A stretch of DNA of 64,000 bases from an uncultured delta proteobacterium (GCA_963755715.1 CAVWLW010000050.1:137207-201206), one strand, 5' to 3'. Positions 1-64,000 are shown, counted from the first letter of the stretch. Program-made: numbers and translations. The notes: a model not told the origin generated them from the sequence alone.

Positions 1-241
1 ACTCTGCGGCTTGTTGCTCGACAGCGCGGTAGCCGCCGATGCCGGCGATCAACTCCAAGCTGACGGCAAAGAGACCGGTAGGATCACCAGCTCGGTAATT
101 TCGCCTCGATTGGGCCGGCCGATCGCCTTGGGTTACGTGATGAAGGAGCATTGGGAGGCGGGAACCGAACTATCGCTCCGGCACAGCGGCGCCAATATCC
201 ACACCACGGTGGTAAAGCTCCCCTTCCCAGCCTCCCCTTGA
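1..241 (+). CDS. GcvT/YgfZ-family aminomethyltransferase C-terminal part (5' partial)
   Basis: GRITSSVISPRLGRPIALGYV...VVKLPF is the typical GCV_T_C tail. Confidence 0.8.
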   Translation, partial: LCGLLLDSAVAADAGDQLQADGKETGRITSSVISPRLGRPIALGYVMKEHWEAGTELSLRHSGANIHTTVVKLPFPASP

Positions 242-303
242 ATAGCCTCATCAAGTTCGTATATTTATCGGAACTTTCAAGCGGATAAGAAAGGGATGTG
301 AGA

Positions 304-612
304 ATGGCCAATTTCGTAAAGGTTTGTACAACGGGCGAAGTCAAAGCCGGCTGCGGCAAGAGCGTCGATATCAACGGCAAAGCCGTCGGCGTATTCAACG
401 TCGATGGAAAATTCTACGCCATCAACGACGTTTGCGGTCACCGGGGCGGCCCACTGGGCGAAGGCGAACTGGACGGTACGACGGTGATCTGCCCCTGGCA
501 TGGCTGGCGCTACAACGTCACCACCGGGGAAAACGAACTGATTCCCAGCCTGCCCACCGAAAAGTTCGAAGTGAAAGTCGAAGAGGACGACGTGCTGGTG
601 GATCTGGCCTAA
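304..612 (+). CDS. Rieske [2Fe-2S] ferredoxin
   Basis: CGHRGGPL and CPWHGWRY Rieske ligand motifs. Confidence 0.95.
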   Translation: MANFVKVCTTGEVKAGCGKSVDINGKAVGVFNVDGKFYAINDVCGHRGGPLGEGELDGTTVICPWHGWRYNVTTGENELIPSLPTEKFEVKVEEDDVLVDLA

Positions 613-632
613 CGCGAATTTGAAGCGTGGAT

Positions 633-675
633 AAGAGGCCCACGGTCTTTCTTAAACCGCGGGCCTTTTTATTTT
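633..675 (+). terminator. Rho-independent terminator
   Basis: aggcccacggt...accgcgggcct hairpin followed by a T-run after the Rieske gene. Confidence 0.75.
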
Positions 676-847
676 AAACGATATATGAGGCTGGTCGCTG
701 GTAATGGCACCGCATGATCGAGATTACTTGCGCGTTCTATGACCAATGGCGATCCTTTCCGAGGCGGTTTTTCTGATCGAAACATGGCATGGGCGCGCAA
801 AGTATAGATCCAACAGCACGGTTTACCCGGCGATCCTTTAACGCGAG

Positions 848-1066
848 TCAGCGTTCATTTAAAAACTGATTGAATTCCCTCTCCTTGATTCCCAAACTTT
901 TGAGCGCGTTACTTTTGGCCTCCGGATCGATGCCCGACTTTCCAAAGAAGTGCGAGCGCTGCTCAACAATTCGGCAAATTAAAGCACACAGTTGGCGCGA
1001 CAATTCGTTTTCGGCCCGTCGCGGAAAGTTTTCGGCCCAAATCTTGGCGATCTCCTGATCTTCCAC
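848..1066 (-). CDS. 72-aa hypothetical protein with CxxxC (paralog of 1198..1416)
   Basis: GTG start preceded by aggag; gapless similarity to the divergent neighbour. Confidence 0.8.
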   Translation of the reverse strand: MEDQEIAKIWAENFPRRAENELSRQLCALICRIVEQRSHFFGKSGIDPEAKSNALKSLGIKEREFNQFLNER

Positions 1067-1197
1067 CCTGACTCCTGTACCTCCTGTACTTTACTCTCCC
1101 GACACCACGCAAGACGCGCATATGAAGAAAACGAAGAATTTATGATAGTAATGGACAAGTCTTGCCAATTTTTTCTAAATTTTTTAAGATATCCGGG

Positions 1198-1416
1198 ATG
1201 GACGATGCACAAATCCGGGAACTTTGGGAAAAAAACTACCCCAACCGTTTCTCCGATCCCATGGCTCGACAGGTGTGCCGGCTAATTTGTCATTTGATCC
1301 ACACAATCGTCCAGAACGATGATAGTAGTGCGACGCCACTGCAGAAGCTTCGCAAGGTCCTCGCTGCGCTGAATATCCCAGAGTCACAATACGACGAAGT
1401 GATACTGGGAAACTGA
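1198..1416 (+). CDS. 72-aa hypothetical protein with CxxxC (paralog of 848..1066)
   Basis: ATG at 1198; 18/72 identical positions to the neighbour by manual gapless alignment. Confidence 0.8.
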   Translation: MDDAQIRELWEKNYPNRFSDPMARQVCRLICHLIHTIVQNDDSSATPLQKLRKVLAALNIPESQYDEVILGN

Positions 1417-1483
1417 ACAATCCAATTGGCTCTTCGAAGGATCCCAGTGCCAAGTTGTAATTTCCCCAAGCGCGATAGAAACA

Positions 1484-1516
1484 AAAAAACGCCTTCGCTT
1501 TAAGCAAAGCGAAAGC
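1484..1516 (-). terminator. Probable intrinsic terminator between convergent genes
   Basis: ttcgcttt/aaagcgaa stem preceded on + by an A7 run. Confidence 0.5.
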
Positions 1517-1579
1517 TGGCGGCCCCGCAGCAAGCCCAGAAAATTCTTGAGCATCGGCTCGACGCCGAGGGCCGCTCAG

Positions 1580-2131
1580 TTAAAGGTTTAGATAACGATT
1601 GATGTAATCATTGAGCGCATCCTTGGTGCTGTCAAAAGCGAGATCGTGCCAGGGCAATTCTTTCGGCGCGAAGATTTGCGCTGCCAAAGACTCGTCCGCC
1701 GCTGCCAGCTCACCGCCGATCACGTCAGCGGTATAGACGATGATCACGTTGGGCGAACGAGGATAAGAGTAGACGTTGAGCAGCGGCCCAAGCTTGACGT
1801 CCAACTGCGATTCTTCTTTCGTTTCGCGAATCGCCGCCTCCGGCACGCTCTCGCCGCGATCGACGTAGCCGCCCGGAAAAACCCACTTGCCGAGCGCCGG
1901 TTCGACGCCGCGTTTCAACAAGACGATGCCGCCCTCCAAGGTAAAGACCGTGCCGGCGACGACTTTCGGATCCTGGTAAAAAATAAACGAGCACGCCTGG
2001 CAGACCAGACGGCGCGGCTCGTTTGTCTTCACGATTTTTTTATCGAGCGTGCCGCCGCAGCGCGGGCAAAAACGAAACTCGATGTGGCCGTGGCCGTGCG
2101 CGTGATGGTGCTGGTCGTGGTCTGATGCCAT
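1580..2131 (-). CDS. NUDIX hydrolase with N-terminal zinc ribbon
   Basis: CPRCG..CQAC plus Nudix box GGYVDRGESVPEAAIRETKEESQL. Confidence 0.92.
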   Translation of the reverse strand: MASDHDQHHHAHGHGHIEFRFCPRCGGTLDKKIVKTNEPRRLVCQACSFIFYQDPKVVAGTVFTLEGGIVLLKRGVEPALGKWVFPGGYVDRGESVPEAAIRETKEESQLDVKLGPLLNVYSYPRSPNVIIVYTADVIGGELAAADESLAAQIFAPKELPWHDLAFDSTKDALNDYINRYLNL

Positions 2132-2190
2132 GCTTTTCTTCTAGCGTATATTCAGTTGAAACAAAAGAATATTTCTGTAATCGTACCGTG

Positions 2191-2874
2191 ATGCTTCGCG
2201 CCGTGATTTTTGATTTTAACGGCATCATCGTCGATGACGAGCCGATCCATTTTGAGCTGTTTCGCCGGGTGCTCGGTGAGGAAGGCATCACTCTGACAGA
2301 GGAAGCCTACTACGAGCGCTATCTGGGCTTTGACGATCGCGGCGCGTTCATCACGGGACTGCGGGAAAACAATCGGCCGATCAGCGATGCCAAACTCGAT
2401 GAGCTCATCCGGCGCAAAGCCGACTACTACCAAGACGCGATTCGCGATCACGTGGCTATTTTTCCGGGCGTAAAATCTTTGCTCGCCGAGCTATCGCGGC
2501 TGCTACCGCTCGCCGTCGCTTCCGGCGCGCTGCGCCACGAGATCGAAACGATTTTGACCGCGGCCGGGCTGCATGATTATTTCCAAGCGATCGTCAGCGC
2601 TGAAGACGTAAAAAAAGGCAAGCCCGAGCCGGAAATTTTCTTAAAAGCATTGCTGGCGTTGAACGGGCGCGAAAAAACCGGCGGGTTCATTCAAGCAGGT
2701 GAATGCGTCGTGATAGAAGACTCGAAAGAGGGCATCCGCGGCGCGCGGCGCGCCGGCATGAAGTGCCTCGCAGTTACCAATTCGCATCCCGCGGAAGTCC
2801 TCCATGAAGCCCACGCCGTCGTTGACAGCCTGGAAGACGTTACACTCCCCTTCCTGCAACAGCTTTGCGCGTGA
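2191..2874 (+). CDS. HAD-family phosphatase
   Basis: IFDFNGIIVD, KPEPEIF, IEDS motifs. Confidence 0.9.
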   Translation: MLRAVIFDFNGIIVDDEPIHFELFRRVLGEEGITLTEEAYYERYLGFDDRGAFITGLRENNRPISDAKLDELIRRKADYYQDAIRDHVAIFPGVKSLLAELSRLLPLAVASGALRHEIETILTAAGLHDYFQAIVSAEDVKKGKPEPEIFLKALLALNGREKTGGFIQAGECVVIEDSKEGIRGARRAGMKCLAVTNSHPAEVLHEAHAVVDSLEDVTLPFLQQLCA

Positions 2875-2877
2875 GAG

Positions 2878-3597
2878 TTATCGGTACGGTGATTGCTGCG
2901 GCCGCACGGTGATCTCCACCGGGCAACAGGTGGCGGAAGATGTCAGCACATAGAGCACGGCTTGGGCGATATCGGCGGGCTGAATCATCTTGCTCCGATC
3001 CAACTGCCGGTTGGGAGGAATTAGCGGAGTATCGACGAAGCCCGGCAGGATCACCGACACTTTGACGCCATGCTGGCGCACTTCTTCATAGAGCGACTGC
3101 GTGAAGCCGATCAGGCCGAACTTCGAAGCTGAGTACGCGGCTCCGTTCGCCTCGCCGCTTTTGCCCGACACCGAGCCAATATTGATCACCGCGCCTTCGC
3201 CCTTCTCGATCATTGCCGGTAATAGTTTCTGCGCGAGAAGCATCGGCGCGCGCAGATTGACGCGTAGCGTTTGATCCCAGTCCTCGATTTTGGCTCGAAC
3301 AACCGATGCTCGTTTACCCCATCCCGCATTGTTGATCAGGAAATCAACGGCACCGAATTGTCGCTCGCTTTCCCTGACGAGCGTGTCGATGTCCTCATCA
3401 CGCGTAAGATCCGTGGGAACGGCGATGGCAAGACCCTTGTCATTTTGAATGTCGAGCTTAACTTTTTCGAGCTCGCCCGAGGTGCGCGCAGCCAAGACAA
3501 CGCGGCAACCCAATTGCGCCAGGGAAAGAGCCACGGCTTTGCCGATGCCCCGCCCCGCGCCGGTGACGAGGGCGACCTTTCCATCGAAGCTTTGCAT
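2878..3597 (-). CDS. SDR oxidoreductase
   Basis: TGAGRGIG, NNAG, YSASK. Confidence 0.93.
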   Translation of the reverse strand: MQSFDGKVALVTGAGRGIGKAVALSLAQLGCRVVLAARTSGELEKVKLDIQNDKGLAIAVPTDLTRDEDIDTLVRESERQFGAVDFLINNAGWGKRASVVRAKIEDWDQTLRVNLRAPMLLAQKLLPAMIEKGEGAVINIGSVSGKSGEANGAAYSASKFGLIGFTQSLYEEVRQHGVKVSVILPGFVDTPLIPPNRQLDRSKMIQPADIAQAVLYVLTSSATCCPVEITVRPQQSPYR

Positions 3598-3621
3598 GAA
3601 AATAGGTCGGGGCGATGGAGA

Positions 3622-4041
3622 TTAGTGGACGGTTGGCGTCTGATCCTGCGGCGGCTGCGCCACGGACGAGCCGTGGTGATGAATCATGCGCCAGCCGTCG
3701 GGGCCTTTGCGAAAAATATTCGTCGTGAGAATCATCGCGGCGACATTCTGCCCTTCCAATGAGCTATTTAGATTTTCATAGAGCGTCACCCACGCGAGCT
3801 CGCCGCGCACTTCGATCGACAGGTCGGTCAGCATGAACCTGATCTGCGGTGTATTCTCAAAAATTTGCCGCCAGCTTTCCATGACCAGCTTCCGGCCGCG
3901 CAGGATGCGCCAACCCGGATGGCCGCACTGGATTTCACCCTCGCTGGCCCACACCGATTCCATCTTCTTGATGTCGAGGCTTTCGAAGGCCCGATAGAAG
4001 CCCTCGTTCGCTTGCGCGACGTCTTTTTCTTCCGGAGTCAT
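3622..4041 (-). CDS. SnoaL/NTF2-like protein
   Basis: ANEGFYRAFESLD...TNIF...WRMIHHHGS. Confidence 0.88.
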   Translation of the reverse strand: MTPEEKDVAQANEGFYRAFESLDIKKMESVWASEGEIQCGHPGWRILRGRKLVMESWRQIFENTPQIRFMLTDLSIEVRGELAWVTLYENLNSSLEGQNVAAMILTTNIFRKGPDGWRMIHHHGSSVAQPPQDQTPTVH

Positions 4042-4046
4042 GGCGA

Positions 4047-4373
4047 TTAATGGTGCGGCTTAGGCGTGACAAATACGAGAGTCACGAGCTTTTCCTGGCT
4101 ACGGTTGGCGACGCCGTGATTCTGTCCAGCCGGCGCGAGCACGATTTCACCGGCCCCGAGCTCGCGTTGCTCATCCCCCACCGTGAACACACCCTTGCCC
4201 TCGAGAACGTAGTAGACCTTGTCCTGCCCGCCATGCGTGTGGGGACTCTGCTCTTGCCCCGGCTCGAAACAGTAGGTGTCGCAGAAAAATCTGTCGGTTT
4301 CGAACACGCCGTTCTTTTTCATCTTCTCGGGCGAAAACTGCCTCGCCTCTGAAAGCTTTTTAAAATTGCTCAT
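4047..4373 (-). CDS. Cupin domain protein
   Basis: HTH..KVYYVLEG and PAGQNHGV cupin motifs; ATG at 4373 with aggag RBS. Confidence 0.88.
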   Translation of the reverse strand: MSNFKKLSEARQFSPEKMKKNGVFETDRFFCDTYCFEPGQEQSPHTHGGQDKVYYVLEGKGVFTVGDEQRELGAGEIVLAPAGQNHGVANRSQEKLVTLVFVTPKPHH

Positions 4374-4460
4374 AGCTCGCTCCTGCCAGCGGTGATGATG
4401 CGATACTACCATAGGGGTAGTTACATGCAAAAGCACAATGGATCTGTTATCAGTGACGGC

Positions 4461-5624
4461 ATGGATTCGGTGCTCGTGCGCTACCATGAGATCGCGCTCA
4501 AGAAAGGCAACCGCGCCTATTTCACCGAGCTGCTCAAGAAAAATCTGCTCGCGGCCGTCAAAGATCTCGGCGCCAAAGAAATCCGCAGCCTGCCGGCGCG
4601 TCTGCTGCTCACCTTCAAAAACGAGGTGCCCGCCGCCACGCTCATCGAGCGTATGAGCACCGTGTTCGGCGTTGCAAATTTCTCGATTGTCGAGCGCACC
4701 GCGCGAGACATCGATGCGTTGCGCGGCCGTATACTGGAATCCTTGAACGGTGGCCGATTCCAATCCTTTCGCATCGAAACCCAGCGCGGCGACAAAACTT
4801 TTCCGCTGACTTCGCCCGAAATCAACCGGCAGCTGGGCGCCGCCGTCCAAGAAAAGTCCGGCGCGCGGGTCGATCTAGAGAATGCCGAATTCACGGTGAC
4901 GGTGGAAATCCTTCCGCGCGACGCTTTTTTCGGCTTCAACAAGATTGCCGGCGCCGGCGGTTTACCCGTCGGCTCAAGCGGGCGAGTGGCCGCGCTGATT
5001 TCCGGCGGTTTCGATTCGCCGGTTGCCGCATACCGGATGATGCAACGCGGCTGCCGGATTATCTTCGTGCATTTTCATAGCGTGCCTTATCAGGACAAAA
5101 CCTCGCAGGAAAAGGTGCGCCAGCTCGTTCAATTATTGACCCGTCACCAATTCACTTCCCGTCTTTACATGGTGCCCTTCGGTGAGATCCAGCGCCAGAT
5201 TGTCGCCACGGTCGCGCGGCCCCTGCGCGTGGTCCTTTACCGGCGCATGATGCTGCGCATCGCCGAAGCGATCGCACGGCAAGAAAAAGCCAAAGCCTTG
5301 ATTACAGGCGAAAGCCTGGGGCAAGTCGCCTCGCAAACGCTCGATAACATGGCGGTGATCCAACAAGCCGCACGCTTGCCGATTCTACGTCCCCTGGTGG
5401 GAATGGATAAACAGGAAATTATCGATCAATCGCGGCGCATCGGCACATTCGAAGTTTCCTCGATCCCGGATCAAGATTGCTGCCAGCTTTTCGTGCCGAA
5501 GCACCCGGCGACCAAGGCGCGCTTCATCGACGTGGAAGAGGATGAGACGAAGTTGGACGTGAAAGACCTGCTACGCTACGGCATGGAAAACACGATCGAG
5601 GAGGATTTCCGTTTTCCACTCTGA
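4461..5624 (+). CDS. thiI: tRNA 4-thiouridine synthase ThiI
   Basis: VRYHEIALKKGNR, THUMP domain, SGGFDS PP-loop, TGESLGQVASQTL, DCC. Confidence 0.96.
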   Translation: MDSVLVRYHEIALKKGNRAYFTELLKKNLLAAVKDLGAKEIRSLPARLLLTFKNEVPAATLIERMSTVFGVANFSIVERTARDIDALRGRILESLNGGRFQSFRIETQRGDKTFPLTSPEINRQLGAAVQEKSGARVDLENAEFTVTVEILPRDAFFGFNKIAGAGGLPVGSSGRVAALISGGFDSPVAAYRMMQRGCRIIFVHFHSVPYQDKTSQEKVRQLVQLLTRHQFTSRLYMVPFGEIQRQIVATVARPLRVVLYRRMMLRIAEAIARQEKAKALITGESLGQVASQTLDNMAVIQQAARLPILRPLVGMDKQEIIDQSRRIGTFEVSSIPDQDCCQLFVPKHPATKARFIDVEEDETKLDVKDLLRYGMENTIEEDFRFPL

Positions 5625-5770
5625 GCATGCCTTCGTCCAAGCGTTTGAAGTCGTTCAAGTCGCTCCCACCGATATGAACGGCGCGCACGAACAACCTTTC
5701 CGCTCGTCAAGAGCCGACACCATTCCACGCACCCGTTTAAGAGAAAGACGACGACTCACGGGCCTGAGAT

Positions 5771-6598
5771 TCAACGCCGCAGTTCGGCCTTGTCGATAAA
5801 ATCTTTCAGAGCTTTGAAATAGGCTTCGCCGCCGATGATATAGGTATCGTTGTGGCGCGAGCCCTGAATCGTGTAGAACTCTTTCGGCTCGGGAGCGGCG
5901 GCAAAGATTCTTTTTCCTTGATCAAAGGGAACGACATCGTCAAAGTCGCCATGAAGAACCAGGATCGGCGCTCGGATCTTTTTGATTTTCTCAAGGTTAT
6001 CGTACTTGGTTCGAAGAAAGGAACCGATCGGAAGCCATGGAGCTGCGATTCGCGCCATGTCACGGATGGAGGTAAAGGGCGCTTCGAGAATCAGCGCCAG
6101 ACCAGGGTGCCTCACGGCGATTTCCGTCGCCACCGCCGCGCCGAGGGATTGCCCAAACAGGACGATTCTTTTGGATTCGACGTCCTGCCTCGAACGAAGA
6201 TGCTCCAAAGCCGCCACACCGTCTTTGTAGGTGCCTTCTTCAGAAGGTTTACCCGCGCTTTTTCCATAACCTCTATAATCGAAAATGAAGATATGGATTT
6301 TAAGTTTGTCGTGAAGGAGCTTAAGGTGTTCCGAGCGATGACCGATGTTTCCTCCATTACCATGAAACCAGAGAAGCGTCGTGGACGCGCCGGGATAAGC
6401 GACAAACCAGCCGTTGAGCGTCACGCCGTCTTCGGTCTTGAAGTAGACGTCTTGGAACGAAAGGCCGTAATTGCGCGGCGTTTCCGAAACCTCGGCAAGC
6501 GGAAAAAAAATAAACTTTTCTTCCACGTCACAACCCTCGAATAATACCAGGCCCAGAATAACGAACCCGGCAGCGATGGTCCTAACCCTTGGGTGCAT
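5771..6598 (-). CDS. Alpha/beta hydrolase (BEM46/ABHD13-like)
   Basis: FHGNGGN, DYRGYG, GQSLG, HGDFDDVVP, HND. Confidence 0.9.
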   Translation of the reverse strand: MHPRVRTIAAGFVILGLVLFEGCDVEEKFIFFPLAEVSETPRNYGLSFQDVYFKTEDGVTLNGWFVAYPGASTTLLWFHGNGGNIGHRSEHLKLLHDKLKIHIFIFDYRGYGKSAGKPSEEGTYKDGVAALEHLRSRQDVESKRIVLFGQSLGAAVATEIAVRHPGLALILEAPFTSIRDMARIAAPWLPIGSFLRTKYDNLEKIKKIRAPILVLHGDFDDVVPFDQGKRIFAAAPEPKEFYTIQGSRHNDTYIIGGEAYFKALKDFIDKAELRR

Positions 6599-6797
6599 GA
6601 AGCGCCAGCATAGCAAACAGTTCAGTGCGCGGGTCGGGCAGGCATATCGCAGAGCATGCCATCACGATTCTTGGACTACCAGCCATTGGAATCTGCAGCT
6701 GGAGGAGGAAGGGGTTGGTTGAGGAGCGCGAGTTTGGGATGAACTGCCTCCCTTTACAATTTGGATATTATCAATATCAACGCACCGATCCTAGCCG

Positions 6798-7770
6798 CTA
6801 CACGTAGTGCTGAATTTTTTGAAGGCTCGGCGCAAAAAATAAATCTTCAACCGCGGGCTTTTTCTTGATCATCCCCTGCTCGTACTCGTAGCGAATTACC
6901 GCTTCCAACGCTTTGCGATTGTCTTCTAGATTGTATGGCCAGGGATCGGGCCCGAAAATATCGCGCTGCTCGCTTTGCAAGTCCTGCACCCAAACCAAGG
7001 CGAAACTGCGCGGGTCGCTGTTGCGCGCGTAGCAAATTTCTTTCGCCTGCTGAAACGCGCGCACCAAGCTGATGCCCACCCATGGGTGTTCGGCTAAAAT
7101 CGGATTCTTGACGACCACCGTGTGCATGATCGGAAAGAAGCCGCCGTTTTTGTAAGTATTCGATCTCCGCTTTCTTCGGCTCGGGAAAAAGCAGCGCGAC
7201 TTTCGGATTGCCGCTGCGGATCGACGGCAAGGTTTCCGGGTAGAGCGCCGCTTCCAGCTCGCCCTCGAGCAACATCTGGTCGACGTTCTTGCCGGGTGGC
7301 ACGCGCTTGACGTTCATCCATTTGGCGGGCTCGAAAGGAATGTCCTCCTCTTCCTGGCACCACCACTCTATCGTCTTTAAATCGACGCCGTAATGATCTT
7401 GCAGGATGCCGCGCATCCACAGCCCGGCGGAATTTTGCAGGGTATCCAATGCGACCCTTTTGCCGTTGAGATCGGACGGCTTCTCGATGCCGCAGCCGGT
7501 TCTTTTGACCATATACTGATGGCGAAAACGGCGATGGGGAAAGACTGGGATTGCGTTGTAGTCGCAGCCTTTGTCGCGCGAGACCAGATAGCCGACCAAG
7601 GATAATTCACAAACATCGAATTCTTCATGACGCAGCATGCGTCCGTGGCGCTCGGGCGACGGCATCGTCAAAACATTGAGCTCGATCCCCTGCGGCTGAA
7701 TCTCGCCGTTGATCAACGGCCGCAAAAAATCGTAATCGCCGCAGGCCAGAGTTAGTTTGAGCTTGGACAT
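6798..7770 (-). CDS. 4,5-dihydroxyphthalate decarboxylase-like / PBP2 protein, +1 frameshift near 7154
   Basis: LTLACGDYD..FDVCELS..IPVFPHRRFRH in one frame; FPIMHTVVV..DPWPY in the next. Confidence 0.8.
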
Positions 7771-8362
7771 TCATTCTCCTTTGACGTGTTGACGGTAGAG
7801 TTCCGGCGTATCGATATCGACGGTAATGCCTTCTTCGTCGGTCTCCATCTCCAAGGTTGCATCGCCATGCGCATTGACCACGGCTTTGGCGCCTTGATCC
7901 ATCGGCGCGTCGAGTAATTCGCCGAACAGCCGCCGCGAAAACAGCACCGGATGGCCGCGTTTGCCGCGGCAGCGGGGCACAACGATGTCTTTTTTCGACT
8001 CGTAAAATTGTCGGATCATCCGGTCGACCAGGCTCGCGTCAATGTAGGGATGGTCGACGAGATGAACGAGCATGCCGTCGCAGTCCGGGTCGGGCAGCAA
8101 GTTTCGCACCGCGACTTGCAGCGACGACAATTGTCCCAGCTGGTAATTTGGATTGATGAGAATTTCTACCGGCAGCGCGTCCAATCGCGGCGGCTAACTG
8201 GTCTGCATTGTGACCCAGAACGACGATGATCTTGCCGACCTGAGTGTGCTTCAGCGACGCGACGATGCGCCCAATGAATGTCTCGCCTTCGATCGGCAAG
8301 AGCGCCTTCGGCCGCCCCATGCGGCTCGACTCACCGGCGGAGAGAACAACGGCGGCAATCAT
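7771..8362 (-). CDS. MocA/MobA-like nucleotidyltransferase, +1 frameshift near 8181
   Basis: LSAGESSRMGRPKALL then LVDHP, GHPVLF, DIDTPE. Confidence 0.85.
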
Positions 8363-8391
8363 GGCTTGGTCCGCTCACGATTGCCGCAGTC

Positions 8392-8498
8392 AAAAATCTC
8401 CCCTAACCCCTCCTTTGAAGTAGGACATTTTAGAGAGGGGAAAAAGTCCTCGTAGGAAAACATCCCCCTTTAACAAAAGGGGGATCGAGGGGGATTTC
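8392..8498. repeat. REP-like intergenic palindromic element
   Basis: aaatctcccctaacccctccttt...cccccttt/aaaggggg...agggggattt nested inverted repeats. Confidence 0.55.
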
Positions 8499-8550
8499 TC
8501 CGAGAAACTGTCGAACATGACGACAAACTCTTTCAGCAGCGGCTCGACCA

Positions 8551-9543
8551 TCATTTATAGACCTTGTCGATGAAGCCGCTTTTTTCCAGCTCGCGCACAA
8601 TGCTGTCGTCGACGATGTCTTCGACCCGCAGCGTGGCGCCGGGCTTGCGCGCCAGCGCTTCTTTGATCTGCACTTCGGTTCCTTCCCGCGTCACCAGCGG
8701 CACGCGATCATGCAGCTTGACATTGGCGGCGTAGGAATCTTCCAAATATTGGGGATTATCCTGGCGCGTGTATTTGGCGATAAATTTTTTCGTGTCTTCC
8801 TTGTGCGTTTTGAGAAAATGCGTCGCTTCGACGAGCGCCATCGTGAGCCTCCGCATGGTTTCGCGATGGCTCGCCAGATAGGTTTTCGTCGTCGTGGAGC
8901 AAATGTACGGAAAGTCATAGCGCTTTTGAAAGTCGGCGGTGCTGATCATGACCCGATGCGGCATGCCTTTGGCGAGGTGAATGGTGCCCGGCGGTGAAGG
9001 AAAGCCGACGATCCTGCCCGTGCGAAACGCCGCCGCGCGCTCGGTCGGCCCGCCGACTTGAAGGATCGGCACGTCCCGAACCGGCTCCAAACCCAGGCCT
9101 TTGATCAGTACCCGCGCCGCGACATCCGACGCGCTGCCGACCCGGCTGATGCCGACGCTTTTGCCTTTCAGGTCTTCCACCGACTTGACCGATTCCTGAA
9201 CGATCAATTCGTAGGGCAGCGTGTTGATGTAGCAGGCGGTCATCACCAAGTTGGCGCCGCCCACGGCCGCGCTCGCCACCGCGCCGCCCGAGCTGTTCGC
9301 CACTTGGATATCGCCCGAGACCACGGTGGACACGCTCATAGTCGAGCTCTGGATGAAAATAAGCTCTACGTCGAGACCGTATTTGCGATACATGCCGGTA
9401 TCCAGCGCCGTGAACCAGACGGTGTTCGAAGCATCGGCCGAGCTGTAGGCGATCTTTACCCGCTCCTGCGCTCCGCCAGGCGCAGAAGTCGCAATAAAGA
9501 CGAGAAGCAAAAGCACCAAACGAACCTGGATGCGGTGTAACAT
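8551..9543 (-). CDS. ABC substrate-binding protein, NMT1/SsuA family
   Basis: Signal peptide; GLDVELIFI, LKGKSVGISRVGS, ELEKSGFIDKVY. Confidence 0.9.
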   Translation of the reverse strand: MLHRIQVRLVLLLLVFIATSAPGGAQERVKIAYSSADASNTVWFTALDTGMYRKYGLDVELIFIQSSTMSVSTVVSGDIQVANSSGGAVASAAVGGANLVMTACYINTLPYELIVQESVKSVEDLKGKSVGISRVGSASDVAARVLIKGLGLEPVRDVPILQVGGPTERAAAFRTGRIVGFPSPPGTIHLAKGMPHRVMISTADFQKRYDFPYICSTTTKTYLASHRETMRRLTMALVEATHFLKTHKEDTKKFIAKYTRQDNPQYLEDSYAANVKLHDRVPLVTREGTEVQIKEALARKPGATLRVEDIVDDSIVRELEKSGFIDKVYK

Positions 9544-9675
9544 GCCGTTCAAACCTCTCTTTCGAATCGAGTGCACGCGCCGAGGGCACCGCGAATGCGG
9601 TTTTGATTTAACTCAACAACGATCAGGGAATCAACAGAGTGGAACAGCCCTTTTAGAGCGGCGGGCCTGCGATGA

Positions 9676-10779
9676 TCACTGTTCCGCGGGCAGCGCCATG
9701 CACTCGCCCGCCGGCAACTCGACCCAAACGGGATCGCCACGGCGCACTTGCAGAGTGTAACGCTGATGAGTCTGTAGAATATTCTTGCCGAGCTCGACGG
9801 TGCAGTCGACGTATTCACCCAAAAACATGGCGGCGCCGATCTTGCCCTCGATAACGTTCGAACCGATGGGCGGCTGTTGCGTGTGAAGGTTAATGCTCTC
9901 AGGTCGCACGACGACAACCACCCTGCTGCCGGCAGTCAAACCGTCGAGGATACCGCAGGAGATCTCGCCGTCGTCGGTGTGAACCGTCGCGGTGCCATTT
10001 CCTTCCAGCTTGGTCACCTGACCGGTCATCTGGTTGGTCGAACCGATGAAATTAGCGACGAACTTGGTCTTCGGTTGTAAGTAGATATCCCGAGGGGCAC
10101 CCTCTTGAACGATCACGCCGGAGTTCATGACGGCGATGATATTGGACATCGACAACGCCTCGACCTGATCGTGGGTCACGTAGAGAGTCGTGATGCGCAG
10201 ACGGCGCTGCAGCTCGCGTAATTCGAAGCGCATGCGTTCCCGCAGTTTGGCGTCGAGATTGCTCAACGGTTCGTCCAGCAGGAGGACCTGCGGTTCCCGC
10301 ACCAGCGCACGGGCCAGCGCCAGCCGCTGCTGTTGACCGCCGGACAATTGCGTGGCCATGCGTTCGCCATAGTCGGACAACTCGACCTGTTCGAGCGCCG
10401 TAGAAACTTTTTTCTGAATCTCGGCATTGCTCAGCCGCTGCTTGCCGACCCGCAGCGGAAACGCGACGTTTTCGAACACCGTCATATGCGGCCAGATGGC
10501 ATAGCTTTGAAAAACCATCCCGATGGGACGGCGGTAGGCGGGCACGAAGGTGCCGTCCAGCGCCGAAAAGACTTTCTTGCCGGCGACGAGGATCTCACCG
10601 CCGTTGGCCTTTTCCAATCCGGCGATGCAGCGCAAAGTGGTCGTCTTGCCGCAACCCGATGGGCCCAACAGCGTATAGAAGCGCCCTTCTTCGACGTTAA
10701 AAGAAATATCGTTGACGGCTTTGACGCCGGCGTTAGCGCCGTCTTCGTAAATTTTTACTAGCGACTTAATTTCAATCAC
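9676..10779 (-). CDS. ABC ATP-binding protein (Fe3+/polyamine type, TOBE)
   Basis: GPSGCGKT, LSGGQQQR, LLLDEPLSNLD. Confidence 0.95.
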   Translation of the reverse strand: MIEIKSLVKIYEDGANAGVKAVNDISFNVEEGRFYTLLGPSGCGKTTTLRCIAGLEKANGGEILVAGKKVFSALDGTFVPAYRRPIGMVFQSYAIWPHMTVFENVAFPLRVGKQRLSNAEIQKKVSTALEQVELSDYGERMATQLSGGQQQRLALARALVREPQVLLLDEPLSNLDAKLRERMRFELRELQRRLRITTLYVTHDQVEALSMSNIIAVMNSGVIVQEGAPRDIYLQPKTKFVANFIGSTNQMTGQVTKLEGNGTATVHTDDGEISCGILDGLTAGSRVVVVVRPESINLHTQQPPIGSNVIEGKIGAAMFLGEYVDCTVELGKNILQTHQRYTLQVRRGDPVWVELPAGECMALPAEQ

Positions 10780-10800
10780 AAGGTTTGCCTTACCAGTCCT

Positions 10801-12525
10801 TCAGGTTTGAATGCCGATCTTGCCGGTGAGCTTATAGAATACCGCCACGATCGACAGCAAGGTAGCAATCATCAACACACCGATGGCGGCGACAACGGTC
10901 ACCTGCCCCTGCTCGAACATGGTGAAGAGCAGAATCGAGAGCACGCGGCTTTCGCCCGTGGCCAGCAAAACCGAAGTGGAAAATTCCCGAAACGACACGA
11001 TGCAGATATAAATCCATCCCGCCACCAACCCGGGCCGCAAAAGCGGCAGAGTCACGCGCTTGAAGGTTTCCCACCAAGAAGCGCCGGAAGCGGAAGCCGC
11101 CTCCTCCAACTCGCTGTGGATCTGCAAAATCGACCCTGACGCCGCCCGCATGCCGTATGGAATAAACCGGGTAACGTAGGCGATCAGCAAAACCCAGATC
11201 GTGCCGTAGATCGGAATCGGAAAGGCGACGTAGAGTAAAATCAGCGCCATCCCCATGACGATGCCGGGAATAGTGATCGGCACGAAAGCGAGAAAATCCA
11301 AGATCCAGGCACCGGGCAAACGGCTCTTATAAACGATCCACGCGACCAGCGAAGTCAGTATCATCGCCACCGTGGCTGTCAAGGTTGCCAGCAGGATACT
11401 GTTTTGCAAGGCATCCCAGAAGGGCCGAAAGCCGCCAAGATAACGGTAATTGTCGAGACTGAGCTTGCTCACCGCATCCAAACTCGGCGCGGCGAAAAAC
11501 GGCAGAAACGACGCCCAGAACAACACCAAAAACGGCAGCAGCACGACGAAGATGAAATAACCCGTCAGAAAGCCGAAACCTACCCAGCGCCAGCCGCCGA
11601 GATCGAACTGGCGCGGCCGAAACGCCTTGCCAGTGACGGTTTGAAACTTCTTTCCTTCCTTGGTCGCACGCGTATACAGCCATACACCGATCGCGCTCAA
11701 AAGCAGCAAACCGACTGCTAAAGCACCGCCACGCCCGTAGTCCGGCGGATACTCATTGAAAGCGAGAAAGATTTCGCTGGTATATACGTAAATACGCGCC
11801 GGGATGCCGATCAGCGCCGGGGCCTCGAAGGATTCCAGCGTGCGCACGAACAGGATCAGCACCACCGAACCCGCCGTCGGCATGAGCAAGCGCAAAGTTA
11901 CGCGGCGAAACGTCTGCCAGGTATTGGCGCCGGACATCATCGCCGACTCTTCCAAAGATGGGTCCATGGATTTGAACGCCGCCACCATCAGCAGAAAAGC
12001 CAGAGGCACCTGTCCCACCGAGTGCACCCAGATCATGCCCGGCAAGGAAAAAACATTGAATGGCGGCGACTGGAGACCGAACAAACTCTTCAACCAGACG
12101 TTGAGATAACCGAACTTCGGACTTAACAAAAATATCCACGCAATCGATTCCAGCACACCGGGAAGAATCAACGGCACCACGGCGAGTGGAACGAAGATAG
12201 CGCGTAGCGGCGTGTTGGTCCGCTCGGTCAGCCAGGCGAGCATGGTGCCGAAAATGAAACTGAGCCCGGCGGAGCCCGAGGCAAAGATCAACGAGTTGAG
12301 AAAAGTCGAATAGGTATATTCGCTGGCGTACGCAGCATGATAATTCTTGAGCGTGTAAACAAACTCCCGTGGCGCCACCTCCGCCTGAAAGCTGCCGACC
12401 AACAGCATCAGCAGCGGCAGAACTGCTAGATAAACCAGGACGCCGGCGCCGACCACGGGGATCAGCAGCGCCGGATCCAAGCTCATGGTCATTTTCCCGG
12501 TACGGGGAATTGCTGCAGTCGCCAT
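10801..12525 (-). CDS. ABC permease, FbpB-type double domain
   Basis: Two EAA motifs (LEESAMMSGA; LEEAASASGA), many TM segments. Confidence 0.93.
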   Translation of the reverse strand: MATAAIPRTGKMTMSLDPALLIPVVGAGVLVYLAVLPLLMLLVGSFQAEVAPREFVYTLKNYHAAYASEYTYSTFLNSLIFASGSAGLSFIFGTMLAWLTERTNTPLRAIFVPLAVVPLILPGVLESIAWIFLLSPKFGYLNVWLKSLFGLQSPPFNVFSLPGMIWVHSVGQVPLAFLLMVAAFKSMDPSLEESAMMSGANTWQTFRRVTLRLLMPTAGSVVLILFVRTLESFEAPALIGIPARIYVYTSEIFLAFNEYPPDYGRGGALAVGLLLLSAIGVWLYTRATKEGKKFQTVTGKAFRPRQFDLGGWRWVGFGFLTGYFIFVVLLPFLVLFWASFLPFFAAPSLDAVSKLSLDNYRYLGGFRPFWDALQNSILLATLTATVAMILTSLVAWIVYKSRLPGAWILDFLAFVPITIPGIVMGMALILLYVAFPIPIYGTIWVLLIAYVTRFIPYGMRAASGSILQIHSELEEAASASGASWWETFKRVTLPLLRPGLVAGWIYICIVSFREFSTSVLLATGESRVLSILLFTMFEQGQVTVVAAIGVLMIATLLSIVAVFYKLTGKIGIQT

Positions 12526-12566
12526 AAATGAGCCTCGAAAGATGGGCGCAGTGAGATATCACTGCG

Positions 12567-13593
12567 CTATCTCAGTTTGAAAATTTCCTTCCAGATCTTT
12601 TCGTACTTCGGATATTCCTTAATATCCGCGACACTGATGGGATAGATCTTTTCGGTTCGGGTTTTGTCCATCGGTTCGACTTTAGGATGGGCCGGCGTGC
12701 GCCCTCCTTGCGCCATGGCCTTTTGGCCTTCCTGGCTGGCTACCCAGCGCGCATATAAGTAGTGCCGTATTCGGATGCGGCGCGTTTTTGAAAACAGCCG
12801 TCGCATTGATCGAAGCCACGCCTTCGCTCAGCATGTAGTTGACGGGCGCGCCCTTCTTGATGCGGGCGGGATAGTGATGGGAGTAGCAGGTCAAACAGAC
12901 TGCCGCCTGACCGGCGACCAGCAGCTCCGCCAATTGAGAATGACCGGAATGAAACTCGACGTTATTGGCGGCGATCTTGCGCCACAATTCGATCGCCTTC
13001 TCGTCGCTCTTATATTTGTATTTTGCGAAGCCCATCAGCATTTCGAGATCGCGCGGTTCCGCGATCAAGCGGTTTTTCCAGCGGGGATCGGCAAAGTCCT
13101 CGTATTGCTTTGGCTCTTCTTCTTTCTTCACCAGGCCGGTGTTCCAAGCCGCAATGATAAATTGAAGATCCGAGGCCACCCAGAAGCTTCCCTTCATTCC
13201 CTGCGGATATTCCGCGGATTCAGGAAGGGTCACTTCCAGCAAGAGCTTTTGATCGTGCGCCTGACTCACATTCTCGAGCGGCACCTGCAAGACATCGCCT
13301 AGCGTCTTTCCGCCCCGCGCCTCGGTCACCGCGCGAGCAACGAGTTTATCCGAGGTCGCATCGACGTGGTTGATCTTGATTCCCGGAAATCGTTTTTCGA
13401 ACACAGGAATAATTTTTTCGGCATTGATCTGGGCCAAGGTCGCGTAGAAATTGAGCGTCCCGCCTTCCTTAACCGCCAGTTTATGGAGTTCGTCAAGACT
13501 CTGGCTTAGCCCGAGACCAGGTAAAAACAGGTTCGCTGCAAGCGCAACCCACAGGACAGCGAAGCTTTTATGAAACCAACGAAACACCGCCAT
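12567..13593 (-). CDS. Extracellular solute-binding protein 1 of 3, +1 frameshift near 12757
   Basis: Paralog of the next two genes; C-terminus KYEKIWKEIFKLR in shifted frame. Confidence 0.85.
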
Positions 13594-13684
13594 TCGGAAA
13601 ACCTCCGGAAATAAATATTTTGTTAAAGTCGGGTTACCTAATACTATAATTTCCTCGCGAGTCAATAATGTCCAATGGACGGCG

Positions 13685-14713
13685 TCAGCGCAGTTTAAAA
13701 ATTTCCTTCCAAACCTTCTCGTATTTCGGCCACTGTTTAATCTCCGTAGTGCCGATCGGATAGAGCTTGGCAGGACGTATATTATCCACCGGTTCCACCT
13801 TGGGATGCGGCGGCAAGCGTCCTCCTGCGGCGTAAGCTTTTTGTCCCTCTTCACTGGCGGACCAGCGGTAAAACAGCTTGGCAGCGTTGGGATGAGGAGC
13901 GTCTTTGGCCAAGGCATCAGCGGTGATCGTGGCGATGCCTTCGGTGAGCATGTATCCGAGCGGCGCGCCCTTTTTAATTCGCGACGGATAGTGGTGCGCG
14001 TAACAGGTCACGCAGGCGGCTGCTTGGCCGGCGACGAGGAATTCGGCGAGCTCGGAATGGCCTTTGTGAAATTCGACATTGTTAGCGGCCAGCTTGCGAA
14101 TATAATCGAACGCTTTCTCGTCGTTTTTGTATTTGTGCGTAGCGAGACCGATTAGCAATTCGACGTCCCGTGCTTCGGCGATCAATTTCCCTTTCCATTT
14201 GGGATCGGCAAGGTCGTCGAATTGCTTCGGCTCATCTTCTTTTTTTACCAGGTTCGTATTCCATGAGGCGGTTATGATCACCATGTCGGCGGCCAGCCAA
14301 TTCGCCCCCTTGAGAGTGGCGGGATACGCTGCCGCTTCCGGTGGGAGCCAGTCAACCACCAGCTTTTGATCGATCACCTGAAGGACATTTTCCAGGGCCA
14401 TTTGAAAGACATCGGAAAATACTCGGCCGCCGCGAGCTTCAGTGATCGCCCTGGCAGCAAGCTTGTCCGCCGTGGCATCGACGTGATTGACCTTGATTCC
14501 CGGAAAGCGCTTTTCAAATACCGGCAAAATTCTTTCCGCATTGATTTGCGCGAGGGTGCCGTAGAAATTAACCACCCCGCCTTCCTTAACCGCCGCCTTG
14601 TGCAGTTCGTCCATCGACTGCGCGCCCGCCGGCGCTGCCATCACGCAGAGAACATAGATAAGAATCACGCTGACGATCTTTAAGGAAGCCTTACTAGTCT
14701 TCATTGACATCAT
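13685..14713 (-). CDS. Extracellular solute-binding protein 2 of 3
   Basis: FEKRFPGIK, DPKWKG, APHPNAAKLF. Confidence 0.92.
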   Translation of the reverse strand: MMSMKTSKASLKIVSVILIYVLCVMAAPAGAQSMDELHKAAVKEGGVVNFYGTLAQINAERILPVFEKRFPGIKVNHVDATADKLAARAITEARGGRVFSDVFQMALENVLQVIDQKLVVDWLPPEAAAYPATLKGANWLAADMVIITASWNTNLVKKEDEPKQFDDLADPKWKGKLIAEARDVELLIGLATHKYKNDEKAFDYIRKLAANNVEFHKGHSELAEFLVAGQAAACVTCYAHHYPSRIKKGAPLGYMLTEGIATITADALAKDAPHPNAAKLFYRWSASEEGQKAYAAGGRLPPHPKVEPVDNIRPAKLYPIGTTEIKQWPKYEKVWKEIFKLR

Positions 14714-14758
14714 TCCTCCTTGGTTAACGGCCCATTTGTCATCGCGCCGCTATGCGGC

Positions 14759-15772
14759 TCATCTTAGTTTGAATACTTCTTTCCAAACCTTTTCGTATTT
14801 CGAATACTGCTTCAGGTCTTCGACGCCGACGGGATAAATAACCGCCGGTCGAATCTTTTCGGTGGGCTCGACTTTCGGATGGGCCGGGGTTCGTCCGCCT
14901 TTGGAGTAAACGGTTTGTCCTTCTTCCGAGGCCGCCCAACGATTGAATAGCCAAGCAGTATTCGGATGGGGCGCATTTTTCATGACCGCCACGGCAATGA
15001 TGCCGGCGGCGCCTTCGCTGAGCATGTAATCCACCGGCGCGCCTTTGCGTTTGCGTTCGGGATAATGGTGCGAATAGCAGGTGAAACAAGCCGCGGCCTG
15101 GCCCGCCACCAGCAATTCCGCGAGTTGCGAATGGCCTTTGTGAAACTCGACATTATTGGCCGCGATTCGGGCGAGCACGGCGCGAGCTTTTTCCAGGCTC
15201 TTGTGCTTGTGGTTTAGCGCAACGAGGAACTCGTAATCCCGCGGTTCGGCGATCAAGCGCCCTTTCCAACGCGGATCGCCGAAATCGTCCAAGAATTTCG
15301 GCTCCTCGTCTTTCTTCACCTGTGCCGTGTTCCATGCTCCGACGAAAAAAATCAGGTTGTTGGCCGCCCAGTAAGAACCTCTCAAGTTAGCTGGATAGGC
15401 GGCCACCTCCGGCGGAACCTTTTCCAAGATTAGTCCTTGCTCGTAAATCTTGTTGATGTCTTCCAACCCGAACTCGACGACGTCCGCGAACGTCTTACCG
15501 CCGCGCGCTTCAGTGATCGCGCGGGCCGATAGTTTGTCGGAAGTAGCGTCGACATGATTGATTTTGATGCCGGGAAAGCGCTTTTCAAAAACCGGATAGA
15601 TTTTCTCCGCATTGATCTGGGCGAGCGAGCAATAACAGTTGAGCACGCCATCTTCTTTCAGCGCCTTCTTGTAGAGCTCGTCGATAGTTTCAGTTTGAGC
15701 CGAAACCGGTGCCGCTCCAACATTCAAAAGAACGATTAAGATTGAAGACAGCCAGACTACTCTTCTCAACAT
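14759..15772 (-). CDS. Extracellular solute-binding protein 3 of 3
   Basis: Same motifs; signal peptide. Confidence 0.92.
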   Translation of the reverse strand: MLRRVVWLSSILIVLLNVGAAPVSAQTETIDELYKKALKEDGVLNCYCSLAQINAEKIYPVFEKRFPGIKINHVDATSDKLSARAITEARGGKTFADVVEFGLEDINKIYEQGLILEKVPPEVAAYPANLRGSYWAANNLIFFVGAWNTAQVKKDEEPKFLDDFGDPRWKGRLIAEPRDYEFLVALNHKHKSLEKARAVLARIAANNVEFHKGHSQLAELLVAGQAAACFTCYSHHYPERKRKGAPVDYMLSEGAAGIIAVAVMKNAPHPNTAWLFNRWAASEEGQTVYSKGGRTPAHPKVEPTEKIRPAVIYPVGVEDLKQYSKYEKVWKEVFKLR

Positions 15773-15819
15773 ATCGCGATCCTCCTTTTACGGTCGTAAC
15801 ATTACCTTCTACGCTTCGG

Positions 15820-16897
15820 TCATTTTTTCACCGGCGTTTTCAGCACGGTTTGGAGTTTATTTTTCACGTCCGCGCGGCATGCCCAAAAACTCGGTGACAA
15901 GCTTATGCACGGCATTGCCGATCAGCGGATCGAAGTCCAGATGGCCTTTCTCGGCTTCGGCCAAAAGGTCTTTGTCTTTCATCGCTCGTTCAAACGCGAC
16001 CTCGAGCGCCTGGGCACGATCAGCCGGCGTCCCCGTCGGCAATACGTAAACTTTGCCGAAATCATTCGGCGTGCTGGTGCCGTATTTGAGCAGCAACCGC
16101 TGCTCTTCGGATCTGGCGATCATCGGAATCGTCGGCACGTTAGGCACGATCAGATCCTTCATCGGCTTTTCGCAGAGCTGCGCCAATACGACCCATTCTC
16201 CGCTCTTTATTTTGTCCAAGGAGGTTACTTTGGACGAAGTCCAGGTATTGAAAAAACCGTCGACCTCGCCGCTATCGAGGGCCAGCCGGACATCGGCCGT
16301 GCCTTTATAGCCGGAGACGATCTTAAGATTGGTGTTGAGCACCTCTTTAACCAGGACCGGCGCGTGCTCGACAGTCGAACCGGGGATCGCGCCCAGGGTC
16401 ACTTGCTTTCCCTTCTCCCCGCGCAGCTCATCGAATTTGGTGATTCCAGTTCGCTTGGTGACAATCATCATGTAACTTTCGCTGACGGGGACCGCTAGAT
16501 AGCGAAACTTTCCCATATCGAACTGGACCGACGGCGCCCCGAAAAGCTGCTCGAGCACGATGGGTCCCGAAATATTACCGACCACCGTGCCGTCTTTGGG
16601 CGCCGCATTGTAGACGTGATTGGCGGCGATAATGCTGCCGGCTCCCGGCATGTTGTCGACGATTACCGCCGGACTGCCGGGAATGTATTTGGCAAGATGG
16701 CGCGCGATCACCCGCGAATACTGGTCGTAACCGCCGCCGGCCGAAAAGCCGACGACGATGCGCACGGTCTTGCCGCGATAAAAACTCGCTACGGTTTTCT
16801 CGTCGAACGCCGGTTTGGCCGCCTGGGCCGCCCATCCCAAGCCAGGCGCCATCGATAATCCAAGTACCACTAAAACAAACAGCGGTCTCATTCGCAT
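15820..16897 (-). CDS. TctC/Bug-family tripartite tricarboxylate transporter binding protein (probable +1 frameshift near 15873; as-read stop 15857)
   Basis: IVVGFSAGGGYD, NMPGAGS, APKDG, GYKG; removing one base gives tail ADVKNKLQTVLKTPVKK. Confidence 0.85.
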
Positions 16898-17004
16898 ACG
16901 TTGCTTTGAACCTCCATGTAGCTGCTCCGCTCGGTCGCTCCTGCGGTAGCTTCTATTAGACGAATCAGTTTGGGGAAGACTTCAGTGCGTGCCCGGCCAA
17001 GCGC

Positions 17005-17976
17005 TCAAAGATTTTCCAGGCGCCTTAACGTCACCCCATAATCCACCACGGCTTTATCGATGGAGTAGTCGGGTTCATAGCCGAGTTGCTCCTTGGCACG
17101 GGAGAAGTCGCTGGCCAGGCGCGAGTCCGGGTACGGCATGGGATTGTTTCCTCGGATCAAATCGACGTTTGACCCGGGGTAGGCTTTGCGAACCGCCGCG
17201 GCGATGTCGTCACCGCTCAGCATGATACCGTTACCGATATGAAAAAGCGTGTCTTTGAATTTATCTTGGAGCGCCGCTAGGACGGTGCCTTTGGCGGCGT
17301 CTTTACCATAGAGAATTTCGGCAGGGCCGTAGGGCCAGTTGATTTTAGCAGTTTCTCCTTTGACCGCGGCGCGAATCATCTGTTGGATCGCGATCTCGCG
17401 CGTCGCTTTGAGGCTTGCCGGCGACGGTCCGTAGAGCCCGCCGGTGTAACGCAGACAGATGAACTCGAAGCCATAGCGCTTTGCATAGGCGCGCCCCATG
17501 AATTCGCAGCTCGCTTTGGTCGCCGCATACACCGACGGCGGATTCATGGCGATGGACTCATCGATCTTGGCCAGCCCCTCGCCGAGCGAACCGAGATAAA
17601 CCGTCCCCGAGCTCGGGAAAATCACGCGCGCAACTTTTTCCAACCGCGCCGCTTCGAATACGTTGACCGTGCCCATGAAATTCAGATGCACGCCGCTGTA
17701 GGGGCGGCGCTGAACTTCTTCGCCAAGGAAAGCTGCCAGGTGGATGATGCGATCGCAATCCTGCTCGCGGATCACCGAAATGATCGCCGGCAGATCCATC
17801 ATGTCGCCGCGAATCAGGGTCACTTTGCCGGTGTCGACGCCGACGGCGCTGAGCAAACGCTCATTGAGCGCCACGTCGAAAACCACGGGTCTTTCGCCGC
17901 GCTCGAGCAACATTGCAACCGCGTAAGCCCCGACCAAACCCGAGCCTCCGGTTACGAGGATTCCCTTTTTCGCCAT
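17005..17976 (-). CDS. NAD-dependent epimerase/dehydratase
   Basis: VTGGSGLVG, HLAA, YAATK. Confidence 0.92.
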   Translation of the reverse strand: MAKKGILVTGGSGLVGAYAVAMLLERGERPVVFDVALNERLLSAVGVDTGKVTLIRGDMMDLPAIISVIREQDCDRIIHLAAFLGEEVQRRPYSGVHLNFMGTVNVFEAARLEKVARVIFPSSGTVYLGSLGEGLAKIDESIAMNPPSVYAATKASCEFMGRAYAKRYGFEFICLRYTGGLYGPSPASLKATREIAIQQMIRAAVKGETAKINWPYGPAEILYGKDAAKGTVLAALQDKFKDTLFHIGNGIMLSGDDIAAAVRKAYPGSNVDLIRGNNPMPYPDSRLASDFSRAKEQLGYEPDYSIDKAVVDYGVTLRRLENL

Positions 17977-18165
17977 GTCGATCTCCCTCCGACAGAACCG
18001 GTGCCTCTACTATATCAAACCTACCCTTGAGTCAACGCGGACCTCGTGGTTATTTGCTTTTCGCCGAGCGTCCAACGAGTGTAGGATCGTCGCCCATCTT
18101 GACCTGACTTTTTTTTCGAGCATTATGTCAGCCGGCGCGTCTAAGTTGACAAGGAGGCAATCCTG

Positions 18166-19155
18166 ATGTTGTACCGCTGGGCGTTTTCGCTCCTGACGCT
18201 GGTAGTTCTACTTTCCGTCGTCTCCGCAGCTATTGCGCAAGAAAAGCTGCGCCTTGCGTGGGCGGGCTTTAGCCCGACGAACAGCCCCATCTGGGTGATG
18301 GAAGATCGCAAGCTCCTGCAAAAACAAGGAGTCACACCGGAGATTATCGCGATCAACGCGAGCCCGACGGTGCTGCAAGCTTTGCTCGCTAACGAAATCG
18401 AAGCGGCCAGTATCTCCGTGACAACGCTGACGAGTTCCCGTCTGGCCGGTGCCGACACCGTGATGATCTTCGGCGTCGTGCCGACGTTTGTCGATCATAT
18501 CGTATCCTTGTCGAGCGTCACCGCAGTGGAGCAGCTCAAGGGAAAAACCGCCGGCGTCAATCGATTGGGGAGCACTTCGGACCTCGGTTTGCGCCTCGCC
18601 TTGAAGAAATTAGGAATCGACCCGGATAAGGATGTAAAAATCATTCCCACGGGGGGCACGGCCGAGCGCTTCGCGGCGTTGTCGAAAGGCATCACGCAAT
18701 TTACGATCATACCGGAACCGTTCTTAACCCAGGCGGAAAAGCTCGGCTTCCGCAATCTTTACAACATCAGCGACCTAAAAATTCCGTTTTGGTGGAACGG
18801 CATTCTTTCGCGCGAAAGCATCGTCAAAGCAAAGCGTCCGTTGATGTTGAAACTGGTCCGCGCCATGGTCGAAGCGATCCATATTATCAAGACCGAGAAA
18901 GAATACGCCAAAGGACTTTTTAAAAAGAATCTCGGCGTCAACGACCCCGAAGGACTCGAGCGAGCCTACAAAGATTATAATAACGCTTTCCCCGAGATTC
19001 CCTATCCGTATCCCGACGGCGTCAAAACGATGCTCGATGACTTGGCGCCCAAAAACCCCAAGGCAGCCGCGGCCGACCCCAAAACCTACGTTGATATGAG
19101 CCTCGTCGCCGAGCTGGATAAGTCGGGTTTTATCAAGCAACTGTACAAGAAATAG
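18166..19155 (+). CDS. ABC substrate-binding protein, NMT1/SsuA family
   Basis: Signal peptide, LKGKTAGVNRLGS, ELDKSGFIKQLY. Confidence 0.9.
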   Translation: MLYRWAFSLLTLVVLLSVVSAAIAQEKLRLAWAGFSPTNSPIWVMEDRKLLQKQGVTPEIIAINASPTVLQALLANEIEAASISVTTLTSSRLAGADTVMIFGVVPTFVDHIVSLSSVTAVEQLKGKTAGVNRLGSTSDLGLRLALKKLGIDPDKDVKIIPTGGTAERFAALSKGITQFTIIPEPFLTQAEKLGFRNLYNISDLKIPFWWNGILSRESIVKAKRPLMLKLVRAMVEAIHIIKTEKEYAKGLFKKNLGVNDPEGLERAYKDYNNAFPEIPYPYPDGVKTMLDDLAPKNPKAAAADPKTYVDMSLVAELDKSGFIKQLYKK

Positions 19156-19342
19156 GCGAGAGGCATTAGGCAACAGGCAATAGCTCGGTCCACGTTAGTC
19201 CGCCGGGCCTGCATCACAACAGCGGCGCTAGCTTGTTGCGGTTTCTTTGCTAGCAACTCCGTTGTAGGTTCCACATCTTCAGTTGAATTATTTCACCCGA
19301 CTAGGATAAGTGAACGAAGAAACCTATCAGGAGGCGAAAATC

Positions 19343-20177
19343 ATGGCGGAAATAATCTTGAAAGACGAGCATGAAATGTTGCGGCCCAGCTTGGGCAGGC
19401 TCAAGAACAAAATCGCGGTCATCACCGGTGCTAATAGCGGCATCGGCCGGGCCACCGCGCGGCTTTTCGCCCGCGAAGGCGCCAAGGTGGTTTGCTGCGA
19501 TATTCAGGAAACCATCTCGCCGCGGATCGACCAATTGATTAAAGAGAAAGAAGGCGGGCAAGCCGTTTTCGCAACCATCGACGTCACCAAACAGGAAGAC
19601 TGCGACCGCATGATCAAAACGGCGCTCGATAGCTTCGGCGACGTCGATATTCTTTACAACAATGCCGGCGCCGGCATTCGAAAGAAACTGCACGAGCACA
19701 GCGATGAGGAGTGGAACTTCGTGCTGAATACGAATCTTCAACGCGATGTTCCGCGGCGCACGCGCTGTCTTGCCGCATTTCATCAAGAAGAAAAGCGGCA
19801 ACATCGTCACCACGGCTTCGACCTTTGGTCTTTTGGCGTCACCGGAATATCCGGGCTACTGCGCCACCAAGGCGGCGATCATCAATCTCACCCGCGAGAT
19901 GGCGCTGGACTACGGTCCGCTCGGCATCCGCATCAACTGTGTTTGTCCGGGCGCCATCGAGACCCCACGCTTCAGAGGATTTCCGCCGCGGCCGACCTTG
20001 GGCGAAGGCATGACGGACGAGCAGCGCAAAACCATGGGTGCAAGCAACAAAGCACTGCTGCGCATGGGCCGTCCGGAAGAGATTGCTTACGGCGTGCTGT
20101 TTTTAGTTTCGGACGAAGCGTCCTTCGTTACCGGCCACGCGCTGGTCGTCGACGGTGGGCAAACGATCGACGCCTGA
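19343..20177 (+). CDS. SDR oxidoreductase, +1 frameshift near 19738
   Basis: TGANSGIG, NNAG then YCATK, VDGG in shifted frame. Confidence 0.88.
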
Positions 20178-20186
20178 GCAAGCGGC

Positions 20187-20254
20187 GTGATGGAGTACCG
20201 GAGTGATGGAGTGATGGAGGATCGCGAGCCCGATATTCCAGTACTCCATCACTC
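20187..20254. repeat. Intergenic inverted repeat made of GGAGTRATG-like units
   Basis: tggagtaccggagtgatggagtgatgg ... ccagtactccatcactc between convergent genes. Confidence 0.6.
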
Positions 20255-20263
20255 GACATCTTT

Positions 20264-21347
20264 TTACTTTCTGCACCACGTACCAATTGTTTTGAATATC
20301 GTGACTCAGTTCGTGCTTCTCAACTGAGCTGAAGCCCGCCTTGGCGAGATATTCGCGCGTCTTCTCTTCGCCCCACATGGCGCCTAAGCCTTCGCCGTTT
20401 TGGGCCAAGGACACGGTCATGCAGTGCATGCACGACACGGTATAAAGGAACGGACCTATTGGATGATCCTGGTTTTGATGAATGTGGCTCGAACCCTTGA
20501 TGTCCTGCATCAGATAAATACCATCGGATCGGAGCGTGCGGCGAATTCCGCGCAGCACGTTTAACGGCTTCGCCTGATCATGAATCGCATCGAAGGTCGC
20601 AACCAAGTCGAAGGACTCGGCTTCGGCTGTTTCATCGAATTGACTGAGATCGGCGACGATGAATTCTATATTTCTCAACTTTTTTTCCGCCGCATCCTGC
20701 CACGCCGATAAAATCGCCTCGCTCGACAAATCCATTCCGGTGAAGCGGCTCTTCGGATAGAGCTCCGCGAGCCGGTTGATGATTCGGCCACGTCCGCAGC
20801 CGACATCGAGCATTTGAATCCCGCTCGTGAGTCTTTCGGCCAATCCCGATACGAGCGGCACAATGTGCGATTCCAACGACGATAACACGGATTGTCCGCT
20901 ATCTTCGGCCATCACTTCGTGGAAACGCGGAAACTTAGCGTAAGGCACGCCGCCGCCTTTTTTGAAACATTCGACGATATCGTCCTCAACGCTGCCGAGC
21001 AGTGCGATGTACTGAGTGAACACACCGATGTTATCTGCGCCGGCGCTGCGGGTGAGAAACGCTGCGTGCTCTGCCGGCAATGAGAACCGGTTGGTCGCCG
21101 GATCGACGTCGACGATACGTCCGGTGACCATCGCGCCGAGCCATTCGCGCACGTAACGCTCATTCAGGCCTGCTTTAGCGGCGATCTCGGCCGAAGTTGC
21201 CGGCGCGGCGTCGCGCATGGCGTCGAGGAGGCCGGTGCGATGCCCGATCGAAATCATCAAGCACAATGCGCCGTCATTCAGTGTCGTTAACAATCGCTCT
21301 GCAAAGCCGTTGGCTTTAGCCGAATCATAGGTTGGACCCAGAGCCAT
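20264..21347 (-). CDS. SAM-dependent methyltransferase (Rv2258c-like, N-terminal wHTH)
   Basis: LNERYVREWL, LDVGCGRG, FDAIHD, SCMHCMTVSL, GAMWG; stop probably displaced by an extra A. Confidence 0.9.
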
Positions 21348-21459
21348 GCCAATTTCCTCCGGAGATTAGGTTCCAAAGACGCGGCATATTTCCGCCGCAA
21401 CCTCGCCGAGAGCGCGATCGCGGCAAAGCCGACCGGCCGGACTTCGGAGGGCACGAAGT

Positions 21460-22312
21460 CTACGGTTGCAACGTCGGTCGTTCATCGCCGGCGACTTTGG
21501 CGAGCGGCAAATACTCTTTAGCGAAGACTTCGATCGCCTGCGCCAGATCGTTTGCCGTTCGTTCGAGGTTTGCCTGCTTGCGCAAATTGGCGCCGAATTC
21601 CAACTGAATCGCATCGATCTCAGTGCCACGATGGCTACCGTAGGTCTGCGTCGTGTAGCCGCCGACATAGCGACGTTCCTGATCGTCGGGCGGAGCAATG
21701 CGATAACCTTTCACGGCCAGCTGCGCCAAAATGCTCTTCGGACCTGTCAAAGCTGCAGCGCCAAACCGTTGGCGCAACACTGCAACACTCTTGCCGTTGT
21801 TGGTGCCGCGAAAAATCGTGTCCGCTTCCGCCCCTTGGCCATGAATGTCGAGCAGCAGCCCGCTGCCCCACCGTTGCCGAACGCGCGCCGAAGCTTCCTG
21901 GAGCGCGCGATGATAGGCTTCGTAGTACGGTTTGGCGGCGGGAGATTCGAAAGCGCTGTCTTCAGCGCGATTGGCATCGACGAATTTTCTCTCGAAATGA
22001 GCGATCACGAGAAATGGCTTGGCGCCGAGTCTCACGCCCAGCTTGACCGCGAGCAACTCGGCAAGCTCGGCCGTGTTGCTATCTCGCTCGACAGTAAATT
22101 GTGCCACGCCGAGGCCGCGCCGAGGCGCGACTCCTGGAATCGCCAGCCGTCCACCGTGCGGCGCTGCCAATATGATGCGGCAGCATGCCGGCCCAGATGG
22201 TGAGGAAACGCGAAGGTTCTTTATCTGCTTGGGCCCACGCCTGCGCTGGCAAATATAGGCCCAGCGCCAAGAACAAAATTCGCGCCAGTGATTTGACTCG
22301 AAGCATCGCCAT
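21460..22312 (-). CDS. Secreted N-formylglutamate amidohydrolase-like protein, +1 frameshift near 22178
   Basis: APHGG, DANR, LLDIHG, GGYTT, AIQLE. Confidence 0.82.
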
Positions 22313-22470
22313 CGAAGGATTCCGAGTTACATACCGCAAGGCGCGCCGCTCGCGCAACGGTAGCGGCGGAAATTTATCGGCTCGATGCCCGCGGTGCTCT
22401 TGTAGTCCTGAGCGCCGACGATCATAGGTACGAGAGTTGCAGAAATAGGCGTCGATGGATGATGACGATT

Positions 22471-23221
22471 TTATTGTGGCTCGGGCATCTTCGCCGAGAG
22501 TTTTTTCAAAAATTCCGGCGGAAAGGGTTCGGCTTGGAACTCGCGGGCTTTTTTCACTCTGATCCACGCTTCGGAGTAACGTTCCTGATCGTACGAGCGA
22601 CATGGCCCATTCGCGCCAACTAGGGGCAAATTTGGGATCGTTGTCCAAACTCTCGGTGAACCGGGAATTGGCTAAAACAAACTGCTGAGCCCGTTCCAAC
22701 TGCCGATCTGCTGGCAACCGTGCCGCGTACGCTGAATGAACCGCACCCAAATCGCAGAGCAGCGCCACCCGCTGGGTAGGATCCTCGACCAACTCACGGG
22801 CCGTTTCCAAATACTCCAGCGCCTCGGCGAGCTTGCCCTTTTCGCTCAGCACCGCGCCGAATCCCCAGAAGGCGCTATAGTTTTTCGGATTTAACAGCCA
22901 CGCCTGATTGAAGCGCAGCATCGCGAGATCAACTTGCCGCGATCGGACCGCGGCCCAACCCTGCGCCGCAAGCGTGTTGCTCCCCGCCTGCCGGTTGCCA
23001 TAGCGTAGCGTCGAATCGCGGATGAATGCCTCATCGGCTTTTTTAAGATCCTCCGAGCGCGCGATATTCGGCTGACCGAACATCGGCAAGGTGTCCGTCG
23101 AACTGGTGTCGGCGCGCAGAAGCGAGGGCGCGGCGAAAACGAAAATCAGGCAGCATTCAATGATAGCAAGTTGCAAACTGCGCAGTGGGCGCGGCCAAAG
23201 AAATCGGGGTTCACCCTTCAT
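22471..23221 (-). CDS. TPR-repeat protein, +1 frameshift near 22594
   Basis: AMLRFNQAWLLNP..FWGFG TPR; tail YDQERYSEAW..FLKKLSAKMPEPQ in shifted frame. Confidence 0.78.
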
Positions 23222-23331
23222 TAATATTCCACCGTCGAGACAACTAATCTTCCCGTTCCGACCCGGGCTTTCTTGACACCTTAAAACTACTAGGGCTATT
23301 TTGAATACAAATCAAACCGAGGGAGAACGCA

Positions 23332-24102
23332 ATGATAGAAGGATTGAAAGAAAAAGTAGTTATTGTCACCGGCGGCGGCCACGGCATCGGCCGGGCCTAC
23401 TGCCATGGCTTTGCCGAAGCCGGCGCGAAAGTCGTCGTCGCTGACATCGACGCCCCCGCCGCGGAAAAAGTTACCGGCGAAGTCATTCAGCAGTTCGACG
23501 GCAAAGCACTGGCGGCGAAAACCGACGTCGCCAACGAAACGTCGACGCAGGACATGGCCAAACTAGCGCTCGATAAATTCGGTCGCATCGACGTGCTGGT
23601 CAACAACGCAGCGATCTTCGCGACCATTCCGATGAACCGCGGCGGCATCGACACCATCGATCCGGCGGAATGGGACCGCATGATGCTGGTCAACCTGAAA
23701 GGCTTGTTTTTCTGCTGCCGCGCCGTGCTGCCGACGATGCGTCAACAAAAGTCCGGCAAGATCATCAACATCTCTTCCGGCACCGTGCTCAACGGCAGCG
23801 CCGGACGGATTCACTACGTCACTTCGAAAGCCGGCGTGATCGGCTTCACGCGCACGCTCGCGCGCGAGGTCGGCGACGATAACATCAACGTCAACGCCAT
23901 CGCCCCAGGCTCGACGCTGTCGGAAGATAATCCGTCGGAGGAAATTTTGAAAATGCGCGGCGCCCGGGTCGGCGATCGCGCCTTGAAGCGCGTCCAACTG
24001 CCCAAGGATTTGGTTGGCACCATGCTGTTTCTCGCGTCTCCGTTGAGCGATTTCATGACCGGCCAAACTCTGGCCGTGGACGGCGGGGTGGCATTTCTAT
24101 AG
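23332..24102 (+). CDS. SDR oxidoreductase
   Basis: TGGGHGIG, NNAA, YVTSK. Confidence 0.93.
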   Translation: MIEGLKEKVVIVTGGGHGIGRAYCHGFAEAGAKVVVADIDAPAAEKVTGEVIQQFDGKALAAKTDVANETSTQDMAKLALDKFGRIDVLVNNAAIFATIPMNRGGIDTIDPAEWDRMMLVNLKGLFFCCRAVLPTMRQQKSGKIINISSGTVLNGSAGRIHYVTSKAGVIGFTRTLAREVGDDNINVNAIAPGSTLSEDNPSEEILKMRGARVGDRALKRVQLPKDLVGTMLFLASPLSDFMTGQTLAVDGGVAFL

Positions 24103-24116
24103 AAAGATTTGGCGCA

Positions 24117-24938
24117 ATGACCGGATACCAACATCGAACGATCGTCGCCGGCGATATCAAGACTCATTTCCTCGAAGCCGGCAGCGGCCCGGACCTCGTG
24201 TTACTGCACGGCGGCGAGTACGGCGCTTCGGCGGAAATCACTTGGCGCGCGAATATCGAAGCCCTCGCTAAACGTTTCCATGTGATCGCTCCTGACATCC
24301 TCGGCTGGGGCCAGACAGACAAAGTTTATAGCTTCTCAGACCCAGCAGGAATGCGCATCAAACATCTGCAACGATTTTTTGAAACCCTGGGTATCGGTAA
24401 AGCGTATTTCGTCGGCAACTCGGCCGGCGGCGGCGTCATCCTCCGCGCCGTCGTGCGCCAGCCGGCGCCGTTTCAGGTCCAGAAAATGGTGACCATCTGC
24501 GGCAACGCCAGCGTGTTCAAAACAACCTCCCAGGCCGACCTGGAAAACTACACGCCGTCATTGGACAACATGAAAAAGATCGTCGCCTTGCTTTACCACG
24601 ATGCCAAATGGCAAAGCGAACAAAATATCCGCGAGCGCTACGAATCCTCGATCATCCCCGGCGCCTGGGAAGCATTATCCGCCGCGCGATTGCGCAGCCC
24701 CGTGCATCAGGTGCGTTCGACCACGGAGGAATTCATCAAGCAGCTTTCACAGCTCAATATCCCGCTACTGATCATGTCCTGCGAGCATGATCCGCTCAAT
24801 CAGCGTGACTGGGACGTCAACTTTCAAAAAATCGTCCCAGGCTCGAAGATTCACCGATTCATGCACTCCGCGCATGAGCCGCAGATCGAAGAGACTGAAG
24901 AATTCAACCGGGTGCTGATAGAGTTTCTGCTTGGCTAA
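24117..24938 (+). CDS. Alpha/beta hydrolase (meta-cleavage product hydrolase-like)
   Basis: LLHGG, PDILGWG, GNSAGG, SAHEPQIE. Confidence 0.88.
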   Translation: MTGYQHRTIVAGDIKTHFLEAGSGPDLVLLHGGEYGASAEITWRANIEALAKRFHVIAPDILGWGQTDKVYSFSDPAGMRIKHLQRFFETLGIGKAYFVGNSAGGGVILRAVVRQPAPFQVQKMVTICGNASVFKTTSQADLENYTPSLDNMKKIVALLYHDAKWQSEQNIRERYESSIIPGAWEALSAARLRSPVHQVRSTTEEFIKQLSQLNIPLLIMSCEHDPLNQRDWDVNFQKIVPGSKIHRFMHSAHEPQIEETEEFNRVLIEFLLG

Positions 24939-24959
24939 CGATCCGCTTCGGGGGAATCA

Positions 24960-25958
24960 ATGGCTCGGTTTCGCCTGAATTTAATCGCGATTCTCGCCTT
25001 CCTATTATTCCATCACTCTACTGCTCCAGCCTTTGCCCAACTGACCCGACTCAAAACCTCCTACAGCGCGCTCACCGCGAATATGGCCGCCTATTGGCTG
25101 GCCAAAGACGCCAAGATTTTTGAAAAGCATGGATTGAGTGTCGACGTCGTGTTGATCGAAAGCGGCGTCACCACCGTCCAGGCATTAACCGCTGGCGAAA
25201 CTCAGATCGCCATGGGCGGCGGCACGGTCGCCGTAAGCAGCAACCTCGCCGGCAGCGACATCGTGTCCATCGCTAGTATCGAGAGCCGGTTGCCCTACGC
25301 GCTGCTCGCGCAAAAGGAAATCAAAACCATCGATCAGCTGAAAGGCAAGCGCCTGGCGGTTTCCCGTTTCGGCAGCGCTTCGGATCTCGCCGCCCGCCTC
25401 ATCTTGCAGCGTTACGGCTTGGTTCCCGACAAGGACGTTACAATCCTTCAAACCGGCGGCACGAGCACGCGCTTATCCGCACTGAGCAAACGCAGCATCG
25501 ACAGCACTGTTCTCACGCCGGAATTTTTCAACATCGGCAAAAAGGCCGGCTTCACGATTCTCGCCGATCCGACGCAATACGATATTCCGTTCCCTCAACT
25601 CGAAGTGATCACCACCCGAGCCTTTCTCAAAGCCCAGCCGGACCTGGCGACCCGCTATCTGCGAGCGATCATCGAAGGCATTTACATGGTCAAGAATAAT
25701 CCCGAGCCGAGCATTCGCGCGATGAGCAAATATCTGAGAATCGACGACCGCGAAGCATTGGAAGAAGTTTATCGCCTCTATCGCGAAATTTATCCACCAG
25801 TGCCGCATCCCTCGCCCGCTGCGATTCAAACCCAGCTCACCTGGATGGCGGAGAAAGATCCGCGAGCGAAAGCGGCCAAGCCAGAACAATTTATCGACGG
25901 CTCTATTTTACGCGAGATCGAGAAAAGCGGGTTCGTCGCGAAGCTATATCAGAAATGA
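24960..25958 (+). CDS. ABC substrate-binding protein, NMT1/SsuA family
   Basis: LKGKRLAVSRFGSASD, EIEKSGFVAKLY. Confidence 0.9.
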   Translation: MARFRLNLIAILAFLLFHHSTAPAFAQLTRLKTSYSALTANMAAYWLAKDAKIFEKHGLSVDVVLIESGVTTVQALTAGETQIAMGGGTVAVSSNLAGSDIVSIASIESRLPYALLAQKEIKTIDQLKGKRLAVSRFGSASDLAARLILQRYGLVPDKDVTILQTGGTSTRLSALSKRSIDSTVLTPEFFNIGKKAGFTILADPTQYDIPFPQLEVITTRAFLKAQPDLATRYLRAIIEGIYMVKNNPEPSIRAMSKYLRIDDREALEEVYRLYREIYPPVPHPSPAAIQTQLTWMAEKDPRAKAAKPEQFIDGSILREIEKSGFVAKLYQK

Positions 25959-26013
25959 GCGAGGTGGAGTTGCTTAGGCTCCGCCTCGCTTATCTATCAC
26001 CCAAGACGCCGTA

Positions 26014-26614
26014 TCACTTCGCCTTCCGAAGCACTTTCACGAAACCGAACATTTGAAATTCTCCAGTGGAAGTAACAAAATGATTTTTGCGCGCACAAAT
26101 CACCAGATAGGTACCGGGCTTTGAGAACTGCACTACTTCGACGCCGTCGCGCCGAGACGCAGAAGCAACTGGAGGGTAGCCGCGCGTACTGAAGCATGGC
26201 CCCCGGTAAATTCGTCTAATAGAGTCATTAAGAACTCCACCGGCGTTAGTAGCACAACTTATTCACCGAGTGTGGCAGTTCCACTTCTATATTAGTTGTA
26301 TTGATCTCCCAGGTTTGGTTCGGTCATCATATATGGCCAGGACGTGTTGACCGCTAATGATAAAATTGACCGCGTCGCCTGCCTTTATATGACATTGTCG
26401 GGTATAAGTAGTCATTTACACCCACACCTCCAGTCAGGTCGCCAACTAGCCGATCCAGCGGCGCTGAGAGGTCAGGATCATTCGGGTCCCACTGGCCAAA
26501 GCTGACGGTTACATTCTTCCCGCGATCTTTGTCATCCGCCCTTGCCGAGGAAGCGCTCAAGGCGATTCCACAGAAAGTCAAAATCCCGATCATCGAGATT
26601 ATCGAACGTTTCAT
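26014..26614 (-). pseudogene. Disrupted secreted cupredoxin-like (type-1 Cu) protein
   Basis: Signal peptide; GDAVNFIISGQH in a second frame; C-terminus PGTYLVICARKNHF...MFGFVKV with Cys/His/Met ligands; several frame breaks at 26200-26400. Confidence 0.65.
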
Positions 26615-26810
26615 CTGTTTCTCCTCACCTTTTTCAAACCAATTTACGTTGTGTCGTCCATAACGAACTCCGTGCCGCGCGCCATTCGCCCCCTCGAAGG
26701 CCACGGAAAACCTTCGGGAGGCTACGTTCAAACAACTTGGCTCGGCTCCGAGAATCGCATTTCTCCATCGTTTAACTCCTTCCTTGCCAATGAATGAGGG
26801 AAGCGACTAC

Positions 26811-27747
26811 CTACTGCGGACGGGTCGCCTCTCCTGTTAGAATCTGTTGCAGGGCACCCTCGATCTCCCGTGCGGTCACGAGCCCCTCGAACTTCGCTCG
26901 GATGATCCCTTTCCCATCGACCAGAAATACCCAAGGCTCGGTGTCAAGCCGCCACTCTTCCACCGTCGGAAACATTTTTTTCTCGGCAAAGTCCTGCCAA
27001 ATTTCCTGATGAATAAAGGCCATCCGCTTGCCGTAGGTCGGGAGCAGCGACCGCACGATATCGACAACGGGACCGCACATGCGGCTGGTGCAGAACTGCG
27101 GCGTGGCGAACACGATCAGTTGCGGCTTGCCCTGGGCGATAGCGTCGGCAATCCGAACTTGGTGAAGCCTAACATCCGGCTTCTGGCTGGTATCGATCTG
27201 ACGTAAATTCTTGACATCGCGGGCAATGAGATTGCGGCTGCGCGGCGCGGCCGAGCCGACGGCCGGAGTCGCCGGCTTATCCAGCACCGTAACGGCGAAC
27301 CGCGCTGTTTTCGGCGAATCACTTGGCTCGCCAATGAGTAGTTCAATCCCCCAATTACCGGAACGCGCAAAGTCGACTTGGGCGACGTATAAACCTTGAA
27401 CACCGGACTCGTCACCGTGCACATGGTCGGTGCCGTCTGCATGGCGATGCACGGAAGATTTCTGGTTTATTTTCTGGATAGCTTGATACGGCACTTTTAA
27501 TTCCGAAGTTGGTCGACCTTCCGCCCGCTCAAGGTCATAGGTCCGCAAAGTAACTTCTGCATTCTCGACCAGCTTGTTTTCATATAACAGCCCGAACGCA
27601 AAGCGATTCATACCGATAACCAATTCGGAAGTCGTAATCATAGGCTGAATCTCTGCACCGAGTGCCGCGCTCAGCGTTAACTGGTACAGACCGGAAAATG
27701 CTCCAGAGGCTTATAAGGAAAAAAATCGTTGCAGCGAATGGCTTCAT
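26811..27747 (-). CDS. Secreted protein with C-terminal thioredoxin-like domain, +1 frameshift near 27697
   Basis: FATPQFCTSRMCGP, TEPWVFLVDGKG; signal peptide in shifted frame. Confidence 0.78.
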
Positions 27748-28029
27748 GCGCCTCCCGAGATTCCAAAAACAATCGCGATCCGACTTAATGAAAAAAGAAG
27801 GAGTTGGCAACGCTCCCGAAAGTTTCGAATTTGACAGACGAAACGGTAGGCCACAGTGCATGGGTCGAGCGGAAGTCGTCAACTGTAAAGTCGATGCAAC
27901 TTATCACTTTGTTGACACCCGTGTCACCAAAAAAATTACGCCCCAAGTGAGTTTAAGATTTGCGCCACGTTTGGGAATGACGAACGTGACGCCAAGTGGC
28001 TGGCAGCAACTGTCGTTTAACGGTCCGAA

Positions 28030-29464
28030 TCAGCCCAAGGCGATCTCCGGTCGTCGTCGACCGAAGCCTGTCGCCCGTTCGAAGGCATGGGCGAGTTGTA
28101 AGACTCCGCGATCATCACGATACCGGCCGACGATTTGCATTCCCACCGGCAAATCATCGGAGGTAAATCCGGCGGGGACGGAAATCGCAGGACAGAAAGT
28201 CGCGCTGATCCAATACGCAGATTTCATCCAGGAGAGATAGTTTTCCATCTTCACGCCGTCGATCTCGCGCGGCCATGTTATCGTCGCATCGAAGGGCGGC
28301 ACCTGATTGACCGCGCAGAGAAGAAATTCGTACTTTTCCTGGAACACGTGCATGCGCTGCATCAGCTCACCGTGGCGAGCCATCGCGTTGGCAACGTCAG
28401 CGCCGCTGAGTGATTTGCCCAATTCAATTTGCCAGACCGCTTCCGGCTTCATTTCGTGCCGATGGTGATCTAACAGCGGGCCGAGCGTGTGCCAGTAATT
28501 CCATGCGCGCAAGGTCAGAAAGACTTCCTCCGCGCCGCTTAGATCGGGACAAGCGTTCTCAACGATGCAGCCAAGATCGATAAATGTCTTCCGCTGCGCT
28601 TCCAACACTGAGCGAACACGCCGGTCGAGTGGCAAACCGCCCAAATCGGGGCACCAGGCAACTCGCACGTTTTTAAACTCGCGATCCAAAGGCTTGCTAA
28701 AAATACTTGGCTCCGACGGATAAGTAGCCGGGTCGCGCGGATCGGCTCCCGCCATGACACTGAGCAGAAAAGCGACGTCGGCCACTGACCGCGCCATCGG
28801 CCCTTTCACGGAAAATCCGAAAAACGGCAGCGCCGTCGGCGCGGAGGACACGAGACCGACGGTCGGCCGAAGCGCGACGATATTGTTGAAGTTGGCGGGA
28901 TTTCTCAGCGAGCCGCCGAGATCGCTGCCGCTTGCAAGCGGCAGCAAGCCTGCGGCCAGCGCTGCGCCAGCGCCGCCGCTCGAACCGCCGGCGCTTTTCG
29001 TTAAATCGTACGGATTCAATGTGACGCCGTAAACGTCGTTGTAAGTGTGCGAGCCCATGCCGAACTCGGAGACATTGGTCTTGCCGATAGGAATGACACC
29101 GCGCTTTACGCAAGCGCTCGACAACAGACGAGTCTTCGCCCGGCATAAAATCTTTAAAGATCTTCGAACCGCGCGTCATCGGAAAACCGACTGCAGGGTC
29201 TAAATCTTTGAAAGCGAATGGCAAACCGTGCAGCGGCCCCACTTCGTCGCCGCGCGCCAGACGCCGATCGGCGTCATCGGCGAGCGCGAGACACTTGTCG
29301 TCATCGAGTTTCGCAACGATCGCGTTTATTCTTGGATTGAGTCGTTCGATCTGCCGTAGGAATGCGTCCATGACCTCGTGCGCAGAAATTCTTTTGTGAC
29401 GGATCGAGTCCGCCAGGTCGCGGGCGCCCATGAAGCATATTTCGTTTTCCGTAAGAACGGTCAT
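28030..29464 (-). CDS. Amidase-signature enzyme, +1 frameshift near 29102
   Basis: GPLHGLPFAFKD; GGSSGG; GSDLGGSLRNPA. Confidence 0.9.
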
Positions 29465-29632
29465 GAGTCACCCGCCGACAAAGACGAGACGCTAATTCCG
29501 CGCAACGTTTGACGGTAGATACTTCGGTTAATTAGACTGACGATGTCCGGAACCGATGTGTCATTTCGACCGAAGGGAGAAATCCTTCTTGTTTTGCCGA
29601 ACTTGTCGAACGCGATATTCCGACAGTTAACG

Positions 29633-30178
29633 CTAAATCCCCGGTTCCTTCACACCGACGGGAGGCTGGGCCATATTCTTGGAAATCACCTCGATGTCCC
29701 ACAGCCTGGAAAACTTGAGCGCGCGCGGGCAGTGACTGTAGGACTCGTCGACATCGAGCAGCAAGCCTTGCAACACTTCCGCTTTTTCATCAGGGTCGAA
29801 AACTTCAAGGCTGGTGCCGTTCAAATCCGCTCTTTCGATAACCTTGACTTTGCCGTTGATCCTGACCGTATTGTTGTGCCCTGGAATAAAAAATATCAGC
29901 CCGACTTGAGGATTGGATTCGATATTCCCATAGCCGTGGAAGAGCTTGTTGCCCGCGACATCGGGGATGAACAATTGCTTGTCGTTGAGGACCTTCACGA
30001 ATCCCGGCATGCCGCCCTTGGGCGACGCGTCGCAATCGCCTTTGGCGTTGCTCGTCGCCATCACACAAAACGGCGAGTGCCTGATAAAATCTTGAATCCA
30101 CGCTGCCATGTGCGGCCGCACTTTTCCCTTCGTTCGTTCCACTGGATAACCAAACTTATCTTGATATTTAGTGCTCAT
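29633..30178 (-). CDS. Pyridoxamine 5'-phosphate oxidase-like FMN-binding protein (MSMEG_1061-like)
   Basis: DASPKGG..PDVAGN..HCPRA. Confidence 0.85.
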   Translation of the reverse strand: MSTKYQDKFGYPVERTKGKVRPHMAAWIQDFIRHSPFCVMATSNAKGDCDASPKGGMPGFVKVLNDKQLFIPDVAGNKLFHGYGNIESNPQVGLIFFIPGHNNTVRINGKVKVIERADLNGTSLEVFDPDEKAEVLQGLLLDVDESYSHCPRALKFSRLWDIEVISKNMAQPPVGVKEPGI

Positions 30179-30200
30179 GGCCGTTCCTTTTAAAGTAGCT

Positions 30201-30902
30201 TCACCGTTTTCTGCTGAGCTCCGAAAGCAACTCTAGTTGGATTTCTTGGATTTGCGCAAGCCGCTCCCACTGATGGGACAAGAGATGGTCTACTTTTTCG
30301 TGCAGATGGCGGATTTCCAGCTCGGCTTTTAAGTTCACCTGGTAATCGTGTTGAGAACGCAAGCGGTCTTTGGCCTCCTGGCGATTTTGGCTCATCATAA
30401 TTACCGGAGCTTGAATCGCCGCCAAGCAGGAAAGAATCAAGTTCAGCAATATGTACGGATAGGGATCAGGCGGCCGGACATACAAAACGAATGAGTTAAA
30501 TCCGATCCAGAGCACTAAAAATCCGGCAAAGCAGATGAGAAAGGTCCAACTGCCTCCGAACGTGGCGATCCTATCTGCCAAACGCTCGCCCAGAGTCCAA
30601 TCTCCCTCGAACTCCGTATCGACGTTCTTTGACAACGTTTCATGGTCGCGCAAGCTGTGCACGACCTCCTGTTCCAAAGTACTCAGCTCACCCTTCTCGG
30701 ACGCTAATAGGGAATGAACATACTGTGCCCGGTAGCGGTTGAGATCCGGTCGGCAAATGAACTTTTCCTGGGACCAGTCCGGGTGCTCGCGCGCGATCTC
30801 ATTCGCGATCAGGTCGCGAACGGCGATCCCCGGGACTAAGTCGCGCAAGGCAAAGCTCTTGCCGCAGACAGAACAGACTTTGGATTCTTTGGCGTTGGCC
30901 AT
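30201..30902 (-). CDS. DUF1003 membrane protein
   Basis: LADRIATFGGSW, DPYPYILLNL, QAPVIMMSQNRQ. Confidence 0.9.
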   Translation of the reverse strand: MANAKESKVCSVCGKSFALRDLVPGIAVRDLIANEIAREHPDWSQEKFICRPDLNRYRAQYVHSLLASEKGELSTLEQEVVHSLRDHETLSKNVDTEFEGDWTLGERLADRIATFGGSWTFLICFAGFLVLWIGFNSFVLYVRPPDPYPYILLNLILSCLAAIQAPVIMMSQNRQEAKDRLRSQHDYQVNLKAELEIRHLHEKVDHLLSHQWERLAQIQEIQLELLSELSRKR

Positions 30903-30937
30903 AGGGCGGCGAGATCCAGGCAGCAATCGAACAACTG

Positions 30938-31492
30938 TTATTTCTTCTCCAGGAACGTTAACCGCTCCGCCATCGGTGTTTCGGGGAAAACGTAACCGCA
31001 GGCGCGGCAAGTGCGAAGCTTCGGGTCAGCGTTGAATTCAGCGTAGACGGCCGATACTTGCGACGGAATATTTCCTTGATTGACCACGCGCGACAACACC
31101 GGCTCGTCACAATTTTCGCAAAACCAAACGAACTCTTCCTGCTCTTCGTCGCGCCGTTTGCGCTCGATAACCAAACCCCAGGTATTTTCAAAGCGCCGCG
31201 GCGAATGCGGCAACCCGCCCGGACAGACGAAGATCTCCCCTTCTTTGATCTGGATGACCTGCCGGCGCTCCCCTTCCGGCTTGAGCACCAACTCCATCTC
31301 GCCTTCGACTTGGTAAAAGAATTCATCCCCGGGGTCGATATGAAAATCGAGCCGCGTGTTCGGCCCGCGCAGAATCATGACTAGAAATCTTTGTGATGAA
31401 CTAGCAGTTTGTTCGTGCGAAACGGAGGATTGAACAAGCTGCGCGTTGTCTTTAACCCACTTCCTCAAATGAAATGTCGAGAGAATGTCCAT
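30938..31492 (-). CDS. nbaC: 3-hydroxyanthranilate 3,4-dioxygenase-like
   Basis: GPNTRLDFH..EFFYQ..PHSP..GLVIER; rubredoxin-like CENC/CRAC. Confidence 0.85.
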   Translation of the reverse strand: MDILSTFHLRKWVKDNAQLVQSSVSHEQTASSSQRFLVMILRGPNTRLDFHIDPGDEFFYQVEGEMELVLKPEGERRQVIQIKEGEIFVCPGGLPHSPRRFENTWGLVIERKRRDEEQEEFVWFCENCDEPVLSRVVNQGNIPSQVSAVYAEFNADPKLRTCRACGYVFPETPMAERLTFLEKK

Positions 31493-31625
31493 GACGATAC
31501 CTCGATCGAGCTACCTGAATGCAACCGATCTCCTTTGCGTTCTTTGCGCGACGATTTTTTCTCTTCCGCTTCTTTCGCCCAGGCACGATAAATCGCCTGC
31601 CTTGTGCCCTTTGCGGTTGATACTC

Positions 31626-32399
31626 TTACTTCAGCTTCCCGCACTCCCGAGCCACCCCATCGGTCAGGGCCCACCAGATCGACAGGCCTTTGCGCAGGGC
31701 TTTGAGCACGCGGACCTGCAACTCGTTGGTTGTGGCGAACTGCTCCACTAGCTCATAGCCGATATTGCTATGCTCCGTATCGGCTTCGCCGTGCTCGGCG
31801 AAAAATTCGATATCGTGCGGCTTTAAACCGTAATGATCGCGGAACGCTCTGAAGAATTTGCCGCCGGTGAGCTGGTTCGAGAACTCATTGCAGCAATTCG
31901 TCGACGCGACTTGTTCCAAAATGTGGTTACTGCGCAGCGCGATGTCGAGCCAACCGATGCGAGCAAGAACCGTGGTCGGCAAGAAGTCTTCTTCCACCTC
32001 GCAGCGTTCCAACTCTGCGCCTGGGATACCGATGCTCTCGCCGAAGCGAAGAAATAGCGCGCGATGGCCTAGCACTGGGCGCGGCGAGCCTTCGAAATAG
32101 GTATAGCCGACTTCAGAATGAATGATATCGACGAATTTCTTATGGATTTCCGGATCGTGGATGCCGGATAACTGACAACGCACCAATTTGGCGGTGTTGA
32201 TTGCAACGTTGTAAGCGAAGATTCCCCAGGCTTCCTTGGCCCAGATCCTAACCGCCTCCAACGGCAACTTACCGTCATAGAGATCCATGTAGAACGGATG
32301 ATGCAGGCGCGCGTGGCCGTTCTTCACTTCATTTACCAACACGTCGCAAAATTCTTTCGCTCCTAAGGTTTTTCCGTTCAATACCGCTTCAGCCGACAT
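31626..32399 (-). CDS. Heme-oxygenase-like diiron oxidase (PqqC/TenA/CADD superfamily)
   Basis: HPFY, E...H(RALF), E, FFAEHGEADTEH ligand pattern. Confidence 0.82.
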   Translation of the reverse strand: MSAEAVLNGKTLGAKEFCDVLVNEVKNGHARLHHPFYMDLYDGKLPLEAVRIWAKEAWGIFAYNVAINTAKLVRCQLSGIHDPEIHKKFVDIIHSEVGYTYFEGSPRPVLGHRALFLRFGESIGIPGAELERCEVEEDFLPTTVLARIGWLDIALRSNHILEQVASTNCCNEFSNQLTGGKFFRAFRDHYGLKPHDIEFFAEHGEADTEHSNIGYELVEQFATTNELQVRVLKALRKGLSIWWALTDGVARECGKLK

Positions 32400-32421
32400 G
32401 CATCACCTCTGGATCATAATC

Positions 32422-32859
32422 TCACGACTTGCGTCGTTTTCGGTGGTCGAATTTAAACTTATTCGCGTTGCACGCGATCTCGACCCGATTGCCATCAGGA
32501 TCGAGAAAACTGATCGAGCGATTACCGGCCACGACTAATGTCTCCGGCCCGCTGACAACGGGAATCTTACGGCGCTTCAAAACAGGATGGAGTTTATCGA
32601 TGATGTCGTTCCTATCGACGTAAATGCAGAAATGGTGCACCTTCGCCGCTCCCTTGCCAGACACGTGTCGCACACCCTTCGGCAGCGCCTGCAGCGCGAT
32701 GTCGTGATGCTCTCTGCCGTAGCTCATGAAAGTCATCTTCGTGTCGAGATTGCGCGCAGAAACTCTGAGACCGAGGATCGAGCGATAAAATTGTTCCGAC
32801 TTCTTGAGATCGGCGACGTTGAGCACGATGTGGCCGAGCGCACCGTTTTGGATTTTCAT
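32422..32859 (-). CDS. VOC/glyoxalase family protein
   Basis: GHIVLNV, HHDIAL, FLDPDGNRVE. Confidence 0.88.
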   Translation of the reverse strand: MKIQNGALGHIVLNVADLKKSEQFYRSILGLRVSARNLDTKMTFMSYGREHHDIALQALPKGVRHVSGKGAAKVHHFCIYVDRNDIIDKLHPVLKRRKIPVVSGPETLVVAGNRSISFLDPDGNRVEIACNANKFKFDHRKRRKS

Positions 32860-32987
32860 AGGAGGCACTACTAAATAACGACGCCCGATTTCTGTCAAGG
32901 CGCGACCGCCGCTTTGACTAATCGATTGACAATCTTTTCGCGAATACGACATAGTTTGGCCGGATCCAACGAAAAGGAAATAAGCTG

Positions 32988-33695
32988 ATGAAGATCATGG
33001 TTGTGATGGGCGAATATCCGCCTGAAGAAGCAGAGCGGCGCCGGCAGGCCGTGCTCAAATGCGCATCACCGGGCACAGAGGTCGGCTTCGCCGTCATCAG
33101 AGCAACTTTTTTTCGCCGCTCCAACTCGCAAGTCAATTCGCTTTCCGCCGGACCGCTTGTCGCCGAAGTGGCCGTCAAGGCCGAAGCCGACGGTTACGAT
33201 GCGGTCGTGCCGTTTGGAACTCTCGACGCCGGCGTCGAGCTAGCGCGAAATTTGGTTCGCCTTCCGATAATCGGCGCCGGACAATCGGTATTGCACCTCG
33301 GCGCCCAGTTGAGTAATCGCTTGGGCGTTATCGCCTATGAAGAAAAAAGCATCCCTTTCATGCGCAAGCAGATGCACGTATGGCGAGTGGCCGATTCGGT
33401 CGTCGGCATCCGCAGCGTCGAGATCCCCTTGCCGGAAAGCACCAAGAACCGTGATGCGATGCGCGAACGGTTCATTCAGGTCGCCCGCGAGCTGATCGAC
33501 AATCACGATGCCGAGATTATCGTGCCCATGGGCGTAACGATGGTGCCGGTGCAATATTCACCGCAGGAATTTGAAAAGGAGCTCGGAGTGCCGGTCATGG
33601 ATGCGTTGAAGACCAGCATCCAAACCGCCGAAATGATGGTGCGCATGAATCTGACTCACAGCACAAAGACGTATCCGCGACCACCGGCGAGTTAA
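32988..33695 (+). CDS. Asp/Glu/hydantoin racemase-family protein lacking the usual catalytic Cys
   Basis: AEADGYDAVVPFGTLDAG, LPIIG, MGVT, GVPVMD. Confidence 0.78.
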   Translation: MKIMVVMGEYPPEEAERRRQAVLKCASPGTEVGFAVIRATFFRRSNSQVNSLSAGPLVAEVAVKAEADGYDAVVPFGTLDAGVELARNLVRLPIIGAGQSVLHLGAQLSNRLGVIAYEEKSIPFMRKQMHVWRVADSVVGIRSVEIPLPESTKNRDAMRERFIQVARELIDNHDAEIIVPMGVTMVPVQYSPQEFEKELGVPVMDALKTSIQTAEMMVRMNLTHSTKTYPRPPAS

Positions 33696-33770
33696 TTCAT
33701 CAGATGCGATGACGCTAGGATCCGCATCGCCGGCGATATCCACACAGAGAATAGTATTTGCGTTACTCCC

Positions 33771-34559
33771 ATGCCTACCGACATCTGCTACTGGAAACAC
33801 GAAATCCAAAGCAGTGAATCGTTCCGCTGCTACGACGGCAAGAGCACCGTGTGCAGCCACTGTTGCGTGGAAGAGTGCGCCAAAGACACGCCGCAATGGT
33901 TCGCAGCGTGCGCTCGCGCTGGCCATCCTACTTGGCCGGGTGTCGATCGTGGGCGACGCGTTCCTTCCAAGCTTGTGGTTCTCGAATCCTACTGGGACAA
34001 CCGTCTGTTTCAGACCATGACCGTTAAAGGCTTCTTTGAATCGATGGGACCACTGCACGATCCACCGCTGCAACTCGCTCACCGCTTTGTCGAGTCTCAA
34101 CGTGGACTCGCCCACTACACCGCCGCTCCTGACGGACTCTTATGGCGCGATCCCGGCGCCGCCGACGCGCCGATCTTTTATCTTGCCTTTCACGGTGCGC
34201 CGAGCCAAGTGAAATCGGTCCTCGAATCGATCGGCGAACAGCAACTATGCGACGCGTTCAAAGGCTACGGCAGCAGGCCCAATCTCGTCTACTTCGCCGC
34301 GTGCAACGTTCTCAAAGGCCGCACGGGCAGGCAGTTCGCCAAGAAATTTCTCACAGCCTCCGGTTGCCGCGCTCTTCTGGGTTACACGACCAACGTCAAC
34401 TGGATGCTCAGCCTGCTCACAGACATGCTGTTCTTGCACCGTTTCTATCGCGACGAAAATCCGTGGAAGAATCTTAGAAGCATCTACGACTCGGTTATCG
34501 CCGATTTCAGACCAGCGAGCGAAATAGGATGGACGCTGATTGAAAGGGAAGAGAAGTAG
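33771..34559 (+). CDS. DUF6642-like / caspase-CHAT-fold protein with Cys-rich N-terminus
   Basis: FYLAFHG and VYFAAC motifs, GYTTNVNW. Confidence 0.6.
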   Translation: MPTDICYWKHEIQSSESFRCYDGKSTVCSHCCVEECAKDTPQWFAACARAGHPTWPGVDRGRRVPSKLVVLESYWDNRLFQTMTVKGFFESMGPLHDPPLQLAHRFVESQRGLAHYTAAPDGLLWRDPGAADAPIFYLAFHGAPSQVKSVLESIGEQQLCDAFKGYGSRPNLVYFAACNVLKGRTGRQFAKKFLTASGCRALLGYTTNVNWMLSLLTDMLFLHRFYRDENPWKNLRSIYDSVIADFRPASEIGWTLIEREEK

Positions 34560-34719
34560 ACTTTCACAATTGCCCGCGGGTATGTCGGAAACATATTGGT
34601 CAGCACATCACTCGAGTAGCTTTGACATCACTGCAATCTTGCTAAAATGGCGTCCGGGGGCTGCCTATTTTAGTGGACAACATGAACCGTAATCCACGTT
34701 AGCCCCAAAGGAACCGCTC

Positions 34720-35293
34720 GTGCCCGCGCTCTACCGCCATTTTTTCCAGGCTATGTGGCTGAGTTGGACAGCTTACTGGTGGGTCTCCGCACGTAACGTC
34801 AAGCGCACGGTGCGGCATGAATCCTTGCCGTCGCGCCTTTCACACGTCGGCCCGCTGGCAGGTGCTGCGCTGCTTTTTTCGATTCCAAACTCACCGGCTT
34901 CGTTCCTTAGAGCTCGTTTTCTCTCATCGGCCGACATGGTCATTTAATGTTGCGGTGGCTCTGACCGCCGCAGGCTTACTCTTCGCTGTATGGGCACGGC
35001 AGTACCTCGGCTCAAATTGGAGCGGTACGGTGACCATCAAGAAAGGTCACGAGCTCATCATCAGCGGACCCTACGCCTGGGTTCGTCACCCCATCTACAC
35101 TGGGCTTCTGCTCGCATTTGTAGGTTCCGCGATGGCTATAGGTGAATGGCGAGCAGTTCTCGCCTTCGCGCTTGCGTCGCTGGCTTTGTGGCGCAAACTT
35201 CGGCTGGAGGAACGTTTGATGCATCAGCAGTTCGGAGCGGCATACCAAGCCTACTGTCGGCGTGTTCCGGCGCTTATTCCTTTCGTTTTGTGA
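34720..35293 (+). CDS. Isoprenylcysteine carboxyl methyltransferase family, +1 frameshift near 34930
   Basis: LGSNWS, GPYAWVRHPIYTG, EE..Y..Y. Confidence 0.85.
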
Positions 35294-35436
35294 GCCTAAT
35301 TGGAACCTCACGTTGAGTTTGCCAAAGTTCTGCTTTGCAGCGCACTCAAGGGCCGGGAGGTTGATAGAATTTTTCTCTGGAATGATATCGAGACCTGCAA
35401 TAGTATAGCTTCGACCGATTTCAGTCTGGAGGTCTT

Positions 35437-35847
35437 ATGCGCTTCTTAGTCGTATTTCTGATGTTGTCCCTCGTTGCTTGTGCAACGACACCGCTGACGA
35501 TCAATCAAGCGGCCGTAGTGCCAGAGACTCGGATCTTGGCGCCACAGTGGTTAGCTCAAGCGTCGAATACAGGAAGCCTCGTCGTGAAGCGCGACAGCGG
35601 TTTCATGGGATCGGCCTGTACGATTCGCGTTTTCGTGGATGCTCTACCAGTCGCTGATCTTAAGCCTGCGGAGAAAATTGAGCTCTTCGTCGCTCTCGGG
35701 GAACACAGTGTTGTCGCTACCTCGAACGGCATTTGCGGCGGCGGTACTTCTGAAGCGGCAGTTGTGATCATGCCTGAGCGTCAGCGAATTCTCCGGATTG
35801 CCAGCGGTCAGAGCGGAGACATTTTTCTTCAGCCGAGTGCGTTCTGA
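35437..35847 (+). CDS. Hypothetical lipoprotein
   Basis: Lipobox LVAC; ggagg RBS; KRDSGFMGSAC. Confidence 0.8.
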   Translation: MRFLVVFLMLSLVACATTPLTINQAAVVPETRILAPQWLAQASNTGSLVVKRDSGFMGSACTIRVFVDALPVADLKPAEKIELFVALGEHSVVATSNGICGGGTSEAAVVIMPERQRILRIASGQSGDIFLQPSAF

Positions 35848-36059
35848 ATTTGTCGTCGACTGAAATATAAAAATTCTCGTTTCGCGTCCAATGCGCGGTA
35901 ACAAGATTGGGCTGCCTGCGAAGCTTTATTTGAGTGACATGTAAGATGCGGTGTGACCATTGAGTAAACTGTTTTTAGAGCGCGTCGGGTTCAGAAGCGG
36001 ATGGTTAGCTGTTATCCCCGCTGCTCACGGACACCACATAACGGCCATTGGCCGACTCT

Positions 36060-36400
36060 ATGCGAGGGAAATTCGATCTTTCCTGCTCTTCGAGGCTGCG
36101 GCTTTTCTCCCTGCCCTCATCCACTCCGGGGTGTTCGATCGCCGGATACGACATCAAAAGACCCGCATCGCCGAAGGCGTGATCGCACTCGTGCTTCTTA
36201 CGGCCCCGATATCAACTTGGATCCGGCCGGCGTCGACACGTACGGCCGGATTGGCCGGCCAAGCATTCGCGCTTCTCGGCACGCTAACGGCGTATTCACG
36301 ATGCCGTCGGCGTTGGTCCACGCACGACACCCAACATTGCTTACCATATTGCCATCGTTGTCGTATTGATTTGGGGGTTGGTCATTACAAAGTATACGTA
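36060..36400 (+). pseudogene. Fragmented small membrane protein
   Basis: Hydrophobic segments split across frames (LIHSG..IAEGVI..QAFALLGT; YHIAIVVVLIWG). Confidence 0.4.
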
Positions 36401-36593
36401 GAGAGCTTGAACTTCGCTGTCTTTGTCTTGGCTAATCTTTCCTTCCTGGTATAACCGCGCCACCGCACTAGCGATAGTCTTATAGTCCATCCTCGGAAAT
36501 TACTTCAGGAGATCGGCGAAAGAACAATGTGACTTTTCGATAATGCAACGATCTTTTCAGCTAACACCTCGACAAGCGCTGCGGTCTCCGTGC

Positions 36594-36902
36594 CTAAGGC
36601 GTGTAGGGAATATCGATTGCGCCGATTTCCGCGAGAGGACGACCATAGTGAGCTGTCAAAAGGTCAGAGACTTGACGGCAAAAGTTTGGATCATCGAAGT
36701 TGAGCCGGCCGATATAAAAATCGCCACCGTGGGAAATCATAAGGAAGCATGTAGCTGGATTCACAGAGGAGCGTTTTACTTGCTCGAGCACTCCAATTTC
36801 TCGGCTCGGATGAATAGTTGGTTTTCCGGACGTGGATGTCCATTTCGGTGGCCAATTTGAAGAACCCTGAAACAACATGAGTGGATGACTCCGAAGCTCC
36901 AT
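36594..36902 (-). CDS. Hypothetical protein
   Basis: 102-aa ORF, WPPKW...G.L..V...IGAIDI. Confidence 0.65.
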   Translation of the reverse strand: MELRSHPLMLFQGSSNWPPKWTSTSGKPTIHPSREIGVLEQVKRSSVNPATCFLMISHGGDFYIGRLNFDDPNFCRQVSDLLTAHYGRPLAEIGAIDIPYTP

Positions 36903-37177
36903 AAAGTGACCAAAGGTGACAAAATAGGCAAAAAGGTTTCATTTTACAATGACCTGCAATCGCTGTGGAGATAGCAAAAACAGGGCTTACAGCTCGGATC
37001 TATTAAATTAAATAGATAGAGTCTCTGCGCTCGCTCGAAGGTGAAACGCGGAGATAAAGTGCCGGAGGCCGCACGGCTTTATTGCGCGAATAAAAAGATG
37101 AAGTCGAGTTTGAATAAGAAGGAGCCGCCCAGGGGGATGATTCCCCAAAATAGACTCACACGGGTGCCACGTATAGC

Positions 37178-37597
37178 TTATCGCTGGAGGTCGCGGGGTG
37201 TCATGGGGATGCCAGGCGGTTGGTCGTCGAGTGATAGATGTCGCTGCATCGCGGCACGAAGCAATTTCAATGCGAAAGGCTTGTGCATTATTTCGTCCGC
37301 CCCGGCGGTGATAGCTCGATCGACAAGCGATCCGTAGGAAAAGGCGGTGGTTACGATCACGGGTATGTTGCGCGTCGACGGATCCGCTTTGAGCCGCGCT
37401 GTTGCTTGATCTCCCGTCATCGCAGGCATGTCGAGATCCATGAGAATTAGATTGGGACGGGTTACGCGTGCTCGACTTACGGCCTCAAGCCCCGTCACCG
37501 CTTCAACAGCTCTGTAGCCTGATCGTCGTAGAAAGAGCATAACCATTTCTCGATAATCGGCATCGTCTTCAACAACAAGGATATTGTTATTGCCCAT
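37178..37597 (-). CDS. Single-domain response regulator (DivK/CheY-like)
   Basis: ILVVEDD, ILMDLDMP, TT, KP. Confidence 0.9.
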   Translation of the reverse strand: MGNNNILVVEDDADYREMVMLFLRRSGYRAVEAVTGLEAVSRARVTRPNLILMDLDMPAMTGDQATARLKADPSTRNIPVIVTTAFSYGSLVDRAITAGADEIMHKPFALKLLRAAMQRHLSLDDQPPGIPMTPRDLQR

Positions 37598-38094
37598 GCC
37601 CGTTCTACCGAGCACAAACGGTGCCGCTCGAGTTTGCTACAATTTGTGCAGGTCTGAGGGAGATATTTGGCAATGCCGGGACATTCTTTGCCTTCAGGGG
37701 AGCGGGAGCGAGTTTGACCAAGAATTCCTATGGCTGCAAAAACGTACATTTTTGGTAAGTGCGGGCTCACCCGCGGCGATTAACCAACCTCGAAGTTAGT
37801 CTTCACACAGCCGACCCAGGCACGCCGGCGGATCGACGAGACACCGGCAGCGCCGAAAAAGCGCATTACGCTGCCCTATTGGCGGCATGATCGGCGGCGC
37901 CATTGGCGGAATCATCGGCGGGCTGATCTTTCCGGAGGGGCCGGGGCATCGACCGCGGCGTCGGCAGGATCTTCAAGCGGCAGTCGCTCAGTTTAAAAAT
38001 GAACTCCCTCCTGCGCCCTCGGAGGTGATCAGTTCGGGAGCCGGTGCAAATCGGCGGGTTGCTTTTTCTGGTAACGCTGGGATAAAAACCGGCA

Positions 38095-38571
38095 GTGGAC
38101 TCCGAATTGATAAACACAGGCTCGATCGCGCTCGCTCTGGCAATTTTCGGCGCCATGCTCAGTATCCTCAATACCTGGCATGCTCTAGACCGGTCGCGAC
38201 TCAACTTGAAGATTACTCCGGCTCATGCGTTCCCGCTGGGCGCTGTAGACCCAAGCATTAATTTTTCTATTGAAGTGACGAACCTCAGTGAATTTGCTGT
38301 GACGATACAAGAGGTAGGTATTTTATACGAGGGTACAAAAAAACCAGGCACCTTGTTGAGTCCTATCCTCTTGGATGGCGGCAGTTGGCCACGGCGCCTT
38401 GAGCCGCGAACGGCCGTAAGTGTTTACGCACAGGCACCGCTACCCAATGGCGGGCCTAGAATCAGGTGCGCGTATGCACGAACCGCCTGCGGTCAAATAA
38501 TAACCGGCAACAGTCCCGCTCTTCAGCAAATAGCAGGTAGACGCGCTAAGGGAGTCTTTTGGGTCATTTAA
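38095..38571 (+). CDS. Hypothetical protein with N-terminal TM anchor
   Basis: 158-aa ORF, hydrophobic N-terminus, beta-rich body. Confidence 0.6.
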   Translation: MDSELINTGSIALALAIFGAMLSILNTWHALDRSRLNLKITPAHAFPLGAVDPSINFSIEVTNLSEFAVTIQEVGILYEGTKKPGTLLSPILLDGGSWPRRLEPRTAVSVYAQAPLPNGGPRIRCAYARTACGQIITGNSPALQQIAGRRAKGVFWVI

Positions 38572-38687
38572 TGTCTGGCCAGTAAGATCCCCAGTTCCGG
38601 TGCCTTCTCCAGGGTGCGGGGTATGTCGTACTCCTTCGGGCACCTCATCGTACCAAACCGCGTGGAAGGTCATATCGAGCGCATGAT

Positions 38688-38850
38688 TCAAATTTCTTGC
38701 GCCGCCTCTGCTGGGCGGCGGTTTCGAGGCTTTTCTTTAACGCGGAAGATGTCGACGACCTGGCCGCTGCGGCGTGGCGCCGGCGGGCTTTGATTTCCTG
38801 GCCTTCCACTTTTCGCTCGATCATGGCGAGCGCTCGCTCGCGGTTGAGCC
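38688..38850 (-). pseudogene. Remnant of Ku (NHEJ) C-terminus
   Basis: RERALAMIERKVEGQEIK / GQVVDIF / ALKKSLE across frames. Confidence 0.6.
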
Positions 38851-38940
38851 CTTTTGAAGATCAATGGCCTCCACTGTCCTCCGCTGCAGATCAGCCAATG
38901 CGACGGCGTGTTTGACAGTCCGGGGATCCCAACCAAAAAT

Positions 38941-38970
38941 AAAAAAAGGGCCAGCCGTTCCGACTGACCC
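38941..38970 (-). terminator. Intrinsic terminator
   Basis: GGGTCAGTC-GGAAC-GGCTGGCCC-T7 on the minus strand. Confidence 0.7.
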
Positions 38971-39098
38971 AAAGACGCGCGAACCCACGCGACTCCCGCG
39001 CGGGAAGAAAAAAACCCAACCGTGGCCCTCATAGCACGGCGTTGGTGCCATCTAATTGCTACGACAATTGTTGGGAAGATGACGAGTGCTGGAATGCT

Positions 39099-39353
39099 TT
39101 AATTTATTTTCCAGAACCGGTGCCGGCACTCTCCGCAGCGGTATGGGCTAATAAAAAGTGAGCTCAACGCTTTGTCTATCGGATTCCTCAGATGAGATGG
39201 GCGGACGGCGCTGCTATCGCAATATGGACAGACAATTAGGCGTTTACTTTTTGTTGCCACGTTTTGATGTTGCGCGATTGTCGGCCGTGCTCCATCGCCT
39301 GGCCGATCGCTCACGCTACGCTTTCCTTTAGGTCCCGATGACGATCTCGTCAT
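39099..39353 (-). CDS. Small zinc-ribbon protein
   Basis: CPYCDS..VRPS..PYRCGECRHRF. Confidence 0.65.
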   Translation of the reverse strand: MTRSSSGPKGKRSVSDRPGDGARPTIAQHQNVATKSKRLIVCPYCDSSAVRPSHLRNPIDKALSSLFISPYRCGECRHRFWKIN

Positions 39354-39637
39354 GGTGGCTTCTTTGATTTGAATAGAGAGTCAGCGAGAAAGCTAAATCT
39401 CCAAACCTAGATGACGATCTCAGGCCTACGGAGCGACGGGCAGCCGCCCGGGATCAATTCGGCCGCTGTGGGGAATTCTCCAGAACGATTCAACCGCACT
39501 TCCGCGGCATGCTTGGGTCAACCTGGGTCCACCGTCGTATGTCCTCGTTATTCACATCCTAAGTCAGAACTGATCCGAAACATTTTGGACACATGACTTG
39601 GAAACGACTAGAGTAATCACCGTCAATTATTGAAATT

Positions 39638-39714
39638 TGGCGCGCCCGGAGGGATTTGAACCCCCAACCCCCAGATCCGTAGTCTGGTGCTCTGTCCAAT
39701 TGAGCTACGGGCGC
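39638..39714 (-). tRNA. tRNA-Arg(ACG)
   Basis: GCGCCCG acceptor stem, CCAGA-CTACGGA-TCTGG anticodon arm, GGTTCAAATCC, encoded CCA. Confidence 0.97.
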
Positions 39715-39942
39715 GCAATGAAGCTGAAATCTCAGATGCGGGGCGGCTTTGGAAAGCAAAATCAGCAACGGACAACTCGTGCGGTGCCGATCTAAATCTC
39801 CCAATGCGCCCAAGGCCTAGATAAAATAGCAAAGACCAACGGCAATTTCTACGAACCGCGTCGGTTTTCTCTACCGAAATAATGCCCTTGTGAAGCGAAT
39901 TGACGATGGTTGCGCCGCTGTCCTCGTCTGAATGTTATAATT

Positions 39943-42900
39943 TTAATGAAAATCCCGGCTGGGCGCGCTCGCCGGTTTCAGTTCCACTCTCGGTTCCCAC
40001 AATTCGTCCGCAACCAGATGCACCACGCCGTCTTCGACTTGGAGTTTGCCGGTAATACCGAGAAAGCTCACCGTCTTCGCCAGGACCGAATAGCGCTGAA
40101 AGACGCTTTCCCACACGACGATGTTGACGAAACCGGTTTCGTCTTCGAGAGTCATGAATACGACGCCGCCTGCGGTGCCGGGCCGTTGGCGGCAAATCAC
40201 TAGACCGGCATAGCGAATCTTCGCGCCATCTTTCATCGCTGCTACGGCGCGCGCGTCGGGCAGGCCATAGCGCATCAAGCTTGGCCGCATCGGCTCGAGC
40301 GGGTGGCGCCGCGGACTATGAGCAGTCCGGCGATAATCCCAACCCACTTCTTCGAAGTCGCTCAACGGCGCGAAACCCGGCTGCCTTTCACGCCCCGGCA
40401 ATGATAGGGATTCCTTCTGTGTGCGCGCCAGGCGGCGGGCATCCCAGAGCGCCGTACGACGATCGATGTGAAAGCTATCGAACGCTCCCGCTTCAGCCAA
40501 AGCACAAAGAGCGCCCTCATCTAAACCGGTGCGGCGAGCAAAATCTTCCAGCGAGACAAAAGTTTTTTGCTCGCACGCTAGCGCAATCCGCTCCCCCTCT
40601 CGCTCGCCTAAACCTTTCACGTAGCGCAGCCCCATACGCACAGCCAAGCCGCCGGCGCTCTCGACGCATCTCTCGAGCACGCAATCCCATGCGCTCACCT
40701 GTGCGTCGAGGGGCCGCACGATCACCTGATGGCGCTTGGCATCTTCGACAATCGTCGCGGGTGTGTAAAAGCCCATCGGTTGGGCGTTTAGCAACGAGCA
40801 AGCAAACTCCGCCGGATAGTGACATTTGAGCCAGGCCGTAGCATAAGCGATCAGCGCAAAACTCGCCGCATGGCTTTCGGGAAAACCGTACTCGCCGAAG
40901 CCGCGGATCTGCTGGAAAATCCGCTCGGCGAACTCTGCGGCTATCCCCTTCGCCTGCATGCGTGTGATCAACTTCTCGTGATGGCGCTCCATCCGCCCGG
41001 AGCGATGCCACGCTGCCATGTCGCGGCGAAGTTGGTCTGCCTCTCCGGGTGTGTAATCAGCCACGACCATCGCAAGCTTCATCACCTGTTCTTGAAACAG
41101 CGGTACACCTAAGGTTTTCTCCAATACAGTGTCCAATAACGGATGGGGCGATTTCGCTTCTTCTTTGCCCTGGCGCCGGCGTAGATACGGATGCACCATG
41201 CCGCCCGTAATCGGCCCGGGACGAACGATGCTGATCTCGATCACTAGGTCGTAAAAATTTTTCGGCTTCAAGCCGCGGCAGCATCGCCATCTGCGCGCGG
41301 CTCTCGATCTGAAACACGCCCACCGTGTCGCTTTTGCAGATCATTTCATAAGTCGCACGGTCGTCCGGTTCAATCGTCGCCATAGAGAGATCCATGCCAC
41401 GATGCTCGCGCAAGAGCTTGAAGCAAAGGTCGAGTTGAGTCAGCCCGCCGAGTCCGAGCAGATCGACTTTGAACAAGCCGAGATCTTCCACATCCTGTTT
41501 ATCCCACTGAACCACCGTGCGCTCAGGCATCGTTGCGTTCTCGATCGGCACCATATCGTGTACCGGTTCATGGCCGAGCAGAAAGCCGCCGGGGTGAATC
41601 GATAGGTGACGCGGGAAATCCAGAATTTCATTGGAAAGCTGAAGTAAATGCTCGTGCAAGCCGCCCGCTGAATCAATCCCTATCTGCGCCAATGCTTCGG
41701 CGCGAACTGGTTCATAGGAAGAAAGCAACTTGGCCATTCGATCGAGAGCGGTTTCGGAAAGCCCCAGAGTCTTACCGACGTCGCGCAACGCTGAGCGCGA
41801 GCGATAGCGCACCACGTTGGCGACCATCGCGGCGCGGTCCCGGCCATATTTTTGATAAACGTGCTGGATCACTTCTTCGCGCCGGTCATGCTCGATATCG
41901 AGATCGATATCCGGCGGCTCGGCGCGCTCTTTTGAGATAAAGCGTTCGAAGAGCAACCCAATATGTGCCGGGTCGACAGCGGTGATACCCAGGCAATAAC
42001 AAACCACGGAGTTTGCCGCCGAGCCGCGCCCTTGGCAGAGGATATTATTGGCCCGGCAGAACTCGATAATCTCCCACATCGTCAAGAAGTATCCCGGATA
42101 GTCGAGAGCTTCGATGATCTCCAGCTCTTTTTCTATTTGCACGACAATCCAATCGGGAATCCCATTTTCGTAGCGCCGCTGCGCCCCGTTCAATGTTTGT
42201 CGGCGCAGCCACTGCGCCGATGTCATGCCATTCGGCAACTCTTCCGATGGATAACGATAGCGAATTTCGTCCAGAGAAAAATTGCAGCGTTCGGCGACTT
42301 CGACCGTGCGATTGATAATAGTGGGATCGTCGTTAAAAAGATCCGCGAAAGCACGGGGTGGCTTCAGCGCATATTCGGCATTGGGCTTCAACTTCCTGCC
42401 GCAAGAAGCGACGGGAATGCCGTGGCGAATCGCCGTCAGCACATCCTGCAGCCGGCGCCGCGCCGGCGTGTGGTAAAGCACTTCGTTGGCGGCGACTAAT
42501 GGAAAGCCAAAGCGCCGCGCGCGCTCGCGCACTCGAGATTCTTGAATGACTTCTTCTTCGCAACGGTGCCGCGTGAGCATGCCATAAAGGCGGTCGGCGA
42601 AAGCGTCGCGGAGCTTGCCCCCAACGTCATGGGAGTCGGCTTCGCCGACGATCAAACTTCGAGCGCCGCCCCAGAGCGCAATTAATCCCGGCGCATGGGC
42701 GCAAACTTCATCCCAACTGACAGCGCTCTCCCCTTTCTCCGAGCGCAACCGGCCTTTGGTGATCAACCGACACAGGTTGGCATAACCGCCGCGATCCTGC
42801 GCCAACAGAACTATCGTCGAACCGTCGTCGATTGTGATCTCGGAACCAATGATGAGCTTGAGCCCGACTTCCCGCGCTTTCACGTGCGCGCGCACGACGC

Positions 42901-43039
42901 CATAGACGCCGTCTCGATCCGTCAAAGCCAAAGCCCGCAATCCGAATCGATGGGCCTCCTCGACCAGCTCATCCGGATGGCTCGCGCCTTCAAGGAAAGA
43001 AAAATTACTCTTGCACCAGAGGGGTGCGTAGCTGGACAT
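39943..43039 (-). CDS. dnaE2: Error-prone DNA polymerase DnaE2 (ImuC), +1 frameshift near 41270
   Basis: [15 protein letters not shown] domain, [24 protein letters not shown]-terminal SRDFH. Confidence 0.93.
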
Positions 43040-43100
43040 AAGGGACTGAGACAAAAATAACCGATGGTGGCCTTCAGGACGGGTTCATCGAGCTGCTGAG

Positions 43101-43162
43101 AAATAAGGATCGTCGCGTGGCCATGCGCAACATGGACTCCCGCGTGCAACGATCAGTTAGGC
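43101..43162 (-). repeat. Degenerate terminal attC
   Basis: GCCTAAC-TGATC-GTTGC...GCGAC-GATC-CTTATTT; R' lacks GTT. Confidence 0.5.
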
Positions 43163-43178
43163 GCACGATCCAGACGGC

Positions 43179-43826
43179 TTATGCCCGTCTGCCCAGAAAG
43201 ACATGGGTCGCGCGTTCGCCCGCGACATAGTTGGTGCATTCATAGCCCAAGGCATGCATATCGATGCCATTCCAGAGGTGCTCGCCCGATCCGAGTAAGA
43301 CAGGCCTGATGGCCATATGCAGTTCGTCAATCAAGGCAGCGCGCAGATACTGCCGAATAGTGGATACGCCGCCACCGAGGCGAACGTCGCGGCCGCCCGC
43401 TGCTGCCTTCGCTTGCTCCAGAGCAGCGTGAATGCCTTCAGTGACAAAGCGGAACTCTGTGCCTCCCGCCATTTTGAGCGGCGCCCGCGGGTGATGCGTC
43501 AGTACGAAGACAGGCGTGTGATACGGCGGCTCGTCGCCCCACCAACCTTTCCAGCTGTCGTCCGGCCATGGACCTCGGACAGGACCAAACATGTTGCGCC
43601 CAAGAATCCAGGCGCCGATTCCGGCAAAGCTTTGCTCCGCAATTTCGTTATCCACTCCCGTCTCGCCATCCTCATGGCCGTGCATTTTCCGCCATACGCG
43701 GGTGTGGAAGAACCACTCCATCAACTCTGGTCCCCTGATGCCGAGCGGATTTTGGAGATCTTGGCTCGGTCCAGCGCCGTAACCATCGATGGAAATCGCG
43801 AAGCTTTGGACTCGTAGTTTCGACAT
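43179..43826 (-). CDS. Dihydrofolate reductase/RibD C-terminal family (cassette)
   Basis: ISIDGY, ILGRNMF, PVFVLTH, GGVSTI, IDEL..PVLLGSG. Confidence 0.9.
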   Translation of the reverse strand: MSKLRVQSFAISIDGYGAGPSQDLQNPLGIRGPELMEWFFHTRVWRKMHGHEDGETGVDNEIAEQSFAGIGAWILGRNMFGPVRGPWPDDSWKGWWGDEPPYHTPVFVLTHHPRAPLKMAGGTEFRFVTEGIHAALEQAKAAAGGRDVRLGGGVSTIRQYLRAALIDELHMAIRPVLLGSGEHLWNGIDMHALGYECTNYVAGERATHVFLGRRA

Positions 43827-43872
43827 TGCTTTTCTCACCCATTAGTAAGTGAACTGGTTCAATTCGTGGGAT

Positions 43873-43954
43873 GACTAACGACCAAGGCTGAGGAGCCCGG
43901 GCTCGCGAGCGAAGCGAGCAGGCACGAAGGTCTTTCTCAAGCCGCTGGTTAGGG
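43873..43954 (-). repeat. attC site
   Basis: gactaac...gttaggg with paired L boxes. Confidence 0.8.
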
Positions 43955-43966
43955 CTGCAAGTTGGT

Positions 43967-44167
43967 TCAGGTTAGTTCTTCAAGAAACTTTACGTCTTTC
44001 CGCAGTAACTGATTGACCATCTCGGTGACATCCTTGCCTTTCCTGCGAGCAATGCGCTCCAGTTTACTCTGCAGTTTAGGGTCGAGATAAATGGGTAGCC
44101 GTAGTTCGGCGCCTTTCCGATAAAATTTTCCTCGAACGGCTTTCGAAAAATCATATTCTCGTCTCAT
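43967..44167 (-). CDS. BrnA-like antitoxin
   Basis: MRREYDFSKAVRGKFY...MVNQLLR; overlaps the toxin stop. Confidence 0.8.
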   Translation of the reverse strand: MRREYDFSKAVRGKFYRKGAELRLPIYLDPKLQSKLERIARRKGKDVTEMVNQLLRKDVKFLEELT

Positions 44168-44400
44168 ATTTTATTTCCTCTGGTATTGCTCTTTTCATTC
44201 TTTGTTGCTTTTCGCGCTGATATCAGCCGTACTCGCGCACTCTGTTCCGCTTCTTCATGATACGTATGGGAAATAACCAACAATACACCCGTCTCATCCA
44301 ACCCCAGGGTTATCCACCTTTCTTCCTCTTCACTATGTTGATCATCGAACAGCGACAAGGCGTTCGGATCCAAGAACACTGCGCGCAGCCACGTTCAAAC
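44164..44400 (-). pseudogene. BrnT toxin, N-terminus missing or disrupted
   Basis: VFLDP..HSEEEERWITLG..RLISARKAT; no FEWD..K..N..KH start. Confidence 0.7.
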
Positions 44401-44536
44401 GTACTCGCCTGATTCTCTCGGATTCTGGTCCGAGGTAATCATCGAAGCTCGCATAAATGCCTTCATTGAAATTTCATCCACAAGTTCCCCAAAGGCGAGA
44501 CAAAAGCACGTTGGCAGCAGTCGCTGATCAGGGCGC

Positions 44537-44586
44537 CGCTAACGCTAGGCCGCTGACCCGGCATCGGGTCAAGCGGCGAGTTATCT
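44537..44586 (-). repeat. attC site (50 bp)
   Basis: AGATAAC-TCGCC-GCTTGACC...GGTCAGC...GTTAGCG. Confidence 0.75.
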
Positions 44587-44598
44587 CCCGAGATAATT

Positions 44599-44955
44599 TC
44601 AGAGCAACACGCTTAAATCAGCAGCCACCCTGCGCAGCGGCTTGTCCAAGGTCCAAAGCGCGCACCCTGTGAGAAGCGTTGAAGCTAAAAGATGAGCGTC
44701 CACCCAACCGATGCCGCTTCCGTATAGGCGCCGGGACTCAAGAAAGTTAAGAACTTCCTCATGTTCGAGCAAATGAGGTTCGGGCAAGGCTTTCAACATA
44801 CTCAGAATCTCGGTACGTTTTTGCAATGTGCCGCATGCCAACTCACCGACAACAAACGGATGGCAAAGGACTTGCTCATCAAGGAGCAGAGCTTTCAAAC
44901 GTTCGCTACCCGCTCGGAGATGCTCAATCCAAACCAAAGTGTCGACCAGAATCAT
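44599..44955 (-). CDS. vapC: VapC PIN-domain toxin
   Basis: MILVDT..WIEHL, GEL, GWVDAHLL, WTLD. Confidence 0.9.
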   Translation of the reverse strand: MILVDTLVWIEHLRAGSERLKALLLDEQVLCHPFVVGELACGTLQKRTEILSMLKALPEPHLLEHEEVLNFLESRRLYGSGIGWVDAHLLASTLLTGCALWTLDKPLRRVAADLSVLL

Positions 44956-45152
44956 GCAAGGCTGCGAGGGCGCCGTCTTCGAATCCGGCGAAGCTGCTTC
45001 TCGGTTCCTCCGAGATTTGCCAAACGGCGGGCGCTCTCCTTAGCGATCAGAGCCTCAAGTCCGAGACGTACCAACGAGGTTTTCTCTTTCACGCCCGTTA
45101 GCTTAGCAGCATCGTGTAGCAGAGAATCATCAATATTAAGCGTCGTTCTCAT
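44952..45152 (-). CDS. vapB: VapB antitoxin
   Basis: MRTTLNIDDSLL...KTSLV..GLEALI; ATGA overlap with vapC. Confidence 0.9.
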   Translation of the reverse strand: MRTTLNIDDSLLHDAAKLTGVKEKTSLVRLGLEALIAKESARRLANLGGTEKQLRRIRRRRPRSLA

Positions 45153-45195
45153 ATGCATCAAGATGCCCTAATTATGCAGATGGGGTCAACAAGAA

Positions 45196-45282
45196 AGATA
45201 ACGCGATGCGGCTAAGCCGTGGCGAATAAGCAAGCCTGAAAGGCGAGCATTTTTGACATCAGTCTTAAGCCACGGGTTAGGT
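45196..45282 (-). repeat. attC site
   Basis: agataac...gttaggt. Confidence 0.85.
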
Positions 45283-45812
45283 TGCTTTGACCTCACCGAG
45301 TTCAGGAAACAACGGCGCCAGCTCTAGATCAGAAGCCCACACTGTAAAGCCTTCGCGAACCCGCTTCTGAGAGAAAAGATGGTCGGTGAGTGCAGTAGCT
45401 AAAAGTTCCCGATATTGTGGAAAGTCCAACAACACGGACCGAAGCTACGACATCAGACGAGCACATCCCTTGCTAGAACGGTCTTGCTGTTTCCAAAAGT
45501 CACTCGCCCAATATGCGATCGCATGCGTAAGGTCGAAACTTCCGAGAACCCATTTCGACTCATCCGCCAATTCTGCCGGTGCTGCTAGGCAATCGTGGAA
45601 GTATTTGGTGACAAACACAAAAAGTTCTTCTCCCCCGAAAGGATCGACACGGGACGTGTCGGCTCGCTCGAGAAGAAAATGGAAAAGCGCACCCCTGACT
45701 TCAAGCGAAGGATCGGTCATCCAGACAGAGCATTGAGAGCGGGAAACAGGAATGCGCCTGGGCCAACCGGACTCATCCACGAACGCTTCATTAACTCTCG
45801 CGCTGTCACCAT
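45277..45812 (-). pseudogene. Cassette gene of unknown function with in-frame TAG (45445) and 5' frameshift
   Basis: Frame continues past TAG to the TAA inside the attC R'' box. Confidence 0.6.
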
Positions 45813-45825
45813 GATTCGCTCAGCA

Positions 45826-45915
45826 ACCTAACGGTCCCGGCAACCGGCGCACGTCCGGCGACGTTTGCAAGGCGCGGCGTTTCCGCGCGCGTCCGGGTTG
45901 GCCGGGCGGTTAGGC
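45826..45915 (-). repeat. attC site
   Basis: L'' GGCCAACC vs L' GGTTGCC, extra C fixes minus orientation. Confidence 0.92.
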
Positions 45916-46494
45916 GCGATCGCCATGCAGTGACTTCTCAATTCGTCGATCAGGCACCAACCACAGGATCGCTGCCACCACGTACAGCGCCTGAGCCACC
46001 CACAGCCACAGGAACGTGGAGATGATTGCACACAAATACAGGACAGGCGAGAGCTTCCCCTTCCAATCGCCGCCGATCGCCGCCTTGAGTGGCGACTCCG
46101 AGCCCTGCGAAGCAATGATTGTTTGCTGAAGAATCAAATACGCGAAGGCCGCTGCAAGGAGGACGCCGCCATAAAGCGCGGACGGTACAGGCGCGAAATG
46201 ATTCTCACCCATCCAGCCCGTAACGAACGGAAAGAGCGACAGCCAGAAAAGAAGATGCAGATTGGCCCAAAGGATGCCACCGGTCACCCGAGTGCAGGCG
46301 TGCAGCATATGGTGATGATTGTTCCAGTAGATGCCGACGTAGACGAAGCTGAGAACGTAGCTCATGAATACCGGAAGGAGGGGTGCCAGCGTTCCGACGC
46401 TGTCACCATGCGGAATCTTCATCTCCAGCACCATGATCGTAATGATGATCGCGATGACACCGTCGCTGAAGGCCTCGAGTCGGTTCTTGCCCAT
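45910..46494 (-). CDS. TMEM175/DUF1211 potassium channel family
   Basis: RLEAFSDGVIAIIITIMVLE, WNNHH. Confidence 0.92.
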   Translation of the reverse strand: MGKNRLEAFSDGVIAIIITIMVLEMKIPHGDSVGTLAPLLPVFMSYVLSFVYVGIYWNNHHHMLHACTRVTGGILWANLHLLFWLSLFPFVTGWMGENHFAPVPSALYGGVLLAAAFAYLILQQTIIASQGSESPLKAAIGGDWKGKLSPVLYLCAIISTFLWLWVAQALYVVAAILWLVPDRRIEKSLHGDRA

Positions 46495-46514
46495 TCGTGT
46501 GCCCTTGAGGCAGC

Positions 46515-46781
46515 CTAGAGGAAACGCCAACGCACCAGCACCACCGCAGCAGCGGGAACCGCGAACAGCAGGAGCAATATGGGCAATTCGTCGGCCACCG
46601 AGTAGCCTGCCTTTGAAACCCCTATCCACATGTTGGTGGCAGTGATCATCAGCCACAGACTTAGTCCAAGGGCGACTGCCCAGTTCGGAGCCGAAGGAAA
46701 ATGCTCGGAGAACATCTTCGCCACGATGAGAAGTGAAGCCATTAGGAACAAGCCAGCGACTAGGAACAGGATCGTACGCAT
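46515..46781 (-). CDS. Small membrane protein (same cassette as TMEM175)
   Basis: 3 TM segments, NMWIGV..AGYS..DELPI. Confidence 0.75.
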   Translation of the reverse strand: MRTILFLVAGLFLMASLLIVAKMFSEHFPSAPNWAVALGLSLWLMITATNMWIGVSKAGYSVADELPILLLLFAVPAAAVVLVRWRFL

Positions 46782-46823
46782 GAGGCCAATTCTCCGTACT
46801 GAGGTTGATGGGACCTGCGGCGC

Positions 46824-46904
46824 GCCTAACGTCCCGGTTTTGCCGCGCCCGACGAAGCGCGCAGCGCTGAGGCATAGGCGTCGGGCAACAACCGGCTGTT
46901 AGGT
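46824..46904 (-). repeat. attC site
   Basis: gcctaac...gttaggt. Confidence 0.9.
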
Positions 46905-47474
46905 GCCAAGGCCATGCTCGCGCGGGATTGACGCTGGCGGTCCCTGGGGTCGAGCGAGAAGCTGCTGCTCTGATACCCCTTTCTTGAATTGCTCGACGAG
47001 TTCATCTGGATCGAAGTTCACACCGATAGGATTGGCGGAAAAGGCGTCACCTCGCATGTATGCGTTGGCTTCCTCTGCCGTCGCAAAGCAATCGACCTGA
47101 AACTCGATTCGGTTTCCATCGGGATCCTTGTAGTAGAGCGACAGCGTTGGACCGTGGCGTATAGGCCAGTAAGGTCTGATGTTTAGTTTCTTCAGCCGTA
47201 TATACGTTTCGATTAGATCTCGGAGGCTCGCATATGTATAGGCCACGTGGTCCACGCCCGCATCCGACTTGCCTCCGGAGCCCTTCCCGGCCGGATCGAG
47301 CACATCCAAATTGCCGAAAGCGAAACGGTGATGCTCATCGTCGTATGTAAGGAATGCAAGAGCGGGATTCTTGTATTGCACCTTAGCCTCGAACACGCTT
47401 TCGTACCAACTAATCATCTCTTCGAAGCGTCTAGTGCGATAGACGATGTGAGCAAATTTTGAGGGCTTTGCCAT
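46899..47474 (-). CDS. VOC family protein (extradiol dioxygenase-like)
   Basis: AHIVYRT, YDDEHHR, HGPTLSLYYKDPDGN; stop in attC. Confidence 0.9.
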   Translation of the reverse strand: MAKPSKFAHIVYRTRRFEEMISWYESVFEAKVQYKNPALAFLTYDDEHHRFAFGNLDVLDPAGKGSGGKSDAGVDHVAYTYASLRDLIETYIRLKKLNIRPYWPIRHGPTLSLYYKDPDGNRIEFQVDCFATAEEANAYMRGDAFSANPIGVNFDPDELVEQFKKGVSEQQLLARPQGPPASIPREHGLGT

Positions 47475-47518
47475 GGCGTTCACTCCTTACTTATGGCGTC
47501 GTTTTCCCGGTCAATGGC

Positions 47519-47584
47519 GCTTAACGGATCAGCGATAAGCTCCGGGCTCCGAAAGCGACCGTCAGCTTCATCGCCTGGTTATGC
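47519..47584 (-). repeat. attC site
   Basis: gcttaac...gttatgc. Confidence 0.85.
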
Positions 47585-47645
47585 GACTCATCTCACCATC
47601 TCGAACCCAGCACGATAGCGAGTTCTCGATGCATGCCACCGAGCA

Positions 47646-48165
47646 CTAGGAATCGCGGAAATCGGTGATACGGGAGGGTCGGCGCATGGTGGCCGTAATG
47701 CGTCGGCCCGCGCTCACGTGGGGGTCGGCGGGTACGCGAGTCTGCGCGGCGTACTCGAGCAGCAGGCCGTTGGGATCCTTGAAGTAGATCGACAGGATCC
47801 AATCGTGATCGACGATCGGCGTGACCTTGACGCCCTTGGCGATCAGCTCCGCCCGCTTCGCGTGCAACTCTTCGATCGAGCCAGCGTTGAAAGCGAAATG
47901 GTAGAACCATTCGGGCAAGCCGAGGCTTTGATTGATGCCGGTGTCGTATTGGGCTGGTAGTCCTTTGATCCCGCGAGGCTCCATGAATCCGAGGAGTTGG
48001 CCATCGCCACAGTCGAAGAACGCGTGGCGGATACTCCCCCCTTCTTCGAAATCGATCTGCTCAATGGTCACGAGGCGGAAGCCGAGCACATCCTCGTAGA
48101 AGGTGCGGGTAGCTTCGAAGGTCGAGCGTCGAGAGGCCGATGTGTGAAACGCCGTGTAGCGACAT
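47646..48165 (-). CDS. VOC family protein, +1 frameshift near 48119
   Basis: SHIGLST then FYEDVLG, HFAF, SIYFKDPNG. Confidence 0.82.
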
Positions 48166-48273
48166 GTTCTCCTCCGTTCACCTAGGGTTCCCTCAATGGC
48201 GGTAGCCCAGCTGGAGCTGCTTTGCAAGACAACGACGATCCGGCGCGACTGGGGACCTCGAAACCCTCCATCC

Positions 48274-48321
48274 GCATAACCTCAAGGCTGCCCGCTTGTC
48301 GGGTCAATCCGATTGTTATGC
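48274..48321 (-). repeat. attC site (48 bp, imperfect L boxes)
   Basis: gcataac...gttatgc. Confidence 0.65.
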
Positions 48322-48342
48322 CGTTTGCAGGTCAGTATTTGA

Positions 48343-49050
48343 TCACATCTCGAACCCGTCTGATGGTGTCAAGGGATTCACCAGGATTATTTTGCTCCAA
48401 GGGACGTCAAGCTGAACCAGCTTCCGTAACTGGTTCCGATCCGCTTTATCCAAATCTCCGTACCCAATACGGTCGTCAAAGGCGAGCCACCACTCCGAAT
48501 ACTTGCTCCTCACCTTGGAGACCTTCAGGGCTTTTTCAGCCATGCAGATTCGAATGTTTTGCACCATGTCTGAAATGACGAAGCCACCCGAATCGTGATC
48601 CGACCAGCTACCGAGGACGAGCAAATTCGGATGGAGTTCGGTTGCACGAGTGAAGCTGAGTCGCAATGTATCTGCAACACATACTCTACGCGTCCCGAGT
48701 TCTGGTTGCTCCCTGATCTCTCGCAGTACGTTCCGAAGAGCTATATCGAGTTTTCGCCAAGGCGGTAGTGGACGGCGATAGGAATACCAAACGAACCAAC
48801 TTACCCCAAACGTGGGGGGACCTGTTGCAACGAGTGCCTTTTCGATCAGGGCAGTCAGAGGCTTTGACACTTCCTCAAGACCACGATGCCCGGTTGTAGT
48901 TTTTTCGTTCTCGTTCAGTCGACGCACTTCAACCGCAATTCGGCCGTCGATTGTAAAGTCAGGCGGAATATTGCCATCGGGCTCGTATACGATGTTGATA
49001 AAGCCGCGGCTCTTGAGGTACTGGAAAACAACCTTCTCGGAATGATCCAT
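48343..49050 (-). CDS. Hypothetical protein, possible PD-(D/E)XK nuclease fold
   Basis: EPDGNIPPDF...IAVEVRRL. Confidence 0.7.
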   Translation of the reverse strand: MDHSEKVVFQYLKSRGFINIVYEPDGNIPPDFTIDGRIAVEVRRLNENEKTTTGHRGLEEVSKPLTALIEKALVATGPPTFGVSWFVWYSYRRPLPPWRKLDIALRNVLREIREQPELGTRRVCVADTLRLSFTRATELHPNLLVLGSWSDHDSGGFVISDMVQNIRICMAEKALKVSKVRSKYSEWWLAFDDRIGYGDLDKADRNQLRKLVQLDVPWSKIILVNPLTPSDGFEM

Positions 49051-49068
49051 TTAAATCGAGGCTTAGCG

Positions 49069-49177
49069 GCATAACGACCGAATTAACCGGGCCCGCGCGA
49101 GCAGCATCCAAGTTTATGGCAAAGAGCAATCATGAAAAGAGAGCTATCGCGGGCTCCGGTTGAATGAGTTGTTAAGC
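49069..49177 (-). repeat. attC site
   Basis: gcataac...gttaagc. Confidence 0.88.
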
Positions 49178-49211
49178 CGCTAACCGAACTGTCCGAACAT
49201 CGGACACGGCT

Positions 49212-50360
49212 TTAAGTTTTTGGCCCAATATTGCCCGGTCCAGTCTCTTCGTTTTGTGACACTGCCGGATCCGAGTTTGGACTGGTGGCGATCCAACCCA
49301 TGAAGATTTGATACCCAAGCGCCAACAACGTCGCGCCGACAAACATTCCTAAAATTCCGCCGCTCGCCATACCGCCCAATGCGCCGAGCAGGATCACCGG
49401 CATGGGTGCGTCGACGCCGCGACCCAGCATCAGCGGTTTCAAAACGTTGTCAGCCATGCCGGTCAGCAGCAGGATGATGGTATGTGTGATCGCCGCCGCG
49501 GTGCGGTAATCACCACTCGACCAGATGTAAATGATGGCTGGAACCGTGACGATTAGGGCTGGCACTTGGGCAATACCCAATACGAGCGCGATGGCCGACA
49601 ACACGCCCGCCGCCGGTACGCCGGCGAGCAGCAGCGCCAACCCGATGAGGATTGCCTGAATGAAGGCGACGCCGATGACGCCTAGCGCGACGGCGCGGAT
49701 GGTTGCCGTGGAGAGTTTGGCGAGGGCCTCGCCTCTCGCGGCGCCAGCGACACGAACGAAAATCGCCCGGCTGCCGCGCGCGCCTGATTCACCGTATGCC
49801 ATCAGGATGCTGGCGACGAGGAATGAGACTAGAAACAGCAACAGGCCGCTGCCAATGCTTGCGACCATAGCAACTGCTTTCTGGGCCAATTCGCCGATCT
49901 TCGGTTGCATGCTCTGCACGAATCCGGGCAGGTCGGTATGAGCTTTCGACCAGACATCGTGGATCTGCTTGCCAACTAGCGGCCATTTCTCAACGCCCTC
50001 TCGCGGGGCGGGTATTGCCAGCGTGTTTTGTTGCACAGCGCCGATAAAATGACGAACGGAGTCGGCAAACGAATTCATCAGCAACGCCATCGGAGTGATG
50101 ATCAACAAAAGGCCGACGATCACCAGAATAGTCGAGGCGAGCCATTGCTTCCCGCCAACCTTGTGGGCGAGCCATTGGTGCAACGGATACAACGTGACCG
50201 CCAAGATGATTGACCAGACCATCAGCGTCAGAAATGGCGAAAAGACTTGGTAGCACAGCACCGCCAGCACGCCAATCAAACTGGCGCGAATCAACACATC
50301 CATCAGAGAGGACGACGCTCGCTGTTCCAATTCGGAATCTGCCTGTGGAAGGGGATTCAT
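49212..50360 (-). CDS. AI-2E family transporter
   Basis: DNVLKPLMLGRG...GILGMFVG. Confidence 0.92.
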   Translation of the reverse strand: MNPLPQADSELEQRASSSLMDVLIRASLIGVLAVLCYQVFSPFLTLMVWSIILAVTLYPLHQWLAHKVGGKQWLASTILVIVGLLLIITPMALLMNSFADSVRHFIGAVQQNTLAIPAPREGVEKWPLVGKQIHDVWSKAHTDLPGFVQSMQPKIGELAQKAVAMVASIGSGLLLFLVSFLVASILMAYGESGARGSRAIFVRVAGAARGEALAKLSTATIRAVALGVIGVAFIQAILIGLALLLAGVPAAGVLSAIALVLGIAQVPALIVTVPAIIYIWSSGDYRTAAAITHTIILLLTGMADNVLKPLMLGRGVDAPMPVILLGALGGMASGGILGMFVGATLLALGYQIFMGWIATSPNSDPAVSQNEETGPGNIGPKT

Positions 50361-50465
50361 TGGTTTTATCCTCTTGCGAGGTTGAATCGGCCGCCCTCAG
50401 TGTACTACGTAAGAATGGCGAGTAAACAGTCGTATGAGTCATCGCCACCTGTTTTGCCTCAGGCG

Positions 50466-50524
50466 GCCTAACGCCGCGGATCAGGCGCGGCTATTTGCCG
50501 TCGCCTGCATCCGGATTGTTGGCT
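50466..50524 (-). repeat. attC site
   Basis: gcctaac...gttggct. Confidence 0.85.
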
Positions 50525-50913
50525 GGTTCTATTCCGAGCCATCGGAGAGCGTCGTTGAGATGGTCGAATGTCGTGACACGCATGCCCCGGTTCCGGGCGA
50601 CGGCTTCGCCGAACCTGCTGGGGTCACGCATCGGGACTTCCAGAACGTACGCAAACTCTGTGTCAGGGGAGACACCGCTCGCTCCGAATTGGGCGACGGT
50701 CTCGGCCGCAAATTTGCCGTAGTAGAACCGTTCCATGAAATCAGGACTTCCCTCGAGTCCTCGGCCATCGAAAAGTACCTTCCCAACCTTGTTTTGCGCA
50801 ACAGCCTCGAGCATTTCTATAAATGTTCTTTTCGCCTCCGCCAACGAAAACTTTCCCGTCGCGCCTACGTGAAGGCACCCTGATTTAGCAGAGATTTTCA
50901 GCATCATACTCAT
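50491..50913 (-). CDS. Hypothetical protein (SpoIIAA/STAS-like)
   Basis: VLFDGR, FGEAVARNRG..F..LNDALRWL; stop inside attC. Confidence 0.75.
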   Translation of the reverse strand: MSMMLKISAKSGCLHVGATGKFSLAEAKRTFIEMLEAVAQNKVGKVLFDGRGLEGSPDFMERFYYGKFAAETVAQFGASGVSPDTEFAYVLEVPMRDPSRFGEAVARNRGMRVTTFDHLNDALRWLGIEPANNPDAGDGK

Positions 50914-50931
50914 CTTGTCACCAACCTCTCC

Positions 50932-51012
50932 AGCCAACGATCAAGGTGAACGGACGAGACCAGCGAGCGAAGCGAGCAGGTTCGAAGATCCGTTTCAAGC
51001 CTATTGTTAGGT
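50932..51012 (-). repeat. attC site
   Basis: agccaac...gttaggt. Confidence 0.85.
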
Positions 51013-51534
51013 CGCTCGCAGATTAAGCCGGTAACGAATCTCACGTATCGTAAAGTTTTTCCAATGGTCGTCATCCTTTACGGCACCGTCCTGGATAAAT
51101 CCAAACGATTCGTAAAAAGTGCGTGCTCGTTGGTTTGCTTCTAATACCCACAAAGTAAGTTGGTCAAATCCGCGCTTTCGAACTTCGCCGAGTGACGCGG
51201 AGAGCAATGCGCGACCAATTCCTTTTCCCCATTTCTCCGGATGAACATAAATTGCGCTAACCTCTGCCGTGCTCGAATTAGCATCTGGGTCGCGTGAAGA
51301 GCCGAGCGCAGAGAACCCCACTATGTTGTCTTCGGTATATTCACCGATGAAAATGATCTTGTCCGGATCCTGGGTCAATTCACGCCACATATTTGTTCGT
51401 TTTTCCACGTCAAGGCCGTCGAGAAAGTCATCGGGCATGTACCCTCGATAAGCGACCTGCCATGAGCGCACGTGAACTGATGCAATCCCGGAAGCATCAT
51501 CAACTGTGGCTTTCCGGATTGCGGCAGTTTGCAT
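51007..51534 (-). CDS. GNAT N-acetyltransferase
   Basis: IYVHPEKWGKGIG, WVLEANQRARTFYE. Confidence 0.93.
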   Translation of the reverse strand: MQTAAIRKATVDDASGIASVHVRSWQVAYRGYMPDDFLDGLDVEKRTNMWRELTQDPDKIIFIGEYTEDNIVGFSALGSSRDPDANSSTAEVSAIYVHPEKWGKGIGRALLSASLGEVRKRGFDQLTLWVLEANQRARTFYESFGFIQDGAVKDDDHWKNFTIREIRYRLNLRAT

Positions 51535-51540
51535 CTGTCG

Positions 51541-51630
51541 GCCTAATGTTCCGGTTCAGCGGCGGCGCGCTGAACTTCGTGCCCTGGCACTTTATCCATC
51601 ACCACCGTCCGCTGCAACCGTTTGTTAGAC
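51541..51630 (-). repeat. attC site (R' reads ATT)
   Basis: Close relative of the attC at 62987. Confidence 0.85.
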
Positions 51631-51681
51631 CATCCAATGCTTTCATTACAGCCTCGCAGCACGCTATCTGCTCGTTCTCTG

Positions 51682-53004
51682 TTAGTGACCGGTAGAGCGC
51701 ATCTCGACGCCGATGGCGGCGCTTACTTGATTCTCCTGGTGGGGTCGGATCGTAAGAGAGGCGACGAACGTGACTGCGGCAACCACGAGCAGATACCAAG
51801 CGGGCGCGGCGAGATTGCCCGATGTCTTAATCATCCAAGTGACGACGAGCGGAGCTGTGCCACCGAAGAGAGCGAGCGTGATGTTGTAGCCAATCGCCAT
51901 GGCGCTGTACCGCAGACGGGCAGGAAATAGTTCCGCCATTGCGACGGGCATCGCTCCCTGGATGTGGCCGTTGATGAGAGCAAAGATTGCGAGCGAAACC
52001 GCTGTGCCCACTGTTGTACCGGAATCGATCCACCTAAAGAGCGGATAAACCAGAATGCCTGTCGCGAGCGCCCCGATCGCAAGAATGCTCTTGTACCCGA
52101 ACCGATCTGCGAGCAATCCCGCGATCGGCATCGTTGCAATCAGCAGGACCATGCAAAGCGTGTTGATGAGCAAGGCATGGGGCACCGGCGGCTTTACGAA
52201 ATGCGTAAGATACGTCGGCATCCAGACGAATAACGTATAAATACCGACTCCGAAAAGCAGCACGATGCCTGCAACTTGCAGTACACGGAGCGGCATCTCC
52301 CGCAGCGCCTCGAGCGCCGGGCGTTGTTCAATCTGTCCGGCGTCCTGCAACCGAACAAATTCCGGCGTCTCTTGCGTACCGCGGCGCATCTGCCATCCGA
52401 CGACGCCAACCAGTAGCCCGCCGAGGAACGGCAGACGCCAACCCCATGCGTGAAGCTGCTCCGTTGAAAGCACGTCCTGGAGTAGTGTCGCCACCGCCGA
52501 GCCGAGCAGCATCCCGCCGATGGTGCCGAACGTCGACCAGCTTCCGAAGAATCCCCGTCGACCAGAAGGCGCGGCTTCGACGAGATAGCAGCATGATCCG
52601 ATGAACTCTCCCCCGACTGAAATGCCTTGCGCAAGGCGCAGGATCACGAGGAGCACCGGAGCCAGAACGCCAACCGTCGCATGAGTGGGAACGAACGTGA
52701 TAAGCGTCGTCGGCACAGCCATTAGAAAGATGGAAAGCTGAAGCGCGCGCGTACGACCCAACCGATCTCCGATCTGGCCGAACAACACGCCCCCAATGGG
52801 ACGTGCAAGATAGCCGGCAGCGAAAACGCCGAACGTGTTGATAAGCGCCGACATCGGATCATCCGTCGGAAAGAACTGCGCGCCGATAAAAGGTGCGAAG
52901 TAGCCGAAAACGGCGAAGTCGTACCACTCGAGGAGATTGCCAATACTACCCGCAAACGATGTCCGAAACTTCAGCGCCTCCATTTGACCTTTCCGAGCGG
53001 CCAC
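51682..53004 (-). CDS. MFS transporter, metabolite:H+ symporter (ProP-like)
   Basis: GNLLEWYDF, RPIGG..GDRLGR, QGISVGGE. Confidence 0.93.
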   Translation of the reverse strand: MAARKGQMEALKFRTSFAGSIGNLLEWYDFAVFGYFAPFIGAQFFPTDDPMSALINTFGVFAAGYLARPIGGVLFGQIGDRLGRTRALQLSIFLMAVPTTLITFVPTHATVGVLAPVLLVILRLAQGISVGGEFIGSCCYLVEAAPSGRRGFFGSWSTFGTIGGMLLGSAVATLLQDVLSTEQLHAWGWRLPFLGGLLVGVVGWQMRRGTQETPEFVRLQDAGQIEQRPALEALREMPLRVLQVAGIVLLFGVGIYTLFVWMPTYLTHFVKPPVPHALLINTLCMVLLIATMPIAGLLADRFGYKSILAIGALATGILVYPLFRWIDSGTTVGTAVSLAIFALINGHIQGAMPVAMAELFPARLRYSAMAIGYNITLALFGGTAPLVVTWMIKTSGNLAAPAWYLLVVAAVTFVASLTIRPHQENQVSAAIGVEMRSTGH

Positions 53005-53027
53005 GACGATGGCCGATCTTCCCTGCC

Positions 53028-53117
53028 GTCTAATCGCTCGCGTTCACCGCACGGCGGTGAACGACTCTGATTCGCAATTAAACGTTGCCGCCGCTCTTAT
53101 GCAGCCTGTTGTTAGGC
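53028..53117 (-). repeat. attC site (R' reads ATT)
   Basis: gtctaat...gttaggc. Confidence 0.7.
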
Positions 53118-53165
53118 GGGGATTATTTCCAGAATTGCCACCATGTTTTCGGCTGCGGCTGGCTT

Positions 53166-53460
53166 TCAAACTCTGCATCGCATCTTGCGCAACCTGAACT
53201 CCACCGCATAACCCATAAATTGTTGCGGTGGGTTCAGCACACGACCGCCGAACACGTTGTCGCATAGCACCCAGTGACGGTAACCCAAACAGATTCGGGT
53301 GAGCGATCGGCCACTCGTCATGATTTGTTCCTTGCACGAAGATTTCCTTTCGGATTCTTCCACGTCCGTAGCTCACTCGTGCACCGCACATTGGACATGT
53401 GTCACCATCCATATTGCGTCCCGTGCCTCCGCACATATGGCAAATCTTATCGGGATGCAT
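53166..53460 (-). CDS. Small CxxCxGxG zinc-finger protein(s), frame uncertain
   Basis: CHMCGGTG...CPMCG. Confidence 0.5.
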
Positions 53461-53477
53461 CGTGTATCCTCGTGAAG

Positions 53478-53571
53478 TCTAAACATTACGGCTGAGCGGC
53501 GATCCCTATTACGAGCGGGCGTGGTCCCGCCCGCGCGTTATAGGGTCGTCCGATTCAGCGCTTTGTTAGGC
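53478..53571 (-). repeat. attC site
   Basis: tctaaac...gttaggc with long internal stem. Confidence 0.78.
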
Positions 53572-53655
53572 GGCCCGGGACCCTCCCTACACGCGCCGAG
53601 CAGCGTCCGGAGCGTCTTCCGCTCGACCTAGCTCGCCGCGCTTCATTGGACTCGG

Positions 53656-54018
53656 CTAGGCGGGCTGAAATAGCTCCACGACGTTTCCGCATGGGTCCTC
53701 CACTAAGATCTGCTGCCCGCCAGGGCCCGATAAGATCTCGTTGCGGAATCGTACGCCCGCCGTCTTCAGTTTCGCGACCATAGCGGCCAGATCGTGAGTT
53801 TCCACCACGAACCGATTCCAGCCCCCCGGCTCAGGCTTGCGCCCGTCCGGCATCGGCCGCGAAGCCGAAGCATGGGGCCCAGCAAGCCAGAGCGTTAGAT
53901 CGCCACGCGTCAGAATCGCCATGGCGGGGAATTGCTGCTTGACCGTGAAACCGAGGTGAGTGCTATAGAAGTCGACAGCCTTCTGCACGTCGGTCACGAG
54001 ATATCGCACATATGTCAT
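53656..54018 (-). CDS. VOC family protein
   Basis: VRYLVTDV..PGGWNR..GPGGQQILVEDP. Confidence 0.92.
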   Translation of the reverse strand: MTYVRYLVTDVQKAVDFYSTHLGFTVKQQFPAMAILTRGDLTLWLAGPHASASRPMPDGRKPEPGGWNRFVVETHDLAAMVAKLKTAGVRFRNEILSGPGGQQILVEDPCGNVVELFQPA

Positions 54019-54198
54019 TGTTCACCTCTCTAGCGGAGCTTCTTGCCAGTTCGGATAGCGAGAGACGGCCAGCCGATGCCTAGCCTCACAGATACCATCT
54101 CATTGAATACGACCATTGGCGCGATTCAGAGCGCACATACTACGGCCTGCATTCTAGGGCACGGCGACAGCGCACGAGAACACCAGAGGTGGGGGTCC

Positions 54199-54290
54199 GC
54201 CGAACGTCGAGCATCACCCGGCGCGCGCGACGGGCGAAGGGTCATCGACAAACCCAGCTGCGCGCGCTCGGGTGCATGCGATTGTTCGGC
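54199..54290 (-). repeat. attC site
   Basis: gccgaac...gttcggc. Confidence 0.88.
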
Positions 54291-54313
54291 GGCGGCCCCG
54301 TAGGAAACCCTCC

Positions 54314-54697
54314 TTAGACCCAGCGTTTTACCGCAGCAGCCGTATCGTTCGGCATTGTATTGAAGCAGATCTTCGCTTGGGGCGCGTGTTTATGCACAAC
54401 ATTGATGAGCTTCTCAAAGAGTAGGAAGTTGCTTGGGTTCGTTCGTACACCCGCACCGATCAGGATGCAGTCGAATTGCTCTTGCTCCAGGCGGTTTCGG
54501 ACCGCTTCCTCCGCTGTTTCGCCGAAGTCCGTCAAACACATCTGCACGCTGTAGCCGAGGCGAGTCAATTCGTCGTCGGACGCTTTGAGGCCGGCCAGTA
54601 CCTTCTCTGCATCCATACCCGGCGCGTACCCGGGCTGCGAGAAATCGATCAGCGTCGGATCCAAACCGATCACCAGGATACTCCTCTCACCTGCCAT
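54314..54697 (-). CDS. Conserved hypothetical protein
   Basis: LIGAGVR..FEKLIN..AKICFNT..AAVKRW. Confidence 0.8.
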   Translation of the reverse strand: MAGERSILVIGLDPTLIDFSQPGYAPGMDAEKVLAGLKASDDELTRLGYSVQMCLTDFGETAEEAVRNRLEQEQFDCILIGAGVRTNPSNFLLFEKLINVVHKHAPQAKICFNTMPNDTAAAVKRWV

Positions 54698-54769
54698 TGC
54701 TGCCTCCGGGGGGTGACCGCCTGCCTGAACGCAGGCACGCATTCCATTATGCTCCTAAACCCGCGAGCC

Positions 54770-54871
54770 GCCGAACGCAAGGCCGTTGAGCGGCCGTGGT
54801 GGCGCACGCGCGACGCTCGACCGCAAGTGAAGTATACCGCCGCCGCGGTCCGCTCCAGCGGCGGGTTATGT
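54770..54871 (-). repeat. attC site
   Basis: gccgaac...gttatgt. Confidence 0.88.
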
Positions 54872-54935
54872 CGCAGGCCGCGCGGCCGCGGAACGACTTC
54901 GATAGAAGGGCATGCACGCTTCGAAGATTGCAACT

Positions 54936-55421
54936 TCAACCGCGGCGCGCCGCCTCGATTGCAGCGATGTCGATCTTTTTCATCTCCATCATCGCATCGA
55001 ACGCGCGCTTGGCGGCGGCGGGGTCGGGATCGGTGACCGCTTTGGTCAGGGCGATCGGCGTAATCTGCCAGGACAAGCCCCATTTGTCCTTGCACCATCC
55101 GCACGCACTCTCTTCGCCGCCGTTGCCGACGATTGCGTTCCAGTAACGATCGGTTTCGGCCTGGTCAGCGGTTGCGACCTGAAACGAGAATGCTTCGTTG
55201 TGCTTGAACGCGGGTCCGCCATTGAGCCCGAGGCAGGGAATTCCCATCACCGTAAACTCGACCGTCAACACATCTCCTTTTTTCCCGGACGGAAAGTCTC
55301 CCGGCGCGAGGTGCACCGCGCCAACGGATGAATCGGGAAAGGTCTTGGCATAAAATCGCGCCGCGTCTTCGGCGTCGCCATCGTACCAAAGACAAATCGT
55401 ATTCTTTGCTTGCTTATCCAT
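54936..55421 (-). CDS. VOC family, PhnB/3-demethylubiquinone-9 methyltransferase-like
   Basis: CLWYD..AARFY, LNGGP, CGWCKDKWGLSWQI. Confidence 0.92.
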   Translation of the reverse strand: MDKQAKNTICLWYDGDAEDAARFYAKTFPDSSVGAVHLAPGDFPSGKKGDVLTVEFTVMGIPCLGLNGGPAFKHNEAFSFQVATADQAETDRYWNAIVGNGGEESACGWCKDKWGLSWQITPIALTKAVTDPDPAAAKRAFDAMMEMKKIDIAAIEAARRG

Positions 55422-55619
55422 GTCACTCTCCATTGTGATTGAGCCGCCCGACACCGCAGTAAAACATTTTCATTATTGCGAACATTGCGAACAATGAATT
55501 TAAGACCGGTTTCTTTGAAGCGTAGCATGAATGCAGGCAGGCCTTGGTATGTCGTCTCCATAGCCGAGAAATTGAGCGGATCGAGCCCATTTCGCTGAAT
55601 CGCTTAAGCATTGCTAGCT

Positions 55620-55731
55620 GCCTAACGGCCAAGCGTTAACCCGCGCTGAGCGAGCGTTTTTTTGCGAGCGAGGGCACCGCTTTGGACGCGACAGCGACCA
55701 CAGCGGCGGCGGGTTCAACGCGGTGTTAGGC
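55620..55731 (-). repeat. attC site
   Basis: gcctaac...gttaggc. Confidence 0.9.
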
Positions 55732-55746
55732 CGCAAACGCGACACG

Positions 55747-57057
55747 CTAGAACCTTTTGTTGATCCAATCTCGCGCGTAATCGTAGAAGTTCTTTACCGT
55801 ATTCGAATACTGGCCCGGAGAAGATTCGCACGGGACGCAGGGTCTTTGACCGTGCTCGGCTCCTTCAACGACCACGAAATCCTTATCCTCGCTCGCCGCA
55901 ACCTCATAGTGAATCTCGTTGTCGCGTATGAAAGGGGCGGCCCCCATCGCGGCGATCAGCAGGGGCACGCGGATGTTCGTCAGGTGACAGGGAGGAGAAT
56001 TGTTGCTGGAGCAGTAGTCGATTCCCTCCATGGAATCAGTAGCCCGAATGGCGTTGGCGCTGAGAAAAGATCTGACGGTTAGGAAAGGCGTTCCGCTTTC
56101 GAAGGTGGCGTTTTGAGAGGCGTTCTCGGGACTGGCCATCTGCACACTTTCCACAACTCGAGTCACAATTGTTCCATCATTCTTCAGTAACTTTTGTGGC
56201 TTAATTGTCGCGTGGTGGATCCCGAGATCCAAGGCTCCCAATAGCGCTCCTGCTCCCCTGGGAATGATAAAGGCGTCATCATCTGGGTACGCATACTTGC
56301 CTTGCTTCATGCGACTCTGCTTGTCCAGCGCCAAATCGATCAAGCGGTTCATTCGATCCGCCTGTGCCTTGAAATATCGCTTCTTAAATTCTTCGGAAAA
56401 GGAGGATGGCCCGGTCGGATTGTAACCGTTGCGGGAGTGGAACGGATCGAGTGTGGGATCCAGTTGATCTGGCCGGCTTTCGTTAGTGATTGCAGGGTTG
56501 AGGCTTCTAACTCTGTTCACGGGATTTCCCGGATGCGAATCGACCAGAATAAGACCATCGGCACGTGACAGTCCGACAAGCTCGTTCCCGCACTGAACAA
56601 GTTTCTTAAGTCCCTGACATGCAGATGGGCCATTTTCGGCAACGCTTTGATACAAGGTCATCGTCGCCCCGCCGCCACTCCAGCCCCACAAGATGATCTT
56701 CGTGATGCCCGGCTGTTTTTTGAGAAATTCCATGCCCGCCTTGACATCCAGCGGCATGGTTTCAAAGCGGACCAATGCCTCGTTGTTATCTGATCTGGGG
56801 TTCATGCACAGAACAGAAAATCCCCTCTTCGACAGTTCGGTGCAGGCGAGCGTGCCCATGTAGTTAGCTGTGCGGTGCATGACGAGAATGCCAACATGGG
56901 TTGCTGGCTGGGAAGCGTCGGGCATGTAGAACGCCCCCTTCACCGATGGCGGCAATCCCGGGAATCGAACGTACCGCGGGTCGCTCTGCGCAAACACAGA
57001 GCTAGCGAGGAAAATCAGACTCGCTAGCGTGATTGATACGAGTGTTTTCGAATTCAT
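55747..57057 (-). CDS. Secreted alpha/beta hydrolase-fold protein
   Basis: Signal peptide, GWSGG nucleophile elbow, VEGAEH. Confidence 0.8.
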   Translation of the reverse strand: MNSKTLVSITLASLIFLASSVFAQSDPRYVRFPGLPPSVKGAFYMPDASQPATHVGILVMHRTANYMGTLACTELSKRGFSVLCMNPRSDNNEALVRFETMPLDVKAGMEFLKKQPGITKIILWGWSGGGATMTLYQSVAENGPSACQGLKKLVQCGNELVGLSRADGLILVDSHPGNPVNRVRSLNPAITNESRPDQLDPTLDPFHSRNGYNPTGPSSFSEEFKKRYFKAQADRMNRLIDLALDKQSRMKQGKYAYPDDDAFIIPRGAGALLGALDLGIHHATIKPQKLLKNDGTIVTRVVESVQMASPENASQNATFESGTPFLTVRSFLSANAIRATDSMEGIDYCSSNNSPPCHLTNIRVPLLIAAMGAAPFIRDNEIHYEVAASEDKDFVVVEGAEHGQRPCVPCESSPGQYSNTVKNFYDYARDWINKRF

Positions 57058-57076
57058 CCTGATCCTCCCCCGGGCT

Positions 57077-57136
57077 GCCTAACGTTATGGGTGAGAGGCG
57101 CGGTCTGCCGCGTCCTTTTCAACCCAATGGTTAGCC
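57077..57136 (-). repeat. attC site
   Basis: gcctaac...gttagcc. Confidence 0.85.
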
Positions 57137-57280
57137 GTATGGCACCACTTAGGTCGTGCCATCTAGGGTTTCATAGTCTGGCCGCCATCCTCAGGGTCCC
57201 CGCCCAAACTAGCAGCGAGTAGCGCTTTTCCCTACGCAGTTAACGTGTGGGAAAACCAGCACAGTGATTACCAATCAGGT

Positions 57281-57715
57281 TCATCGTGTTGTTCTAGCCC
57301 CCTGAGAGTTTTTTTCGAAGCGGTCTACATTCTGCGGAAAAACCATCCAGTGCTGGGCCGAACGTGTCCAGACGTGCCTATCTATCTTGATCCAGTTGGG
57401 ATCGTCGAAAGTGCCCCCCGTGACAATGCGGACGCCTGGAAACTTCTCGAGACTCAACATAACAGTTGTTGCGCACCGGTTGCAGAAGTGCAACCGCAAC
57501 CAAAGATTGCTTTCATCGGAGCGCTGTTCGTATGTAGTAAGCCCATCGCCCGCTGACTCGATATTCTGCTCATCGAAGAAAGCATGAATGCTCAACGCAC
57601 CACCGGTACGCCGTTGACAAAAGGTGCAATAACACGCTGACACTCGTAGTGGCGTTCCATTAACGCGGTACCGTATCGCCCTACAAACACAGCCACCCTC
57701 ATGGATTTCGGATAT
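57281..57715 (-). CDS. GFA (glutathione-dependent formaldehyde-activating) family, ATA at start position
   Basis: HEGGCVC..CYCTFCQR..FCNRC; aaggagg 8 nt upstream of ATA. Confidence 0.82.
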   Translation of the reverse strand: MSEIHEGGCVCRAIRYRVNGTPLRVSACYCTFCQRRTGGALSIHAFFDEQNIESAGDGLTTYEQRSDESNLWLRLHFCNRCATTVMLSLEKFPGVRIVTGGTFDDPNWIKIDRHVWTRSAQHWMVFPQNVDRFEKNSQGARTTR

Positions 57716-57751
57716 TGAGAAACCCTCCTTTTCTATGACTCTTCTGCCGGC

Positions 57752-57843
57752 TGCTAACGCTGGGCATAACCGGGCGCGCGCACTTTATTCAGGGAACGAT
57801 AAGAAACTGCGCTCGCGCGCTCCGGTTGATGCCCTTGTTAGAT
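57752..57843 (-). repeat. attC site
   Basis: tgctaac...gttagat. Confidence 0.9.
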
Positions 57844-57851
57844 GCCGTCGA

Positions 57852-58238
57852 TCACGCCCCAGGCTCGACCCACTGAGCGCGCCAAGCAGGAGCGTCGAAG
57901 GGATCGGCGAAGTATTGAGTCTCGTGCGACACCTTTCCATCCCGGAACTCCATGATACTCACGGTGTAGGCGCGCTTGCCCTCGTAGGTAATCACATACT
58001 CGGTAACCCAGAGATTGCCCTCTCCTACGATCCGCAGGACCACAAAACCTGATGGTCTACCAGGGTGATGGCTACGAAGCGCTTGCAGGTTACGCCGACC
58101 GCGGATGACCTCGCCTGACTGTGGGTACTCGCACACAGTATCATCGTGATAGATTTCATGCTCGGCAACTTGATCACCCGCAGCGGATGCAGCCCAATGT
58201 CGATCAATGGCCATCCGAATATTCTGTTCTTCCATCAT
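57852..58238 (-). CDS. NTF2/SnoaL-like protein
   Basis: YPQSGEVIRG..ETQYFADPFDAPAWR. Confidence 0.9.
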   Translation of the reverse strand: MMEEQNIRMAIDRHWAASAAGDQVAEHEIYHDDTVCEYPQSGEVIRGRRNLQALRSHHPGRPSGFVVLRIVGEGNLWVTEYVITYEGKRAYTVSIMEFRDGKVSHETQYFADPFDAPAWRAQWVEPGA

Positions 58239-58286
58239 CGGCCTCCATTTGAGTCCGCGTGCTTACGACACCAACGCTTAGTAGGC

Positions 58287-58374
58287 ATCTAACGCTCGGC
58301 GTCATGCGCGGCTGGAAGCGGGAGCGAGGCACGAGCGGACGCTGGCAGCCGTCGCTGGCTCGCCGTGGTTAGGC
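58287..58374 (-). repeat. attC site
   Basis: atctaac...gttaggc. Confidence 0.88.
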
Positions 58375-58493
58375 CCTTACGCCGCTGCGCAGCCGTTCAA
58401 CGGGAAGGAACTGCTCAGCGTTTCCGGGTTGCCTCTGATCCCGTCTTGGGAGGAGTTCCTTGGAAGGCGCATGTCCTCACCCAATCTCGTCCA

Positions 58494-59459
58494 CTACTTC
58501 TCCAATGAGAAGCCGGTCAGATAGTCAACGATAGCCTGCGCTATGAAGGTATGTCCCTTGATCGTAGGGTGCCACACATCGTAGGCGTATTCCGCCGCGT
58601 CTCGCCCCCGAAAGCTGGCGTAAAGATCAAGAAACGCTAAATCATTCTCCTCGCAGAGGCCCCTGATGAAAGCGTGGAGATCCTGCCAGGGGTAGGGCTC
58701 GTCCAGCTTGAACTGAAACACCGGACTGAGGACCACAAGGATTGGCACCTGCCGATCGCGGCTGATCTGGCCTAAGTGGCGAAACTGGGTGATAGTTTGG
58801 TCTCGATATCGGGCATGGATGAGGTGATGGTACTCACGTGGGTAGCCATGCAGTCGGTCCAGTATGTTCGTCAGTGCGCGTTTTCCCAGGTCGACCAGCG
58901 CGCTTGTGGCGGCGTAGTACTGGACAAGTCCTCCATCTCTTGTGTCCGGATCGTTTAAAACATAGCTGATGATAACCAGGCTTGGCTGTAACGCCAGGCC
59001 ATGCGTCTCAAGCAGCCTGATCTCCTGTGCTGTTGAGTATCCATCCACCGAAAGGTTATAGACGATGGAAGATGCGCGAGGCTTCAGCCTTCGCTCGTGA
59101 AGCTGGCTCTCGAGCACTTGGGGGAATGCCGCAGCCATTGGCACTCCCCATCCCCAGGCCACCGAATCACCCAGCACCACAATCCGGTAGACCTCGTCGG
59201 GAAGCGTTTCGGGGAATTCGTCGTCTCGAAAACCGGCAGAGTTAATCGCTATTGCGACACCCTCCCGTACAGTCTTCGCGCCCGGGACCAACTCGTAAAT
59301 CAGCATGGGATCACGAGATTTCTTGTGGAGTTTCACGGAACCACCGACGAGCGGATCGGCCATTGTTGGAACGCGATAGTATCGAAGACCAGCCTCTGCG
59401 AGCACCAACACCACGAAAGTGGGAAGCAATCCCATCATAAATAGACTCGCTCGTCGCAT
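58494..59459 (-). CDS. SGNH/GDSL hydrolase, membrane anchored
   Basis: LGDSVAWG, ND, DVWHP. Confidence 0.9.
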   Translation of the reverse strand: MRRASLFMMGLLPTFVVLVLAEAGLRYYRVPTMADPLVGGSVKLHKKSRDPMLIYELVPGAKTVREGVAIAINSAGFRDDEFPETLPDEVYRIVVLGDSVAWGWGVPMAAAFPQVLESQLHERRLKPRASSIVYNLSVDGYSTAQEIRLLETHGLALQPSLVIISYVLNDPDTRDGGLVQYYAATSALVDLGKRALTNILDRLHGYPREYHHLIHARYRDQTITQFRHLGQISRDRQVPILVVLSPVFQFKLDEPYPWQDLHAFIRGLCEENDLAFLDLYASFRGRDAAEYAYDVWHPTIKGHTFIAQAIVDYLTGFSLEK

Positions 59460-59491
59460 ATCTCGCAATTGATCCCGTGCTTATCTGTCTT

Positions 59492-59554
59492 GCCGAACGT
59501 TCTTGATCAGCCGCCGGTTGCTTGCAACCGGTCGGCCGCATCAAGTGGTTAGGG
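59492..59554 (-). repeat. attC site
   Basis: gccgaac...gttaggg. Confidence 0.85.
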
Positions 59555-59989
59555 GGCATTGTTTCGTTCCTCGCGCACTTTGACGTGTGCGCCTGGGGGA
59601 GCGTCACCACCGACGCACACGCGATGGCCGTCGGGGTCGCAAACCTCGAACTCCACGAGTCCGTACAACATCCGTTCTGGTCCGCGGAGAAGTTTCGCTT
59701 TCTTCTCAACCGCGCCAGCGACGTCGAGCACTGTTGCTCCGGAGATCCGTAGATAAATGGACCAAAGAAACTCTGGATCAGACTTGCGCTCGGAAGGATC
59801 TGCCGCTCGTGCTTCGTCCGCGCATTGGAGCATGATCTCCGCACCGTCTCGTCGCAGTATGGCGAACGAGTATGGAGGAGTCTTGGGAAACGTATCAGGC
59901 GTGAAGCCAAGAACATCGACGTACCATCGCAAGCTCGTCGCCACGTTGGCGACCTGCAGCACCGGAACCGCTCGTTGATATGCGTACAT
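59549..59989 (-). CDS. VOC family protein (bleomycin-resistance-like)
   Basis: VPVLQV..WYVDVLGF..YGLVEF..DPDGH. Confidence 0.88.
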   Translation of the reverse strand: MYAYQRAVPVLQVANVATSLRWYVDVLGFTPDTFPKTPPYSFAILRRDGAEIMLQCADEARAADPSERKSDPEFLWSIYLRISGATVLDVAGAVEKKAKLLRGPERMLYGLVEFEVCDPDGHRVCVGGDAPPGAHVKVREERNNAP

Positions 59990-60021
59990 TAGACCTCCGG
60001 GACCTCCGTGTGCTTCATGCA

Positions 60022-60106
60022 CCCTAACGAGTTGCCGCTGAGCCGCTAACAGAAATGGAATCATTCATCACTAAATCTCGCCGTCGGCTCAAGCGGCGGG
60101 TTATGT
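60022..60106 (-). repeat. attC site
   Basis: ccctaac...gttatgt; sister of the attC at 60470. Confidence 0.9.
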
Positions 60107-60457
60107 GCGGCGACGCTTCCTAGTAGGTACCACCCGAAGCCGGTACCCCCACTCCCCAAAGTGCTCATAGCTTTCCACGGAAATCTCTCGACTCTCTCCA
60201 GCCACCTCCATCGCCAGCACGCCGCGATTATGTTGTTCCAGACCAGTCGCACGTACAATGAAGCGAGTAATCCGACTCCCCTCCTCAGTGCTAACCACCG
60301 TGCCGAGTCCAGTGTTACCCACAATCCAACACACCTCTAAGCCCTCTGGTACCGGCTCCAGCGACACCGAATCAGCATCCCCAGCCAGCGCGCGCTCCAC
60401 GATATCTTGAAGGGCTGCCGGCGGCCGAACTGGAGTGTGAGTGCTTCGCGAACTCAT
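60101..60457 (-). CDS. Hypothetical protein resembling the GspE/PilB N2 domain
   Basis: IVERAL..DADSVSLEP..LEV..; stop in attC. Confidence 0.65.
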   Translation of the reverse strand: MSSRSTHTPVRPPAALQDIVERALAGDADSVSLEPVPEGLEVCWIVGNTGLGTVVSTEEGSRITRFIVRATGLEQHNRGVLAMEVAGESREISVESYEHFGEWGYRLRVVPTRKRRRT

Positions 60458-60469
60458 GACATCTACAGC

Positions 60470-60554
60470 GCATAACGCGATGCCGCTGAGCCGCTAATAG
60501 ATAGAGAAATTATTTACCATCGAATCTCGCGTCGGCTCAAGCGGCGGGTTAGGC
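60470..60554 (-). repeat. attC site
   Basis: gcataac...gttaggc, L'' GCTTGAGC / L' GCTCAGC. Confidence 0.92.
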
Positions 60555-60666
60555 CAATCCTTTACCCGTGACTCGCTCAGCTGACTCAGCAAGATGCAAG
60601 ATCTTAGTGATTTAACTCCCGTAGGTTCAGGAGCTAACGCCGAGAGGTCGCGATCAGGGCAGATCC

Positions 60667-61344
60667 TTACTTCTCTGCGAAGCAGTAGAATCGGCCCGCA
60701 CCTCCGCCGGGAGCGGTATCGGCGCAGCTTCGACTCTCATGCGCCGAGTTCCACGAACCGGAGGCTCCCGCGGTATTGCCACCAAGTCCGATCCCGTCAA
60801 CGTGACCCACTTGCGCCTGCATGTCGGGAGATTCTGACGTCCAGTCGTTGCAGGTTTTCCCTGGCACGACTCTACCTTCGGCTGTCGAGCCAGTCAGAAT
60901 GTCGTGTTCGTTGGGTTTCGGCGACCCAGGCCAAGCACCCGGAACCGGTTGCCCCCGTTCGTCGACAAACAAGATCGGGTTTCCTTTACGCTCGTGGAGG
61001 TCGATGAGATCTTTACCGACCATGAGTCCGTTAGCATTGAACCAAGGGCCGTTGCCGATTCGATCGCGCGCATTGGTGGGCTTATTGTTGTTCGCAGGAT
61101 CGCGCTCCACACTCAAGTATGCGCGCCACGTCTTATCCCCTTGCCCCACGGCGGTCGCCAAAGTTTGGCAAATCCGATCCGCACCCGCCAAGCCGCCCAG
61201 GTTGCCGGTTTTACTCTTGGCGCTCGTAACAAAAAAACCCATGCTCGGGGGTGGCGCGCCGGCGGTGTAAACAATTCGGTCCATACCGCCGGCAGCAACA
61301 ACCGCCAGCGTCGCGATTGCAAGTAGTGCCTTGTAAAATTTCAT
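60667..61344 (-). CDS. Secreted endostatin/lectin-like protein
   Basis: FFVTS..GNLGGLAGADRICQ..WRAYLS..NARDRIG..FYCFA. Confidence 0.82.
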   Translation of the reverse strand: MKFYKALLAIATLAVVAAGGMDRIVYTAGAPPPSMGFFVTSAKSKTGNLGGLAGADRICQTLATAVGQGDKTWRAYLSVERDPANNNKPTNARDRIGNGPWFNANGLMVGKDLIDLHERKGNPILFVDERGQPVPGAWPGSPKPNEHDILTGSTAEGRVVPGKTCNDWTSESPDMQAQVGHVDGIGLGGNTAGASGSWNSAHESRSCADTAPGGGAGRFYCFAEK

Positions 61345-61589
61345 AAGATTTCCTCTTTAAGCTTTAGGTTTGGTTCTAAGTTTCATGCCTGCAAAGGCGC
61401 CGAATCTGGCGCTCGCCGCAGAGCTGGGCCGTTTGCTCTGTGAAAGCACGGGAGCAAGGTGCGCAGGCGCACCTGCACCTGGTAGCCTACGACGCGAAGC
61501 CGCATTTCTCACCTCTCTATGTGGTTTCTTCTCAATGCGTTGAGAGGTGAGAATTTTGCCTCCTTACCCGGTCAGATTACAATCCCCAG

Positions 61590-62624
61590 TCAAGTCAGGG
61601 GACTCTCGACCGATCTTTCGGAGAAGTCCAGCAAGACCTTTTGCTGTCCTGCCTCACCATCGGCTAGGCGTACTGCCTCTTGGAAGTCCTTAAATGAATA
61701 CCGCACAATCGCTGGCGGCGTAAGTGCTCCGTTCGACAACATGGTGAGGAGATCGCTCGTCGCTGCCCGCACTTCGGCGAGCGGCTGGGAACTCACCCAA
61801 CGCGGAAGCCACCACCCGCGAACCGTCGCTGTCGAATAAATCAAACGCGGAGCGAAGAGCGGCATGGTGAATTTCGCGGGGTCCGTCTGCCGATGACTGG
61901 AAAGGGCTCCATACACAAGCATGGTTCCAGCGGGAGCGAGGTTGCGGGCAATCTCAGCGCCAAGTTCCCCGGCAACGCAGTCAATCGCTCGTTCAACGCC
62001 CTTGCCCGCGGTCAATTCCTGCAGGCGTGCCCTGAGATCCTCGTCGGCTGTGCAGATTACCTCATTGCCTCCGAGGTTGCGTATGATTGTTTCCTGCTCG
62101 CGCCGCCGGATGACGTTGATTGTCTTGAATCGATACTGCTGCGCCAATTGAAGCACCAACTTCCCGACGCTGGATGCAGCCGCCGTCTGTAGGAGCCAGT
62201 CGCCCTCCTTGAGATTGTGACTTGATCTCGTCAATGCCCATGCAGTCAAAGGATTCGTGCAGGAAGTGGCGGCGGCCGGATCGTCCAGGCCGTCTGGAAC
62301 GGGCACGAGTCTGTCCACTGGGCACACGATCTGCTCGCGCCAGGTGTGCCACGTGTGAACGAAAACTACGCGAGTTCCAACAATCGGACCTTGCACGCCC
62401 GGACCTACAGCCTCCACAATCCCCACGCCTTCAGCGCCCGGGCTGGCTGGCAATTCCGGCTGATAGCCATAGCGCCCGCGCACCATGTGCAGATCCGATG
62501 GGTTGATCGGGCTCAGCAGCACTCGGACGAGCGCTTCGCCAGGGGCCAAAGGCGGAGTAGGGATCTCTGCCAGTTTCAATACGCTCTTCGGTTCACCGGT
62601 CTCGCGAAAGATCAATGCTTTCAT
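61590..62624 (-). CDS. MDR family NADPH oxidoreductase (enoyl-thioester reductase-like)
   Basis: INPSD, PGAEGVG, NPLTA, TAAASSVG. Confidence 0.9.
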   Translation of the reverse strand: MKALIFRETGEPKSVLKLAEIPTPPLAPGEALVRVLLSPINPSDLHMVRGRYGYQPELPASPGAEGVGIVEAVGPGVQGPIVGTRVVFVHTWHTWREQIVCPVDRLVPVPDGLDDPAAATSCTNPLTAWALTRSSHNLKEGDWLLQTAAASSVGKLVLQLAQQYRFKTINVIRRREQETIIRNLGGNEVICTADEDLRARLQELTAGKGVERAIDCVAGELGAEIARNLAPAGTMLVYGALSSHRQTDPAKFTMPLFAPRLIYSTATVRGWWLPRWVSSQPLAEVRAATSDLLTMLSNGALTPPAIVRYSFKDFQEAVRLADGEAGQQKVLLDFSERSVESPLT

Positions 62625-62641
62625 CAATACCTCCTGGGTCT

Positions 62642-62833
62642 TTAGGCGACGGCTGATTCCGGCCGGATGTTCTGTTGCGCGTACCAGATACCTCGGTTCA
62701 GTGTGAGCGTTACGGTGACCGGGTTGCGGCACGCAAGGTTCGTGACTGGCGAGTGCTGCACGCTGCGAGCGGAGACGCCGAAGAGTATCCCGGCGAGAAG
62801 GACCAATCCGAGCATCGGTATGTACGTAATCAT
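62642..62833 (-). CDS. Small hypothetical membrane protein
   Basis: gaggag RBS, hydrophobic N-terminus. Confidence 0.45.
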   Translation of the reverse strand: MITYIPMLGLVLLAGILFGVSARSVQHSPVTNLACRNPVTVTLTLNRGIWYAQQNIRPESAVA

Positions 62834-62986
62834 CGGTTGCTCCTCACGTGACGAGAAAAGGCTTCTTTCGCTGTTCTACCTCGAGGGCTTCTACGATGCC
62901 ACCCAGTTTGCCTCACTACCCTCACTGTAGCCTCATCATGCGATGATGACGCTGCCCACTTCGTTAACCGCTCGCGCCCGAGAGCC

Positions 62987-63072
62987 GCCGAACGTCCCGG
63001 TTCAGCGGCGGTGCGCTGATCTTCGTGCGTTGGCACTTATCCATCACCGTCCCCTGCAACCGGTTGTTAGAC
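62987..63072 (-). repeat. attC site
   Basis: gccgaac...gttagac. Confidence 0.9.
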
Positions 63073-63164
63073 GGCATTGATTGCGCATCGAGATGCGGAA
63101 CCTACCCTGTCAAAATGGACGGCTGCGGGAGATAGCTTCCCCCAAGCAGCATGCCCCAGGGTTT

Positions 63165-63962
63165 CTAACGCCTTAGCGTCGGCGTGGGCTCCTCCGGCAG
63201 GACTTGGAGCAGCACATCTGGTCGCACGGAGATCTCCCCCGTGAACGGCCGGTGATGGGACGCGATCAGCACCACTGAGACGGCCACCCCGGTCGCAAAC
63301 AGCCCCATCGCCACAGCAGCACTCGTTCGGTTGTCACTATGGACCATGGCGATCGCGATCAAGGTGCAGAGGGCCTGCAGGAGTAGACCGGTCCACTTGA
63401 CCCAGTTGACACCCGATTGGCTGACAATGATTCGCTGGCGGCGCGCATCAAGGGCGTTCTGCACCGCGGTGACGATCTCACGTTGTGCCGCCACCTGGCC
63501 ATCGCTGCGGGGCGTCAAGCCGAGGCTCACCCGCAGCGCCTCGGCCAGCGGGGCCGGGTTCATCGTGAGCGTGGCGCTTCCACCTGCCATCGCCGGCCAT
63601 TCCTGCGACACAACATCCTCAATCTGGCGGTGGACCAACGCGCGCAGCTCCGTCTCCGGCTCTCCAGGGAAGCTCCGGGCCAGGAGGACGACGGCGCGCA
63701 ACGCACTCGCCTCACGGTTCACCGCGGCGTGGGCCCGATCAAGATCACCCCAAACCTGCGCGGCCATAAATGCCACGAGCAGACCGAAGATGATCCCGAG
63801 CGGGGGCAACATGCCAGGCGAGATCGCCGTGAACGCACGTGCCCGCTCGCCGACCGCGAGGGCCATGACGAGCCAATAAATTCCCCCGGCGATCAGGTAG
63901 ATCACGGCGAATACTACGAGGCTCATCCATGCGGTCCGGAGGTGCTGAAACCAATGGATCAT
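63165..63962 (-). CDS. DUF4239 / bestrophin-like membrane protein
   Basis: LGIIFGLLVAF..VW..REASAL..EWPAM..PFTGEISV. Confidence 0.85.
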   Translation of the reverse strand: MIHWFQHLRTAWMSLVVFAVIYLIAGGIYWLVMALAVGERARAFTAISPGMLPPLGIIFGLLVAFMAAQVWGDLDRAHAAVNREASALRAVVLLARSFPGEPETELRALVHRQIEDVVSQEWPAMAGGSATLTMNPAPLAEALRVSLGLTPRSDGQVAAQREIVTAVQNALDARRQRIIVSQSGVNWVKWTGLLLQALCTLIAIAMVHSDNRTSAAVAMGLFATGVAVSVVLIASHHRPFTGEISVRPDVLLQVLPEEPTPTLRR

Positions 63963-64000
63963 ATGCTCCTCTACCTCGGGGATCTCCCAGAGTTTGTCCG

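Follow-up and report, generated by a model that had tools for sequence, protein, structure and literature searches.

A heterogeneous integron cassette array running into dnaE2 on a Binatia chromosome fragment

Introduction

Sedentary chromosomal integrons, such as those of the Vibrio type, lie on chromosomes and carry more than 10 attC sites and co-oriented cassettes, mostly of unknown or accessory function and including toxin-antitoxin pairs. Treponema provides an example of the inverted integrase group, in which the integrase gene lies on the cassette strand. This group is one of three intI groups (PMC3575428). In the excerpt from PMC4889954, site homogeneity is greatest in the longest arrays, and an array with heterogeneous sites is nearly always small; the same excerpt gives 6.6% as the proportion with more than 10 sites among CALINs, which hold at least two attC sites and no intI.

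Here we describe a stretch of about 21 kb (43.1-64.0 kb) in a window of 64,000 nucleotides, the whole stretch of DNA analysed, which resembles the sedentary integrons in chromosomal position, number of attC sites and cassette orientation and content, and differs from them in its heterogeneous attC sites and in that the window shows no integrase. For direct comparison we used the integron on the 1.1-Mb replicon of Gemmatirosa kalamazoonensis KBS708 (L087), with 27 attC sites.

Results

In the gaps between the minus-strand ORFs, imperfect palindromes bounded by TAAC...GTTA can be read on the minus strand. Three covariance models were applied to them: R1, built from 11 window sites and run over the whole window with filters off; R2, built from 18 window sites; and R3, built only from 13 class-1 attC sequences of clinical plasmids. 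R3 is not fully independent of the window, because its alignment and the choice of its 13 sites were made with a window-trained model. R1 recovered 10 of the 12 candidates on which it was untrained (g21, g16, g20, g10, g7, g17, g11, g2, g8 and g19), each with E<0.1 on the minus strand, and missed g13 and g1 over the whole window. R2 found 21 minus-strand sites at E<=0.013, and R3 found 22, of which 18 have E<0.01 and four have E of 0.057-0.23. The 22 supported sites lie on the minus strand only, from 43,873 to 63,072 (Table 1). On the plus strand the same sites score no more than 20.5 bits, compared with a maximum of 77.6 bits on the minus strand. On both strands of the control flank (1-43,000) the best E values are 3.3 (R1), 2.6 (R2) and 2.5 (R3). 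Reciprocally, 13 known class-1 attC sites are recovered by the window-trained model with the correct place and strand, as are attC sites beside bona fide integron integrases in Gemmatirosa and in two relatives (L002 and L030). That an attC model should score these sites was the outcome on which the original prediction had staked itself beforehand, and all three models do so. The array is a genuine integron cassette array, since each cassette ends in a folded recombination site.

Table 1. Features of the array and its left flank, all on the minus strand. Columns: feature; coordinates; gene content and evidence; attC site; attC scores and remarks (scores are E values; "untrained" marks sites outside the training set)
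Feature	Coordinates	Content	attC	Scores and remarks
tRNA-Arg(ACG)	39638-39714	ARAGORN; Rfam tRNA, 68.3 bits; first feature beyond dnaE2		
dnaE2	39943-43039	Error-prone DNA polymerase; NCBIfam NF004225, 760 bits (profile 3-612) and 587 bits (607-1047); Pfam		
Cassette 1 (terminal)	43101-43878	RibD_C-domain ORF 43179-43838, PF01872	g1 (decayed), 43101-43162	R''/L'' half kept; no score from R1, R2 or R3
Cassette 2	43879-44542	BrnT toxin 44164-44379, PF04365; 66-aa partner 43967-44167	g2, 43873-43954	R1 0.014; R2 1.3e-4 (untrained); R3 0.23
Cassette 3	44543-45201	VapB 44952-45161, PF09957; VapC/PIN 44599-44955, PF01850	g3, 44537-44586 (50 nt)	R3 0.11; in R1 training set
Cassette 4	45202-45831	Two small ORFs, 45445-45780 and 45277-45435; no family	g4, 45196-45282	R3 0.0012; stop codon in R'' TAAC
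Cassette 5	45832-46829	TMEM175-like channel, stop 45910, true start below 46824; PF06736	g5, 45826-45915	R3 2.8e-6; stop codon in R''
Cassette 6	46830-47524	Glyoxalase/VOC 46899-47483, PF00903	g6, 46824-46904	R3 3.3e-9; stop codon in R''
Cassette 7	47525-48279	Glyoxalase/VOC 47646-48227, Pfam	g7, 47519-47584	R1 9.6e-6 (untrained); R3 2e-4
Cassette 8	48280-49074	235-aa ORF 48343-49050; no family	g8, 48274-48321 (48 nt, shortest)	R1 0.02; R2 0.013 (untrained); R3 0.16
Cassette 9	49075-50471	AI-2E family transporter 49212-50360, PF01594	g9, 49069-49177	R3 2.8e-9
Cassette 10	50472-50937	ORF of ~146 aa, stop 50491; no family	g10, 50466-50524	First found by model; R1 4.9e-6 (untrained); R3 9.6e-7
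Cassette 11	50938-51546	GNAT acetyltransferase 51007-51534, PF00583; no NCBIfam resistance model at cut-off	g11, 50932-51012	R1 0.0032 (untrained); R3 0.0026; stop codon in R''
Cassette 12 (two genes)	51547-53483	138-aa ORF 53044-53460; MFS transporter 51682-53004, Pfam	g12, 51541-51630	R3 4.8e-10; R' is ATT instead of GTT
Cassette 13	53484-54204	Glyoxalase/bleomycin-resistance-fold ORF 53656-54018, Pfam	g13, 53477-53571	Scored by R3 only, 0.0085 (R2 4.2); DNA fold z=-5.17
Cassette 14	54205-54775	142-aa ORF 54314-54742; no family	g14, 54199-54290	R3 4.3e-8
Cassette 15	54776-55625	PF06983 (3-dmu-9_3-mt, VOC-like) ORF 54936-55454, Pfam 167 bits	g15, 54770-54871	R3 0.057; in R1 training set
Cassette 16	55626-57082	436-aa alpha/beta-hydrolase-like ORF 55747-57057, weak Pfam match; homologues 81% (Terriglobia MAG) and 71% (Binatia MAG)	g16, 55620-55731 (112 nt, longest)	R1 8.5e-9 (untrained); R3 2e-6
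Cassette 17	57083-57757	GFA-domain ORF 57281-57643, PF04828	g17, 57077-57136	R1 3.1e-5 (untrained); R3 1.1e-6
Cassette 18	57758-58292	SnoaL-like ORF 57852-58238, PF12680	g18, 57752-57843	R3 5.2e-8
Cassette 19	58293-59497	GDSL lipase/acylhydrolase 58494-59468, Pfam	g19, 58287-58374	R1 0.089; R2 0.0013 (untrained); R3 4.4e-4
Cassette 20	59498-60027	Glyoxalase/VOC, stop 59549, start below attC at 60022; Pfam	g20, 59492-59554	R1 7e-8 (untrained); R3 1.9e-4; stop codon in R''
Cassette 21	60028-60475	118-aa ORF 60101-60457; no family	g21, 60022-60106	R1 1.2e-10 (untrained); R3 0.002; stop codon in R''
Cassette 22 (two genes, 2.5 kb)	60476-62992	Zinc-type alcohol dehydrogenase 61590-62732, Pfam; 225-aa ORF 60667-61344	g22, 60470-60554	R3 6.4e-6
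Cassette 23 (upstream end beyond window)	62993-64000	Bestrophin-like ORF 63165-63962, PF14023, 186 bits	g24, 62987-63072	R3 2.7e-8

The original prediction of 23 palindromes of 48-112 nt holds for the lengths and for 22 of the sites, whereas g1 is a remnant whose 3' half has been replaced by the dnaE2 leader. Its count of at least 24 cassettes is too high: 22 supported sites and one remnant make 23 units, namely 21 bounded on both sides in the window, the terminal one with the decayed site and one cut by the window end. Each of the 22 sites has an ORF whose end falls somewhere from 33 nt inside the attC to 145 nt ahead of it, and the six stop codons singled out earlier (45277, 45910, 46899, 51007, 59549 and 60101) indeed fall within the TAA of the R'' TAAC, at offset -5. 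The covariance models gave no supported attC in two gaps of the window, 61345-61589 and 53005-53043. A weak R2 match at 53028-53117 (E=0.58) may be a decayed site between both genes of cassette 12. By Pfam, the cassette functions (VOC/glyoxalase, GNAT, two toxin-antitoxin pairs and unknowns) are typical for environmental integrons. Unlike in class 1 integrons, all NCBIfam hits, those to resistance-enzyme models included, stayed below the curated cut-off for the 15 cassette proteins scanned. One cassette protein has a 100% identical database match.

The strict consensus RYYYAAC/GTTRRRY proved loose as a description of the site boundaries, being exact in 12 of 22 (RYYYAAC) and 7 of 22 (GTTRRRY) sites, whereas the triplets AAC (22/22) and GTT (21/22) are almost invariant. 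On the common structure 88.2% of cells are paired. Shuffling lowers this to 67.3%, with none of 500 shuffles as high as the real alignment, and sliding the partners lowers it to 23-42%; class-1 sites on the same structure have 84.4% of cells paired. Covariation is strong, with compensatory changes in 17 of 22 pairs. The bottom strand folds better than shuffles (z<=-1.9) in 16 of the 20 sites, out of 22, that were folded. The bulges occupy model columns 16 and 23, on either side of a 6-bp stem; the excerpt from PMC5027507 describes attC as having a 6-bp stem and extrahelical bases at positions 16 and 23/24. The strand asymmetry and bulge spacing of the window sites match attC.

It is also evident that the window sites share fold and register with class 1 attC (aadA1, aacA4, dfrA14, blaVIM, blaOXA-1, blaGES and others), including a 7-bp R helix, the invariant AAC/GTT, bulges at the same columns 6 bp apart, and a second bulge that is mostly A on the sense strand (12/18 in the window, 9/13 in class 1). 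The models of the two groups detect each other's sites, and the degree of diversity is similar. The first bulge differs: among 18 window sites its sense-strand base is G in 9, T in 6 and C in 3, whereas 9 of 13 class 1 sites have C there, which corresponds to the usual G of the bottom strand. The unpaired 5' spacer measures 3 nt in the window and 5 nt in class 1, since the window sites form two additional base pairs (16 and 17 of 18 paired, versus 3/13 in class 1).

The gene directly downstream of the last cassette, on the cassette strand, is dnaE2, an unusual genomic anchor for an integron. The N-terminus of DnaE2 starts at 43039, and a 1-nt shift near 41271, visible in the sequence, splits the gene over two frames. 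Its full-length relatives (1031 aa) are 97% identical and its near-identical matches 95-99%. By DnaE2, the window falls within a Candidatus Binatia clade made up of MAGs. The host is one of the Binatia, a little-studied soil bacterium. That the lineage is little studied had been suspected from the start, and among the papers searched none names "integron" together with "Binatia" or "Binatota". Beyond dnaE2, the tRNA-Arg(ACG) gene marks ordinary chromosome left of the array; in the loci of 27 relatives, no tRNA-Arg adjoins dnaE2.

As originally predicted, there is no tyrosine recombinase in the window (0 matches by tblastn with the L002 IntI and in Pfam and NCBIfam scans), nor were intI, attI or Pc found within it. 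L002, which has the closest DnaE2 in the species-collection scan (84% in the best segment), carries a full-length integron integrase on the cassette strand (TIGR02249, 457 bits; cut-off 265), and its order is intact intI, two cassettes, dnaE2. The nearest relative of this IntI in the plasmid collection is that of Gemmatirosa (59%), which shares a strand with the 27 attC sites there. An integrase on the cassette strand, seen in L002 and L030 and not in the window, is a likeness in orientation to the inverted integrase group. In seven further relatives, attC sites lie no more than 10 kb from dnaE2 and always on its strand; some of these relatives also have intI remnants, and in one of them the integron is wedged between imuB and dnaE2. 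The position of intI is visible in four relatives, and intI is intact only in L002: it is split by an IS in L030 and reduced to a C-terminal stub of 21-28 codons in L026 and L028. L035 and L019 have attC sites beside dnaE2 and no intI within the flanks examined. Gene order is not fixed across the relatives, whose cassette content differs. Only one of the 23 window cassettes has a homologue in their arrays, and at a different position (cassette 7, 82% over 600 nt by blastn in L004).

Discussion

The reading that we favor, with a probability of roughly 0.6, is that a Binatia chromosomal integron has the distal part of its cassette array at 43.1-64.0 kb. The stretch holds 23 minus-strand gene units, promoterless or self-contained, each ended by an attC. 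By established integron biology, from which the mechanism is drawn, the attC bottom strand, here the plus strand of the window, would fold into a hairpin with two extrahelical bases, and IntI would cut at the conserved triplet, which reads GTT on the sense strand of the cassettes, excise cassettes as circles by attC x attC recombination and allow their re-insertion at attI beside intI. The toxin-antitoxin cassettes (BrnT and VapBC) may stabilize the array. The platform of attI and intI would lie beyond the right-hand end of the window, on the minus strand and in cassette orientation, as in L002, and the array would run from there into dnaE2. An intI gene probably exists in the source genome, with about even odds that it is intact, and we infer that recombination is active now or was so recently. 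The decayed terminal attC, two long gaps without a site, the lack of intI, attI and Pc in the window and the single intact intI among the four relatives with a visible position count against this reading.

It is possible, if somewhat doubtful, that the array is instead a CALIN, in which the integrase has been lost or inactivated and the cassettes could move only through an integrase from elsewhere in the cell. The window by itself formally fits the definition, and the broken or deleted intI in three of the four relatives with a visible position, the integrase-free flanks of L035 and L019 and the decay of the terminal site all point this way. However, the window stops inside the array, the closest relative has an intact intI, and the 22 sites keep their paired structure and triplets, which suggests recent selection for recombination. 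Large CALINs also have fewer attC sites than complete sedentary integrons in the part of PMC9024848 consulted; going by the CALIN figures excerpted from PMC4889954, an array of 22 sites would be among the rare large ones. A chromosomal position is in turn questioned by the idea of a mobile integron, borne on a plasmid or transposon, or of an assembly chimera joining the array to a Binatia chromosome fragment. We consider this very unlikely: the attC sites are as diverse as those of mobile integrons, indel errors in the assembly are likely and the taxon labels on the MAG bins of this clade are inconsistent, but the same-strand junction of attC array and dnaE2 occurs independently in L002, L004, L025, L028 and L035, the sequence upstream of dnaE2 at the junction, including the leader that replaces half of g1, is homologous to L025, Pfam and NCBIfam scans of the window gave no transposase or plasmid gene, and 22 attC sites exceed the threshold of >10 for sedentary elements in the same part of PMC9024848.

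Hardly credible at all is the view that no integron is involved and that the palindromes are REP-like elements or terminators of the ordinary kind, lying between genes of the same orientation. Strict RYYYAAC...GTTRRRY pairs number only five in the whole window, a generic inverted-repeat finder gave one site only and no Rfam family matches the sites. This view is contradicted by the class-1 attC model, which finds 22 sites on one strand, confined to the array and absent from the control flank, by the converse detection of attC sites in class 1 integrons and beside true integron integrases, and by the strand asymmetry and bulge spacing. The integron cassette architecture first proposed for this stretch therefore stands.

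The favored chromosomal integron is heterogeneous, as had been claimed. By one crude metric, the mean pairwise identity of attC sites is 0.48 in the window, near that of 11 class-1 attC types (0.52) and below that of the homogeneous Gemmatirosa array (0.77, with sites mostly of 94-99 nt); shuffles give 0.33. The array thus runs counter to the trend of size and homogeneity excerpted from PMC4889954. Within it, g21 and g22 are 0.80 identical and g24 and g12 are 0.86 identical. It is plausible that the array sampled many donors. Bearing on this, the GC3 of the cassettes lies below that of the backbone and is wider in spread, and for one cassette protein the nearest named relatives come from Acidobacteriota MAGs. 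Several window attC types, however, occur in the Binatia relatives too, g17 being 0.83 identical to L004 30-89 and g22 0.82 identical to L035 9680-9763, and this recurrence fits a pool common to the clade.

Identification of an integron cassette array

The region from 43.1 to 64.0 kb is a true integron cassette array of large size, carried by a Binatia chromosome, and as such it belongs to an already known type of element. It is noteworthy that its 22 attC sites are as diverse as those of mobile integrons and deviate slightly in structure from class 1 attC sites, and that integrons of the clade are recurrently anchored, in co-orientation, at the imuB/dnaE2 mutagenesis locus. All long ORFs in the region are on the minus strand, and nearly every gap between them, read on that strand, holds an imperfect palindrome with ..TAAC at its start and GTTA.. 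at its end. The array comprises 22 supported attC sites (48-112 nt) and one decayed terminal site (g1, the first in the numbering that runs rightward from dnaE2), which delimit 23 cassette units.

The sites were scored with covariance models. Because MAFFT misaligned the 3′ arms when all 20 sites were supplied, a subset of 11 sites was used, followed by model-guided alignment. Model R1 was built from the 11 sites that MAFFT aligned cleanly and applied, unfiltered, to the entire window. It recovered 10 of the 12 candidates outside its training set (E 1e-10 to 0.089), the two not recovered being g13 and g1, and it was the first to find one site that had not been seen by eye. Its best match on the 43-kb left flank, both strands included, has E=3.3, and the plus strand of the attC sites themselves scores at most 20.5 bits, compared with up to 77.6 bits for the minus strand.

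We then used class 1 integrons, which were located in a plasmid collection with the integrase of L002 (the relative closest by DnaE2) as query; ten regions were examined. Model R2, trained on 18 window sites, identified 13 sites at E<=0.05 in 8 of the ten regions. All of them are on the cassette sense strand and immediately 3′ of cassette genes, among which are aadA1, aacA4, dfrA14, blaVIM, aac(6′)-Il, blaOXA-1, blaGES-4 and catB. At least the dfrA7 site was missed, and the dfrA1 site reached only E=0.37. Model R3, built from 13 class 1 plasmid sites that were picked by and aligned on the window-trained model and are thus independent of it in sequence content, not in register, scores 22 minus-strand sites in the window, 18 of them at E<0.01 (g13 included) and 4 at E 0.057-0.23. 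Its scores on the plus strand of the window do not exceed 12.2 bits, and its best match in the control region (positions 1-43,000) has E=2.5. The integron cassette architecture put forward in the original prediction is thus borne out from two sides, as a model of class 1 sites only scores 22 sites in the window and a window-trained model finds known class 1 attC sites. Stop codons lie in the TAA of the R″ TAAC box in exactly the six ORFs that had been named.

Other searches were of little use for such sites. The strict regular expression RYYYAAC...GTTRRRY gave only 5 pairs in the window, the consensus being too strict for the sites there. A home-made script for loose stem scoring was dropped in favor of the covariance models, as its matches in the control region were as numerous as those in the array. 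A generic inverted-repeat search reported a single attC site in the window because bulges interrupt the arms. Rfam holds no attC family, and the sole match of an Rfam scan of the window is a tRNA.

Structure of the attC sites

The 11 cleanly aligned sites share a common structure: an R helix of 7 bp, a 3-nt spacer, 5 bp, a one-base bulge, 6 bp, a second one-base bulge and a further stem. Among the 18 sites of the model-guided alignment, 88.2% of the cells are paired, compared with 67.3% in shuffles (0 of 500 shuffles reach the observed value) and 23-42% when the partners are slid; fitting the alignment to the model favors structure, a bias against which the slid-partner control is a partial guard. 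Compensatory changes are present at 17 of the 22 pairs of this alignment. The R helix is 83% paired, and the L helix is 90.8% paired with compensatory changes at 14 of its 15 pairs. As for the core boxes, AAC is found in all 22 sites, GTT in 21 and TAAC in 20, and the full consensus is matched exactly in 12 of 22 sites for R″ (RYYYAAC) and in 7 of 22 for R′ (GTTRRRY).

The single-base bulges occupy columns 16 and 23 of the alignment and are set apart by 6 pairs. This agrees with the attC geometry given in the accessible part of Nivina et al. 2016 (PMC5027507), where extrahelical bases on the R″-L″ arm are at 16 and 23/24 and are separated by a 6-bp stem. Two differences from class 1 sites are evident when the alignments of window sites (A3) and class 1 sites (A4) are compared. 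The first extrahelical base, on the sense strand, is G in 9, T in 6 and C in 3 of the 18 window sites, whereas it is C in 9 of the 13 class 1 sites. The 5′ unpaired spacer is 3 nt in the window and 5 nt in class 1, the shorter length being due to two extra base pairs at positions that are mostly unpaired in class 1 sites. The central spacer of the window sites has 3 nt on the 5′ arm and 4-6 nt on the 3′ arm; it is thus retained, though shorter than the roughly 5-6 unpaired nt per arm expected of attC sites. When 20 of the 22 sites were folded as bottom-strand ssDNA, 16 of the 20 beat their shuffles (z<=-1.9; range over all -0.10 to -5.17). The window sites are natural attC variants that a class 1-derived model nonetheless recognizes, which makes them potential material for testing the requirements of integrases.

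Diversity of attC sites and origin of the cassettes

The attC sites are highly heterogeneous, as had been claimed. By a crude metric (matches over the longer length after global alignment, used throughout), their mean identity is 0.48 (231 pairs), compared with 0.52 for 11 class 1 attC types (55 pairs), 0.67 for the array of the related locus L030 (21 pairs), 0.77 for a 27-site Gemmatirosa array (351 pairs) and 0.33 for shuffled window sites (231 pairs). In the accessible part of Cury et al. 2016 (PMC4889954), attC homogeneity is highest in the longest arrays, and arrays with heterogeneous sites are nearly always small. The window array departs from this trend, as it is large (22 sites) and yet as diverse as mobile integrons. 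The Gemmatirosa array (L087) is carried on plasmid 1 of Gemmatirosa kalamazoonensis, where the integrase gene is followed over 14 kb by 27 attC sites on its own strand. It is co-oriented and homogeneous, most sites being 94-99 nt long and two 130 nt, and its integrase is the nearest to the Binatia IntI in the plasmid collection (59% identity).

Several window attC types recur at dnaE2 loci of relatives (g22 in L035, 0.82; g17 in L004, 0.83; g3 in L035, 0.78; g2 in the L030 family, 0.73-0.77), so the diversity is at least partly that of a pool shared by the clade. The GC content at third codon positions is 0.60 +/- 0.087 in cassette ORFs (n=28) and 0.67 +/- 0.043 in backbone ORFs (n=26); it is both lower (P=0.001, Mann-Whitney test) and more dispersed (P=0.003, Levene test) in the cassettes. 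For a 436-aa cassette protein, the protein search returned one cluster with 100% identity; its nearest named relatives are from Terriglobia (81%) and Vicinamibacterales (75%) MAGs, followed by Binatia (71% and 70%), and MAG labels in this clade are unreliable. Taken together, base composition, attC types and cassette relatives are consistent with acquisition from varied sources, though they fall short of proof.

Chromosomal context and lineage

The array ends 60-odd bases short of dnaE2, which is on the same strand, and beyond dnaE2 are a tRNA-Arg gene and then ordinary metabolic genes. The flanking genes are of chromosomal type (thiI, ABC transporters, dnaE2, tRNA-Arg). The accessible part of PMC9024848 sets the threshold for a sedentary chromosomal integron at more than 10 chromosomal attC sites, and the window array has 22 sites with chromosomal-type flanks. 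Homogeneous attC sites, a further mark of sedentary chromosomal integrons, are not found in it. Downstream of dnaE2, 27 relatives show no conservation of the tRNA synteny.

The top relatives of DnaE2 are metagenomic proteins with 95-99% identity, and the named relatives (74-84% identity) are mostly from Candidatus Binatia MAGs. A scan of a genome collection with DnaE2 left 80 loci, the best at 84% identity. A quick maximum-likelihood tree of DnaE2 (49 rows, SH-aLRT) places the window in an 11-row clade of Binatia-type MAGs with support 99. Bin labels cannot be relied on within this clade: L004 and L026 bear the name Candidatus Acidiferrales (Acidobacteriota) although their DnaE2 and attC arrays fall in the Binatia clade, and other members are labelled Syntrophobacter, Udaeobacter or Thermodesulfobacteriota.

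In the window dnaE2 is split by a frameshift, and relatives with 97% identity are full length (1031 aa). Assembly indel errors and true pseudogenes are equally probable causes of the frameshifts and partial ORFs of the window, because other backbone ORFs, too, match only part of their profiles.

Integrons at the dnaE2 locus of relatives

Scanning the 80 loci (1.25 Mb) with R2 gave 21 matches at E<=0.074, all in eight loci, and three marginal matches elsewhere (E 0.083-0.22). R3 was applied to 14 loci, of which 13 are dnaE2 loci and one is the Gemmatirosa integron; it bore out 21 sites in these eight loci and found no attC site in L001, L003, L005, L010 and L011. In all, 8 of the 80 loci from the scan have attC sites within 10 kb of dnaE2; each of the eight groups with the Binatia-type clade in the 49-row tree, and every match is on the dnaE2 strand. 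The sites are upstream of dnaE2 in L002 (1), L004 (4), L025 (1), L028 (4) and L035 (2), and downstream in L019 (1), L026 (1) and L030 (7-8).

The closest locus by DnaE2 in the scan, L002 (84% in the best segment), encodes an intact integron integrase of 361 aa in the orientation of its cassettes (TIGR02249, 457 bits over the full profile), with a GTTAGGC motif about 155 nt after the gene. In L030 the intI start is 21 nt past the dnaE2 stop. Inside the array of L030 is an ORF with a reverse-transcriptase domain, which may represent a group II intron. In L035 two copies of a 410-nt segment (91% identity) flank a ParD/ParE-type cassette; the repeat holds an attC 3′ arm, a leader of ~240 nt and the first ~155 nt of dnaE2, and its first copy ends in a truncated 5′ fragment of dnaE2. 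Two further proteins, an integron integrase (P0184) and an error-prone DNA polymerase (P0106), both carry the label "Chloroflexota bacterium" MAG, with a longest contig of 53,104 bp given for each protein, which hints at one further contig carrying both genes.

The cassettes themselves are hardly shared. Only 1 of the 23 window cassettes, a glyoxalase gene, is present at a relative's locus (L004, 82% over 600 nt), and it is at a different array position. Gene order is accordingly not fixed among the relatives, a fixed order being what the original prediction had set against its reading. The same locus with variable cassettes is the pattern of a sedentary chromosomal integron.

Coordinates of features in the window and in related or compared loci
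Sequence	Coordinates	Strand	Feature
Window	8551-16897		ABC transporter of the left flank
Window	9676-10779		ATPase of the transporter
Window	10801-12525		Fused permease of the transporter
Window	12682-13917, 13685-14713, 14759-15772, 15857-16897		Tandem paralogs encoding periplasmic binding proteins; reading frames differ between the first two, which overlap
Window	19310-20206		SDR; covers only about the first 115 profile positions
Window	28030-29124		Amidase; covers only profile positions 122-482 of 486
Window	39943-43039	-	dnaE2
Window	41057-41271	-	dnaE2 split by 1-nt frameshift near 41271 ("cttgaag")
Window	47646-48227	-	Glyoxalase cassette shared with L004
Window	50466-50523	-	attC site first found by R1
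Window	53028-53117	-	Weak attC-model match between 138-aa ORF and MFS gene
Window	61345-61589		245-nt gap between dehydrogenase and 225-aa ORF
Window	61506-61517, 61542-61553		Arms of 12-bp inverted repeat
L002	1308-7180		intI, HigA-type cassette, attC, second cassette, dnaE2
L019	8497-13557		imuB, dnaE2, RHH ORF, attC
L026	13165-14342		dnaE2, intI stub (last 21 codons only), attC
L028	2146-9854		imuB, 28-codon intI stub, four attC, dnaE2
L030	8020-20248		imuB, dnaE2, intI (IS-split), cassettes
L030	14110-14928		rve-family transposase (IS) splitting intI
L030	21129-21683		ORF with reverse-transcriptase domain (RVT_1)
L035	9743-10152, 10741-11148		Repeated 410-nt segment
L087 (NZ_CP007129.1)	15001-30369		Gemmatirosa integron

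Completeness of the integron and its link to SOS mutagenesis

No intI gene with the IntI-specific domain is present in the 64-kb window, which ends inside the array, and the statement that the window lacks a tyrosine recombinase (intI) stands. The integrase-proximal end, where attI and the Pc promoter would lie, falls beyond the window. The array could thus belong to a complete integron or be a CALIN, that is, an attC cluster without integrase. The well-kept sites, the size of the array and the intact integrase of L002 would favor a complete integron, whereas the broken integrase in 3 of the 4 relatives with a visible integrase position would speak against it. Judged from these comparisons of sequence, the chances that an intact intI adjoins the window array are about even.

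Across the clade, the imuB/dnaE2 locus is linked to an integron or to what is left of one, in two arrangements and in every case on the dnaE2 strand. Gene orders are imuB-intI-cassettes-dnaE2 (L028, with intI as a stub) and imuB-dnaE2-intI-cassettes (L030 and L026, with intI split or a stub), invariably on one strand, and the two arrangements are separated by one change on the quick tree (support 85). In most of the remaining loci imuB directly abuts dnaE2. Some close relatives (L003, L001 and L005) have no integron at the locus, and imuB is absent from the whole 64-kb window and from the L002 sequence examined. It is conceivable that the integron of the Binatia clade is sedentary, has a promiscuous integrase and is built into the SOS mutagenesis locus (mutasome) rather than merely lying near it, a reading to which we would give roughly one chance in five. 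If it is true, the error-prone polymerase and the integrase could be induced by one DNA-damage signal, and cassette shuffling along with them, and in the window arrangement dnaE2 would be the fixed last "gene" of the array. A functional linkage to imuB/dnaE2 would amount to a hard-wired tie of stress-induced mutagenesis to the shuffling of gene cassettes. To our knowledge, these two processes have until now been described only as separate parts of the SOS regulon.

Gammaproteobacteria are the class in which integrons are best known, and Binatia are a widespread, uncultured lineage of soil and sediment, for which the window supplies a large, well-formed integron array. In the accessible part of PMC9024848, Gammaproteobacteria account for 93% of the complete integrons in finished genomes. 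Our literature search found no paper that pairs integrons with Binatia or Binatota. Public annotation carries the name "integron integrase [Candidatus Binatia bacterium]" for proteins of the L002 IntI family, so Binatia integrases are already in databases and undiscussed in the literature searched. Papers naming an integron integrase together with dnaE2, or an integron together with imuB, are general SOS papers as far as their accessible parts go, and the words operon, imuA and "same orientation" are absent from Cambray et al. 2011 (PMC3108266). An "inverted integrase group" is one of three intI groups in the accessible part of PMC3575428.

Contents of the cassettes

Pfam families found in the cassettes include four glyoxalase/VOC proteins (PF00903) and one PF06983 protein of VOC type, as well as GNAT, BrnT with its partner, VapBC, RibD_C, a TMEM175-like protein, an AI-2E transporter, MFS, GFA, SnoaL, a GDSL lipase, an alcohol dehydrogenase and a bestrophin-like protein; no Pfam family was assigned to 9 of the 29 ORFs scanned. 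A PADLOC search for defence systems gave no match for any of the 28 cassette proteins. For 13 of the 15 cassette proteins scanned, NCBIfam gave no family, and the remaining two match FosA, aminoglycoside acetyltransferase and further models only at scores well under the curated cut-offs. With neither a defence-system match nor an NCBIfam match at curated cut-offs, resistance models included, the array offers no direct clinical angle.

Two cassettes hold two unrelated genes each, with no supported attC site between them. The weak match between the 138-aa ORF and the MFS gene (13.9 bits, E=0.58, R2) may be a decayed attC site. The gap between the dehydrogenase and the 225-aa ORF holds no attC site, and a perfect, terminator-like inverted repeat of 12 bp is found in it.
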